Assembly: GCA_037969665.1 (NCBI GenBank)
Contig: JBBKXV010000268.1
Span: forward strand, 1 to 43,047
Source of the DNA: Candidatus Altimarinota bacterium
GTDB taxonomy: Bacteria; Patescibacteriota; Gracilibacteria; 1-14-2-50-48-13
Direction: 5' to 3'
Length of the DNA stretch: 43,047 nt
This document shows positions 1-43,047 of the stretch, piece after piece. The position numbers and the translations under genes were made by a program. The notes beneath the pieces were generated by a model. The model was not told where the DNA came from and made no database searches. It saw only the letters and a program-made list of their open reading frames with translations. Position 1 is the first letter of the stretch. Each line of letters begins with the position of its first letter.

Positions 1-20
1 TATGTATATTTATGTATATT
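1..20. repeat. Terminal direct repeat, left copy (identical to 43028..43047); circular-closure or DTR signature
   Basis: TATGTATATTTATGTATATT is present at both window ends. It is itself two copies of the 10-nt unit TATGTATATT, followed by a degenerate third copy TATAGTATTA (21..30). Confidence 0.8.
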
Positions 21-37
21 TATAGTATTAAGGAGTC

Positions 38-51
38 ATATTTATAAATAT
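38..51. repeat. 14-bp perfect palindrome ATATTTATAAATAT
   Basis: Self-complementary when read directly. The same core recurs at 94..107. Confidence 0.8.
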
Positions 52-92
52 TACCTTCATATATATAAATATACTCTATGTATGTGTGTATA

Positions 93-108
93 TATATTTA
101 TAAATATA
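93..108. repeat. 16-bp perfect palindrome TATATTTATAAATATA
   Basis: Self-complementary. It contains the same 14-bp core as 38..51, 56 bp away. Confidence 0.8.
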
Positions 109-133
109 GGGGTGCGATCAGTAAAAATACAAT

Positions 134-227
134 GCATCTGTATATTGTGAGTATGGTGAGGGTATAACATACGTAAAAACAGCGTTCTGTTGGGCATCTG
201 GTGCATTTGTTGAGTATGTAGGGTATA
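134..227. repeat. Two ~33-bp direct repeats spaced 60 bp apart (GCATCTG ... TGAGTATG(G)T(GA)GGGTATA)
   Basis: GCATCTG at 134..140 and 194..200. TGAGTATGGTGAGGGTATA at 148..166 versus TGAGTATGTAGGGTATA at 211..227. The minus strand reads TATACCCTCACC and TATACCCTAC. Confidence 0.65.
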
Positions 228-282
228 TTTTACCGTCAAGGATATGCGGGCGCGTTACAACGTAAATAATCGCGTTATGGGA

Positions 283-315
283 AAACAAAAAAATACCACT
301 CTTTTACAAGTGGCA
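283..315 (-). terminator. Rho-independent terminator closing leftward operon 1
   Basis: Minus strand reads GCCACTtgtaaaAGTGGT followed by ATTTTTTTGTTTTC, about 20 nt after the stop of the 334..1197 gene. Confidence 0.7.
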
Positions 316-333
316 TCTCTTTTGGGTCTGGTC

Positions 334-1197
334 TTATTCCTTCGCGGGTTCTGTCGCAATGGTCTTACTGTACTTCGGCACAAGTTTTTTCAGTATGCCT
401 TTCCTTCGTAGTATATCGAGTACAAATATCTGCACTTGCATATCAAAAAGGTTTTTCGCGTTGTGTAGGACTATGGAAAGGAATCGTGCATGTTCCTCGC
501 TATCTTTTGCTCCCTCCTTGCCCATAGCTAGTTCCATTATTTTACTGAGTTTTTCAGCAATATTCCCATTCTGTAAGTCTTCTATTTTTATGCCTCCTGT
601 TTTTTCATCGAGTTTTTTATCTATTGTTTCATGGAATTGTTTATAATGGTTCGATCCCATTATCGCTTCACTTGCGGTGCGTATAAGCGCCTGTTGTGCG
701 TTGTCGTAGGGCATAAAATCCTGTAATGCATTGACTTCTGGTTCAAATATAGCGAGTTCAAAACATGTCTGCATAATGTACTCGTGGATGTCTTCTGGTG
801 CTTTTTCTTTGAGTACGCCACTCGTAAATATTGAAGAGTTTTCAATGTAGTGCATCACCTCTTTAAGGTCTGCATATTGTCCTTTCGTATAAACTCGCTG
901 GTCTTTATACGGTAAAATATATTTTGCTACATGCTTACATGCTTTGAGTATCTCGGGTTCTAGCTTGTCCACAATTAAGCGCGTTTGGCTCTCAAGGTCT
1001 TTCAGTGAGTCTATACCTAGCTTTCTATCATGGGCATTGAGTTCGGTGCATTCCTGAAGGATGAAGGCTCGGAAAGGATATTTTTTCGGGTCTATGGTAA
1101 AAAAATTGTTTATATTACTCGTAAGGTGTAGCGCTTTTTGCGCTTCTGCCTCTTGGGCTTCTACGAGTTTTTTGAGTGATAATTCTGGTGTTTTCAT
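334..1197 (-). CDS. Hypothetical protein (287 aa), last gene of leftward operon 1
   Basis: Long ATG-initiated ORF packed tightly behind upstream genes and followed by a terminator. No motif recognised. Confidence 0.7.
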   Translation of the reverse strand: MKTPELSLKKLVEAQEAEAQKALHLTSNINNFFTIDPKKYPFRAFILQECTELNAHDRKLGIDSLKDLESQTRLIVDKLEPEILKACKHVAKYILPYKDQRVYTKGQYADLKEVMHYIENSSIFTSGVLKEKAPEDIHEYIMQTCFELAIFEPEVNALQDFMPYDNAQQALIRTASEAIMGSNHYKQFHETIDKKLDEKTGGIKIEDLQNGNIAEKLSKIMELAMGKEGAKDSEEHARFLSIVLHNAKNLFDMQVQIFVLDILRRKGILKKLVPKYSKTIATEPAKE

Positions 1198-1204
1198 AGG
1201 GTTT

Positions 1205-1285
1205 TTATAATAAAACAGTGAGTAAAATTAAGGATACGATCATAGTGATATAGGCAATTCTTTTTTTCTTAATGGTGTCCTTCAT
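1205..1285 (-). CDS. Candidate 26-aa membrane micro-protein (MKDTIKKKRIAYITMIVSLILLTVLL)
   Basis: Hand-translated ORF below the 60-aa track cutoff: basic N-terminus plus one hydrophobic helix. It fills the vWA-to-next-gene gap, with its stop 7 nt before the next ATG. Upstream is the C-rich leader TTTTACCCACCACCACGT seen before other leftward genes. Confidence 0.3.
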   Translation of the reverse strand: MKDTIKKKRIAYITMIVSLILLTVLL

Positions 1286-1303
1286 ACGTGGTGGTGGGTA
1301 AAA

Positions 1304-2350
1304 TTATCGACGTTTACTGAGGCTCTTTGAAAGGGCTTTTGATAGGTTTTTCAAGAGTGAGGCGCTTAAGTTTTTAGCATCTACGGTAAAGCCTTTTTTG
1401 TACAATTCTACGGGTAGACACGTATCTATACCTACGGCAAAAAACTGACAATTCCCTTTTCCCTCTAGTAGGTTGATAAGGTGCAAGGCGCTTTCCCGCG
1501 ATCCTGTTTTCGGTGCTTTTTTCCCATTGATATAGCAGTCCATGTGGTCTGATAAGTCGCCAAAATCCACTTCCCCGTCACCTAGGTGCAATATGATGTG
1601 GTCTGCATCTGGATTCGCTCGTACATTCATAGCGGTGTACGCTAGTATGGTACTATCGTCGTTTTCCATCATTATCTTATTCTGGTATACACGTCGATAA
1701 TCGCCTCCCTTGTACTCTTTACCCTGTCGTTTGCATAGCGCCTTTATGGTGTCACGTGCCTCGGAATCGGTTGAGTGAGTTGCTACATACATACGCTCGC
1801 GCCCGCCTTGTATCGGTTCATGGTGATAAATACAATAGTCATTACCCGCCTTGTAAATCGTGTATTTTATGCTGTTATATTCCTGTTGCACGTCGCTCAT
1901 GGTTTTCGGCATGGGTTTATTCATAATCCTTTTCAGTGCATCACCTGCATAAGGCGCGATTGGTTCACCATAAAACGTCAAGTTGATAGTCGTAAAATCA
2001 TGGAAAAGTGCATACAATTCACGTATTGCAAGCCATGTAAGGGTCTCGCGTGTCACGTACATTCCATTTTCATCGCGATATATTTCGTTTTCCATAGATC
2101 CTGACGTATCCATATTGATATGTATCATGTACTCTTTACCCCTTGCGTTGTCGGTTCTGGTGAAGAGTCTTTTGCTTGTTTTGTATTCGCTGCATCTATT
2201 TGTATCTAGTAGCCCCCGCCTGTCGAGCGAGGGTCTATAAAATAAGTTGTCTTTGAGTTGTGCAAGTACCTTTTTGCGAAGGTGGATATTTGTATGCTGG
2301 TCTATCATGGTGATTATTTCGTGAGTAGGTCGGAAAGTTGTTTTTTGCAC
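1304..2350 (-). CDS. von Willebrand factor A (vWA) domain protein, CobT-like partner of the AAA+ ATPase
   Basis: MIDAS motif D-x-S-x-S in INMDTSGSM. It sits immediately downstream of the MoxR-like ATPase. The alternative ATG at 2308 would remove the 37-nt overlap. Confidence 0.75.
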   Translation of the reverse strand: MQKTTFRPTHEIITMIDQHTNIHLRKKVLAQLKDNLFYRPSLDRRGLLDTNRCSEYKTSKRLFTRTDNARGKEYMIHINMDTSGSMENEIYRDENGMYVTRETLTWLAIRELYALFHDFTTINLTFYGEPIAPYAGDALKRIMNKPMPKTMSDVQQEYNSIKYTIYKAGNDYCIYHHEPIQGGRERMYVATHSTDSEARDTIKALCKRQGKEYKGGDYRRVYQNKIMMENDDSTILAYTAMNVRANPDADHIILHLGDGEVDFGDLSDHMDCYINGKKAPKTGSRESALHLINLLEGKGNCQFFAVGIDTCLPVELYKKGFTVDAKNLSASLLKNLSKALSKSLSKRR

Positions 2351-3675
2351 TTCTCAAGTTCCTCTAGGTATGTACGTATTTTATCAATATCCTGTTTGAG
2401 ACTTTCAAGGTGTGAGGTTGTCACTTTTTCAATCTCTTTAGGTATGGACTTCGTGACGGTTGCCCCTATGTCCTTGGTTGCCTGTACATGGTTTTTTGCG
2501 GTCTCGTATAAAGCATGGGTCTCAAATTGTCTGCTATACGATTCAAAACTTGTCGCTACTTCTCGGATACAGTTCAAGACAAGTTCTCGCTCCTCTTCAT
2601 CGAGTATCTTTTGCGTAAATCCCGCGCGTACGCTTTCGGTGAGGGGTAAGTCTGCATTGACTAGCGCGCTGATATGGTCGATATCTCGTAGGCTCGGGCA
2701 ATACGTTATAGACCCGTCTATAAACTTCGGTAAGGTCTTTTTAATGATTTCAAAAAGATACGGTAGGTATATCTCTGCTTTTGGGTATCTCTCGGAAAAA
2801 CTTTGCGCTATATGTTCCATGTCGGGCATCCCTACGTCTAAGGCGCAAAATCGTGAAAGTGTCGCGGTGTTATAGTCCTTCAATCCCGCGTAGCTCGGGG
2901 GGTTGGATGTCGCAAAAAGCATAAACTCCTTATGTGGATGTATGGTTTCTACTATCCCGCTTTCCGTTGCTTTTTCGGTAAGAGTAAGAGATCCAAAACG
3001 GTGATTATTTACTTCAATGACCGCCTGTATAGTGAGTAATACGTCTGCATGGGCTGCGTTTATTTCATCCAGTAGTATCCAGTGCCCCTCTCTCATGGCA
3101 ATCGTGAGTAGACCGTCTTGCCAAACGGTTGTACCGTCTATAAGCACGTAGCGCCCTACTAAGTCTTCTCGCCCTGTTTGCCCATTGAGGTTGATACGAA
3201 AAAGGGTCTTCTTATTCCTCTTCGCAACCTCTCGGATAAGAGTCGTTTTTCCTGTTCCTGTATGTCCATAGATTAAAGCGGGTCGCGTTGCATTTTTACA
3301 TGCCTCTAAGAAGTTAATCTGGTCTTGTGGTATCTGGATGTTTTCCATTGCTTCGGGTTCCTCCTCTTGAGTCTGGTCTTGCTTGTCCTCCTCTTGGTCT
3401 TCTGGTGCATCGCCTTTTTTGCCCTTCTCGCTGTCTTTACCTGTAGTTTCCTCTTGCTTGTCTGCCTCTTGTGGGTCGGTTTTCTTTTTCTCTTGTTCAT
3501 CCTTGGTGGATTCCTTTTTCTTTTTGTCTGTCTCTTGGTCGTTCTTATTTGGCGCGCCTTCGTAGTCGGTTGTGGTGGTGGTGCCCTCCTCGGTCGTAGC
3601 CATTGAGGCAAGCGCGTTATTTTTTGCGGTGGTCTTTGATACTTCTAAGGTCTCGGAAAGTGTTGTAGCTTTCAT
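2314..3675 (-). CDS. AAA+ ATPase of the MoxR/CobS (AAA_5-like) type with a ~120-aa charged low-complexity N-terminal extension
   Basis: Walker A YGHTGTGKTT and Walker B WILLDEINAA. The N-terminus is rich in K/E/D/T/Q. Paired with a vWA gene. Confidence 0.85.
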   Translation of the reverse strand: MKATTLSETLEVSKTTAKNNALASMATTEEGTTTTTDYEGAPNKNDQETDKKKKESTKDEQEKKKTDPQEADKQEETTGKDSEKGKKGDAPEDQEEDKQDQTQEEEPEAMENIQIPQDQINFLEACKNATRPALIYGHTGTGKTTLIREVAKRNKKTLFRINLNGQTGREDLVGRYVLIDGTTVWQDGLLTIAMREGHWILLDEINAAHADVLLTIQAVIEVNNHRFGSLTLTEKATESGIVETIHPHKEFMLFATSNPPSYAGLKDYNTATLSRFCALDVGMPDMEHIAQSFSERYPKAEIYLPYLFEIIKKTLPKFIDGSITYCPSLRDIDHISALVNADLPLTESVRAGFTQKILDEEERELVLNCIREVATSFESYSRQFETHALYETAKNHVQATKDIGATVTKSIPKEIEKVTTSHLESLKQDIDKIRTYLEELEKCKKQLSDLLTK

Positions 3676-3703
3676 AATAAAAATGGTGTAGGGTAAAAAA
3701 TAT

Positions 3704-4429
3704 TTATAATGATAATTCTGGCATCTGTATAAGGTTCATCTGCGCTTTTGCCTCTTGGATATGGTCAAGAATTATCGCGATCCTTTCATCTAGTAACGCG
3801 GTGCTGTCAATCGTGTATGTAGGTTTTTTATCCATGTGTGCCTTTTGTAGGTACACTTGCGTTTCGTTGAGTACATTCGCAATCCAACGTGTATTAGCAA
3901 AAAGGTCGTAGGACTCTTTCATAGCTTTATGGGCAAGCTCGGACTCCTTGAGGTTTACAAACTTTATGTCCATACTTTTTTCCCATGGGATAGGCGCAAG
4001 TAGTACATAGCTCTCGTGGGTTCGTGTGGTACGTTGTAAAAAATAGCGCATAGTGTTGTACTGGATAACTTGCCCATGGTATAGGTCTCTCGTGTTCCTG
4101 TTTATTGGGCGTGATATATTGAATGTCTTATATCCACTTTCCATGTCGGGGGCTTCATGTTGCGTCATATAGTGCGTTCCTATATGGGTACCGTAGGTGA
4201 AAAAGTTGATAATAGTTGTGTGTAATTTCATGCCCTCGTGGCGGGGTAGCGCGGTGATTTCAGCCTGTAAGGGGCTATTTTTTGAGGTTCGCAAGTATAC
4301 GGTGCGCCTGTAATATGTGGGCTCTGGATCTGGTGCATCCCATACGGAAAACAAGAAGTGTTCAAAATCCGTGCGGGTCTTGCATACTTTACTTCGTATC
4401 TGGTGCGGTTTTTTTTGTACTCTTGGCAT
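3704..4429 (-). CDS. Hypothetical protein (241 aa), directly upstream of the ATPase-vWA pair
   Basis: Long ATG ORF in operon context. No motif recognised. Confidence 0.65.
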   Translation of the reverse strand: MPRVQKKPHQIRSKVCKTRTDFEHFLFSVWDAPDPEPTYYRRTVYLRTSKNSPLQAEITALPRHEGMKLHTTIINFFTYGTHIGTHYMTQHEAPDMESGYKTFNISRPINRNTRDLYHGQVIQYNTMRYFLQRTTRTHESYVLLAPIPWEKSMDIKFVNLKESELAHKAMKESYDLFANTRWIANVLNETQVYLQKAHMDKKPTYTIDSTALLDERIAIILDHIQEAKAQMNLIQMPELSL

Positions 4430-4634
4430 ACAATGGCGGGAAAAATAAGGTAAAAATGGATATATCGAGCGCCTCGGCTATGGTGCATAAGGTTTCTAAC
4501 TTAAAGCGTTTGCCTTGCTCGGTTCTGGATATGGTCATTCGGTTGAGTCCTGTAAGGCGGGCTAGCTCAAACGTGGTCATGTGGTCGCCTTTGGACTCTC
4601 GGTGTTTGCGTATATTTGCGCCTATAAAGCGCAT
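4389..4634 (-). CDS. XRE/Cro-like helix-turn-helix transcriptional regulator (81 aa)
   Basis: MRFIGANIRKHRESKGDHMTTFELARLTGLNRMTISRTEQGKR fits the XRE-family HTH pattern. I chose the internal ATG at 4634, because the track ORF extends to 4796 and overlaps the upstream gene. Confidence 0.75.
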   Translation of the reverse strand: MRFIGANIRKHRESKGDHMTTFELARLTGLNRMTISRTEQGKRFKLETLCTIAEALDISIFTLFFPPLYAKSTKKTAPDTK

Positions 4635-4656
4635 GACATAGCTCGGTGTATTAGTT

Positions 4657-4689
4657 GCCCTAGGTACCCTTGCGGGCGCTCCTAGGGGC
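4657..4689. promoter_or_regulatory. Inverted repeat with two CCTAGG palindromes (candidate operator) just upstream of the HTH gene
   Basis: GCCCTAGG (4657..4664), a 16-nt spacer containing GCGGGCGC, then CCTAGGGGC (4681..4689). Confidence 0.4.
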
Positions 4690-4704
4690 TGTTTCTTGCT
4701 GTTT

Positions 4705-4989
4705 TTATCTTGCTTGCTGGTTGTCTGCATGAAGGGCGGTAAGTAATTCAGTAAAATTGACGTTTCTTGCCTCAATATCTCGCTCATTAAATCCAAATAC
4801 CATAAAGAAACGTTGAGATAATTCTCGCTGGTTCAAGGAGTCTTTAAGAAAATGATATATGCCCTCGTCCTCGCTGCAAAAATTATACGCGTTCCATGTG
4901 TCGTGGTTTGTCCACCCGTTGTACTCGTCCATGTCTGGATAGGTATCAAGCGCAAGGTTTTCTAGTGTGTTGGCGGTCTGTTCAGTCAT
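4705..4989 (-). CDS. Hypothetical protein (94 aa) with a W-x-N-x-D-T-W-N motif
   Basis: The track ORF starts at a TTG at 5022. The ATG at 4989 (MTEQTANTL) is preceded by the conserved CTACTTATTACAACCCCT leader. Confidence 0.6.
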   Translation of the reverse strand: MTEQTANTLENLALDTYPDMDEYNGWTNHDTWNAYNFCSEDEGIYHFLKDSLNQRELSQRFFMVFGFNERDIEARNVNFTELLTALHADNQQAR

Positions 4990-5030
4990 AGGGGTTGTAA
5001 TAAGTAGGGGTATAGTTTTCAAACATGGTT

Positions 5031-5516
5031 CTAGTCAAGGTCTTTCAGGATTCCTTCAAGTACAGAGCGCAATTTTTTCATAGGGTCAAGTGCGGTGGTC
5101 GCCTCTTCGATTCTCTGCTCCTCGTCATGCTCGTTGTCGTAGGTAAATGTAGGGGGCATAAACTTACCATTCTGCATTGCCTTCTTAATCCTGTCCATGG
5201 TGCGCTTGCGTAGTGTGCGTATGTCCTCGATACGTTCATCCGATCCCTCGCCTTCGCCTAGGTAAAAGCTACATAAGCGATTGCCTAGGGCTGTTAGAGT
5301 GTCGTTTTTGCTTAGGGCTTCAATGTGTGGTGACAAGAGATTGTCATTCTCACCCTGTAATGCCATTACTTGCATATCTGTAGCTACTTGGGCAGTGAGG
5401 ATTAGATCAAGCATATCGCGTAGCTCGTTATAGCTCATGCGTTCCATGGTGGTATCTGGATGGTTTTGCGGGTACGCCTTTTTATTTTGTGCATGGGTTC
5501 TTTTTGCTGTTTTCAT
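5031..5516 (-). CDS. Hypothetical protein (161 aa)
   Basis: ATG ORF preceded by CTACTTATTACAACCCT, a 16-nt match to the leader of the next gene. Confidence 0.7.
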   Translation of the reverse strand: MKTAKRTHAQNKKAYPQNHPDTTMERMSYNELRDMLDLILTAQVATDMQVMALQGENDNLLSPHIEALSKNDTLTALGNRLCSFYLGEGEGSDERIEDIRTLRKRTMDRIKKAMQNGKFMPPTFTYDNEHDEEQRIEEATTALDPMKKLRSVLEGILKDLD

Positions 5517-5543
5517 AGGGTTGTAATAAGTAGTTGGAAAAAA

Positions 5544-5951
5544 TTATAGTGACGCTTTGAGTGTCTGGATTGCTACACGTGATGCAGATTCTAGATCCTC
5601 TATTTGTTTGCTTTGTATGATTCTACACCGTTGTAGTGATGCATTGTTTTTCTGTAGGTCTTTTATTTGTTCATCTTGGGCCTTGATGGTCTTTTTTTGC
5701 CTCTGGATGCAATCATAAAACCTTTCATTTGTAGCGCGTAGCCCGTCACAAGTACAAGCCTCTGGATTAGGTTGTATAAGCGTTGCAAGCTGTTCCAGGA
5801 GGCAATCAGCTTTATTTGGCAAGTCTCTTGTATCCTTGAGGGTTGCAAGTTGTTCTCGTAGCTTGGTAATGATGCGCGCTTGCGCCTCAATACGTTGTCT
5901 TTGGGTATCAATGGCGCTTTCGTACATGTCGGAATTGTTTCTAAAAATCAT
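5544..5951 (-). CDS. Hypothetical coiled-coil protein (135 aa from the internal ATG)
   Basis: The C-terminal 125 aa is heptad-like and charged. The track N-terminal 67 aa is S/P/F/Y-rich and improbable. An ACCCCTAC element lies 18 nt upstream of the ATG at 5951. Confidence 0.5.
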   Translation of the reverse strand: MIFRNNSDMYESAIDTQRQRIEAQARIITKLREQLATLKDTRDLPNKADCLLEQLATLIQPNPEACTCDGLRATNERFYDCIQRQKKTIKAQDEQIKDLQKNNASLQRCRIIQSKQIEDLESASRVAIQTLKASL

Positions 5952-6097
5952 AGCAGGGAAAGGAAAAAAGTAGGGGTTGTTTAATTGATTATTGTAAGGA
6001 CTAGCCAAGCAATGAAGAGTAGCTTCAGGGGCATAGGGACAAGAATACAAGCCACTAGAAGAAGGAAAAGAAAAGGCATAAGAAAGGGGTTCAAGTA

Positions 6098-6280
6098 TTA
6101 AAGATAGTGTCCATTTTGGGATAGTCGTATTTGCATGGCAAAAGCTATACATACAATGACTAAACTCGTTAGCGGGTACTCGTGCAATCGTATTCCATAG
6201 CCATAAACAAACAGGGGCAAGGATATATAGACAACGTGCAGGGCATCTTTCAAATAGGATATAAAGGGTTCTAGGTTCAT
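6098..6280 (-). CDS. Candidate small two-helix membrane protein (60 aa)
   Basis: Two hydrophobic stretches. The ATG is preceded by the C-rich CTCTTGACCCC. Short and unsupported otherwise. Confidence 0.35.
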   Translation of the reverse strand: MNLEPFISYLKDALHVVYISLPLFVYGYGIRLHEYPLTSLVIVCIAFAMQIRLSQNGHYL

Positions 6281-6389
6281 GGGGTCAAGAGTTAGCTATA
6301 GATAGAGTATCGAAGGTGCGCGCGGGCGCGTGACTCGATCAGGGCGGAATAGTAGTAATCATAAGCATAAGGATTAAGCGATTAAGCAA

Positions 6390-6770
6390 TTAAGCTATAG
6401 AATCTGGATTGAGTAGCGTACATAATAGGAAAGACCCAAAACGGATTAACGTTGTATAAAACAATATGTCAGCCATAAACAAAGCACCACCTACGAAGCC
6501 CGCGCCTGCTACAGGAGCAGCTACAAGCAAGGCAATTGAGATAAGCATTGCAAGTAGTACAAGTGGTACAAGTACACTTGTAACAATACAAGCGACTGTA
6601 TTTGTAATGCTTGCAGTTGCTAGCGTAATAGCGTGGACATCCTTTTTAATTGCTTGGAATTGGTCGCTCTCAAGTACATTAACTACAGTCTCTTGGACTG
6701 TCTCAAAAGCGCCAGTCACTGTATCAAGTGCGCTAGTAAATACGTTGGAAACGTTTGCAAATGCTGTCAT
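6390..6770 (-). CDS. Membrane protein (126 aa), first gene of leftward operon 1
   Basis: The C-terminal half has 2-3 hydrophobic helices (VLVPLVLLAMLISIALLVAAPVAGAGFVGGALF...). The internal ATG at 6770 is preceded by TATATTACCCCTCTCACC. Confidence 0.55.
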   Translation of the reverse strand: MTAFANVSNVFTSALDTVTGAFETVQETVVNVLESDQFQAIKKDVHAITLATASITNTVACIVTSVLVPLVLLAMLISIALLVAAPVAGAGFVGGALFMADILFYTTLIRFGSFLLCTLLNPDSIA

Positions 6771-6943
6771 GGTGAGAGGGGTAATATAGTAGGTTGTTCT
6801 CTCTCTTGGAACATCTTTATTATACCGAAACTGTAGCACAATACAAGTATAATACTATCATTAAGGTTGCAATATTAAAGGTTTATTGCTTCAGTATGTA
6901 GTATAAGCCCTGAGCCCTATAATATATAATATTACATGCATCC
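6771..6943. promoter_or_regulatory. Divergent control region between leftward operon 1 and the rightward late operon
   Basis: AT-rich. TATAAT hexamers on the plus strand at 6848, 6918 and 6925. On the minus strand, TATAAT (6824..6819) has TTGTAT 16 nt upstream (6846..6841). Confidence 0.4.
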
Positions 6944-7210
6944 ATGGAAATCATAAATAGTGCGTGGGAGGATGAAGTACGAAGGGAATTAGAAAAGATT
7001 ATGACTCCCAAGGATATAGCGAAGTTGCATAAGAAGCTACTGACGTCAAGTAGTGACAAGGTAGCACTAGGGGCATTGAAAGAGCTATACGGGGTCGGGG
7101 GTGTTGGGAAGGCATCATCAAACAGTGTGCCCCATATTATCCTTAACATTGCACCACAAGCGGGGATCCCTTCGATCGTCGAGGATATACGGATAGGGAA
7201 CGGGGGGTAA
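6944..7210 (+). CDS. Small protein (88 aa); candidate small terminase or DNA-binding subunit by position only
   Basis: ATG start and plausible helical, charged composition, immediately upstream of the large terminase. The overlapping minus ORF 6883..7275 starts at GTG and is P/S/I/F-rich. Confidence 0.4.
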   Translation: MEIINSAWEDEVRRELEKIMTPKDIAKLHKKLLTSSSDKVALGALKELYGVGGVGKASSNSVPHIILNIAPQAGIPSIVEDIRIGNGG

Positions 7211-7310
7211 TGTTTGGGGGGGACTGGTGGGGTGTCCCGACGTATTGGAGATAAAAGAAATAAGATACCCCCCACCCATAATTTTACATCAAAAAACCTA
7301 AGCTACACCT

Positions 7311-9044
7311 ATGGTATCACTAGATGAAGAGTTGTTTAACGATGAGGATCACCACACGAATGGAGAGTTACGGAACTACCCCGTCCATTACTATGAGATG
7401 AGTGATGAGGAGTTGTTCATGATGGGTTTGTACCGTGAAGGGAAGCGAGGTAACAAGATTGTGCCTATGGGATCTCGTAAGAGGAGTGAGTTGGAGGAGA
7501 CCTTGGATGTGGATGAGGAGTTTTTAGTGGAGAAACCTGTGGCGCCTAAGGTGAAGAAGCCGAAGAAGGTACCTGGTGTTGTTGATGTGGATAGTGAGGA
7601 GGCATTGAGTGAGGAGTTAGCGCGTCATGAGGGGTTGAAGAAGGAGACTATTAACTTCTTAGAGTTGTCGGGTTTCCAGGCCAAGCAGATAGAGGCCCAT
7701 CTTCAAGCGATGCGGTATAAGTATGTGTTGTATGGAGGTGCAGCTGGTGGTGGTAAGAGTTATTTCTTGCGATGGCAGGCGGTATTTATGTGTATGTACT
7801 ACTTCCAGGTGTATGGTGCTAAGGGAGTACGTGTGGGATTATTTTGTGAGGATTATCCAGCCTTGAAGGAACGCCAGATCAGTAAGGTGGAGTTTGAGTT
7901 CCCTAGTTGGTTAGGGACGTTGAATAGGAGTGAGAGTGAGTTCAGGCTTCATGCTGCCTTTGGTGGTGGAGTGATAGCGTTTAGGAATTTGGATGATCCG
8001 AGTAAGTACTTGAGTAGTGAGTTTGCGAGTATTTTTATTGATGAGTTGACGAAGGATAAGGAGGAGGTGTTTCACTTCTTGGTATTGCTCCGTTTACGTT
8101 GGCCAGGCATCCCCAAGCATGATACGAAGTTTATAGCGGGGAGTAATCCAGGTGGCCCAGGCCATGGATGGGTGAAGAAGTTATGGATTGATCGGAATTT
8201 TGAGGGCATGGATAAGGTGGATCCCAGAGAGTTTTGTTATATCCAAGCCTTGTACTCGGATAATAAGTTTATTGACCCTGGGTATGGTGATCAGTTGAGT
8301 ATGCTGCCAGATGATCTTGCGAAGGCGTACCGTGATGGAAATTGGGATGTCTTTGCTGGTCAATACTTCACGGAGTTTAATCGGGATGTGCATGTGATAG
8401 ATGATTTTGAGGATGACGCCACGAAGAAGATTTTCAATGAGTTACCTGTGTTTATAGGGCTGGATTACGGGTATACTGCGCCAAGTGCGGTGGTTTTTGG
8501 GAGATTTTGGGATGGTGAATGGTATATTTTTGATGAGATCTACGTCAAAACCCATACCTATGAGGAGTTACGGGATGCGATACTCAATAAGATCCATGAC
8601 CAGGATATGAAGGTGGAAGCGGTGTTTGCGGATCCTGCTATATGGGCGAAGAAGGATAGTCCTACCTCTGGTGCGGATAAGATGCGGCCCTTACCGATGT
8701 TGAAGGCACCGAATGATCGTATTATTGGGTGGACAGTGGTGCGCCAGTTCTTTAAAACGAATGCTATCAAGATCAACCGCCGTTGTGTACACTTAGTGAG
8801 TACTATTCCTAACCAAGTACACTCAGAGCGCCGTATAGATGATTTAGATACGAATGGTGAGGATCATGCGGTGGATGCGTTACGGTATTTACTCCTCTCG
8901 TATAAGAACCGTGTCCATCAAGACAGTCCCTTGACATACCTAGGTGGTTCTGTGGATAGTGAGAGTGATTTAGAATCGTTATTTGATACCGACGACGATG
9001 AGTTTACAACGTTAGACGGAATGGGATTCTTCTATACAACATAA
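7311..9044 (+). CDS. terL: Terminase large subunit
   Basis: Walker A YGGAAGGGKSY and Walker B-like IFIDELT. 577 aa, followed by the portal gene. Confidence 0.93.
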   Translation: MVSLDEELFNDEDHHTNGELRNYPVHYYEMSDEELFMMGLYREGKRGNKIVPMGSRKRSELEETLDVDEEFLVEKPVAPKVKKPKKVPGVVDVDSEEALSEELARHEGLKKETINFLELSGFQAKQIEAHLQAMRYKYVLYGGAAGGGKSYFLRWQAVFMCMYYFQVYGAKGVRVGLFCEDYPALKERQISKVEFEFPSWLGTLNRSESEFRLHAAFGGGVIAFRNLDDPSKYLSSEFASIFIDELTKDKEEVFHFLVLLRLRWPGIPKHDTKFIAGSNPGGPGHGWVKKLWIDRNFEGMDKVDPREFCYIQALYSDNKFIDPGYGDQLSMLPDDLAKAYRDGNWDVFAGQYFTEFNRDVHVIDDFEDDATKKIFNELPVFIGLDYGYTAPSAVVFGRFWDGEWYIFDEIYVKTHTYEELRDAILNKIHDQDMKVEAVFADPAIWAKKDSPTSGADKMRPLPMLKAPNDRIIGWTVVRQFFKTNAIKINRRCVHLVSTIPNQVHSERRIDDLDTNGEDHAVDALRYLLLSYKNRVHQDSPLTYLGGSVDSESDLESLFDTDDDEFTTLDGMGFFYTT

Positions 9045-9054
9045 TACTGGTTTT

Positions 9055-11286
9055 ATGGCGAAAATGTCGTCGAAGAAATTCGAAGAAGACTACCTCAACC
9101 AAGGCTCAGAGTCTTCAGGAGGTGGTTTAGATGAGGGTGCGTCACAAGTGATGCAGCGTTTTACTCAGATGAGTGTACCGAAGCAGAACCGTCGTGAAAC
9201 ATGGGCTGGTGTACAACGATTGATGTACCCAAACAACCTTCACTGGATTGTTACTGGTGAGAGTTTCAACGGGCCTATACGTTTCCCGTCCTTACGAGAT
9301 ATGGTGAATGCCTTAGTCGACAAGTATATGGAGAATATGCCTGAGGCTATTATTAAACCGTACTACGATGAGGATAAGAACCTCTTGATTGCAAAGAAGG
9401 CCTATATCGACTACTTGAAACGTCAACCTTGGTACAAGACAGCCAGAAGGCGTGCCATTTTAGATATGATGATGTTTGGTGATGGGTTTCTTCAAGGAGA
9501 CTTCACCCATATCCAGAGAAAACTCCCAAAGACCAACGATGGTAAACGAGAAATGATTGACACTACACTCTTTCGTGATGTGAGTATCCGTCACGTAGGG
9601 TATCGGAATATGTTTATGGATGAAACAGCTCTTAGTCTCCAAGATCCCTTAGGGAATACGGGTGCGAGAGACTGTATTATCCGTCATTATGTACCCTATA
9701 GTCGGTATATGAACGAACTTGCTCCTCGTATGGGCTTTAGCACCAAGGGAGTGATGGCTACACCGTTTATTCCTGCAGAGAACGAGGATTTCTTGGTGAC
9801 GAATGACCGTGAGGTATGGGAGAAGTCCACGGTGGAGATGGTGAAGCTGTATGAGTATATGAATCCTGAGCAGGACTTGTATCGCGTTGTGGTGAATAAC
9901 GAAACGAAGTTTGAGGGGAGTCTTTTTGAGGCAAAAGGCACAAGTTGTATAGATGTCGTCCAATATAAGTTTGAACCACGGAACGATTCATCATGGAGTA
10001 CCTGTTTAGCTGAGTGGATTGCGCCGATGATTGACGCAAAAGACCAGGTATTCACCCTAGAGATGATGAACCTCAAGTTAACGCTCCAGCCTGTATTGGC
10101 AATGAGTGGTGACTTTGGATATAACCCACGTGCACATAAACTCCAGCCAGGTGCTATATGGAGAGCAGGAGGACAACTCCAAGGGAAGGTAGGTGATAGT
10201 ATTTCTCCTATTATTGCGGGTAATCCCAACACACGATCCTACGAGATGCTCCAGAAACTGGAGAGTGAGATGACTATGACGTCACGTGCTGATCTTCGGA
10301 ACCTGAATTTCTCTCAAGAACAGACAGCCACACAGACTATGGCTATTCAGTCATCACAAGAACTCCATAGTTCTACCATCACGACGATCAATGAGGTGGA
10401 GGCTGAAACATACCTCACACGTATCTTGATTGAGAAGATGGAGGCATTTATGACGGATGACACCACTGCACAAGAGAAGCGTCGTAAGATCCCTATTAAG
10501 AACTACCGTGTACGGCAAGCTGATACAGGAGAGTCCATGTTCTTTAATAAGAATGGCTACGAGGATTCTTTCTACATGACGAACCCAATGTTCAATGTTC
10601 CGTGTAGAGTAGAAGTTCTTGATAAGCGTAGCGAGAAGGCTGCTGGTATTGAGCAACTCGGTCGTTGGATGCAGTTCATCCCTATGTTGACGAACATCAT
10701 GCAGATTGATCCAGAGATTGCAAAGACCATCAACCTTGGTGGAGTCCTTGAGCAAGTGGTTGAAGGTATCGGTCTTGAGCACTCTCGTACCTTTACGGAT
10801 GATGATGCTATTTATGAGGATGAGTTTGCGATGTTACGAGAAGAGATTGAGTTTGGAAATATTGTTGAGTTACCAAAGAATGAGAGTCGTAAGGAAAGTT
10901 ACGCTCGTATGCGGTTCCTCTTGGCAATGAAGGAAGAACTCAATGAGCAGATGGACAGTAAGGAGGGACGTGATATTAAGAACGCTTTCTACCATGTGTT
11001 TATGCAGGTAATTGAGAATATCAGCCGTAACCACTTGAACGATAAGTATATGGAAGAGTCTGGTGGTGGTATGAATCCAGAGGATCCTGGAGCTATGGGT
11101 ATGGGGCCTGAAGGTATGCCAGGAGGGCAACTCCCATTCCAAGGAAATGCTTCTGGTATGAGTACAGCATCGACAAATCAAGCACTTGGTGGTTCAATGG
11201 GTGCTGACATGGGAGGAGCTGGAGGAAAGACGATGCCTCAACCAGATCAATCAGTCCTCAATCCTTCTGGTCGTGAACTTATTTAA
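9055..11286 (+). CDS. Portal protein (743 aa) with a Gly/Met-rich C-terminal tail
   Basis: Size and position directly after terL. Low-complexity C-terminus GGGMNPEDPGAMGMGPEGMPGG... Confidence 0.8.
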   Translation: MAKMSSKKFEEDYLNQGSESSGGGLDEGASQVMQRFTQMSVPKQNRRETWAGVQRLMYPNNLHWIVTGESFNGPIRFPSLRDMVNALVDKYMENMPEAIIKPYYDEDKNLLIAKKAYIDYLKRQPWYKTARRRAILDMMMFGDGFLQGDFTHIQRKLPKTNDGKREMIDTTLFRDVSIRHVGYRNMFMDETALSLQDPLGNTGARDCIIRHYVPYSRYMNELAPRMGFSTKGVMATPFIPAENEDFLVTNDREVWEKSTVEMVKLYEYMNPEQDLYRVVVNNETKFEGSLFEAKGTSCIDVVQYKFEPRNDSSWSTCLAEWIAPMIDAKDQVFTLEMMNLKLTLQPVLAMSGDFGYNPRAHKLQPGAIWRAGGQLQGKVGDSISPIIAGNPNTRSYEMLQKLESEMTMTSRADLRNLNFSQEQTATQTMAIQSSQELHSSTITTINEVEAETYLTRILIEKMEAFMTDDTTAQEKRRKIPIKNYRVRQADTGESMFFNKNGYEDSFYMTNPMFNVPCRVEVLDKRSEKAAGIEQLGRWMQFIPMLTNIMQIDPEIAKTINLGGVLEQVVEGIGLEHSRTFTDDDAIYEDEFAMLREEIEFGNIVELPKNESRKESYARMRFLLAMKEELNEQMDSKEGRDIKNAFYHVFMQVIENISRNHLNDKYMEESGGGMNPEDPGAMGMGPEGMPGGQLPFQGNASGMSTASTNQALGGSMGADMGGAGGKTMPQPDQSVLNPSGRELI

Positions 11287-11297
11287 CCACAGTTTCT

Positions 11298-11549
11298 ATG
11301 GAAGAATCCTATGAGTCTCAGTTGATGCGTAAGCTAAAGAATGGGACAATCAATGATGCTGAGTGTAGTGATATCCTTGAGAGAGGAGACAGAACTCTAC
11401 GCTTAGCATACGAGCAGAAAGAACGTGAGGGGATGCGTGAAAAAGCACACCTAGCACGTACCTATGGGGAAGGAGTATGGGACGGAAGAGATAGCCAGGG
11501 AAATAAGTTTAAACATATACCTATTCACGAAGTACTCGATGCCGACTAA
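11298..11549 (+). CDS. Hypothetical protein (83 aa)
   Basis: ATG ORF in the head module. Its stop overlaps the next start (ATGCCGACTAA). Confidence 0.55.
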   Translation: MEESYESQLMRKLKNGTINDAECSDILERGDRTLRLAYEQKEREGMREKAHLARTYGEGVWDGRDSQGNKFKHIPIHEVLDAD

Positions 11550-11868
11550 GGAACCAAAGAAAACACCAAAGCTCCCAAAAGAACTAGAGATTGATACAAC
11601 AGTCAACTCTCTTGCCGAAGGCCTTACGGGAGATCTCGCAGCATTTTTAGACTACAAGTTAGTTCTCGAAAGCCCAACACTACGTGAGGCAGCAGAGGAG
11701 TTGCTTCGTCTAAGGATGGTAGAGTCAATCGAAACAATCAAAGACCGCATACGCTCACTGAGAGACGCCTCTGAAGCAGAGAGACTTGCCAAGAGAATCG
11801 AACAAGGACAAACTACACATGAGAGTGTGGATGGTGCGGCTTCAATGGATTTTACTGATATATTTTAA
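11539..11868 (+). CDS. Hypothetical protein (109 aa from the internal ATG)
   Basis: The internal ATG at 11539 gives an 11-nt coupling overlap with the upstream stop. The track ORF starts at 11464. Confidence 0.5.
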   Translation: MPTKEPKKTPKLPKELEIDTTVNSLAEGLTGDLAAFLDYKLVLESPTLREAAEELLRLRMVESIETIKDRIRSLRDASEAERLAKRIEQGQTTHESVDGAASMDFTDIF

Positions 11869-11877
11869 TACACCACA

Positions 11878-12198
11878 ATGGCACAGACATTCTACATTGC
11901 AAAGAACGGTAAGGAGTACCTTACTGCCTCTGACGCAGAAGTAAAAGGGGGAGGATTAGTAGCACGACGTACTCCTATGGGAGAGCTTCGTGAGAAGGTT
12001 CGTCTTACAAAAGCAGAACGTGATGAAATTAAAAAGCGTAATGCTTATGAGAGTAATCAGGCTGTGCGGTATGAGGTCAACGGTTCATTTGACCAGACTC
12101 AAGAGGAGGAAGTGGATGTTGCAGAAACTGCACCTGCCACTGAAGAGAAGAAAGATGCCTCTGGTATCGAAGTTGACAAGGTTGTAGTCAAGAAGTAA
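11878..12198 (+). CDS. Hypothetical protein (106 aa)
   Basis: ATG ORF, followed by hairpins and an intergenic region. Confidence 0.6.
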   Translation: MAQTFYIAKNGKEYLTASDAEVKGGGLVARRTPMGELREKVRLTKAERDEIKKRNAYESNQAVRYEVNGSFDQTQEEEVDVAETAPATEEKKDASGIEVDKVVVKK

Positions 12199-12258
12199 CA
12201 TCCCTCCGTAGGAGCTTTTTCAAGAGGCATTGGTACTGAGTATTATGGTAATATGGGG

Positions 12259-12300
12259 AATAGCACATCTTTCTGTAGGGGAATGGTGTGCTATTTTCTT
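12259..12300 (+). terminator. Terminator-like hairpin followed by a TTGACA box
   Basis: AATAGCACA (12259..12267) pairs with TGTGCTATT (12287..12295), then TTCTT. TTGACA at 12299..12304 with a weak -10 AACAAT 18 nt downstream. Confidence 0.5.
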
Positions 12301-12358
12301 GACATAAAACCCTTTATCCTCCAACAATAAGGATGTTTTTGATCTTTACACATAGTTT

Positions 12359-13201
12359 ATGACAACCCCAACGAGTGGAGACTCTTCAGACGTGGATATG
12401 GAAGTAGCCTTTGGCTTATCCGATGCCGTTAGCGATGAAAGAGATACTACTGACGTGGAACAAGAGCAGTCTACTGACGTACTTCAATCTGAAGAAGGTA
12501 CAGAGAACCCAACTGCTGACGGTGATGAGTTAGAACCTTCCACTAATGATTCACCGGAAGAGTCTGATGAGGATACGTCCTCAAAGGAAAAGAGAAAAAG
12601 CCTGGAAGATGCACATCGCTTTATTGTCGATTTGATCGAAGATCAGTTCAACAGTTTAGATGCAGGTAATCTATCAGGAAAAGAGCTTCAAGAATGGTTT
12701 AAGGAGAATGAGACCTTTGCAGAAGTAGCGAATAGGTCAAAACGTATGAAGGAGCGCTATCGTTCTTTTATAGAAAAAGACCACACAGTTACAGCGGAGG
12801 ATACTCCAACATCAGATGAAGATGATGAAAATCGTCCGATGACGGTGAAAGAGTTTAAACGTCTTTCTTCACTCCAGCAGGAAACTCTACTGAAAAATGG
12901 GTTACGTCGAGCCGAGAAAGCAGAGTTTGAAGCTTTTGCAACAAACCTCAGCATAAAAGGTAATGACGCAACAAACTTGCGAGAAACAGCTGATGCTATC
13001 TATCGTGTGAATGACTCTATGGAGTATAGCCAAGCCCTCAATGCAGCACATCGTGCTCTCTATGCAGGCAAAGGAACACCTATACAAATTACGGGCGCAA
13101 ATTCACAAGGTGGAGTAGCTGAAAAACCAGTTGTGGAAGAAACTGTCGATTTGAGTGAGTGGTCAGCTGGTATGGATGCGAAAGCATTTGGTATCGAGTA
13201 A
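12359..13201 (+). CDS. Scaffolding-like protein (280 aa, acidic N-terminal half)
   Basis: Lies between the portal and capsid genes. The D/E/S/T-rich N-terminus and helical C-terminus are typical of scaffolds. Positional inference. Confidence 0.55.
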   Translation: MTTPTSGDSSDVDMEVAFGLSDAVSDERDTTDVEQEQSTDVLQSEEGTENPTADGDELEPSTNDSPEESDEDTSSKEKRKSLEDAHRFIVDLIEDQFNSLDAGNLSGKELQEWFKENETFAEVANRSKRMKERYRSFIEKDHTVTAEDTPTSDEDDENRPMTVKEFKRLSSLQQETLLKNGLRRAEKAEFEAFATNLSIKGNDATNLRETADAIYRVNDSMEYSQALNAAHRALYAGKGTPIQITGANSQGGVAEKPVVEETVDLSEWSAGMDAKAFGIE

Positions 13202-13235
13202 ACCATCCTTCGGTTACATCTAAAACTATAAAGAG

Positions 13236-13273
13236 TGTGCAAAGAGAAATTTATTTACTTTGTGCATTTTTTT
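13236..13273 (+). terminator. Hairpin plus T7 run abutting the next start codon
   Basis: TGTGCAAAG (13236..13244) pairs with CTTTGTGCA (13258..13266, two G-U pairs). TTTTTTT at 13267..13273 is followed directly by the ATG at 13274. Confidence 0.5.
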
Positions 13274-13735
13274 ATGAAATCTATAAAAGTTCTCAACACA
13301 GGAGTTGGAAGTTTCCCAGTGCCAATGCCATTCCCACCTCTCAAGGTGAAGTCTGGTACAGCAGGATCTATCCTCCCTGGAATGTTGGTTATCGTAGACG
13401 GCACTAATGCTGGATACGTTAAGGCAGCTCCAACTGGAACTGCAAGTACATCTGTTCGTGTAGGTATTGCCATTGGCACATCTTCTGAAACAGCTGGTGC
13501 AGACGGAACAATTACTGTTGAGTCTTCTCCTGAATTGGTTGTTCAGATGTACGCTGCAACTCCAGGAAATCTGGTGACAGCAACAAACCTTGGTAAGTAC
13601 ACGCTTGATGTTACAAGTGGTGATTACTTGCTTGACGAAAATGACACGACAAATGGATTTATCCGCTTGTTGAGTTTTGACAATGCAACAAATGGTCTTT
13701 GTACAGCTGTTATCAGCTTCGACATTTGGAGCTAG
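13274..13735 (+). CDS. Candidate head decoration or auxiliary capsid protein (153 aa)
   Basis: Immediately upstream of the major capsid gene. G/A/T/V-rich, beta-type sequence. The track ORF starts at a GTG at 13235; the ATG at 13274 is preferred. Confidence 0.45.
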   Translation: MKSIKVLNTGVGSFPVPMPFPPLKVKSGTAGSILPGMLVIVDGTNAGYVKAAPTGTASTSVRVGIAIGTSSETAGADGTITVESSPELVVQMYAATPGNLVTATNLGKYTLDVTSGDYLLDENDTTNGFIRLLSFDNATNGLCTAVISFDIWS

Positions 13736-13771
13736 TTTGGTTTTCTATCTATTTTTTGATTCTTTCAACTT

Positions 13772-14698
13772 ATGAGTAAAACGTATGTAGCACAGAATCT
13801 GGAGCAGGCTGACCTTAAGGTCAAGAAAGCCTTCGCAACAGGAGCTATGGGGTATGAATCCACATACCAAAAGGTGTTCAACATTGAAACACCACAGCGT
13901 TATAACGAGCGTTTTGTTCTCGTCCAGACTGATTCTGCTGTGCAGGAGGTTACGGACGGAGCGGCGTTCCCAACGCAAAACATTAAGGAAATTGGAGCGA
14001 ATGAGATCACTGTTGGTATTTACAAGAGTGCTATCCCTATCTCTGATTTGACAATGTTGTTCGACAACTACGGAAGTGTTGCAAAGATTGCAGCTACTCG
14101 TGGATACCACTTCAAGCAGAAAACAGACCAGTTGTGTGCTGATTTCTTGAATAACGGTACAGCAACTAGTGGTGAGTACGGTATTAACATCGCAGGTATT
14201 ACTACCTCTTTGTTCTCTGCTACTCAGCCTATCGGTGATTTGGGTCTCACCCAGTCTAACCGTGTCACTGGTGGTCTTTCTAAGACAACTCTCAACCAAG
14301 CTCGTGTATTGCTTCGTAAGATGCAAGACCATGATGGTATGATTGCTAACTATCGACCGTCTCGTTTGATTGTTCCGCCTGAGGAGACAATGAACGCTTG
14401 GCAGCTTACTCAGTCTCCCAACGAGCCTGAAAGCGCATTCAACAACTTAAATTACCTGGCAAAACAGCTTGGTATTGAAGTAATTGAGTGGCCACTTCTC
14501 GACTCAACAACTGACTGTTTTCTTATGGCTCCTAAGGGAGACGTGACAAACATGTATGGTTTGCGTCTTGAGGTTAAGGAGATGCCAGCTATCCGCCGTG
14601 TGCAGGATACAAATACGGGTAACTGGGTATACCAGATGCGTATGGTACTTGCTCCAGGTGTTGTAAACTATTTGGCTTCTGTAGGTATCATTACCTAA
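13772..14698 (+). CDS. Major capsid protein (HK97-fold type, 308 aa)
   Basis: Size, position after the scaffold and decoration genes, and a strong terminator immediately downstream. Sequence character is typical of HK97 or Mu-gpT-like capsid proteins. Confidence 0.8.
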   Translation: MSKTYVAQNLEQADLKVKKAFATGAMGYESTYQKVFNIETPQRYNERFVLVQTDSAVQEVTDGAAFPTQNIKEIGANEITVGIYKSAIPISDLTMLFDNYGSVAKIAATRGYHFKQKTDQLCADFLNNGTATSGEYGINIAGITTSLFSATQPIGDLGLTQSNRVTGGLSKTTLNQARVLLRKMQDHDGMIANYRPSRLIVPPEETMNAWQLTQSPNEPESAFNNLNYLAKQLGIEVIEWPLLDSTTDCFLMAPKGDVTNMYGLRLEVKEMPAIRRVQDTNTGNWVYQMRMVLAPGVVNYLASVGIIT

Positions 14699-14730
14699 TT
14701 CGGCACATTTGTTTGCATAATCATTGATGG

Positions 14731-14764
14731 TTCCTCTATAGTTTCTATAGGGGGACTTTTCTTT
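14731..14764 (+). terminator. Rho-independent terminator after the capsid gene
   Basis: TTCCTCTATAG / CTATAGGGGGA stem (about 11 bp with G-U pairs, loop TTT) followed by CTTTTCTTT. Confidence 0.7.
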
Positions 14765-14775
14765 ACTATTTTGAT

Positions 14776-15204
14776 ATGAGTTACAATAAAACGGCTACGC
14801 AGGATATTTACGCAGATGCAACAACAACTGTATTTACGTTAACTGCTTCAGCAGTACCATCAATTCCACTCTTGGTTGATTTTGATGATATTATCCACCT
14901 ATACGCTAAGTACACGCCAGGAAGCAATGGTAGTGAGCTGCAGTTTAGTATTGAGCTTTCACCTTTGGATAATGTAGAAGATCCTTTAAATACATCATGG
15001 TTCCCATACGGAACATATACAGCAGGAGACTTCACAACAACAACATTCAATAGTGGTGCTTCTACAACAGCTGGAACAGCTGTGTTTATGGCTTCTATTG
15101 ATTTAAACGTTATGGCAGCTAAGCGCATTCGGCTTCTTCCTTTGGAGGTTCCCGTTGGAGCAGCAGGAGAAGCAATTTTTTATGGTTCAACTAAAAGTTA
15201 CTAG
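14776..15204 (+). CDS. Virion structural protein (142 aa), function unknown
   Basis: ATG ORF in the structural module with beta-rich composition. Confidence 0.6.
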   Translation: MSYNKTATQDIYADATTTVFTLTASAVPSIPLLVDFDDIIHLYAKYTPGSNGSELQFSIELSPLDNVEDPLNTSWFPYGTYTAGDFTTTTFNSGASTTAGTAVFMASIDLNVMAAKRIRLLPLEVPVGAAGEAIFYGSTKSY

Positions 15205-15206
15205 TT

Positions 15207-16205
15207 ATGGCATCACTCGATGATCTGGATGCTCTTGTTTCCGAAGAACTCGGAACCACAGAGACACAGAAATACACACCAGACAGAAGATATAACGCTA
15301 TCAATCAGGCTATTCGTGTTATTTTAAAACGGTACGACATCCCAGAGTATACCGTTAAAGTATCATTGAGTGTTGTGAATGGTTCAGTAGCTCTTCCATT
15401 AAACTTTCTACGTCCTGCAAAACTCTATAAGAATAAACGCGCACCATATAGCCTTAAAAACTTTGATGCCTTTGAAAACGACATCCCACAAACCTATACA
15501 ATACTGTGGGACACACTTACAGACTCAAGAGTTATCAATACCTACCCACGTGAAACAACAGTATTAACGTGTTGGTATATACAGATACCAGACAATATGA
15601 CTGTTGGTTCTCAGACAGTACGTTTCAAAGAGTACTGGGATGAAGCTATCGCAGCAAAAGCAGCAGAACTTCTTATGCGCAGGTCTCGCTTAAACCAACA
15701 AGCTGGAGACAAAAAAGCACTTGCAGATGAAATGATTGCAGATGCTTGGCAGTCAGAGTCTGTTTCACTGCAAGGAGAAGACGATCTCCGTCTGACTTCT
15801 ATTTACGAAGACCGACCATTGCTTGGTTCGTATTCAGATTTTAGCTCCCTTTACACTTATACCGATATGGGATCATCAGAACAGTGGCTTGAGATTGTTG
15901 CTAACACTAATGCCCTTGTGAATTACGGCTATATCGCGAATAGCCCTACACCGATTACTCTTACACTCCCGCTTACTGCAAATATTGGTGATCGTATTTC
16001 TCTTTTACAAAAGGGTGTAGGCAGATGGAGAATTGTTCAAGGAAACGGACAGCAGATTGTCTTTGGTGATGTAACAACCACACAAGGATCTGGTGGGTAT
16101 CTTGAAAGTAATATTGGAGGAGATGCTATATCTCTTGTCTGTACAACAACAAACACCACATGGACAGCTGTACCAGGAGCAGTAGGAAATATTGATTACG
16201 TCTAA
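15207..16205 (+). CDS. Candidate head-tail adaptor or tail protein with a C-terminal beta-sandwich-like module (332 aa)
   Basis: Lies between the capsid and fibre genes. Function is a positional inference. Confidence 0.55.
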   Translation: MASLDDLDALVSEELGTTETQKYTPDRRYNAINQAIRVILKRYDIPEYTVKVSLSVVNGSVALPLNFLRPAKLYKNKRAPYSLKNFDAFENDIPQTYTILWDTLTDSRVINTYPRETTVLTCWYIQIPDNMTVGSQTVRFKEYWDEAIAAKAAELLMRRSRLNQQAGDKKALADEMIADAWQSESVSLQGEDDLRLTSIYEDRPLLGSYSDFSSLYTYTDMGSSEQWLEIVANTNALVNYGYIANSPTPITLTLPLTANIGDRISLLQKGVGRWRIVQGNGQQIVFGDVTTTQGSGGYLESNIGGDAISLVCTTTNTTWTAVPGAVGNIDYV

Positions 16206-16220
16206 TAACAACTTTGAATA

Positions 16221-19200
16221 ATGGCTACGCAGAATACAGTAAATAATGTAGGCGGCGGCGGTGGAGGTCTTGTGGATAGTGTTTTTTCACGTATTGGAGA
16301 TGTTGTTGCGCAGTCTGGTGACTACGTAGCATCTGATATAACGAATACTCCCGCTGGAACCATTGCTAGTACGAATGTTCAATCTGCTCTTAACGAACTA
16401 GACACAGAAAAACAAGCGAGTAGTACTGCATTAACAAGTCTTGCAGCTATTACTGACCCAGGTGAAGACGCAATGATTTACTGGAACGATACAACAAACG
16501 CGTATGAAACGCTTCAAGTTGGTACAAACTTAGCCATTACAGCTGGTGTGTTAGATGCAACTGGTGGTGGTGGAGGAACAGGTGATGTCGTTGGGCCAGC
16601 AAGTTCCACAGATAACGCACTTGCTCGTTTTGACACCACTACTGGGAAACTTATACAAAATAGTACAATCACTGTTGATGATGGTGGTAATGTAACAATG
16701 CCAGCAGCCACAACACTTAACATCGGTAATGGTGGTATTATCTCTCTTCAAGGAGGGACATCAGCACCAGAACTTCGTCTTGCAAGTGAAACAGGTGGGA
16801 ATTCTTTACGAATAAGTCACACTGGGGCTGGTGGCGCTGTTATTGAAAATTTGTCTATTGGTTTTGGTGAATCAATAGGAACATTTTCTCGTAGTTTAAC
16901 TATTTCAGGCAACTCAACACTTTCAGGCACAAACACAGGTAATCAGACTATTACCTTAACAGGCGACGTCACAGGAACAGGAACAGGTTCTTTTGCAGCA
17001 ACAATAGCAAGTGATGCTGTTACATATGCAAAGATGCAGAATGTGCTTGCCAATGGAGTACTTGGTCGTGCTGCTGCAACAGATGGAGACGCTGCTCCTA
17101 TTGTGCTTTCAGCTAGCCAGCTTTTTGGTAGAGGATCCACAGGGGATTTAGCACCTATTACTATAGGGGCAAACCTTTCCATGACAGGCACTACGTTGAG
17201 TGCTTCGGGTGGCGGTGGCGGTGTTGTTGATTCTGTAAATGGTCAAACGGGTATTGTTGTATTAGATACGGACGACATCACAGAGGGGCTAACTAATCTT
17301 TACTACACAGACGAGCGCGCACAAGATGCCATCGGTACAATTCTTACAGACACGAGCGAAATAGATTTTACGTACAATGATGCTGCGCCAACAATAAGCG
17401 CTGCTCTTGTAGCTGGGTCTATAGACGAAACAAAACTTGATGTGTCTGTAAACGCTTCTCTTGATCTAGCGGACAGTGCTTTGCAACCAAATATTGCTAT
17501 TGTTGGAGCGACAAAGACGAAAGTAACGTACGATGCCGACGGTCTTATTACTGCTGGTGCTGATGCTACTACAGCGGATATAGCACCAAGTACCAACAGA
17601 AACTATTTGACTGATGCACAAGCAGTAGTGATTGGTAACACGAGCGGAACAAATACAGGTGATCAGACAAATATCTCAGGAAACGCTGCAACGGTTACGA
17701 CCAACGCTAACTTAACAGGGCCAATTACATCAGTAGGGAACGCTACATCTATAGCTGCTCAAACTGGTACAGGTACAACATTTGTAGTTGATACAAGCCC
17801 AACACTGGTAACCCCGACACTTGGAGTTGCAACAGCAACCACGGTTAATAAAGTAGCCATTACTGCACCTGCTACGGCGGCAACAATCACCCCTACAGAA
17901 GGCACTACTACGACGCTTTCAGGCGGTACACACTCAGGTACAAATACAGGTGATCAGAATTTAAGCACGTATGTGGTTGGGCCAGCAAGTTCTATAGACA
18001 CAAAAATTGCTCTATTCAATGGGACAACCGGGAAGCTTATTAAACAATCCACTGCTACTATTGACGGAGGAGGTAATGCACAGTTTACATCTGTCCGTAG
18101 TTCAAGTCTTAAACTGAACGACAACACACTAGCGAATGTTCTCTCGATTAGTAACATAGGTGAAATACGTACGGCAGACAGAATTTTGTCATTAGTAGTG
18201 AATGATGCTGACAGATCTATTAACTTAGGTGGAAATATAACACTTGCTGGTGGTTTCACCACATCAGGTGCAAACGCTCTCACACTCACAACTACCGCGG
18301 CAACAAACGTAACTTTACCAACGACAGGTACACTTATAACAGCTTCTAGTACAAACACACTTACTGCTAAGAGTATTGATGTTGATAATAATACCGTCAC
18401 AAACATAGAGACTGACAACTTCAAAACAGGGGTAATTGACACAGATGTAACACTTGCAGCTAATTCTGATACAAAGATTGCTACACAAAAAGCCGTTAAA
18501 GCATACGCTGATGGGCTATTGGCCGCTAATGATGCTATGACCTATAAAGGAGCTATAGATGCTTCTACTAACCCAAACTACCCCGCTGGTGATGCAGGTG
18601 ATACCTACAGAATATCAGTAGCAGGAAAGATTGGAGGAGTTTCAGGAACAAACGTTGAAGCTGGTGATATGGCTGTATGTATTGTGGATGGGTCTGCTGC
18701 TGGCGATCAAGCGACTGTTGGTGCTAACTGGAATATCTTAGAGAGGAACCTAGACGGTGCTGTTATTGGGCCTGCCAGTGCAGTAGATTCTAACCTAGTT
18801 TCTTTTGACTCTACTACAGGGAAACTTGTAAAGGACTCAGGAGTCGCTACATCTTCTCTTATCTCCGCATCATCTACAACAACATTCACTAATAAGACAT
18901 TCGATGCAGACGGTACAGGAAATAGTTTAACAAATGTAGAAGACGCTAATATTAAAACAGGTGCAGCAATAGACGCTTCGAAGATAGCCAATGGGTCAGT
19001 AAGCAATGCAGAGTTTCAGTACCTAGACGGGGTAACTTCCGCTATTCAAACACAGTTAAACGCTAAGGGTGTTGGTGATGTGGTTGGGCCTGCAAGTGCT
19101 ACAGATAACGCTATAGCACGTTTTGATGCTACCACTGGAAAACTTATACAAAATAGTACAGTCACTATTGATGATAGCGGCAATATATCTGCTCCTGGTT

Positions 19201-19880
19201 CTTTCACTCTTGGTGGTGGATTTGACCCTACAAGTGTACTTTCTTACAGTAGTGCCACAGTAGCGACTAACACACTAAGTGGGTTTAGTGGTACTATAAA
19301 CTATAATATTCTTCCAAAAGGTACAGGAAGACTGCAAGTTAATGGAGCTGATGTTCCGACAGTAAGTAGTTCTGATACATTTATTAATAAGACACATACT
19401 AGTGCTGTTCTCAATACAGGAATTTCAGGAACGGCAATTGCAAGTAGTGCTAATATTACTACAGGAACATCTAATACGCTTATCATAACTCCAGATGGTT
19501 TAGCAGGGTCTGATACATTTGGGCGTAAGGGTGTCACTATGCAAGTCACAAGCGGCGCTGTTGCTGTAGGTGATGGAGCTGCATACTTCACTATCCCAGT
19601 AGCAATGACTGGTATGAATCTTGTAAGAGCGCAAGCAACTGTAGCAACAGTAGGTACAACAGGATCGACTACTGTTATGATACATAACCTCACCGACGCA
19701 GCTAATATGCTGTCAGGAGCTATTTCTATAGCATCAGGAAGTAGAGTTGGAACAGTGGGTACAATCAATGTTGCTACTGACGATGTCGCAACAAATGATA
19801 TAATACGTATAGATGTAGATTCTGTTAGCACTACAGCTCCTCTTGTACTTATGGTTCAGCTTGAGTTCCAACTTCCCTAA
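16221..19880 (+). CDS. Tail fibre protein (1219 aa), modular and repeat-containing
   Basis: Four copies of the GPAS-x-x-D-x-x-(A/V)-x-F-(D/N)-x-TTGKL motif, two GGGGG-x-VDSV motifs, the SVNGQTGIVVL motif and three GTNTG(D/N)Q motifs. All are common in phage fibres. Confidence 0.85.
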   Translation: MATQNTVNNVGGGGGGLVDSVFSRIGDVVAQSGDYVASDITNTPAGTIASTNVQSALNELDTEKQASSTALTSLAAITDPGEDAMIYWNDTTNAYETLQVGTNLAITAGVLDATGGGGGTGDVVGPASSTDNALARFDTTTGKLIQNSTITVDDGGNVTMPAATTLNIGNGGIISLQGGTSAPELRLASETGGNSLRISHTGAGGAVIENLSIGFGESIGTFSRSLTISGNSTLSGTNTGNQTITLTGDVTGTGTGSFAATIASDAVTYAKMQNVLANGVLGRAAATDGDAAPIVLSASQLFGRGSTGDLAPITIGANLSMTGTTLSASGGGGGVVDSVNGQTGIVVLDTDDITEGLTNLYYTDERAQDAIGTILTDTSEIDFTYNDAAPTISAALVAGSIDETKLDVSVNASLDLADSALQPNIAIVGATKTKVTYDADGLITAGADATTADIAPSTNRNYLTDAQAVVIGNTSGTNTGDQTNISGNAATVTTNANLTGPITSVGNATSIAAQTGTGTTFVVDTSPTLVTPTLGVATATTVNKVAITAPATAATITPTEGTTTTLSGGTHSGTNTGDQNLSTYVVGPASSIDTKIALFNGTTGKLIKQSTATIDGGGNAQFTSVRSSSLKLNDNTLANVLSISNIGEIRTADRILSLVVNDADRSINLGGNITLAGGFTTSGANALTLTTTAATNVTLPTTGTLITASSTNTLTAKSIDVDNNTVTNIETDNFKTGVIDTDVTLAANSDTKIATQKAVKAYADGLLAANDAMTYKGAIDASTNPNYPAGDAGDTYRISVAGKIGGVSGTNVEAGDMAVCIVDGSAAGDQATVGANWNILERNLDGAVIGPASAVDSNLVSFDSTTGKLVKDSGVATSSLISASSTTTFTNKTFDADGTGNSLTNVEDANIKTGAAIDASKIANGSVSNAEFQYLDGVTSAIQTQLNAKGVGDVVGPASATDNAIARFDATTGKLIQNSTVTIDDSGNISAPGSFTLGGGFDPTSVLSYSSATVATNTLSGFSGTINYNILPKGTGRLQVNGADVPTVSSSDTFINKTHTSAVLNTGISGTAIASSANITTGTSNTLIITPDGLAGSDTFGRKGVTMQVTSGAVAVGDGAAYFTIPVAMTGMNLVRAQATVATVGTTGSTTVMIHNLTDAANMLSGAISIASGSRVGTVGTINVATDDVATNDIIRIDVDSVSTTAPLVLMVQLEFQLP

Positions 19881-19889
19881 CATAGAGAT

Positions 19890-20552
19890 ATGAAATTGAA
19901 CACATCAACAGATAGCGCAGTAGCTTTAATAAAGAACTCCAGCATTTTGAGTGCTGCAGATATGGACTGTATTGAAGAGATGGCAGGTGAGTTACTTGAT
20001 AATTTTACTCATACGCAGATATTCAGGACACGCACAGAGATGGAAGTTTCAGTACTAAACGATATGAAACACCCAACTGCAGATAGTAAGTACTGGCAGG
20101 CTATGCGTGAACAGAGTGTTATGTACAATGAACTAGTAACTCTTTCCTATGAGTATAGAAAAGAGTGTATAGAGGTAAGGAAAATAGAAAGGGATATGAA
20201 AAGTGAGACTGATGATCTTGAAAAAGAGTTATACCAAGTAGAGAAGGAACAAAAAGAGTTCTCGTTGAAAAACATGGAGAGAGTGGCAAAAGATAGAATC
20301 CGTGAGCTCAAGAACTGGCATGAGATAAAGGAAGCTCTTTACCCTCATATGAAATACGGAACTGAAGATGTTAACGAGCACCAACTTACGAGTTACGCAA
20401 AGAGATTTACGAACCAACGTGTAGCTATGGGAAGCTCTGGTAGTCCTTCAGAAAGGCAAAACCTTCTAGGTCAACTGGAGACTGCTAAAGTAGCATTAGC
20501 TAAAGGTGGGGAGCAAGAGCTTCTTGATGAAATAAACTCTGTAACAAAATAG
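19890..20552 (+). CDS. Hypothetical coiled-coil protein (220 aa) within the tail module
   Basis: ATG ORF with a charged, heptad-like centre. No motif recognised with certainty. Confidence 0.6.
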   Translation: MKLNTSTDSAVALIKNSSILSAADMDCIEEMAGELLDNFTHTQIFRTRTEMEVSVLNDMKHPTADSKYWQAMREQSVMYNELVTLSYEYRKECIEVRKIERDMKSETDDLEKELYQVEKEQKEFSLKNMERVAKDRIRELKNWHEIKEALYPHMKYGTEDVNEHQLTSYAKRFTNQRVAMGSSGSPSERQNLLGQLETAKVALAKGGEQELLDEINSVTK

Positions 20553-20553
20553 T

Positions 20554-21390
20554 ATGGGTACTTGGAACGCTGAAGGAAACCTCACAACAGGAAGATATAG
20601 TAATGGTTCTGCGGGGTCTAGTATTGCCGATGCTTTTACGTGGGGAGGTAATAACGCTGGTGTTTTATCAAGCTCAGAGGAGTATAACGGCACATCATGG
20701 GCCGCTGGTGGTTCTATGGGTGCAGGAAGGGAGTATGTCGCTGGGTGTGGTACACAAAGTGCTGCTCTTTCTACCGCAGGACAAAACGGCACACCACAAA
20801 GCAATAGTGAAGAGTATAACGGCACCTCATGGTCTGCTGGGGGTGCACTTGGTTCATCAAGATGGGGAAATGCTAATTTTGGAACACAGACTTCTGGAGC
20901 TACATGTGGTGGATACAATGGGTCTAGTGTTATCACCACTACGGATGAGTACAATGGAACATCGTGGTCTGCTGGAGGAAGTTTGAGTGTTGCCCGATAT
21001 AGATTTGGAGCATGTGGCACACAAACAGCAGGGTTAGTTACTCCTGGATGGAGTGCTTCATTTGGTACTATGAATTCTACTGAGGAGTACAATGGAACAT
21101 CGTGGAGTAGTGGTGGATCATTCCCTATAACTTCTGATAGTACAGCAGCTTTTGGTTCGCAGACTGATGGTGTAGGATTTGGCCCTCGGTCGAGTACGAC
21201 TAAAGCATACTCGTACGATGGCTCTACATGGACTGCTATTACAGACATGAATACTGGAAGGTATGATTCAGCAGGAGCAGGTTCAGATAGTGCTGGTATC
21301 GCTATATCAGGTGTATCAGCTGGCACGTCAACAGAAAGTTATGACAGTACACCACCAGTAGTATTCACACCTTTAATTTTTTTCTTTTAG
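20554..21390 (+). CDS. Kelch-like six-blade beta-propeller protein (278 aa)
   Basis: About six repeats of ~46 aa, each built around (E/D)EYNGTSW-x-xGG. Confidence 0.75.
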   Translation: MGTWNAEGNLTTGRYSNGSAGSSIADAFTWGGNNAGVLSSSEEYNGTSWAAGGSMGAGREYVAGCGTQSAALSTAGQNGTPQSNSEEYNGTSWSAGGALGSSRWGNANFGTQTSGATCGGYNGSSVITTTDEYNGTSWSAGGSLSVARYRFGACGTQTAGLVTPGWSASFGTMNSTEEYNGTSWSSGGSFPITSDSTAAFGSQTDGVGFGPRSSTTKAYSYDGSTWTAITDMNTGRYDSAGAGSDSAGIAISGVSAGTSTESYDSTPPVVFTPLIFFF

Positions 21391-21393
21391 ACT

Positions 21394-22989
21394 ATGTCAA
21401 AAGACGCAGATAACAGAAGATTTATAGATATCACTACATTTACTGGTCTTAACACATTAGACGAGCCACAGAATATTGATATTTCAGAATCTCCCGAAAT
21501 GGTGAATATGAATATTACAAAAAATGGCTCTATTATTAGTCGTTTTGGATACGAAGAGGTGTGTACACTGCCTGGTTCTGGAGGAGTCCATGGTATACAG
21601 CCAGTATATTTTCAAATTGAAACACTCGATGAAGATCGTTTAGCTATATTCCATGGTGGTAAGTTGTACTACATCACAAACACTAATTCGGCCCCTATAG
21701 AGGTCGGTAATTATGGTGCTGACAAAGACTCTATGGGATCAACTGTTTTCATGGATAACCTTATCTTTGGTAATTCTGCTTCTGGGAATAGACCGAAAAG
21801 ATGGGATGGAACAACACTCACTGACTTAAATATATCAGCACCAAATGCAAGTATATGGACAGTCTTTCAGAGTAAGCTTATTGCTTCTGGTACAGTGGAT
21901 AACCCTAGTAGTGTATTTTACAGCGAAACAGATACAATCGACACTGACCTTGGGACAAGTACATTTAGTGTAAGGAATGGAGATGGAACTATCATTACTG
22001 ACATATCACCAAATAACGACGTTTGCCAGATCTTTAAAGAGAACAGCATACATGCTGCAAACATCACTCTTGATGAGGTTAATGCGTACGTTATATTCCA
22101 ACAGATACCAGTAGAAAGTGCTAATGGTGGGGCGTATGGTCGAAACACTGTACAGCCTATACTAGGATACAACTACTACCTATCAAAGTATGGAGTAGAT
22201 ACTTATGGGTCGACTGGTGAAAAATTGAATGGAAATCTACCACTCCCTTTGAGTTATAAAATCTCTCCAACGATTGATGGTATTAACTTTGCATCAGGAA
22301 GAACATTTACGTCTGCAATGTTTGATAGCAAGTATATTCTTGGAGTGCCTCTTGGTGCATCAACAAGCAATAATACAGCGTTAGTATACGATGAGCGTGT
22401 TAAGAGACGGTTTGGCGCAGACAACTGGGTTCCATGGGAAATACCTACACTAGGGCAGCTTGCTATTTTTCGGGATGGGAATAAACGTGATCAGTTATAC
22501 TTTGGCTCTAATACAGAACCAGTAGTCTACCGTTTTAATACAACGTTTTCTGATAATGGTGTTGGATACACACGTTCATGGAGAAGTAAGACGTTTCGTT
22601 TTGGTGAGCGTACCGTATGGGACTACATTGATGTAGAAGGAGCAAAACCAAGAGGAGTTGATATTAACATATTTATGACGGTTGATGGTGCTGAAGAGGA
22701 ACTTGATTCTATCACTGATGATAATTTCATCTCACAAGGTAGTGGATTCGGATACCTTGGTGACTCGTACTATGGAGACGTGTATACTGGAGCATCTTTT
22801 TCTACAACAGAAGCAATCCCTCTTTATAGATTTAAAAAACGTATTGCAGTACCGCCTTCTCTCTCAGAGGGCTATGAAATGAACTTTAAACTGACAAATA
22901 ACGTTAATGGTGGTGGTTGGAAATTGACACGGGCGAAACTTTCTTACATCATTGATCCAGATGATCCTTCTTACAAATACACGAACTAA
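21394..22989 (+). CDS. Tail structural protein (531 aa), possibly tail tubular or nozzle-like
   Basis: Long ORF in the tail module with beta-rich sequence. The specific role is not supported beyond position. Confidence 0.6.
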   Translation: MSKDADNRRFIDITTFTGLNTLDEPQNIDISESPEMVNMNITKNGSIISRFGYEEVCTLPGSGGVHGIQPVYFQIETLDEDRLAIFHGGKLYYITNTNSAPIEVGNYGADKDSMGSTVFMDNLIFGNSASGNRPKRWDGTTLTDLNISAPNASIWTVFQSKLIASGTVDNPSSVFYSETDTIDTDLGTSTFSVRNGDGTIITDISPNNDVCQIFKENSIHAANITLDEVNAYVIFQQIPVESANGGAYGRNTVQPILGYNYYLSKYGVDTYGSTGEKLNGNLPLPLSYKISPTIDGINFASGRTFTSAMFDSKYILGVPLGASTSNNTALVYDERVKRRFGADNWVPWEIPTLGQLAIFRDGNKRDQLYFGSNTEPVVYRFNTTFSDNGVGYTRSWRSKTFRFGERTVWDYIDVEGAKPRGVDINIFMTVDGAEEELDSITDDNFISQGSGFGYLGDSYYGDVYTGASFSTTEAIPLYRFKKRIAVPPSLSEGYEMNFKLTNNVNGGGWKLTRAKLSYIIDPDDPSYKYTN

Positions 22990-24806
22990 TGGCTTTACCT
23001 ACAACACTCCAACAGACAGAGAGTAATCTTATTGGATACCTCACTACTGGAGTTACTACAACAGGCACTACTCTTTCTGTTAGATTCTTTGACAGAGTCA
23101 CAGGGGTTGCTCGTGCACCACAGGCAACTACTCGTCTTTTTGTCGTTGATAAAGGTTCTCCTGCACAACCACTTGAAAACTACGAGATTGTATACGCAGC
23201 TGACGCACCTTCTACTACAGGTGATACCACGACATTAACTGGAGTTGTTCGAGGCATTAGTTTCTTTGGGAACTCTCTTACAGCGGGCACAGGAAAAACA
23301 CATTCTGCAAATGCAGAAATAGGAACAGTTGATCTTCATTACTTTGTGAACTCGATTGTTACAACACTTCAAGGAACTGGAGACCAGCCTCGTTTAAAAT
23401 ATTACGATACATTAGCTACTCGTGACGCGGATGTTGCTGCGCCACTAGAAGGAGACTACTGTTACGTCACTGGAGTAAATCGCTTATACGTCTTTAATGG
23501 GTCTTTATGGACTGTGCCACCTATATACGTCTACGCAGATGCAACTGCACGTGATGCAGAACTTACAGCTCCTGAATTAGGGATGCTCGTATACTTAGTA
23601 GATACTGGTATTTTCTATGGGTACGGCAGCTCTGGATGGAGTGATTTTGCAAATGGTGCAGTACCAAATGGATCTGAAACGGTCTCTGGTAAATTTCAAG
23701 CTGGTACTATCGCTAATATGGTAGCCCACGATGAGTTTGGGTCTACTGGTGCAATTACAGTTGTACAAACAAAAAACACCGTTACTGCTAGTGCAGGTGA
23801 TGCTGATGAAGGAAAAGCTGTACTGTTAAATTCTTTTGGCAAGATTGATTATACACTTCCTACTGGCTACTCTACTGGTGGAGATGGGTCTGATGGAGAT
23901 CATACAGGAGCACTGACTATTGCAGGAGCTGACAACTCTATTATTGTAAAGAATTTTATTAACTTTACACCTGGAGCAAACACAGTCACCACATCAGCAC
24001 AAAATAGTTACATATATATAAAAGTACAAGGCGATGCTGATTTAACGGGTTCAACGCTCAACTTTTCTGGGAAAGGCGCATTAGGAGGAGTTGGTGGGAA
24101 TGGAGCAAGCACTGGATCATTCACACCTGCTCAACCTGGAGTTGTTGGGTCTCCAGTTAGACATATGATGAACTTAGGCGGTGGAGGAACAGGAGGTGCT
24201 ATCGCTAAAGCTATTGTAAATGGACAAGCAACATCTCCTACATTTCAGTCTACTATTGAAGATTTTATAAAAGCAAATAGATCATTAAATGTTTATACGG
24301 GAGCTGGCGGCGGTGGTGCAGCTGGTGGTGGAGCAGATGGAGGTTTTGGATCTTCAACAGGCGGTGGCGGCGGTAGAGGAGGTGCAGGAGGAGGTTGTCT
24401 CATATTAGAAGTAGCAGGAAATATTATTTTGAATGGTACAACTATCAATGTTTCTGGTGCAGTTGGTACTATAGGAGCCAATGGATCAGCTGTAACGTGG
24501 ACAACTACTGGCGGCGGCGGTGGAGGCGGTGGTGCTGGTGGATTTGGTTTGATTATGTATAATGGGACACTTACTGATACAAGTAAAACACTAACTTTAA
24601 CTGGAGGAGCTGGAGGTATTGGAGGCTCGGCAGGAGGTACAGGATCTGGAGGTGGAGCTACTGGAGGAGGAGGTGGTTCTGGTGGGTCAAATCCATATGC
24701 CACAGGAACAAGTTCAGTTTTACAAGCAGGTGTTGCTAAAGGAGACAACGGAGGAACTGGAGCAAGTGGGAATATTATTATAGTCAAAAACACTTTTTTT
24801 AGCTAA
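22989..24806 (+). CDS. Tail fibre or spike protein with a glycine-rich C-terminal domain (605 aa)
   Basis: Two A-x-RDA...P-x-(E/L)G...Y...G(S)-x-W fibre-type motifs. The C-terminal ~170 aa is dominated by GGxGG runs separated by short beta-like segments. Confidence 0.7.
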   Translation: MALPTTLQQTESNLIGYLTTGVTTTGTTLSVRFFDRVTGVARAPQATTRLFVVDKGSPAQPLENYEIVYAADAPSTTGDTTTLTGVVRGISFFGNSLTAGTGKTHSANAEIGTVDLHYFVNSIVTTLQGTGDQPRLKYYDTLATRDADVAAPLEGDYCYVTGVNRLYVFNGSLWTVPPIYVYADATARDAELTAPELGMLVYLVDTGIFYGYGSSGWSDFANGAVPNGSETVSGKFQAGTIANMVAHDEFGSTGAITVVQTKNTVTASAGDADEGKAVLLNSFGKIDYTLPTGYSTGGDGSDGDHTGALTIAGADNSIIVKNFINFTPGANTVTTSAQNSYIYIKVQGDADLTGSTLNFSGKGALGGVGGNGASTGSFTPAQPGVVGSPVRHMMNLGGGGTGGAIAKAIVNGQATSPTFQSTIEDFIKANRSLNVYTGAGGGGAAGGGADGGFGSSTGGGGGRGGAGGGCLILEVAGNIILNGTTINVSGAVGTIGANGSAVTWTTTGGGGGGGGAGGFGLIMYNGTLTDTSKTLTLTGGAGGIGGSAGGTGSGGGATGGGGGSGGSNPYATGTSSVLQAGVAKGDNGGTGASGNIIIVKNTFFS

Positions 24807-24808
24807 AC

Positions 24809-27800
24809 ATGGCAGAAACATCATCAAGCGGTCTTCGAAAGATGACTCCAACAGAAACAGCAAATAGACAAGCTGCCTTAGACAATCAAGGGAGTTCTTC
24901 TGGATTACGTCAAATGACGCCAAGTGAAACAGCTAAAATCCAAGAGGCACGTGATGCACAGTATGGTGCGGGTAATACTCCTGCTCCTGCTCTTATCCCA
25001 AACCCTCGTACGACAACAAACGCGAATGGTGTTGAGCAACAGACTCCACCTACATCACCTGCTGTAGGAGGAAATACATCAGAGTCACCTACACAGCCTG
25101 ACCAGTCTTCTACTGTTCCCACATCAGAAACCACCAAGATACCTCAGATGTTAGATACGGCCGAAAAGGCTTCTGTCATTAAGGCAATGGGTGGCTTCAC
25201 AAGTACTATGGAAGGGTTCTGGGAACAGATGCAGCGCATGTCTAAGAGTATGACTGGTATGAATACCAATCAGCTTGGTCAGGTAGGCCCTACAGATGGT
25301 CAACCTACACCTAACCCTCGTGGTCAAGAGCCTGGATACGATCAGAATGGAGCAGAAAATCCTACAACAGCGGCACTCACTCCAGAGCAAGCTGGTGGTG
25401 TCAAAATGCCTGGAGCAGAAGGTACAATGGATCTCTTCCAGAGTTCTCCAGAGTATATGAACCCTAAGCCGACTACTAATGTAGTTAAGACTCCAGACCA
25501 GATAGCTTTAGACAATGCTTCTGATGTAAATATCTCAAAGTCTCCGAATGGAGTACCTCTTTCCGTTGGTCAGTCAGCAGTACAAAATATCCTGGCTGAT
25601 CCAATGAGCGCTACAAATGTAAGTCCTGGGTTAGACCCATACACACAAATTGCTCAAGATATAGCAGCTCAGGTTATGGATGGCCTTGATGCTACTGATG
25701 AGAGTCTCACTAAGATGATTGAGATATCAAAAAAGCGTGCTGAGAGCGCCTCTGAGGCAGAGAAGTCTGAGATGGCACGTGTTACAGAGGATTATGACAT
25801 CATGGCCGAGAGATCGCGTTTAGATGCTGAGAATGCAAAAGCTTCTACAGGGTTCGAACGTGATAAGCAGGTACGACGTGGTGAAGAAAATCTTGCTGTT
25901 ATGGAAGATAAGAACTCTCGTTTATTTGGGTTTCTAAAAGCCAAGCTTGCTAAGATGGGAGCACTCGATAGTGCAGCTGGTCTCGACTCACTTGCTAAGA
26001 CTATGGCTCTTTCAAGTATGGATCTCCGTCATGCAGGTGAAGACCTTCGCGACTACAGCTCTATGATGCTTATGAAGGAAGAGGAGATTATGCTGAAGTA
26101 CGGCCAACAGGCTGTAGATATTGAGCGAGCTAAAAATAAAGATATTGATACTATCCGTAAAACAACGGAAGAAACGCTTATGAATATTGAGCAGAATATT
26201 CTTTCAACAGAAATTCAAAAAGTACAAGCTCGTACACAGGCTATCAAAGAACTTGGTACTATGGAGATGCAGGCCCGTTCTATGGCAGTCCAAGAAAACA
26301 ACTCTATGCGCTCTATGGCTCTTCAAGAGTCTGAGTTCTCATATAGCCAACTTCGAGATAAGGTTTCTGACCAACAGTGGACAAAGCAGTTTGATCAACA
26401 GATCAGTCAGTTTAACCATGAAAAGGATATGAACCTTACTTCACAGACTGGATATCTTCACTTTGGTGGAGAAGTTGCAGTTGACCCTGTGACAAAGCTT
26501 CCAATCAAGAATTTGGATATGAAGCAATATGATTCGCAGGTTGATTCTTGGCTTACACAGGCTATGGGTACATTATACAAAAATAAGGAGGACACTGGTA
26601 AGGTCACATTTGTTAGAGAGCAATTTGCGCGAGGTATTTTGGAATCTGATAGAAACTACGATAGAGGTATTGTTGAGTCCGACAGAGGGTACAACATGGA
26701 TGTCGCTACTTATGGCACTTCTACTACTGGTAATATATACAACCCTAAAACAGGCGAATATGTTGGTGGTAGAACAATGAATGGGCAGGAGTTTGACTTC
26801 TCCATGGCAAAAAACGAATTTGGATTTGCTCTTGAAAAGGTGAACGCTGGTATCAGTGATCCTAGCTCACTTAACAAGTTTAAGGACGCTTACGATATTA
26901 TGAGTGGTGGTGTGTATGTAGGTGGAGATGAGAATAACACTCTTGGTGGTAAATTCGCAAATGCATTAAAACTTGCCGCTAAAAACCTTACAAATAAAGC
27001 ATTCCAGTGTGTACAGTTTGGAAGAGGTATAGCCCCAAATCTTCCTGGTAATTTAAATAGCCTTCAGGACAAAATAGATATACTACTTACGAACAATAAA
27101 AACTCTATTCCAGCGCCAGTTCCAGGTGCAACAATAGTCATGGATACAGGTACATGGACTGGTCATATTGCTACTGTTATGGGTATAAACAAAGAAAAGA
27201 ACACCATGAGCATTATAGAACATAATGTAAAAACTGATGCAAACGGTAACGGTATTGCTAGTATGAGAGAAGTAGCATTATCAGGGAACAAGAGTATTAA
27301 AGGATACTGGTTAGATCCTACTTTTAGAGACCAAAAAACACCTCCTAAGATGGCTGCTACACCAAAAGAAACAGTTGAAGCACTAAAAAATTTACCTGCT
27401 GAGCAGCAAAAGCAGTACTACTCAGATGGATTAAACGCTGGGTCTATGGCTAATTCCTTAGCACGGTTTGAGAGTTGGCAAGGTGGTAATCCAGGACTTT
27501 GGAATAGACAAGTAGAAGGGCTTATGACAATAGCCAATTTACAAAAAGATCCAAAATATACAGATTTAATGCAGGATGTGTTTCTACCAATACAGCAAGT
27601 ACGTAAAGATTTATATGGTACTGCTCAATCTGCAGGAGAAGAAGTGATGGCAGCTCTTGCACTACCTAGTGATGACGAAACTGTTAATGATATGATTGGT
27701 AAAGTCGAGAAGATACAGCAGTATATGAGATCTAGGCAGTCTATGACTGTTGATATGGGAAGAGGTATAACACCTCCAGTTGGAGCTAACGGAATGGTAG

Positions 27801-27883
27801 AACGTAAAAATTCTGATGGAACTATAGACATGCTTGACCCAGAAACATGGCGTCAAATGCTGTACGCACGATCTGGGAGTTAG
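24809..27883 (+). CDS. Large virion-associated protein with an embedded CHAP-like peptidoglycan hydrolase domain (1024 aa)
   Basis: Catalytic-type Cys in AFQCVQFGRG (codon 27008..27010), His in TGHIATVMG (27165..27167), and a downstream EHN. Long coiled-coil middle. Confidence 0.75.
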   Translation: MAETSSSGLRKMTPTETANRQAALDNQGSSSGLRQMTPSETAKIQEARDAQYGAGNTPAPALIPNPRTTTNANGVEQQTPPTSPAVGGNTSESPTQPDQSSTVPTSETTKIPQMLDTAEKASVIKAMGGFTSTMEGFWEQMQRMSKSMTGMNTNQLGQVGPTDGQPTPNPRGQEPGYDQNGAENPTTAALTPEQAGGVKMPGAEGTMDLFQSSPEYMNPKPTTNVVKTPDQIALDNASDVNISKSPNGVPLSVGQSAVQNILADPMSATNVSPGLDPYTQIAQDIAAQVMDGLDATDESLTKMIEISKKRAESASEAEKSEMARVTEDYDIMAERSRLDAENAKASTGFERDKQVRRGEENLAVMEDKNSRLFGFLKAKLAKMGALDSAAGLDSLAKTMALSSMDLRHAGEDLRDYSSMMLMKEEEIMLKYGQQAVDIERAKNKDIDTIRKTTEETLMNIEQNILSTEIQKVQARTQAIKELGTMEMQARSMAVQENNSMRSMALQESEFSYSQLRDKVSDQQWTKQFDQQISQFNHEKDMNLTSQTGYLHFGGEVAVDPVTKLPIKNLDMKQYDSQVDSWLTQAMGTLYKNKEDTGKVTFVREQFARGILESDRNYDRGIVESDRGYNMDVATYGTSTTGNIYNPKTGEYVGGRTMNGQEFDFSMAKNEFGFALEKVNAGISDPSSLNKFKDAYDIMSGGVYVGGDENNTLGGKFANALKLAAKNLTNKAFQCVQFGRGIAPNLPGNLNSLQDKIDILLTNNKNSIPAPVPGATIVMDTGTWTGHIATVMGINKEKNTMSIIEHNVKTDANGNGIASMREVALSGNKSIKGYWLDPTFRDQKTPPKMAATPKETVEALKNLPAEQQKQYYSDGLNAGSMANSLARFESWQGGNPGLWNRQVEGLMTIANLQKDPKYTDLMQDVFLPIQQVRKDLYGTAQSAGEEVMAALALPSDDETVNDMIGKVEKIQQYMRSRQSMTVDMGRGITPPVGANGMVERKNSDGTIDMLDPETWRQMLYARSGS

Positions 27884-27909
27884 GACAATAGCCACTTATA
27901 AAAAATACT

Positions 27910-30900
27910 ATGCAACCATTTGATATCAACAGCTTGTCTGATGATGAGTACAAGAAGTTAAAACTCCAAGTTACTCCACAACCTAAAACACCATCTCAGA
28001 GTGGCCAGAGTGCATTCAAGCAATCGAGTTCTTCTCGTAACCCTGTTGATCGTTACTACGATGCAACTCTTGGTGCAGCTGGACAAGGAATACAAAGAGC
28101 AATTGGAGGAACAGTTGCTACTGCTGGTTTTGGTATTGGTCAGATAGCTCAAGGTGCTGCAAAGATGGCTGGTGGCGCTTTATCAAATATAAGTCAAGCA
28201 ACTGTAGGTGCTGCTCGTATGGGTTCTTCCCTTGTTGATTCAGTCGCTGGTAAGTCAGAGGACAACATAAAGTTCCAGCAGAACAAAATCACGGATCTCC
28301 AAACAAGGTACAACGAGTACCGCTCTAAAATCGAAACATCTGTTTCTGATCCTGCTGCCAAACAACAACAATTAGATGAGCTTGAGAGTAAGTACAACAC
28401 TCGTATGGGTGAGCAGGAACGCTCATTACAGGATTTACAAGATCCGTTTGGTGGTGTCGCTCGTGGAGCAGGAGATATGGTTATGGGAGCTGTCGCTGGA
28501 GTAGGTGATACCTTTGGTGGTGCTGGACAAGCTGCTCTTGGTGCAGGAGCAACGGCTCTTAGTACTACTGCTGGTGGATTAAGTGCTACGTACGGTTTGG
28601 GAAGTGATATAGGAAAAGCTGTATTACCTGATCAAACAGATGCATTTGAATCTGGTGCTAAAGATTTTGGTATGGGTCTTATGCAAGGTGCTGTCGGTGC
28701 TATGAAGTCTGCAGGAGAAGGAGTAACAAATGCGTACAAGGCGCTTGGGTACTCTGAAGAAGACGCTAAGCGTTTGGCGAATCAATCAGCAAGCGCTATT
28801 GATGCAATTCCGTTTGGTCTTGTTACAAAACCTGGACGGACAGCGTTAAAAGCTGGTGCTAAAGCTATTGGAGATACTGCCGCAGCGCAGGCAATCAAAC
28901 AAATGTCTAACTCTGGTATACGGAGTATTTCTGAAAGTGCTGCTGGAGTGATGGCTAAGAAAGTGGCTTCTGACTTCTCATACATCATGAGTAGTCCTAA
29001 AGGTGCCGCTGCTAGTTGGATCAACAGATTAGGCGAAGCTTCTAAAGTAAGTACTGCTAAGTTCTTTGCACGTGTTGGTGGTACAGAGATTGATGATGTT
29101 GCTCTTAATACTATGAAGGGTGGCCCAAAGAAATTTGCAGATGCATATTTTGCTGAACGAGCGGCGCACCTTACATCTCAATTCCCTGAAGCAGCAAAGA
29201 ATATTAAACTCGCTGCTAATGTCAGCTCTTTTGCCTGGAACCATGGAGTTAAGAATGTTGCTAAAGTCGCAGGAGTAGGTGCAAATTTTATGTACGGCCC
29301 AAATAAAGTTATATGGGAGCTAACAAAGAAAGGAGCAACCACAGCTATGAAGCTCGTTGGGCCTGACGGAGTAAGTGCTGTTACACGAGGAATGAAAGCT
29401 TCTGATGATCTTCTCAAAGCATACGGACAAGTACCAGTCGACCTGACTGGAGTTATGAAGCGTAATAAAGACTTTGTACAAAGTGGTGTCCTTAATGTCT
29501 CTGAAGCTGTAGAAGTGGGAAAAACAGCTGTAGAAGAAGCAATCACAAAGAGTAAGACATTTATTTCTAATGTAGTTGATACTGCAGAGGGAAAGATATC
29601 TAGTTTTCGTGCTTCTGCTGCTTCTGCTGCTGGCCATATAGCTGCTGTAGGTTCCATTTCTGACAATCTTATCAAAACAGGTAAGGGGAGCATTGGAGCA
29701 TACTACGAACATAGCCGCCGTTTCTTTGAGGGTGCTCTACAAGATATTGTCGAAGGTGGGACAAAGCTCACTGATGAACTAGGGAATATGGCAAAGCAAA
29801 TCCCTGTTGATGCCACAGTAGGAACACTACGAAAAATTCAGCAACGTCTATCTGATATTCTTAAAGGTACAGATGTAGACCCGAAGGATTTGTCTGTTAA
29901 TCGCGATCTCGTGCGTTCCCTTCATGCTAACGTAACGAAAGACCTTGAGACCACACTAGGCGGCTTAGACGACGGTTTAAAGTCCAGTCTTGATGCTTCT
30001 CGTAAGAACATGCAGACACACGTCAGTGATTTATGGGAAACCATGAAAACAAAGCTCTCTAATGGTATACCTGTTGAAAAAGTTGTTGAGGACGAGTACT
30101 TAAAATATCTTGTTGGGGCAACAAAAGACGGTATAGACGAATTAGGATCTGAAATGGTTGATGCGAGCAATGGGGCAATCCAAGATATGCTGCTTATGTG
30201 GGCAATAAAACATAAGGACAATGCTGATGTTATGAATAGTCCAATAGGTAGAGGTGTGACGAATAGCCTAGATGACGATGGAAATGCAATGCTGAAGCTT
30301 GATATGGATTACAAAGAAGACGGGATTTGGAAAAAGACCATGCTTACCTTTGATGCAATGGGTAAAAAGATAGCACTCATGTTTAACGCCACTGACTATA
30401 CAAAGTCTAAAGCTGTGCAGCTTGTTATGGCAAAAACAGAGAGGAACTTTAACGACTACGGTCTTATTACTGGAATTGATCCAGAGTCTATTAAGACGTG
30501 GGTATCAGGTGATCTACCTGAAATAGATGATACACTAGAAATGGTACGTCTGGCTACAGCGCAAATGGGAAGAACTGGAGGTGCGGGAGTACTCCCAGCG
30601 GATGTTGCATTAGGTGGTAAGTTTGTTTCATCTATGAAGACACTACAAGATATGCAAGCCGTTGCTGGAACAAAACTAGAGCAAGCACGTATAGCAGCAC
30701 AAGATCTATCTATACCAATAGATGACGTATCTATGGAGTTTATGGAGAGTTTGAAAAATGTGCTAGATGTACAAGCATTGAGTGTTGATCCAAGTGGTAA
30801 CGTCAAATTTGTTTTAAACAAAACAAGTCCTATCCTTGGGAATAGTGGAGCAAAAAGGAAACTTGAAACGCTTATGACTCAGCTAAACGCTATTGTTGAT

Positions 30901-31905
30901 ATAGATGGTGCTACTGGTGCTCAAACCATAAAGTATAAATCTATAGAAAAAGTGCGCGTTCTTATCGGTGACATGCCAGGATATGTTGGTGATACAGGAA
31001 CAAGTACACCTATGAAGGACACGTTGAACGAGATTGTGAGTGCATACGAAAAGGGTCTTATTAGGTCTCTCTATACAGAGAACCCACAACTGGGTGATTT
31101 AGAGACATTGTATGCAACAGTCATGGGGAGTAAGCGGTCGTTTGAGTCACTAGCTGGTATCACTACAAAAAACGTGGAAAGAAAATTCCTCAACTTTAAG
31201 GCTGAAGACGGTAAGAGTTTCGTGAAAGTACTTGATCCAAACACGGTAAAGAAGATGGTTGAAGGAGCACGCAAACTCGCTGGTAAGTCACCAGCTGACT
31301 GGAAACAAATGTTTGACCGTGTTGGTACTGTCGTATCAAAGGTGGAAGGTGGTTCCTCCTCTGACTATATGGAGCAAATCCATAGAATCATTGAGCGAGA
31401 GCAGCTGGTTCACAGTATCCTTGGTAATCCACAGGTTACTACTCGTGGAAACGAAGCACTCCATACAGGGTATGGTCTACAGAATATGGGGTTTGGTAGC
31501 GCGGTAGTACGTATGAGGAGTGAAGGATGGAAGAGAACAGCCTTTGGTATGTTGTCTGGTGATTTTGACCCTATGGAGCAAATGGGTCGTCTTAACCTCC
31601 TTCTCAGGGGACAAAGACAACTCGTTGAAGAAACAGGTCAAGCATATATACGTGATCCGTTGAACTATGCAATGCCAGGGATGAGAAACTTTGAAGACTC
31701 CTACAGTGCACTATACAATAGATCAATGGTAAGCCCTGAAGAGACACGTATGGGTAATGAGTATACTGAAGAGGCAGGTACTAAGGCTTTGAGATTCACA
31801 AGGCCATCACAAACAAATAACGACTCAGACGTGGACATGGCTCAGGCTCTGAAGAACATGGAGACAGGTGATCAAGGCGATGATCCAACAGAGATGCCCT
31901 TCTAG
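27910..31905 (+). CDS. Very large internal virion, ejection or tape-measure-like protein (1331 aa)
   Basis: Size. The G/A-rich N-terminal ~350 aa has GxxxG-type repeats. Lies between the CHAP protein and the lysis cassette. Confidence 0.65.
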   Translation: MQPFDINSLSDDEYKKLKLQVTPQPKTPSQSGQSAFKQSSSSRNPVDRYYDATLGAAGQGIQRAIGGTVATAGFGIGQIAQGAAKMAGGALSNISQATVGAARMGSSLVDSVAGKSEDNIKFQQNKITDLQTRYNEYRSKIETSVSDPAAKQQQLDELESKYNTRMGEQERSLQDLQDPFGGVARGAGDMVMGAVAGVGDTFGGAGQAALGAGATALSTTAGGLSATYGLGSDIGKAVLPDQTDAFESGAKDFGMGLMQGAVGAMKSAGEGVTNAYKALGYSEEDAKRLANQSASAIDAIPFGLVTKPGRTALKAGAKAIGDTAAAQAIKQMSNSGIRSISESAAGVMAKKVASDFSYIMSSPKGAAASWINRLGEASKVSTAKFFARVGGTEIDDVALNTMKGGPKKFADAYFAERAAHLTSQFPEAAKNIKLAANVSSFAWNHGVKNVAKVAGVGANFMYGPNKVIWELTKKGATTAMKLVGPDGVSAVTRGMKASDDLLKAYGQVPVDLTGVMKRNKDFVQSGVLNVSEAVEVGKTAVEEAITKSKTFISNVVDTAEGKISSFRASAASAAGHIAAVGSISDNLIKTGKGSIGAYYEHSRRFFEGALQDIVEGGTKLTDELGNMAKQIPVDATVGTLRKIQQRLSDILKGTDVDPKDLSVNRDLVRSLHANVTKDLETTLGGLDDGLKSSLDASRKNMQTHVSDLWETMKTKLSNGIPVEKVVEDEYLKYLVGATKDGIDELGSEMVDASNGAIQDMLLMWAIKHKDNADVMNSPIGRGVTNSLDDDGNAMLKLDMDYKEDGIWKKTMLTFDAMGKKIALMFNATDYTKSKAVQLVMAKTERNFNDYGLITGIDPESIKTWVSGDLPEIDDTLEMVRLATAQMGRTGGAGVLPADVALGGKFVSSMKTLQDMQAVAGTKLEQARIAAQDLSIPIDDVSMEFMESLKNVLDVQALSVDPSGNVKFVLNKTSPILGNSGAKRKLETLMTQLNAIVDIDGATGAQTIKYKSIEKVRVLIGDMPGYVGDTGTSTPMKDTLNEIVSAYEKGLIRSLYTENPQLGDLETLYATVMGSKRSFESLAGITTKNVERKFLNFKAEDGKSFVKVLDPNTVKKMVEGARKLAGKSPADWKQMFDRVGTVVSKVEGGSSSDYMEQIHRIIEREQLVHSILGNPQVTTRGNEALHTGYGLQNMGFGSAVVRMRSEGWKRTAFGMLSGDFDPMEQMGRLNLLLRGQRQLVEETGQAYIRDPLNYAMPGMRNFEDSYSALYNRSMVSPEETRMGNEYTEEAGTKALRFTRPSQTNNDSDVDMAQALKNMETGDQGDDPTEMPF

Positions 31906-31930
31906 TTTCAAAGAGTGTGTGGTATAAAGG

Positions 31931-31964
31931 AGGTGTAGTAAAAAAGCTACACTTCTTTTTTTTG
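31931..31964 (+). terminator. Rho-independent terminator between the structural genes and the endolysin
   Basis: AGGTGTAG / CTACACTT stem with loop TAAAAAAG, then a T-run (31953..31963) ending 3 nt before the ATG at 31967. Confidence 0.65.
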
Positions 31965-31966
31965 CC

Positions 31967-32734
31967 ATGATCTATATCGGAGCAGGCCACGGCGGTGGCG
32001 GGGATAGAGGTGCAGTAGCAAATGGTTCTACGGAATGGGACGTGTGTACAAAGGTAATGCAGAAGGTCTATGAGGCACATCCTGACAGAGTACGTGTGAT
32101 ACCACAGCGTTTAGAGTTGAGGAATCGAATCAACTGGTTACAAAAAAACCTTTCAGATCAAGATGTCTACATTGAGCTGCATATGAATGCTGCTTCTGCA
32201 AAGGCAACTGGTACAGAGGTGTTCTACTTAGATGGAAATATCTCTCGTAGAAACACAGCAACAGGAATGTCTAATAGATTTTCTAAGGAGATAGGTCTTG
32301 TAAATAGAGGTGCGAAACCTGATACAAAGACACGCTTTGGTCGTCTTGGAGTGATCCGTGATGTCCGATGCCAAAGCTACCTCATAGAGATGGGGTTCTT
32401 AACAAACACCATGGATAAGAAGAAAGTAGAGGATACTGGGTTGTATGCTATGGAGGCTCTTCTTGAGTTGCCAACAACAAATCCAGCTAACTTTGCTGTG
32501 AGTGGATGGGCTAAGCCAAGTTGGGATGTAGCACTTCGTAAGGGGGAAGAGAACACAGTTATTTCCACAAAGACCAATCCAAAGGAGAAGGTGTATAGTG
32601 AAACGCTTGAGTGGATGTTCTACAACATGGGTTGCATGGAGAAAAAACCGACTGGACAAGGCCTGACTATCGAACGTATCGTTACTATGTGGGATAGACT
32701 AAAGGTCTTCGACCGTATACAAGATAAACTCTAA
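31967..32734 (+). CDS. N-acetylmuramoyl-L-alanine amidase (Amidase_3-type) endolysin
   Basis: IGAGHGGGGDRGA, IELHMNA, GTEVFY and SYLIEMGFLTN match the Amidase_3 zinc and catalytic motif pattern. Confidence 0.88.
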   Translation: MIYIGAGHGGGGDRGAVANGSTEWDVCTKVMQKVYEAHPDRVRVIPQRLELRNRINWLQKNLSDQDVYIELHMNAASAKATGTEVFYLDGNISRRNTATGMSNRFSKEIGLVNRGAKPDTKTRFGRLGVIRDVRCQSYLIEMGFLTNTMDKKKVEDTGLYAMEALLELPTTNPANFAVSGWAKPSWDVALRKGEENTVISTKTNPKEKVYSETLEWMFYNMGCMEKKPTGQGLTIERIVTMWDRLKVFDRIQDKL

Positions 32735-32737
32735 AAC

Positions 32738-33022
32738 ATGGAATATGCTATAGCGATCTTAGGATCATTCTTTATACCACTTGTCATCAAGCGCGTAAAA
32801 AAGCACACAGATTTAGGTGGTGAGGAGGTGCTTGCTATGTTGATATTCTTTGCTGGCTTTGTACTTACTATCTTCACTGTAGTTGCTCCAGAAGAGCTTC
32901 GTATCCAGGTACTTGGTGTACTAGCTACAATGTGGTCAGTTACCAATGCATCATACGAGTTTTTTTGGAAGTACCGAAGCATGTTTGTTAAGGATAAGAT
33001 AGTAAAGACACTAAAAAAATAA
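32738..33022 (+). CDS. Holin-like membrane protein (94 aa, about 3 TM helices, basic C-terminus)
   Basis: Three hydrophobic segments and a KDKIVKTLKK tail, immediately after the endolysin. Confidence 0.55.
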   Translation: MEYAIAILGSFFIPLVIKRVKKHTDLGGEEVLAMLIFFAGFVLTIFTVVAPEELRIQVLGVLATMWSVTNASYEFFWKYRSMFVKDKIVKTLKK

Positions 33023-33031
33023 TATTTTCCT

Positions 33032-33071
33032 AGTACCTATAGCATAACTATGGGTACTTTATACTTTTGTT
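33032..33071 (+). terminator. Hairpin plus T-rich tract abutting the next start codon
   Basis: AGTACCTATAG (33032..33042) pairs with CTATGGGTACT (33048..33058). TTATACTTTTGTT follows, then the ATG at 33072. Confidence 0.55.
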
Positions 33072-33326
33072 ATGAGCCTAGAGCGTATAGAGATACAAAT
33101 AGGATATATGGACAAAGAAATCCATGAAACAAAAGAAATGATAAAAGCCTCTATAAAAAGACAGGAGGCTTTTGAGGACGAGATGCGTATACAGTGGAAA
33201 ACGGCCAGTAAAGAGTATATGACCAAGGAAGAGTTTAAAGAGAAGTTCAAGCAGATGGTGCAGTTATTTTGGACTGTACTCACAGCCACAATACTTAATT
33301 TTGTTAATAGTTTCCTCAATAAATAA
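33072..33326 (+). CDS. Tail-anchored coiled-coil membrane protein (84 aa)
   Basis: Charged helical N-terminus and a single C-terminal hydrophobic helix (LFWTVLTATILNFVNSFL). Lysis-cassette position. Confidence 0.5.
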   Translation: MSLERIEIQIGYMDKEIHETKEMIKASIKRQEAFEDEMRIQWKTASKEYMTKEEFKEKFKQMVQLFWTVLTATILNFVNSFLNK

Positions 33327-33751
33327 TGCGTCTAAAATCAAAAATATCCCTAGCACAGGTTCTTTCTTTTCTCATCTTACTGTTAAGTTTAGGGATACTC
33401 CTATTCCAACTTGTTCCGATGCAAGTCATACAATACGCAGATGAGTACCTGCCCATGGAAAAAAAACAGTATAGTGCTGGAGAAGTACTTGAGTACCGTG
33501 CAGAGTTTTGTAAGAGTATTGATGCTGTCGGCACAATCACGTATCAGCTCATCAATGGGAGGAGTCTACTCCTAGGGTCAGTACAGAGTAATGTTCCAAA
33601 GGGGTGTTACGACTTTACAGGTAGCACAGTAGTTCTACCAACAACAACGCATAAGGGGACGTATAGACTTCTTATCACAACGCAGTACAACGTGTTCGGT
33701 GTCAGAACAATAACTAGGTCGATTTACACTGAGCCTTTTGAAGTTCAATAG
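33326..33751 (+). CDS. Type II (N-terminally anchored) membrane or secreted protein (141 aa)
   Basis: N-terminal basic residues plus a hydrophobic helix (VLSFLILLLSLGILLF), with no lipobox Cys and a beta-rich remainder. Its ATG overlaps the previous stop. Confidence 0.55.
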   Translation: MRLKSKISLAQVLSFLILLLSLGILLFQLVPMQVIQYADEYLPMEKKQYSAGEVLEYRAEFCKSIDAVGTITYQLINGRSLLLGSVQSNVPKGCYDFTGSTVVLPTTTHKGTYRLLITTQYNVFGVRTITRSIYTEPFEVQ

Positions 33752-34220
33752 CATCGAGTCTAGCGCGAAGAGTATCTCTTTCTATAGTGAGATCTCTGAT
33801 AGTCGAGAAATTATTGTAAAGAGTCAGTTCAACAATATCGGCGTAGTGGTCACCGAGTGAACGAACGAGTTTTTCTATATACTCCTTCATAAGTATCTCG
33901 TCTAGCGCACGTATTGCCTCTTTTGCAGGTTGTACTCTTTCTTCATGAAGGAGGTTCTTTTTTATGAAATGGGCAAGATTAAGACGTTTTTGCACGAGCT
34001 TACAGTCGTCATTGGCACATACATCATGTAAGTAGTCATGAAATGCCCTAGAGAGGATTTGGTAGTTGCTTGCTAAGTCTGGGCCATTCATACTCTTGGG
34101 GACGACGTGGTGCGCCTCAAGGTTCCGTTTTTCACGTGTTATCTCACACTGGGGGATATCCATAGACTCTAGTTTCTTTGTTCTTTGTTCACGGTGCTCG
34201 CTTCCATATGGCTGGCTCAT
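33714..34220 (-). CDS. HNH endonuclease (168 aa)
   Basis: CEIT...LEAHHVVPKSMNGPDLASNYQILSRAFHDYLH fits the HNH beta-beta-alpha metal-finger pattern. Confidence 0.8.
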   Translation of the reverse strand: MSQPYGSEHREQRTKKLESMDIPQCEITREKRNLEAHHVVPKSMNGPDLASNYQILSRAFHDYLHDVCANDDCKLVQKRLNLAHFIKKNLLHEERVQPAKEAIRALDEILMKEYIEKLVRSLGDHYADIVELTLYNNFSTIRDLTIERDTLRARLDAIELQKAQCKST

Positions 34221-34234
34221 AGTGTTCGAGGTTA

Positions 34235-34492
34235 TTACATAATTTCTTCTTCAATGACATTGGTTATTTTTCCACCTACGTACCGCTTCTCTTCTGTACG
34301 GCTTTTTGTCTGTGCACCTTGTCTCTGTGGTCTAGGTGGAGTGGTTCTCACTATTGGTTCTTCAAAGACCTTCTGGCTCGTCACAATACCAGTTACTTCC
34401 AACTCATTGAGGAGATCTATAGCATTTTGCAGTTTTTCTACTTCTTTTTGTTTATCAAAGAGGAGTGCTGTGAGCGTTTCTATGTAGTTCAT
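34235..34492 (-). CDS. Hypothetical protein (85 aa)
   Basis: ATG ORF, tightly packed in leftward operon 2. Confidence 0.55.
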   Translation of the reverse strand: MNYIETLTALLFDKQKEVEKLQNAIDLLNELEVTGIVTSQKVFEEPIVRTTPPRPQRQGAQTKSRTEEKRYVGGKITNVIEEEIM

Positions 34493-34493
34493 G

Positions 34494-34898
34494 CTAGAGT
34501 GTTAGGTGAGATGGTTTAAGGGTGACAATGACTCTGGGGTGTTCCTTGTCTATGGTGTAGGTGTCACTTGTCATGTTGATGCAGGTCAAGTTGTCATTCT
34601 TTATCAGTCCACATACTTGGAAGCCATCAAGAATAAACTTCGCTGAAAAGCGAATGTTATCTGTATCTCTTCTCCTTGAAGAAACAAACCAGTCAAAATG
34701 GACATGGAGTGGGTAAAACTCTTCTTTTACTGATACTGACTTCCCTTTGAAGTGCTCAAATACAGCATCACAAACGACTTGGATCATGTCCTTCTTTTTG
34801 CTATTAGCTGCATACTTGTTCCTACGGTTGATAGCCTCATACTCATTATAGCAGATAAGCTGCTCGTTGATTGGGATTACCAGTATTTCTATGCTCAT
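34494..34898 (-). CDS. rusA: RusA-like Holliday junction resolvase (134 aa)
   Basis: RRRDTDNIRFSAKFILDGFQVCGLIKNDN resembles the RusA catalytic Asp-rich motif. The size fits. Confidence 0.65.
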   Translation of the reverse strand: MSIEILVIPINEQLICYNEYEAINRRNKYAANSKKKDMIQVVCDAVFEHFKGKSVSVKEEFYPLHVHFDWFVSSRRRDTDNIRFSAKFILDGFQVCGLIKNDNLTCINMTSDTYTIDKEHPRVIVTLKPSHLTL

Positions 34899-35122
34899 TC
34901 TTTTTCGTAGTCAATAGCGAGTAGAGCTTGTCTGTAGTGCGCTTTTGCTTCTTGAATACGCAACAGAACAATTCTATTATCCATGTCTAAGTGGTGTAAG
35001 TCCAGTTGTGTGAGTTTGTTGAGTGCGAGACCAAAGTGTATTTCCGCTTCAACACACACATTTTCCATGTTTGTATCACTGATCTCTTGGTACATTTCCT
35101 GGAGTGTAGTCTGTTCATTCAT
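34895..35122 (-). CDS. Hypothetical protein (75 aa)
   Basis: ATG ORF with a 4-nt ATGA overlap with the next gene. C/A-rich leader. Confidence 0.6.
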   Translation of the reverse strand: MNEQTTLQEMYQEISDTNMENVCVEAEIHFGLALNKLTQLDLHHLDMDNRIVLLRIQEAKAHYRQALLAIDYEKE

Positions 35123-35250
35123 AGTTGTAGTGGGTTATAGAGTAATCCTCACCTATTCGATGCACAAAGGCAACGCAAGAGAACAGGTGAGGCACTACGC
35201 TACTTAGAGTGGTTCAGTAGTTTAGTGTCGTACTGAGGACAAAAGTACTC

Positions 35251-35478
35251 TTACTCCTCTATACTATCATTAAATTCACCTCTCTCTAAGCAGGCATCAC
35301 AATGTATTTGGTGAGCTATAGAATATACCTTACCGATCAGTTGTGCCATACACGATGCGTCCTCTTGTGTATATGGTTCTTCCTTTGCAAAGTAGCCAAC
35401 AAGCTTAGCTGACATGTCGTGGCAAAAGTCGTTGGACACAAGGTCATTTATATCCTCAAGCATTTGTTTCTGATTCAT
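35251..35478 (-). CDS. Hypothetical small protein (75 aa)
   Basis: ATG ORF in the operon. Confidence 0.55.
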   Translation of the reverse strand: MNQKQMLEDINDLVSNDFCHDMSAKLVGYFAKEEPYTQEDASCMAQLIGKVYSIAHQIHCDACLERGEFNDSIEE

Positions 35479-35489
35479 TGGTCTAGCTA

Positions 35490-35717
35490 TTATAATATAC
35501 CTTCCTTCCTCAACTCGTCACCCAAACAATGCGGGCAAATAGTGTGTGATATCTGTCTATGGATATAGTCCATAATACCATCCACCATTGCATCTAGCTC
35601 ACGTTTTCTCTCGTACCCTCGTGCTAGTGCTTCAGCTTCTTCTTTGTCGGGACAGTATGAACATACATGATGTAGGTATTCATCTGCACCCCTGTATGCT
35701 TGTGGCAGGTTATTCAT
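35490..35717 (-). CDS. Small zinc-ribbon protein (75 aa)
   Basis: CSYC ... CPHC pairs. Confidence 0.55.
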   Translation of the reverse strand: MNNLPQAYRGADEYLHHVCSYCPDKEEAEALARGYERKRELDAMVDGIMDYIHRQISHTICPHCLGDELRKEGIL

Positions 35718-36162
35718 CTATTTTTAGAGTTGGAAGTACAATACAATCTTTCATACTTTGTATCTGATCTACAAGGTTTTGCAACTCTTGCTCTACAAAG
35801 TCCATGTCTCTATAGGTATCTTTCAACACAGTATGAGTAATGCCGTAGTGAGAGCTAAGCACCGCCAAATCACCTAAATGCGCACAGTCAAAACCTATTA
35901 CCCAATCTTCTTTATTCTGGTGCACAACATTGCCACCTCTCTCAGAGTATGTAAGGCCACCATGGACTTTTATATCAACATACTTGTAGATATCATCGTA
36001 GTATAAGCCGTGGAGCTTATGCTCCTTCGGCAGACATACGTACCCACAAAGATGTATGATTTCATCATGTGGTCTGAGAATAATACAATGCATTCCTTTG
36101 TAGTTAAACTCTTTTCTCTTCCCCTCCTTTGCTATCAGGCCTTGTAACTCTTTGATATTCAT
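35710..36162 (-). CDS. Conserved-looking phage protein with HGGLTY ... GFDCAHLGD motifs (150 aa); possible metal-dependent enzyme
   Basis: Invariant-looking His and Asp motifs. I recognise the pattern from phage hypothetical proteins but cannot name the family. Confidence 0.6.
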   Translation of the reverse strand: MNIKELQGLIAKEGKRKEFNYKGMHCIILRPHDEIIHLCGYVCLPKEHKLHGLYYDDIYKYVDIKVHGGLTYSERGGNVVHQNKEDWVIGFDCAHLGDLAVLSSHYGITHTVLKDTYRDMDFVEQELQNLVDQIQSMKDCIVLPTLKIDE

Positions 36163-36346
36163 CGCTACGTGTTATTTTAGTAATTTCATCTCCAACCAAC
36201 TCTATAAGAGCCTCAATTCGCCCCTCCACTGCCTCTGAGAACGCTTGTTCGTCTATTGGTAATGTTATCCACCCTTGCGAGGTACAAACGCTTATAGTGC
36301 CCTTTTTTTGGTCAATAAAGTATCGTGTTGTTTCTTCGGTGTTCAC
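36104..36346 (-). CDS. Hypothetical protein (80 aa), GTG start
   Basis: The GTG lies 1 nt after the upstream stop. It overlaps the next gene by 59 nt, so it is uncertain. Confidence 0.35.
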   Translation of the reverse strand: MNTEETTRYFIDQKKGTISVCTSQGWITLPIDEQAFSEAVEGRIEALIELVGDEITKITRSDEYQRVTRPDSKGGEEKRV

Positions 36347-36347
36347 G

Positions 36348-36569
36348 TTAGTTGTCGTAAGTAAGTATGTTGAACCCTGTACCCTTCCCCTCTTCTCTCG
36401 CTCTCAAGTAGTTCAAGATGTTTTGATACGATGTACGCATCACCTTTTGAGCTACTTGGTTCTTTATTTCAAAAGTTAGTTGCTTCTGGAGGAGTAGCTG
36501 TTCCTGTACGTGTTGATTCTGGAATACCTTTTGAGTTTCTAGTGCGTACCAGTTGCCGGGCTTATTCAT
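36348..36569 (-). CDS. Hypothetical protein (73 aa)
   Basis: ATG ORF with a 4-nt overlap with the upstream gene. Confidence 0.5.
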   Translation of the reverse strand: MNKPGNWYALETQKVFQNQHVQEQLLLQKQLTFEIKNQVAQKVMRTSYQNILNYLRAREEGKGTGFNILTYDN

Positions 36570-36763
36570 AATCTAGGGTTATTTATCTCATAAAGTTGTT
36601 TATCTGCTAACTGCCTGACCCATGTATCGTTGGCATCTTTCGACCCCATAAGGTACGCTTCAAAGACAATCTTTTTCACGATCTCTCTTAGCTGAAAGGA
36701 GTCTAGCCGTTCTTCTTCTGCTTTATCTGCACTCTCGATTGCAAATGTAGTAATTTTATTCAT
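36566..36763 (-). CDS. Hypothetical protein (65 aa)
   Basis: ATG ORF with the leader TTATAATACATACAACTACC. Confidence 0.55.
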   Translation of the reverse strand: MNKITTFAIESADKAEEERLDSFQLREIVKKIVFEAYLMGSKDANDTWVRQLADKQLYEINNPRL

Positions 36764-36777
36764 GGTAGTTGTATGTA

Positions 36778-37050
36778 TTATAATGGTATTTCAGTAGAAG
36801 TGTCATCATAAGAAGGGCGTACTAGCTCAGTGCCACTGTAAATAACTTGTGTGCCAGTGAGGATGCTATGCAGCGCCACAGTGCTGTATCCTCCTAACAG
36901 TTCATCACGACTTCCTTCAAAAACACGCACCTTTATTAAGTCGCTATGTCCGCAAATAGTAGATACTCTTGTGAGGTCTTCATGGGCTTTTTTGAGTTGC
37001 TTACGTATGTTTTTATACCTATTGCGACCAGTGGTTTTAGTCTTTTTCAT
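36778..37050 (-). CDS. Hypothetical basic protein (90 aa)
   Basis: ATG ORF with a 14-nt overlap with the upstream gene. Confidence 0.5.
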   Translation of the reverse strand: MKKTKTTGRNRYKNIRKQLKKAHEDLTRVSTICGHSDLIKVRVFEGSRDELLGGYSTVALHSILTGTQVIYSGTELVRPSYDDTSTEIPL

Positions 37051-37420
37051 TATGAGGTAGGTTACTTCCTATAGTTTTGTTAAAGCCATCTAGCAATACA
37101 CCCTTTTCTGTAGAGTTACCCACAGAGAATGCTGAAACAGCACAAGGTCTTCGCCCCTTGTCTTCCACACGTCCATTGCGTAGAAACGCTCCAGACCACC
37201 TACCAACACGACTCTTGCACTCATGACAAGCAAAGACATGCCATGTGTCATCTGTATGTGCTGGATGCGATTCGTTGTACCGTAGAAAGGAGTAATCTTT
37301 TGAGAAACAGAAAGGACATCTTTTGTAGTCTGCTACTAAGTTCCATACTTCTTGTGTTGTTCTACCAAGGTATGTTGTAGCCTTTTTTGCTGTGGATAAA
37401 AGATCAGGAAATTCGCTCAT
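37037..37420 (-). CDS. Zinc-ribbon protein (127 aa)
   Basis: CPFC ... CHEC pairs. The TAATG junction with the upstream gene shares one nt. Confidence 0.55.
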   Translation of the reverse strand: MSEFPDLLSTAKKATTYLGRTTQEVWNLVADYKRCPFCFSKDYSFLRYNESHPAHTDDTWHVFACHECKSRVGRWSGAFLRNGRVEDKGRRPCAVSAFSVGNSTEKGVLLDGFNKTIGSNLPHNEKD

Positions 37421-37686
37421 TATGAGAGTTTCTTAGGGAGTATAAATAAGTGGTCTCCCTTTTTGTATTTCAGTAAAAAGAGGACAACATCTTCTGTGCG
37501 GTACGAGCTTTCTTGTGCTTCGTCTTCAAAGACATACAAGTGGAGCGTTCCGTTGAGTGATTTGAGTACATCAGGTGCTCTCTCAAGGTGCCTCTCAAGA
37601 CTCTTTGCAGAGACGTACTCAACACCTGCTTCGTCGTTCCAGAGATCTGGGGTGAGGTCAATCTTAATAAGGTTTGTAGGGTTCAT
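37420..37686 (-). CDS. Hypothetical protein (88 aa)
   Basis: ATG ORF preceded by AATTATCACCCCTACC. Confidence 0.55.
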   Translation of the reverse strand: MNPTNLIKIDLTPDLWNDEAGVEYVSAKSLERHLERAPDVLKSLNGTLHLYVFEDEAQESSYRTEDVVLFLLKYKKGDHLFILPKKLS

Positions 37687-37745
37687 GGTAGGGGTGATAA
37701 TTGATGGTGTAATTGTATATTCTCTTAGTTATATGGGCAAGGTAT

Positions 37746-39584
37746 TTAGTTTGCCATATTTCCAGTTGCTTGTCTAAATATATTCTCTGCTGGGTCATTG
37801 TCCTGGAAACCACCGTTCACGAGGTGCAGTTTTACCATAGAAGGCTCAAACTCTCTTGTCTCCATAACACGGATGTATGTGGCATTGTTGTTAAACGTGC
37901 CAGAGGATTCGTCTTTATTGCGGGCAACAAAGAGTACCATGTCAGCATCATGTGATATCTTAGAGCTTCCAGAGAGTGAGTTAGTACTACGGAATGTAGA
38001 GCCTCCCTTTGAAGAGTCTTGCCCCTTACGAAGGTGATGTACGAGGAGTATTGGGACGTTGTACGTTGAGGTAAACTCTAAGAGGAGCTTACTGACACGT
38101 TTTTGTTTCTCAAAGTCATCCTTGTCTTGTGCCCCTTTGTCTATCTTGTCTAGGTTATCTACACAAACACCAGCGACATCTTTATGCTTCATGACTATGT
38201 CGAGGATGTGTTCTATGGTCATATCTTTGCCATACTCTTTTCCTTCAATGAGTAGGTGTTCTAAGCTGTTTAGTTCCTTTTGTTTTTTACGGAATAGCGC
38301 TTCTTTCCTTGGCTCATATGCTCCAGTCTCCACAAACTTTCGTTCGTCTCTTGGGGAAATATCTGCAGTATGTCTGGCTATATTGTCTCTTAGTTGGTCT
38401 GCGGTCATCTCTAGGGTGATGTAGAGCATCTTCTTTTTCTTCTTCGCATTCTTTACAAAGAGATCAAAAGCAACAGTAGACTTTCCTGACTTTGTCTCTC
38501 CTGCGAGTACGACGTACATATAGTTTTTCAGTACAGCAAATGTCCCATCCATACGTTCAGTGTTCCAGTTGAGAGGTGAGTACTTCTCCTTGCAGTGTTC
38601 GTCACGGTACTTCTTAAACTGGGAGCGTAGTTCCTCTAGTTGGTACGTCGGGGATATCTCCACAGTCTTCCCTGAATATGGCTCTCCTATGACGCGAGCT
38701 GCTTCCGTGAAGCTGAGTCCATGAAGGGCTGCATACATGTGTAAGAACGTCCCTGAGCCTTCTTTTCCTGAAAACCGTTTCACAAGGTTACTTTGGACGT
38801 TGATTTTGAAAGAGCTTTTCTTCCCATCAACCATCACATAGTGGTCTGGTGTATATTCTACCCCATACTGGTCACAGAGTTGCAGTATAGGCTCCTTACT
38901 TAAAATACGTATCAGCGCATCCATTGAAATGGTCGTGTCTATCTTCTCATGCTTGTAGTGCATGATATGTGAAACCATAGGGCTCGTACGATCATGGTAA
39001 GCAAGCATTTTTACAGCAAGAGGAGTATCTCCCTTGTTATTAAATGAGCCAGGAAGTCGCATGATACGAGCGATATTACAGCACGCACTGTCTGGAGTGT
39101 ATGTAATAAGTTTCTGGAGTTCTGCACAAACCTTCTTGTACCCCATAGCGTATTGCGTTGGGGTTACTGGTACTGGATGATCTTCTACATAGTAGATGTG
39201 GACACCATTCCCTGACTGGACTATCGAAGTAAAACTCTTATAGGGTTCTGGTGCTATGGCGAGACAAAACGCTATAAACTTTGCTGCTTCGTCGGGGTCA
39301 GTGAGTGATGAGTCAGATTTCCGTATGTCGAGATCAAAGACCACGTACTTCTTGCTCGTGATATCAATATCCTTCACGTTACGTGAATGTGGGACTTCAC
39401 GTTTACGGTCTTGTGGTATGTTCGCTAGAAAATACATGTTCTCCCCTTTATGCTTGTCTATAACACTGTCTACATTGTCGCCATTATACCCAAATACCGT
39501 TGTCGCATTACTCATCTGTATGAGTGTTCCTGGCACATGCAGTTTTTGTAAAAGCTGTATATGCTGAGGTGTTGGGGTTGTCAT
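37746..39584 (-). CDS. Bifunctional AEP (prim-pol type) primase fused to a DnaB-like SF4 helicase (612 aa)
   Basis: N-terminus: VVFDLDIRK (DxD) and SGNGVHIYY (sxH). C-terminus: Walker A AGETKSGKST, ITLEMT, Walker B VCVDNLDKI, LLVHHLRKG. Confidence 0.88.
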   Translation of the reverse strand: MTTPTPQHIQLLQKLHVPGTLIQMSNATTVFGYNGDNVDSVIDKHKGENMYFLANIPQDRKREVPHSRNVKDIDITSKKYVVFDLDIRKSDSSLTDPDEAAKFIAFCLAIAPEPYKSFTSIVQSGNGVHIYYVEDHPVPVTPTQYAMGYKKVCAELQKLITYTPDSACCNIARIMRLPGSFNNKGDTPLAVKMLAYHDRTSPMVSHIMHYKHEKIDTTISMDALIRILSKEPILQLCDQYGVEYTPDHYVMVDGKKSSFKINVQSNLVKRFSGKEGSGTFLHMYAALHGLSFTEAARVIGEPYSGKTVEISPTYQLEELRSQFKKYRDEHCKEKYSPLNWNTERMDGTFAVLKNYMYVVLAGETKSGKSTVAFDLFVKNAKKKKKMLYITLEMTADQLRDNIARHTADISPRDERKFVETGAYEPRKEALFRKKQKELNSLEHLLIEGKEYGKDMTIEHILDIVMKHKDVAGVCVDNLDKIDKGAQDKDDFEKQKRVSKLLLEFTSTYNVPILLVHHLRKGQDSSKGGSTFRSTNSLSGSSKISHDADMVLFVARNKDESSGTFNNNATYIRVMETREFEPSMVKLHLVNGGFQDNDPAENIFRQATGNMAN

Positions 39585-39596
39585 GGAAAAGGTATA

Positions 39597-39923
39597 TTAC
39601 AAGTATTTCTTCTTTTCTTCCTCTGTGAGAAAGGCATAAAATTCATCTGGATTTCTCATAAAGCGCACTTGCTTATCCTCTAATGTCAGAGGGGTACGAA
39701 AACGCTGTTCTGGGTGAAATGATTTCCATCCTGATAGGATAGCATCTTCGATCATCTCTATAATCTCCACATCATACATAAATGATTTCTTACAGCGGAG
39801 TATCTTCTTCCGTAGCACCTTCACCCCTCTTGGGGTGATAGGCGCCTTCATATCTGTTCTGTGTGCCTTAAACTCTTCGATAAGGTCTTCAATATCTGGA
39901 CTGAACGTGATGGAGTCTTCCAT
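39597..39923 (-). CDS. Hypothetical protein (108 aa), possibly replication-associated by position
   Basis: ATG ORF preceded by TTATTCATAACCCCTACT. Confidence 0.6.
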   Translation of the reverse strand: MEDSITFSPDIEDLIEEFKAHRTDMKAPITPRGVKVLRKKILRCKKSFMYDVEIIEMIEDAILSGWKSFHPEQRFRTPLTLEDKQVRFMRNPDEFYAFLTEEEKKKYL

Positions 39924-39941
39924 AGTAGGGGTTATGAATAA

Positions 39942-40304
39942 CTACGCGATGAGGTCTTCTGGATTAAAGTCATTGACTGCCTGAGTTGCCTTTTCAAGGA
40001 CTTCTCCTTCGTTGGTGATGAGTAGTGCATCTGTAGGATAGAGTGCTAGGACGTACTGTCCATTCTGGTCTCTTCTATATCCAAGGTTACCCGCTATACG
40101 GACGTTGTCACCTTCCTTTACAGCAAGTGACTCTAAACGTGCATGTACACCGTCGTAACAGAAAAGTGTAAACTTTGTTTTCCCTCTTTCGTGTGTTGCT
40201 TCGAGTGTCAAAGCGTAGAAAGGTGTACCTGTTTTTGTTGTTCCAAGGTCTGCTTTTGTTAAAACTCCTTCGATACTAAATGCTGCTGATGATGATGTTT
40301 TCAT
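39942..40304 (-). CDS. ssb: Single-stranded DNA-binding protein (OB-fold, 120 aa)
   Basis: Size, beta-rich OB-like core, acidic C-terminal tail (DFNPEDLIA), and position between recombination and replication genes. The internal ATG at 40304 avoids overlap with the upstream gene. Confidence 0.6.
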   Translation of the reverse strand: MKTSSSAAFSIEGVLTKADLGTTKTGTPFYALTLEATHERGKTKFTLFCYDGVHARLESLAVKEGDNVRIAGNLGYRRDQNGQYVLALYPTDALLITNEGEVLEKATQAVNDFNPEDLIA

Positions 40305-40332
40305 ATGGGTAATAATAAAATATATGAATAAA

Positions 40333-41139
40333 TTAGATGCCAAACCACCTACGAAGAGTGTATCGTAAGCCACCCTTGTATGCTATACGAAGGTTCTCGA
40401 TCTCCTTGATGGTAGGGTGAGCGCCACGGGTAATAGTTCCTGGGTATAAGGTACGGTGTTTTTCTATCGTATGAAATTGTGGGTACTCTTTCTTTTGAGA
40501 GATACACGTATTACATATCTGCAAAGGTTTCCTTGCTTTCATAATCTCTCCGTGTCTATTCTCTGCGACGTGTTCTGCAGTAGGAAGTGTGTATGTAGAC
40601 TCAAGACATATCTTACATTTCGACAATGTGTAGGGTATCACCCCAAAGAGATAGCGTTTGATAGTACGTTGTTTTGGATGTTCCTTTACCTGTTTTTTTA
40701 TAGGTCGTGCAGGTTTTGTTAGAGCAATTTCCTTCTCATCTATAAGTGGGGTACTTACCCTGATTGGATCACTGTAGACCATAGGAACATTTCTTTTTAT
40801 AAACTCGGGGGTAAATTGTCCTTTCAACATACTTTGCTCCCAACACTGGTGACTACACCGTCTAGGTGAAGGGCCAGGATGTCTCCTATTACAGATATAC
40901 GTGAAGTGTTCAAAACACTCTTCGCACTGAAGTTTTGTATACCGTATTTTGGAAGATTTTTTTGAGTCTTCTGTAAGGTTAAACAGTCGCTTCTCTGGTT
41001 TCTGTGTCTCTTGTACTACACCCGCGCCCGCGTTGCCAAAGCAGGTGATGGAGCAGTAGGGGTACCAAGAGCTATGGTCGTCGATAGGCTCACTTATACA
41101 TTGTTTACATGATGTATAGGGTGTGTGTTGTTTGGTCAT
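40333..41139 (-). CDS. Cys-rich protein with three zinc-ribbon-like modules (268 aa)
   Basis: CKQC...CSITC, CEEC...CSHQC and CKIC...CNTC. Confidence 0.65.
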   Translation of the reverse strand: MTKQHTPYTSCKQCISEPIDDHSSWYPYCSITCFGNAGAGVVQETQKPEKRLFNLTEDSKKSSKIRYTKLQCEECFEHFTYICNRRHPGPSPRRCSHQCWEQSMLKGQFTPEFIKRNVPMVYSDPIRVSTPLIDEKEIALTKPARPIKKQVKEHPKQRTIKRYLFGVIPYTLSKCKICLESTYTLPTAEHVAENRHGEIMKARKPLQICNTCISQKKEYPQFHTIEKHRTLYPGTITRGAHPTIKEIENLRIAYKGGLRYTLRRWFGI

Positions 41140-41163
41140 TCGGTACGTGTAATAAGTAATAAA

Positions 41164-42105
41164 TTATATCGAAATGATTTCATCGTGGTAATACTCTTGA
41201 AAACCTTTCCAGTTCTCTTCACCGTCCATCATGTCATATGGGTTAGGCAAGATCATTGGCTCCCCTTCACGGATAGACTGTAGCCCCTGCATGTCACGAA
41301 GTAGACAATCTATAAGAAAACAGAAACTCTGAAGGTCGTAGGTCTCTGGCTCTTCCATGTGTAGTAGTACACTTTGAGGAGTCATAAGGTTTCCTTCCTT
41401 ATCTTTTCGAGACTTGGAGGTCTTAAAGAATCCGTAGGAAGATCGTATTGAGCCTGTAGTAAACTCTTCACGAGCAACAAGGGTGTAGAGTATTCTTTGC
41501 ATCTGGTACAAAAACATATTCTTTTCTACTGTTGCATCACTAAGAGTACGCACCATTTTCCAGTCCCAAAGACGTGTAATTGTCTCTCCCTTTTCGTCGC
41601 GCTCTGTAGACACAGCGTCAATAATAGAGGTGAAGGGTATATCAAAGGAACGTCCTTTGTTATCACGTATAAAGGTGTTCATAACGTACTCTGCATGGGT
41701 GAAGCGACGGCTCTCATCCTCGGAAAGCCATGCGTTTATATTCCGAACAAACTCTTCTGCAACAAGCAAAGCATGTTTGTTGAGTATTTGGGGGGTTAAA
41801 TTAACCGTTGTTTGTCGTGTGATCTTTGGAAACTCATCCTCAATGATAGGTTCAAGAAACGCGATAATCTCGGACTCTGGGGGCAAAATCATTAACCGTT
41901 TTCCTTGTTTGATGGAGTCTTTTACAATCCACTCAATCATTTCATGTAGGATAGATCCTTCCACCATAGTCGCACTCACTGGGTGTGTTGCAGTGCGAGT
42001 AATGTAGTGGCGCCAAAAGGCTATCTTAGAGTTCAGGTAGGTACGTATTTTACTGTATGAGAGGTACTCTACAGGATACGCACCAACAAATGGTGAAGCT
42101 GTCAT
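41164..42105 (-). CDS. PD-(D/E)XK (RecB/Cas4-like) exonuclease (313 aa)
   Basis: IIDAV ... LWDWKM (D ... D-x-K) and the YQMQRILY (Q-x-x-x-Y) motif. Adjacent to the annealase. Confidence 0.7.
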   Translation of the reverse strand: MTASPFVGAYPVEYLSYSKIRTYLNSKIAFWRHYITRTATHPVSATMVEGSILHEMIEWIVKDSIKQGKRLMILPPESEIIAFLEPIIEDEFPKITRQTTVNLTPQILNKHALLVAEEFVRNINAWLSEDESRRFTHAEYVMNTFIRDNKGRSFDIPFTSIIDAVSTERDEKGETITRLWDWKMVRTLSDATVEKNMFLYQMQRILYTLVAREEFTTGSIRSSYGFFKTSKSRKDKEGNLMTPQSVLLHMEEPETYDLQSFCFLIDCLLRDMQGLQSIREGEPMILPNPYDMMDGEENWKGFQEYYHDEIISI

Positions 42106-42125
42106 GGGTGTAGGGGTAAATAATA

Positions 42126-42884
42126 TTATGCTTTCACTGATCCTCTACAGCTCCTGTCCTTACAAGCGTAAAACGCATCGTAGGGTTTTCCTGTAGCTCT
42201 TGCTGTTCCTCCTTGTACAAAACTCGTCTCTCCATGGCACTTAGGACAGCTTGGAGTGTCACCTAGGGTAGGAATACTAATACGGACAGGTTGCACCTTC
42301 TCAGGCTGCTTCACATAGGTAGGCTTTGATGCTCCACCCTTAGCAAGTCCCTTATACACATAGGCACCTAGATCAAGATGTTCTGCGCACAGTTTTCCTA
42401 GTGCATCACTTGTCGCTCCCTTCAACATATCGCCAATATCCTTATTCGTATTTCCTGCATAGCCATCTACGGTAATGCCAGTGAATCGGTATAGCGCACC
42501 GTTTTCCTCGTAGTGAAAAGGGAAAACTACAAACTCTATACCAACAACGATATGCCCTACAGCGCCATCATTTCCTTCTGTATCTTTTCGTGATGAGGGT
42601 GTTTGCCCTACAGTGAACACTTGGTAATGATTGTTTGATCCGTCACATAAGTACGTTTTCCTCCATCCACCATGTCCGAAGACTTCATTGAGTCTTTCTG
42701 TAACGTAGATGGGCTTAATGGAACTCAATCCATCAAAACGAGTACTTAATGCAGCCGCGGGTAATTCCTCCGCAAGCTTTTCCTGCATTCTCTTAGGTAA
42801 AAAATGGGTGTCTAGTGCCTTTTTCTTCTCTTCTGCGGTGAGGTTCAAATTCATAGGGTTCTGGGTGAGTGGTAGTGCCTGCAT
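42126..42884 (-). CDS. Rad52/Sak-like single-strand annealing protein with a C-terminal zinc ribbon
   Basis: SSIKPIYVTERLNEVFGHGGW resembles the Rad52/22 annealase core. C-terminal CPKC...CKDRSC. The track ORF starts at a GTG at 42926; ATGs at 42884 or 42854 are more likely, and 42854 has the AACCCT leader. Confidence 0.65.
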   Translation of the reverse strand: MQALPLTQNPMNLNLTAEEKKKALDTHFLPKRMQEKLAEELPAAALSTRFDGLSSIKPIYVTERLNEVFGHGGWRKTYLCDGSNNHYQVFTVGQTPSSRKDTEGNDGAVGHIVVGIEFVVFPFHYEENGALYRFTGITVDGYAGNTNKDIGDMLKGATSDALGKLCAEHLDLGAYVYKGLAKGGASKPTYVKQPEKVQPVRISIPTLGDTPSCPKCHGETSFVQGGTARATGKPYDAFYACKDRSCRGSVKA

Positions 42885-42960
42885 AATACTCTGGATATGG
42901 ATAGTGTAAACTATAATCGTTTGCACGTATTCATAAACTGTTTTCTTATATAACTTCCCA

Positions 42961-43047
42961 TATATTTATGTATATAATATTTATATATATATATTTATGT
43001 ATATATATTTATGTACATAATACTTAATATGTATATTTATGTATATT
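42961..43047. repeat. AT-rich iteron-like array (ATTTATGTA copies)
   Basis: ATTTATGTA(T/C) starts at 42964, 42993, 43007 and 43035 (the last equals 8..17 after closure), with a variant ATTTATAGTA at 18..27. The region is almost free of G and C. Confidence 0.7.
43028..43047. repeat. Terminal direct repeat, right copy (identical to 1..20)
   Basis: Exact 20-nt match to the window start. Confidence 0.8.

Follow-up and report, generated by a model that had tools for sequence, protein, structure and literature searches.

Clusters resembling cobST are known from cyanophages, haloarchaeal viruses and other viruses (PMC8651126, PMC11288001), and a role in cobalamin synthesis has been proposed for them (PMC8651126). 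CobS-CobT is the motor of the aerobic cobaltochelatase (PDB 9ujv, 9uka), in which the CobT finger, residues 362-403, threads the CobS pore (bioRxiv 10.64898/2026.10.09.757910). NorQ-NorD inserts FeB into cNOR (PDB 9qh4-9qhg), the NorD finger (residues 403-448) being essential for remodelling (PMC13036017), and CbbQ-CbbO is a Rubisco activase (PDB 6l1q, 5c3c; PMC4660213). In midasin/Rea1, six AAA_5 modules and a C-terminal MIDAS domain are combined in one eukaryotic chain of 4700-4900 residues. Other viral precedents are the MoxR protein p618 and the vWA protein p892, both implicated in how Acidianus two-tailed virus develops its tails, a MoxR/peptidase-vWA pair proposed for jumbo phages (PMC7824862), and bas54_0063, a phage MoxR ATPase needed to overcome the defence system DS-28 (bioRxiv 10.1101/2025.11.20.689424).

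Here we describe an ATPase and vWA gene pair from an uncultured phage that belongs to the known, widespread viral cobST-like two-gene module. The window, the whole stretch of DNA analysed, is an entire phage contig of 43,047 bp; its terminase, portal, capsid, primase-helicase and exonuclease genes bear out the phage origin that had been read from the sequence. The features of the locus are as follows, A1 denoting a 20-member alignment and profile of the adaptor family.

282-322, minus strand: intrinsic-terminator-like hairpin with A-tract, GC core and U-tract, ending the leftward operon (RNA fold)
334-1197, minus strand: 287-aa helical ORFan downstream of the pair (no homologues)
1139-1203, unstranded: right copy of short imperfect direct repeats, 5' end of the 287-aa gene (repeat search)
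1205-1285, minus strand: putative 26-aa micro-ORF MKDTIKKKRIAYITMIVSLILLTVLL, basic N-end, hydrophobic C-end (sequence read)
1304-2308, minus strand: short CobT-like adaptor, 334 aa, predicted finger plus vWA/MIDAS (gene caller, A1 profile, AF2/Foldseek)
2096-2110, minus strand: adaptor MIDAS motif DTSGS, residues 67-71, with LGDG at residues 242-245
2132-2308, minus strand: conserved N-terminal 'finger' segment of the adaptor, residues 1-59 (A1 alignment)
2314-3675, minus strand: MoxR-class AAA+ ATPase (AAA_5, helix-2-insert clade), 453 aa (Pfam, PHROG, PDB, AF2, motifs)
2317-2610, minus strand: ATPase C-terminal two-helix hairpin, residues 356-453 (AF2)
2611-3339, minus strand: ATPase AAA+ core, residues 113-355 (AF2, Pfam)
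3340-3675, minus strand: ATPase N-tail, residues 1-112, disordered and charged (AF2, composition)
3703-3758, unstranded: left copy of the direct repeats, 3' end of the 241-aa gene (repeat families D1, D2)
3704-4429, minus strand: 241-aa ORFan upstream of the ATPase, 28-nt gap (no homologues)

The ATPase and its short adaptor

The 2314-3675 product is a MoxR-class AAA_5 ATPase with complete catalytic motifs. It matches Pfam AAA_5 at E 5.6e-25 (88.4 bits, gathering cut-off 22), and Walker A (GHTGTGKT at 137), Walker B (WILLDE at 199), sensor-1 (N258), the Arg finger (R275) and sensor-2 (R330) are all present and invariant or nearly so across 23 homologues. The phage CobS family phrog_249, labelled 'porphyrin biosynthesis', is matched over nearly the whole length at 1.5e-42, and matches in cultured phages reach about 31% identity at most. 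Sequence matches in the PDB are to midasin AAA domains, CbbQ, NorQ and CobS, midasin giving the highest single-domain score, 85 bits; the TIGR01650 CobS equivalog model scores 53 bits and its cut-off of 558.55 is not reached. In the AF2 model the core has pLDDT >90, and β-hairpins of the helix-2 insert and pre-sensor-1 type are predicted at strands 174-179/182-187 and 230-236/242-245, also with pLDDT >90. NorQ is the top Foldseek match (TM 0.85, rmsd 2.9 Å), and NorQ and CbbQ lead the structural matches of the modelled core (TM 0.81-0.85), although identity is 23-27% and the phage offers no cNOR or Rubisco context. Unlike in other viral cobST-like pairs, the ATPase carries a disordered, charged N-tail of 110 aa and a C-terminal helical hairpin. 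Residues 1-110 have pLDDT <50, and D, E, K, T and Q make up 72% of the tail, whose net charge is -15. This is reminiscent of midasin, which also joins AAA_5 and MIDAS with a long acidic disordered segment, but there a single giant chain does so, whereas here two small proteins share the parts and the acidic segment lies on the ATPase N-terminus.

The adaptor likely starts at ATG 2308, where the gene-caller product P0001 of 334 aa begins, 5 nt past the ATPase stop; this choice agrees with the N-termini of homologues and with the 1-14-nt gaps of close relatives. A 348-aa ORF can be drawn from GTG 2350, and only with that start do the two genes overlap by 37 nt as the sequence-only reading had it. 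Their adjacency stands; the overlap probably does not.

The 1304-2308 product is a vWA protein with a MIDAS site. The adaptor itself matches no Pfam family at E<=0.01, neither VWA nor CobT_C being found directly, and its vWA membership becomes visible at profile level and through its relatives. The A1 profile matches the solved CobT vWA (PDB 21vt/9uka) at 2.7e-11 and 1.2e-10, and distant relatives match Pfam VWA/CobT_C and PHROG CobT families, the CobT-like vWA PHROGs 459, 1576, 5298 and 17276 being hit by family members. Viral cobST-like pairs show the same arrangement, a CobS-like AAA_5 ATPase with a co-directional vWA/MIDAS protein directly behind it. The MIDAS is intact, D67, S69, S71 and D244 being invariant in the 20 family members, as are D20, N21, R25, G32 and M72. 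The AF2 model has pLDDT 70.5, with low confidence in the finger segment (pLDDT 48-76). It gives 38 Foldseek matches in the PDB at E<=1e-3, almost all of them vWA (target TM up to 0.62), and its top viral matches in BFVD are phage 'CobT-like'/vWA proteins. By tblastn the adaptor has no match in cultured phages, another difference from the described viral pairs, and PADLOC returned no match for it. The joining of a CobS/MoxR-like AAA+ ATPase to a vWA/MIDAS protein, and its likeness to pairs already known in phages, had been recognised from the sequence, and both are confirmed by these matches.

The segment immediately before the MIDAS strand by analogy occupies the place of the NorD and CobT fingers: profile position 60 is aligned to CobT residue 404, and the invariant D20, N21, R25 and G32 lie inside it. 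The finger-then-vWA order is shared with CobT, the closest solved relative; NorD is matched by the A1 profile only at E 0.94, and the adaptor has neither an N-terminal domain nor a linker. Across the viral module, a zincin-like HExxH motif occurs in 35 of 37 long partners, being typical of this 'CobT/peptidase' form, and in none of 21 short partners. The 334-aa adaptor has neither HExxH nor an N-terminal domain, and an HMM of the N-domain of long partners has no hit anywhere in the window. Short forms group together on the ATPase tree: 2 label changes suffice, where shuffled labels need 17.4 on average and none of 500 shuffles needs so few. The ATPase studied here groups with those of loci L002, L003 and L006 at a clade support of 99/100. 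Phylogenetically, then, this copy falls in a coherent and distinct branch with a minimal adaptor, composed of a predicted finger and vWA/MIDAS domain and devoid of the HExxH N-domain.

A two-gene module in the early arm of the phage

The conserved module is two genes, not five. Wherever the flank suffices, in 80 IMG/VR loci and six assembly loci, A1 matches lie directly downstream of the ATPase. Of the non-redundant loci in which a partner was detected, 58 in number, 46 have the adaptor at position +1 and the other 12 have it between +2 and +4. Around the pair there is no conserved third gene in the 58 non-redundant phage loci, and the next commonest neighbour family occurs in only 6 of the 21 short-form loci. 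All five minus-strand ORFs drawn in the sequence-only reading keep their coordinates, the 26-aa micro-ORF as a putative one, and the terminator that was said to close the co-directional genes is present: a 15-bp hairpin begins 12 nt past the 287-aa stop, with a dG of -17.4 kcal/mol (z -4.1) that was equalled in 1 of 200 shuffles. Direct repeats bracket the block of ATPase, vWA gene and micro-ORF, both copies encoding PELSL and QEA(K/E)AQ in swapped order; the summed local-alignment score was reached by 0 of 2945 random window pairs.

The pair lies in the leftward early arm, adjoining replication and recombination genes, in an operon downstream of HTH regulators; the rightward structural operon occupies 7311-33751. 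The contig was binned with a Shine-Dalgarno-poor genome of ~1 Mb (a MAG, 82% complete). The putative host link is drawn from this binning, G+C content (42.7% vs 41.9%), tetranucleotide correlation (0.90) and the absence of Shine-Dalgarno motifs common to phage contig and MAG; no CRISPR spacer match links phage and host. The putative host class is CPR-like, uL30 being found in 0 of 31 of its genomes. None of 401 genomes of the class has a CobN/ChlH (PF02514) hit above the cut-off, and CobN/ChlH is also absent from the MAG, whereas the search was positive in five known carriers. The likely host lineage, unlike the setting of CobS-CobT, lacks the enzyme needed by cobalt chelatase, and cobalamin synthesis by the pair is therefore implausible.

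Probable protein remodelling and its rivals

What might such a pair do in a host class without CobN? Going by NorQD and CobST, homologues at about 25% identity, we consider it fairly probable that the MoxR ATPase and its minimal vWA adaptor would act as a two-gene, NorQ/NorD-like protein remodeller. Given that CobN is absent from the host class and that the CobS score is low, a CobN-type chelatase is not its target.

The pair itself may serve in host takeover or counter-defence. The idea that the pair alone takes apart a host complex early in infection draws on its place in an early-arm operon that follows HTH regulators, on the conservation of only these two genes among phages that otherwise differ greatly, consistent with a target that is host-side or universal, and on the Bas54 MoxR precedent. 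In the Vequintavirus reference rV5 no homologue of this ATPase family could be detected, so the Bas54 ATPase may be unrelated. No defence system was identified in the host, and the idea is a special case of the NorQ/NorD-like remodeller with a specified target class, not another mechanism; in that specific form we regard it as rather unlikely.

Virion-assembly chaperones like p618/p892 or the jumbo-phage pair provide a published precedent (PMC7824862) for a structural role. The position of the pair in the early/replication arm, outside the structural operon, speaks against this, as do the ERF, YqaJ, PDDEXK, VRR-NUC and DnaB genes that adjoin the pairs of relatives, and we think such a role unlikely.

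The five genes had been proposed to form a conflict or counter-defence cassette, in which the 241-aa, 26-aa and 287-aa products would be effectors, partners or substrates. The genes are co-directional and tightly packed (gaps of 5-28 nt), a single terminator ends the operon, and bas54_0063 is again a precedent, if a possibly unrelated one. However, the flanking genes are ORFans. None of the three has a homologue in the 86 related loci, and all are singletons among 1674 neighbouring ORFs. A tblastn search of cultured phages gave no hit for either the 241-aa or the 287-aa protein. Among 5.8 billion clustered proteins the 287-aa protein retrieved nothing but its own sequence; for the 241-aa protein, 401 host-class genomes yielded no credible match, and Pfam, PHROG, NCBIfam and PADLOC yielded none. 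Unrelated genes occupy the flanking positions in the nearest relatives: hhalign gives a probability of <=0.1% for the 241-aa protein against neighbours in relatives, and 0.1% for the 287-aa protein against a 244-aa family at the equivalent position. The micro-ORF, preceded by a C-rich start box, matches no PHROG family, and relatives leave no room for it, their gaps from adaptor to next gene being 2-5 nt. Judged by these comparisons, the three genes lie outside the conserved module. Since they are ORFans and the pair keeps no third gene across loci, the cassette fails on the very point, co-conservation of flanks and pair, on which the sequence-only reading had staked it, and we consider it improbable.

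The pair was also rejected as a member of the ternary MoxR-vWA NTP-dependent conflict systems (Kaur et al. 2020, PMC7159879), which the sequence-only reading had raised: the ATPase scores 18.9 bits against Pfam bpMoxR (PF20030), below the cut-off of 27, and no third gene, beta-propeller or effector, is conserved in the neighbourhood. Known anti-phage defence systems were likewise rejected, as PADLOC gave no specific match for the adaptor, the 241-aa or 287-aa flanks (none at all for the latter) or the ATPase, which drew weak generic P-loop matches only (best 1.4e-5, 22.8 bits).

The usual annotation, auxiliary metabolic genes whose CobS/CobT recruits host CobN and raises cobalamin synthesis, has the phrog_249 label and the closeness of the adaptor profile to CobT in its favour, but is strongly disfavoured and very improbable given the missing CobN, the CobS score, an ATPase core that resembles CobS less than it does NorQ, CbbQ and midasin, and an adaptor lacking the N-domain by which CobT docks on CobS.

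The preferred NorQ/NorD-like remodeller can be pictured on the model of the solved NorQ-NorD and CobS-CobT complexes. NorQ-NorD and CbbQ-CbbO have the same logic, a MoxR hexamer and a vWA adaptor with its finger just ahead of the MIDAS strand. The ATPase would form a hexamer, and the N-terminal segment of ~59 residues of the adaptor is predicted to enter the pore of this ring and lie against its helix-2 inserts. The MIDAS face would hold an acidic residue of the target protein, and ATP turnover would twist or pull the adaptor, remodelling the target. More speculatively, the acidic N-tail and C-terminal hairpin of the ATPase may stand in for the missing adaptor N-domain in docking. The most likely target would be a protein complex, of the host or of the phage, on which the pair acts in the early phase of infection.

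The ATPase and its short vWA partner

What do the adjacent ATPase and vWA genes of this phage encode, and do the genes around them belong to the same unit? The 453-aa product of 2314-3675 (reverse strand) matches Pfam AAA_5 (5.6e-25) and, over nearly its full length, PHROG 249 (1.5e-42), the phage CobS family labelled 'porphyrin biosynthesis'. Its Walker A, Walker B, sensor 1, arginine finger and sensor 2 are each present and conserved, and its designation as a MoxR/CobS-like AAA+ ATPase from the sequence alone therefore holds. The NCBIfam CobS equivalog model failed badly on it (53 bits vs a cut-off of 558). Its top single-domain PDB sequence score is to an AAA module of midasin (85 bits), followed by CbbQ (70), NorQ (65) and CobS (52). 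In an AlphaFold model made with 23 homologues in the alignment, the AAA+ core (residues 117-355, pLDDT >90) displays the helix-2-insert and pre-sensor-1 hairpins as in the MoxR clade, and superposes best on NorQ (TM 0.85, rmsd 2.9 A), with CbbQ2 at TM 0.81. The N-terminal 110 residues are predicted to be disordered, the tail being 72% D/E/K/T/Q with a net charge of -15, and the C-terminus is predicted to form two long helices (360-452). Cultured phages in INPHARED reach an identity no higher than ~31% with the ATPases. Recent capture of the gene from the host was rejected, a distant AAA_5 match (~4e-11) being found in just 3 of 400 other genomes of the class.

The longest reading of the partner gene (348 aa) found no direct match in Pfam, NCBIfam or PADLOC, no match by tblastn against phages or in an IMG/VR pattern scan, and only itself in a word-index search. 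Its single weak PHROG match was to phrog_459 (0.004), whose label, 'peptidase', is the usual annotation of cyanophage CobT (PMC8651126). Relatives were reached solely through synteny with ATPase homologues and a complete HMMER search across 1.8 billion representatives, which returned 18 distant proteins sharing mostly the N-terminal 90 residues, several of them matching Pfam VWA, VWA_2 or CobT_C. Together with the genes downstream of ATPase homologues in related contigs, these gave a 20-sequence alignment (A1) that is invariant at the MIDAS positions D67, S69 and S71 (DxSxS) and D244, and at D20, N21, R25 and G32 of a conserved N-terminal segment. Among solved structures, the A1 profile hits CobT in its vWA domain (2.7e-11 and 1.2e-10), the AlphaFold model of the partner (pLDDT 70.5) finds almost exclusively vWA domains in the PDB, and in BFVD phage proteins of 500-860 residues ('CobT-like' and vWA) rank highest. 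The sequence-only reading was therefore right to call this a vWA/MIDAS protein. The 37-nt overlap it reported between the two genes is an artefact of choosing the longest ORF: the gene-caller product is 334 aa from ATG 2308, which lies 5 nt past the ATPase stop, behind a C-rich context also found before other leftward genes, and agrees with the N-termini of homologues and the 1-14-nt gaps of close relatives.

Partners of these ATPases have two architectures. An HExxH motif, ~60-120 residues from the N-terminus, is present in 35 of 37 long partners (480-806 aa) and in 0 of 21 short partners (194-410 aa), the form found here. A split CobT, with its N-domain on a neighbouring gene, has been described for HHTV-2 (PMC8651126), and this arrangement was rejected for the window pair because an HMM of the N-domain from the 37 long partners picks up no stand-alone gene of this kind in the window; elsewhere it gave one weak match. 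Short-form loci cluster on a maximum-likelihood tree of the ATPases, the label needing 2 changes vs a shuffled mean of 17.4 (0 of 500 shuffles as low), which shows clustering and not the order of events, because kin share labels. The window's clade contains the related loci L002, L003 and L006 (support 99/100). Searching INPHARED cultured phages by tblastn with short partners, two further ones included, produced one weak match to a Rhizobium-phage CobT and otherwise none.

The leftward arm and the neighbourhood of the pair

The contig (C268, 43,047 bp, all of it the window) is the largest in its bin (43 kb vs 18 kb for the next), an 82%-complete MAG of 1.15 Mb in 309 contigs. It encodes a large terminase, a portal-like protein, a capsid protein, a DnaB-type primase-helicase and a PDDEXK exonuclease, and is therefore a complete or nearly complete phage genome. 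Its ends (1-120 and 42927-43047) share 20 identical bases, TATGTATATTTATGTATATT, in an AT-rich zone with phased ATTTATGTA-like repeats and palindromes. Such ends would fit a genome that is circular or terminally redundant, with a possible origin here; the evidence for closure is weak because the overlap falls in repetitive sequence. The pair lies in a leftward arm.

Features of the leftward arm
From 7275 downwards, reverse strand: small genes and an HTH regulator
3704-4429, reverse strand: 241-aa ORF
2314-3675, reverse strand: 453-aa ORF (ATPase)
1304-2350, reverse strand: 348-aa ORF (partner, longest reading)
1205-1285, reverse strand: 26-aa ORF
334-1197, reverse strand: 287-aa ORF
282-322, after the 287-aa ORF: strong hairpin, A-tract and U-tract paired around a GC core (dG -17.4 kcal/mol, z -4.1)

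On a circular contig, the arm would run on through an AT-rich non-coding stretch into recombination and replication genes of the same direction. Rfam and tRNA scans across the window gave no match, and a sigma-70 and terminator consensus scan gave match counts at or below shuffle expectation. If ATG 4429 is used, the 241-aa ORF and the XRE-type HTH gene upstream of it share 41 nt at the latter's 3' end (4389-4429); the start codons of both are uncertain.

Five of these genes had been proposed to form one cassette. Phage contigs as long as 40 kb (L002, L003-L005, L006) carry ATPase homologues of 41-43% identity and match the window in gene order: terminase, divergent small genes, ATPase, partner, a gap, a gene like window ORF w266, PDDEXK exonuclease, two small genes and DnaB. 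At the positions of the 241-aa and 287-aa genes these relatives have unrelated proteins, and the flanks show no match to neighbours of the relatives by blastp and phmmer, and a probability of <=0.1% by hhalign. An IMG/VR pattern scan with the ATPase alignment gave 80 loci which, with assembly loci added, yielded 70 non-redundant ones. The partner profile matches in 58 of the 70: 46 have it at position +1, the other 12 at +2 to +4. Of the 12 loci without a match, 10 end within ~1.2 kb past the ATPase, and the other two (L031 and L038) have a longer flank, yet no partner was detected. No conserved third family surrounds the pair among the 70 loci, the next commonest occurring in 6 of 21 short-form loci, and the flanks are not co-conserved with it: the 241-aa, 287-aa and 26-aa products are singletons among 1674 neighbour ORFs. 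The 287-aa protein found only itself among 5.8 billion clustered proteins, tblastn of the 241-aa and 287-aa proteins against cultured phages gave no match, and a search of 401 host-class genomes with the 241-aa protein gave nothing credible. On these results the flanking genes were rejected as partners, and of the five-gene cassette the pair alone is conserved. Since no third gene accompanies it, its target should be sought among host or universal phage proteins, not neighbours.

Short imperfect direct repeats bracket the ATPase-vWA-microORF block (3703-3758 and 1139-1203; also 3680-3702 vs ~1089-1115). One, CCAAGAGGCA(A/G)AAGCGCA, matches at 17 of 18 positions, and a 34-nt repeat with the core CCAGAATTATCA encodes PELSL at the 241-aa protein's C-terminal end and the 287-aa protein's N-terminal end. 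The two bracketing repeats stand in swapped order between the copies, and their summed local scores beat all 2945 random window pairs. Insertion or exchange of the module may have left them as a recombination scar, or a recurrent start-codon box may partly account for them.

The related contigs have features of their own. In L007, L008, L011 and L012 (ATPase at ~6001-7491), phage contigs of 46-48 kb, and in protein P0027, TGA is read as a sense codon, and the W that translation places at TGA coincides with glycines conserved in Walker A (GETGTGKT) and in WQDG. TGA probably encodes glycine there (code 25), which points to hosts of the Gracilibacteria/Absconditabacteria type. The ATPases of L003-L006, L024, L035 and L023 end in acidic ...(I/V/F)PF tails, like the C-terminal tip of SSB (DDDIPF), and tails of this type also occur on putative SSB-like and other replication-arm proteins of the same contigs, and in fam43 (L013-L016) and fam54 (L002, L006). 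The window ATPase is without such a tail, ending ...LSDLLTK, and window ORF w143 ends NPEDLIA. For the homologous ATPases, the tails hint that they are connected with the machinery of replication and recombination. The large terminase of L003 (1667-4258) has 863 aa and a weak Vint (intein-type) Pfam match, vs orthologues of 565 aa in L002 and 577 aa in the window, which suggests an intein insertion. A Band_7/SPFH gene lies close to the pair in two short-form relatives (L010, 8451-12218; L007, 4135-4992), and in L010 homologues of GroES and GroEL are encoded a few genes downstream.

A possible NorQD-type remodeller

Cryo-EM of NorQ-NorD (PMC13036017) and CobS-CobT (bioRxiv 10.64898/2026.10.09.757910) reveals a common plan. 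The concave face of the MoxR hexamer holds the vWA domain, a 'finger' directly before the MIDAS strand (NorD 403-448, PMC13036017; CobT 362-403, bioRxiv 10.64898/2026.10.09.757910) threads the pore and touches the helix-2 inserts, and nucleotide turnover turns or pulls the adaptor so that the target it holds is remodelled (PMC13036017; bioRxiv 10.64898/2026.10.09.757910). For NorD, the vWA fragment on its own still binds NorQ, and remodelling requires the finger (PMC13036017). Position 60 of the A1 profile corresponds to CobT residue 404, which would put the short partners' conserved N-terminal segment of 59 residues in the finger's place; most long phage partners align from position ~36-40 onward, so at least its second half is common to these long forms. 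Homology at ~25% identity leads us to infer a NorQD-type protein remodeller in the pair, with the 334-aa protein as its natural 'finger + vWA' adaptor. In a wider proposal, which we consider improbable as it stands, this adaptor and an ATPase with a disordered N-tail and a coiled-coil C-tail would form a self-sufficient minimal MoxR-vWA remodeller, which phages of ultra-small (CPR) bacteria, including TGA=glycine hosts, would employ either against a host protein complex, for takeover or disarming, or in the service of the replication/recombination machinery, and which may move between phages as a two-gene cassette. For the servicing option there is a hint in the SSB-like ...IPF tails of several homologues of the ATPase, and such movement would leave short direct repeats like those at the module borders.

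An anti-defence role of the pair alone is possible. Phage Bas54 needs a MoxR ATPase to counter DS-28 (bioRxiv 10.1101/2025.11.20.689424), but the related Vequintavirus reference phage rV5 gave no match to the window ATPase family or to Pfam AAA_3, and for want of a homologue in this reference no kinship with the Bas54 protein was drawn. Virion assembly, proposed for ATV and jumbo phages (PMC7824862), fits poorly with a pair that sits in the early/replication arm. The conflict-system core with a third effector partner, raised in the sequence-only reading, was rejected, since bpMoxR scored 18.9 vs a cut-off of 27, the third gene is absent and PADLOC found nothing specific.

The host lineage and the meaning of the module

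Could the pair, a putative NorQD-type remodeller, serve cobalamin synthesis after all? Cobalt chelation needs CobN, and PF02514 (CobN/Mg-chelatase H) is absent from the 82%-complete MAG, and none of the 401 genomes sampled for its class scores above cut-off, the control being positive in five known carriers. With the host linked by binning, these absences make service in cobalamin synthesis by a viral CobS/CobT very unlikely here. Genomes of the class are 0.7-1.9 Mb, and ribosomal protein uL30 was found in 0 of 31 class genomes searched vs 13 of 14 controls; small genomes without uL30 are typical of CPR/Patescibacteria. The host is apparently an uncultured, CPR-like lineage without CobN. Its link to the phage consists of binning and similar G+C (42.7% vs 41.9%); the tetranucleotide correlation is 0.90, and no CRISPR spacer match between host and phage was found. 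Both avoid Shine-Dalgarno motifs upstream of starts (4.3% in the phage and 6.7% in the host, 687 starts, vs 15% in background sequence).

Phage 'cobS/cobT' are among the commonest annotated 'metabolic' genes in viral genomes, and we know of no role shown for them. The window pair is a divergent new representative of this known viral cobST-like module. Particular to it are the zincin-less finger-vWA adaptor, the ATPase with a predicted charged, disordered N-tail and helical C-tail, and the apparent CPR host without CobN; it is otherwise an ordinary instance with little to surprise the specialist. A likely host lineage without CobN argues for a target other than the corrin ring, and the coherent finger + vWA branch offers the smallest natural construct for biochemistry and structure of MoxR rings driving vWA adaptors.

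Follow-up and report, generated by a model that had tools for sequence, protein, structure and literature searches.

The early, leftward genes of this phage pose a simple question: what is the T/A-rich and then C-rich, G-free sequence that so often abuts their start codons? A sequence-only reading of the window, by which we mean the whole 43,047-nt stretch of DNA that was analysed, had described it as one leftward-specific element and offered three roles: a leader for translation independent of Shine-Dalgarno (SD) pairing, an early promoter giving very short leaders, or a boundary for module exchange. The eleven example sites of that reading are all where it placed them, directly upstream of minus-strand ATGs. 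The sites discussed here are as follows.

42106..42125, minus strand: TATTATTTACCCCTACACCC, a G-free spacer of 20 nt from stop to start, before ATG 42105 (PD-(D/E)XK nuclease), with ACCCCTAC at 42110-42117 and a TATTAT -10-like box upstream of it
41140..41163, minus strand: 24-nt T/A/C-rich spacer with 2 G, leading to ATG 41139; 41163 is the end of a promoter-like TTACCA-17-TATAAT
41056..41063, minus strand: sixth minus-strand ACCCCTAC, in CDS 41139..40333, away from gene starts
40305..40332, minus strand: 28-nt G-free spacer ending in TTATTACCCAT before ATG 40304
39924..39941, minus strand: 18-nt G-free spacer TTATTCATAACCCCTACT before ATG 39923, with ACCCCTAC at 39925-39932
37687..37745, minus strand: 59-nt spacer before ATG 37686, with ACCCCTAC at 37688-37695
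36764..36777, minus strand: TACATACAACTACC, a 14-nt spacer free of G ahead of ATG 36763; a promoter-like ATGACA-18-TATAAT (11/12 matches) ends at 36777, for a predicted leader of ~7 nt
35123..35141, minus strand: TCTATAACCCACTACAACT, closing a 128-nt intergenic region and followed by ATG 35122
17889..17896, plus strand: sole plus-strand ACCCCTAC, in a 1219-aa fibre-like gene, away from gene starts
7261..7310, plus strand: terminase leader GATACCCCCCACCC...CTACACCT before ATG 7311
6840..6943, both strands: divergent control region between the arms, with perfect TATAAT boxes on both strands
6771..6846, minus strand: leader preceding ATG 6770, which opens the first leftward gene, with C-box TATATTACCCCTCTCACC at 6771-6788; TTGTAT (6846-6841), 16 nt, TATAAT (6824-6819) form a candidate promoter ~45 nt before that ATG
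6080..6097, minus strand: TACTTGAACCCCTTTCTT, the spacer ahead of a small hydrophobic ORF of 32 aa (6079..5981)
5952..5980, minus strand: 29-nt spacer ACAACCCCTACTTTTTTCCTTTCCCTGCT from the stop of that ORF to ATG 5951, with a single G, at -3, and ACCCCTAC at 5970-5977
5517..5543, minus strand: 27-nt G-free spacer TTTTTTCCAACTACTTATTACAACCCT before ATG 5516, with a TATAAT box overlapping the stop codon of the upstream gene
4990..5013, minus strand: ATACCCCTACTTATTACAACCCCT before ATG 4989, with ACCCCTAC at 5004-5011
3676..3703, minus strand: 28-nt G-free spacer ATATTTTTTACCCTACACCATTTTTATT before ATG 3675 (AAA_5 ATPase)
1286..1303, minus strand: TTTTACCCACCACCACGT before a 26-aa hydrophobic small ORF (1285..1205)
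1198..1204, minus strand: 7-nt spacer AAACCCT from the stop of that ORF to ATG 1197

The word ACCCCTAC occurs seven times in the window against 1.09 expected, a number reached by none of 100 shuffles. Five copies fall within -30..-1 of the 29 leftward starts, where shuffles preserving the composition of each leader predict 0.04; the probability in them that any 8-mer reaches five copies is 0.0006. Shorter words behave similarly: ACCCCT was found 7 times (0.46 expected), CCCTAC 6 times (0.47) and TTATTA 7 times (0.64). Allowing up to one mismatch in ACCCCTAC leaves only a marginal enrichment across the window (37 vs 25.9; 4 of 100 shuffles reach 37). At starts the consensus is (T/A)ACCC(C)TA(C), found only upstream of leftward genes; it is strictly sense-oriented, adjoins or lies near the start codon, and belongs to one temporal or transcriptional class. 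ACCC mostly begins at -5..-14 from the ATG. The box lies anywhere from 1 to 33 nt from the ATG, a looser spacing than a positioning element like an SD would have, and an ACCC box is present in only about half of the leftward genes; both observations count against a translation leader.

Some details of the sequence-only reading need amending. It had counted the 8-mer five times on the minus strand, always between genes; the enrichment stands, but there are six copies, and because the sixth lies in a CDS the word is not always intergenic. That copy is probably due to chance. The single plus-strand copy does lie in the fibre gene, although at 17889-17896 and not 17892-17899, and the box before ATG 3675 is 9 nt from it rather than 13. 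The 16-nt identity claimed for the leaders at 4990 and 5517 is exact (4992-5007 and 5518-5533). Longer flanks are also common to the copies at 37695 and 5977, both preceded by TACAAT and ATCAATTA (TACAAT..ATCAATTA..ACCCCTAC), so that the recurrence of the 8-mer may partly reflect duplication, not independent selection.

Conservation in related phages, which the same reading had proposed to look for, is seen in a related word. In the leaders of 119 early genes from phages with helicases 37-53% identical, TAACCC occurs 10 times against 1.1 expected, AACCC 16 times against 3.6 and ACCCC 12 times against 3.2. A box of the ACCC(C)T(T)AC type precedes the AAA_5 gene in four phages, namely this one (ATG 3675), L002, L005 and L008. 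The words nevertheless vary among relatives: ACCCCTAC, ACCCTTA, ACCCACC and TAACCC.

The exclusion of G, by contrast with the word, is not confined to one arm. At -20..-1, G makes up 5.9% of leftward and 6.8% of rightward leaders, compared with 21-24% of the coding strands, and the longest G-free runs ending at an ATG reach 42 nt. SD cores (GGAG, GAGG, AGGA) at -20..-4 were found in one of the 29 leftward genes and in none of the 20 rightward ones, against 14-17% of random coding windows; with a core in only 1 of 49 genes, the phage has no classical ribosome-binding sites. Mean folding energy over -30..+30 is -2.7 kcal/mol at leftward starts and -8.6 at internal ATGs (P=6e-15), and -5.1 against -10.2 for the rightward arm (P=3e-8). 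Start-like triplets upstream of starts are depleted two- to three-fold, and A occupies -3 in 45% of leftward and 40% of rightward genes. Excluding G from the 20-30 nt before the ATG thus removes SD-like cores, upstream ATG, GTG and TTG, and almost all local structure in one stroke. The bias persists where -20..-1 lies inside the upstream gene, with G at 10% vs 20.6% leftward (P=6.5e-4) and 6.4% vs 24.3% rightward (P=2e-8), and stop-to-start spacers of 11-28 nt within operons are almost wholly G-free. G depletion, lack of SD cores and weak folding are therefore tied to start codons, not to intergenic DNA, in both arms. The description of one leftward-specific element was to this extent too narrow: the word is restricted to leftward genes, but G exclusion is genome-wide. 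Likewise, the late genes do lack the word, as had been said of those other than the terminase gene, but not the G depletion or the enrichment of C over neutral sites. The related plus-oriented version noticed before the terminase gene is borne out by the G-poor, C-rich leader at 7261..7310, a rightward counterpart.

How much of the C is signal? At -10..-1, C reaches 0.397 in leftward and 0.205 in rightward leaders, but fourfold-degenerate sites already contain 0.226 C on the early sense strand and 0.105 on the late one. Because the early sense strand is about twice as C-rich at neutral sites, the difference between the arms is mostly a by-product of background composition, and the relatives L020 and L021 show the same compositional asymmetry. 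Measured against neutral sites, C is enriched 1.8-fold leftward (P=6e-11) and 2.0-fold rightward (P=2e-5). Since C-rich leaders can pair with downstream coding G, C is not an obvious base for an unstructured leader; its choice suggests something more specific than mere lack of structure.

Might the composite instead be primarily a transcription signal, the T/A part being the -10 of an early promoter and the C-box its discriminator and initially transcribed region, so that many individual early genes would have very short or nearly leaderless mRNAs? We consider this doubtful, though it has some real support. Boxes resembling a -10 (TAnnnT hexamers agreeing with TATAAT at five or more positions) lie upstream of 14 of the 29 leftward genes, where shuffles give 7.4 (P=0.0055), and in the early arms of relatives they number 50 vs 30.9 (P<0.001); good two-box matches stop 11-24 nt short of ATGs 36763 and 41139, a TATTAT stops 8 nt short of ATG 40304 in leaderless-like geometry, several leaders predicted from such boxes near early ATGs are shorter than 10 nt, and a Pribnow box has been proposed to underlie the -20..-10 bias of comparable genomes (Nakagawa 2017, PMC5397173). 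Yet a box-anchored alignment revealed neither a -10 nor a -35 at constant spacing from ACCC, and the hexamers are spread evenly over -5 to -40, lacking the sharp peak near -10 expected of leaderless genes. A full sigma-70 two-box scan was not enriched either (11 vs 16.5 and 23 vs 21.2). G exclusion and C-boxes are also seen at genes that overlap or stand 0-5 nt apart, as well as in the rightward arm, where -10-like boxes upstream of genes are not enriched. Finally, a promoter would be demanded in every 11-28-nt gap; a complete promoter would not fit into an operon spacer of this length, which favours a translation leader. The proposal of early promoters with short leaders is thus upheld in the excess of -10-like boxes but not in any fixed spacing to ATG or C-box. 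The promoters themselves, judged by their hexamers, look TATAAT-like and do not look like the Bacteroidota-type TAnnTTTG, which is absent from the divergent region 6840..6943.

The word may alternatively be read by something other than RNA polymerase. T4 RegA switches early T4 messages jointly, and ACCCCTAC and its variants might similarly be operators through which a sequence-specific RNA-binding regulator, phage- or host-encoded, would switch the translation or stability of the whole early class together. Restriction to one class, sense orientation at or near start codons, enrichment far above composition and retention of a related word in diverged relatives would all fit, and minimal structure alone would not select C-richness; but the early proteins include no recognisable RNA-binding protein, spacing to the AUG varies, only about half of the early genes have the box and the words differ between relatives, and we judge such operators unlikely. 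It is quite improbable that the exact 8-mer is functionless, its spacers having been copied between starts by duplication or recombination under a C-biased three-letter alphabet, possibly aiding module exchange. The 16-mer at 4992/5518, the flanks common to 37695 and 5977, the largely compositional difference in C between arms, and a phage-encoded Rad52-like annealing protein and PD-(D/E)XK nuclease agree with copying. Against it, shuffles that keep the composition of each leader still give P=0.0006 for any 8-mer to reach five copies, ACCC-type words are enriched independently in relatives too diverged for recent copying, and a match of 8-16 nt is short for homologous exchange; the module-exchange boundary itself gains no positive support beyond the one 16-nt repeat. 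Least credible, and very improbable, is a replacement SD in which the C-box pairs with a G-rich single-stranded segment of host 16S rRNA such as an altered 3' tail. The box tends to start at -5..-14, the position of an SD, and lineages with altered 16S tails and few SDs exist, among them some Flavobacteriia and several candidate phyla (PMC10783764). However, the spacing is far looser than that of an SD, words vary between relatives, and late genes without the word must be translated by the same ribosomes. A possible complement, GUAGGGG in helix 45 of proteobacterial 16S rRNA, is part of a stable hairpin.

An SD-independent translation leader is the best supported of the three roles first offered, as the signal follows starts even where they are not intergenic, RNA structure is minimal and SD cores are absent. 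We put at roughly 60% the probability that the TA-rich plus C-rich, G-free sequence is a translation-initiation region in a phage whose host works without SD pairing, with ACCCCTAC most likely part of that start signal. Ribosomes would load on open pyrimidine/adenine tracts, probably with the help of protein S1 or by a contact of the standby type with single-stranded RNA, and would take the first AUG, whether behind a short primary leader or at an internal cistron. Early-arm leaders would add the favoured word (T/A)ACCC(C)TA(C); in most cases it begins 5-14 nt ahead of the AUG, in the usual place of an SD, and would form the sequence-preferred part of the ribosome landing site. At about half of the early genes the T/A-rich half may double as the -10 hexamer of a sigma-70-type promoter, and many early promoters would then yield leaders from a few nucleotides up to some tens long.

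Known systems offer partial parallels. Non-SD genes of several phyla have C just before the start, C/A near -15, U near -25 and relaxed structure, a third principal component that is strongest in Chlorobi and also present in Deinococcus-Thermus, Bacteroidetes, beta-proteobacteria, Planctomycetes and Cyanobacteria (Nakagawa 2017, PMC5397173). This profile agrees with that of the leftward genes, but it is a genome-wide statistical tendency in bacteria, whereas here a phage excludes G almost totally and its early arm bears a discrete word (ACCCCTAC, TAACCC). Phage SD usage mirrors that of hosts (PMC6847405), and non-SD motifs that lie near starts of first and internal operon genes alike are ruled out as promoters (Lomsadze 2018, PMC6028130). 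The leaderless or short-leader genes of GeneMarkS-2 'group C' resemble the many early ATGs here with -10-like boxes nearby, but our boxes show no sharp peak ~10 nt from the start, most are too far away or absent, and the signal also occurs at internal cistrons.

Cyanobacteria and their phages also have leaders poor in SD sequences, and S1-dependent initiation is described for cyanobacteria (Mutsuda and Sugiura 2006, as cited in PMC6847405 and PMC6028130). In Synechococcus phage Syn5 no more than 10 of 61 genes have SD-like cores, and leaders are rich in C/A and poor in G (CTACCCACAACCTACCCCGACACCT-ATG, for example); cyanophage A-4L is organised in the same two arms, and immediately before the ATG its early genes share a recurrent G-free box, CACTAACACACAC, of which we found no published description. 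Both keep some SD sequences, and their words differ from those here. Helicase and portal searches of a phage collection revealed no similarity to either phage, and a capsid search returned Bacillus phage PK1 alone, no cyanophage.

The FCB motif (GeneMarkS-2 'group B', PMC6028130) and the SD-blind ribosome of Bacteroidia (PMC6847099, PMC7797042) likewise involve no SD, a motif near first and internal operon gene starts, initiation via low structure, frequent A at -3 and depletion of start-like triplets near the start. In Flavobacterium johnsoniae, UCCC at -14..-11 cut expression by 90% (PMC6847099), implying that C-rich leaders are not generally favourable for SD-blind ribosomes. The motif in FCB/Bacteroidia is A-rich and that here C-rich, and the promoters here look TATAAT-like rather than TAnnTTTG; leaders of Bacteroides phage B40-8 contain 44-51% A and 9-11% C.

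The 43,047-nt window is a tailed-phage genome, complete or nearly so, organized in two arms.

Arms of the phage genome
About 6944-33751, plus strand: rightward (late) arm, with large terminase, portal/adaptor, capsid protein, large tail or internal proteins, Amidase_3 endolysin and small lysis-region genes
6770 down to 334 and 42926 down to 33714, minus strand: leftward (early) arm, with AAA_5 ATPase, Rad52-like protein, PD-(D/E)XK nuclease, DnaB-type primase-helicase and many small proteins

In relatives, the leftward arm runs unbroken across the position of the window ends. No DNA or RNA polymerase was found in the window, and no tRNAs were found in it or in 13 related loci. A nucleotide search of 50,697 phage records gave no match and revealed no deposited near relative; protein matches among the same records were distant only, and the relatives whose helicases are 37-53% identical are known solely as metagenomic contigs. 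Repeats of an AT-rich unit of about 14 nt (TATGTATATTTATG, ATATATTTATGTATAT) extend across both window ends (42956-43047 and 1-102); their minus strand contains TATACA-N17/18-TATTAT matches that resemble promoters. A long non-coding gap occupies the equivalent early-arm position in three relatives (L002, 6110-6781; L008, 6188-7188; L009, 5689-7049). The window-end repeat region may be a replication origin, a cluster of early promoters or a genome terminus. In L008, an intein (Pfam Intein_splicing) lies within the terminase large subunit (1-1811).

The Shine-Dalgarno (SD) element has a purine-rich core, all or a portion of GGAGG, which is complementary to CCUCC of the 16S 3' tail and stands 5-10 nt upstream of the start. 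We found such a core at only 1 of 49 genes across both arms, although 14-17% of random coding windows have one. The leaders exclude G. At positions -20 to -1, G makes up 5.9% of leftward and 6.8% of rightward leaders, compared with 21-24% in coding strands, and the G-free tracts that end at start codons are 11-42 nt long. The same regions are open: mean folding energy from -30 to +30 is -2.7 kcal/mol in the leftward arm versus -8.6 at internal ATGs, and -5.1 versus -10.2 kcal/mol in the rightward arm. Upstream ATG, GTG and TTG triplets are also depleted before starts. Where the leader lies inside the coding sequence of the preceding gene, G is still reduced (10% versus 20.6% leftward; 6.4% versus 24.3% rightward), implying that the constraint is tied to start codons and not to intergenic DNA. 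The stop-to-start spacers of early operons, at 11-28 nt, are nearly wholly G-free and too short for each to house an entire promoter. SD absence, G exclusion and low folding are therefore properties of both arms, not of the leftward genes specifically.

What is specific to the leftward genes is a C-rich word, and here the original observation is real and statistically solid. The leader examples quoted in the sequence-only reading all lie where it placed them; before gene 3675, the spacer between box and ATG is 9 nt, not the 13 claimed. That reading had also reported five minus-strand copies of ACCCCTAC, always intergenic. The word is indeed overrepresented on that strand, with six copies, one of which falls inside a gene (41056-41063), and the single plus-strand copy does exist, at 17889-17896 rather than 17892-17899; together, these seven compare with 1.09 expected over both strands. 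Five of the minus-strand copies lie no more than 30 nt upstream of leftward ATGs, where 0.04 would be expected when each leader is shuffled separately, and in such shuffles the probability of any 8-mer reaching five copies is 0.0006. Sub-words are 11- to 15-fold enriched in leftward leaders (ACCCCT, 7 versus 0.46; CCCTAC, 6 versus 0.47; TTATTA, 7 versus 0.64), and no comparable word was found in the upstream regions of rightward genes. The broader form, (T/A)ACCC(C)TA(C), starts mostly 5-14 nt upstream of the ATG. A related word is present beyond the window: across six contigs of relatives, which supplied 119 leaders of early genes and were counted with the window left out, TAACCC occurs 10 times versus 1.1 expected, AACCC 16 versus 3.6, and ACCCC 12 versus 3.2. 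The AAA_5 gene has an ACCC-type box upstream in the window and in three relatives (L002, L005 and L008), with the remainder of the spacers diverged. Stop-codon context does not account for TAACCC; of 19 cases, only 6 have a TAA that doubles as the stop codon of the gene before.

The additional C of leftward leaders is a different matter, being mostly background composition. At 4-fold sites, the leftward sense strand has C at 0.226 and T at 0.263, whereas the rightward sense strand has 0.105 and 0.424; read on the plus strand, T and G are enriched in both arms, which is a genome-wide strand asymmetry. The same difference between arms is seen in two relatives (L020 and L021), and replication asymmetry, transcription asymmetry or class-specific codon usage may cause it. 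Against these baselines, C at -10 to -1 is elevated in both arms (leftward, 0.397 versus 0.226, P=6e-11; rightward, 0.205 versus 0.105, P=2e-5).

A second early-arm-specific feature, besides the word, is an excess of -10-like hexamers in the T/A-rich part of the leader, found upstream of 14 of the 29 leftward genes versus 7.4 in shuffles (P=0.0055), with no excess before rightward genes; the early arms of relatives contain 50 versus 30.9. How far the hexamers lie from the ACCC box and from the ATG varies, and they are scattered from -5 to -40 without a peak. The leaderless (group C type) arrangement, with a -10 at about 7-10 nt from the start, is accordingly not the general pattern, and such geometry appears at only a few genes (40304, 35478 and 1197). 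A two-box sigma-70 scan (-35/-10, 16-18-nt spacing) gave no more matches than shuffles. Two individual promoter-like matches are nevertheless listed.

Promoter-like matches before leftward genes
ATGACA-18-TATAAT, minus strand: ends 13 nt before ATG 36763
TTACCA-17-TATAAT, minus strand: ends 23 nt before ATG 41139

Taken together, these data are best described as the signature that an SD-free phage-host system leaves at its gene starts, overlaid by an early-class C-rich word. The most economical reading of the G-free leaders themselves, judged from sequence, is that they would act as SD-independent translation-initiation regions. Exclusion of G would at one stroke eliminate RNA folding and do away with both SD-like sequences and decoy starts; the ribosome would presumably load on the open tract and take the first AUG, on primary leaders and internal cistrons alike. 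Many host-type promoters seem to feed the early arm and to produce short leaders, which would explain why a T/A-rich box so often stands upstream of the C-rich one. By the logic applied to GeneMarkS-2 group B (PMC6028130), a motif that adjoins internal operon genes cannot be a promoter; here, both arms have G-free leaders before genes that follow a short spacer or overlap their neighbour. Rho utilisation (rut) sites were also considered. These are C-rich, G-poor unstructured RNA tracts of roughly 60-80 nt, and the tracts here, at 11-42 nt and ending at start codons, are too short, which rules them out. Nor did any Rfam 15 family match the window at gathering score.

On top of SD-independent initiation, the ACCCCTAC word may add a sequence-specific contact, for which S1, a regulator or rRNA are candidates. 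Its enrichment and conservation argue for selection on the word; against an obligatory role like that of SD stand its variable spacing, its presence before only about half of early genes and the lack of it before late genes. It is improbable, in our estimate, that (T/A)ACCCC(U)AC is a sequence-specific replacement for SD in an uncultured phage-host system, working through non-canonical G-rich rRNA pairing or a dedicated protein and providing early class-specific translational control. A possible pairing of ACCCCUAC with GUAGGGG, a segment of helix 45 in the 16S rRNA of proteobacteria, was set aside; that segment lies in a stable hairpin. No phage-encoded ribosomal or RNA-binding protein was recognisable among the early genes. 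If the word did prove to replace the SD interaction in a sequence-specific manner, its significance would increase sharply. On the plus strand at 7195-7275, G runs (GGGGGG, GGGGGGG, GGTGGGG) close an 88-aa rightward ORF and are followed by GATACCCCCCACCC directly before the terminase gene; folding of this pre-terminase C-run onto the G-runs at 7200-7245 as a hairpin was rejected, its predicted stability being no greater than that of shuffles (z=0.2).

Start-codon choice without SD pairing is poorly understood beyond a few Bacteroidia models, and this phage lineage offers an extreme and clean case, with G-free leaders and near-total SD absence. Moreover, a short C-rich word confined to one gene class and kept in diverged relatives can be tested as a start determinant. 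The composition of the leaders matches the profile of Nakagawa et al. (PMC5397173) for non-SD genes in several phyla, which has C adjacent to the start, C/A near -15, U further upstream and relaxed structure. Like GeneMarkS-2 group B (FCB group), they lack SD and share one leader type at first and internal operon genes. Unlike group B, they have no A-rich consensus about 9-13 nt upstream: A is 30-34% at -10 to -1 and 34-36% at -20 to -11, with no dominant A tract, and the leader motif is rich in C before early genes but in T/A before late ones. The control, Bacteroides phage B40-8, does have the A-rich group B form (44-51% A, about 10% C). In F. johnsoniae, UCCC placed at -14 to -11 was strongly harmful (PMC6847099). 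Leaders of a similar style are found in the marine Synechococcus phage Syn5, where they are SD-poor and C/A-rich. The Anabaena podovirus A-4L (NC_024358) has the same two-arm layout as the window and repeats a G-free box of its own, CACTAACACACAC, upstream of early genes. The box, (C)ACTAACACACAC, stands 5-15 nt upstream of the ATG at 13 of the 22 genes in the early arm (432-14982) and at three late genes; we found no published description of it. In the relative L021, the first three early genes (19498-20730, minus strand) have a near-identical leader of about 25 nt, GTTTATATCCTTAACNACTAACACT-ATG.

The gene-start signature limits the possible hosts to lineages with no reliance on SD and with TATAAT-type -10 promoters. 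SD-scarce lineages in the literature include Bacteroidota, Prochlorococcus, Mollicutes, some Verrucomicrobiota and several candidate phyla. Perfect TATAAT boxes lie on both strands of the divergent control region between the arms, and the Bacteroidota promoter TAnnTTTG is not enriched in the window (31 versus 35.4) and does not occur in that region. The host is therefore unlikely to be one of the Bacteroidota and probably comes from another SD-poor lineage. No helicase relative was found in 185,579 species genomes, and endolysin relatives are metagenomic only; a genome scan by endolysin alignment returned only weak amidase matches, in a Prosthecobacter MAG, a Peribacteria MAG and Lysinibacillus. 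Plasmid matches came solely from Firmicutes (29-36% identity), and HIP1, the palindrome GCGATCGC of cyanobacteria, is absent. A Chlorobi plasmid tried as a host proxy was dropped, its gene-start contexts being too mixed.

Finally, the G-free leader is useful as a start-site marker: it fixes several gene starts and uncovers two tiny membrane-type ORFs.

Gene starts and small ORFs marked by leaders
6390-6839 region, minus strand: ATG 6770 (126 aa) replaces the longest-ORF GTG 6839, from the G-free leader and in-frame stops
39942-40373 region, minus strand: ATG 40304 (120 aa) replaces the longest-ORF GTG 40373, from the G-free leader and in-frame stops
1205-1285, minus strand: tiny hydrophobic ORF of 26 aa, MKDTIKKKRIAYITMIVSLILLTVLL, with a C-box leader upstream
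5981-6079, minus strand: tiny hydrophobic ORF of 32 aa, MPFLFLLLVACILVPMPLKLLFIAWLVLTIIN, with a C-box leader upstream

The longest-ORF GTG starts at 6839 and 40373 are probably wrong; on Logan contig L001, which is identical, the gene is likewise called from ATG 40304. The 26-aa and 32-aa ORFs are likely to be real small membrane peptides that were overlooked in ORF lists.
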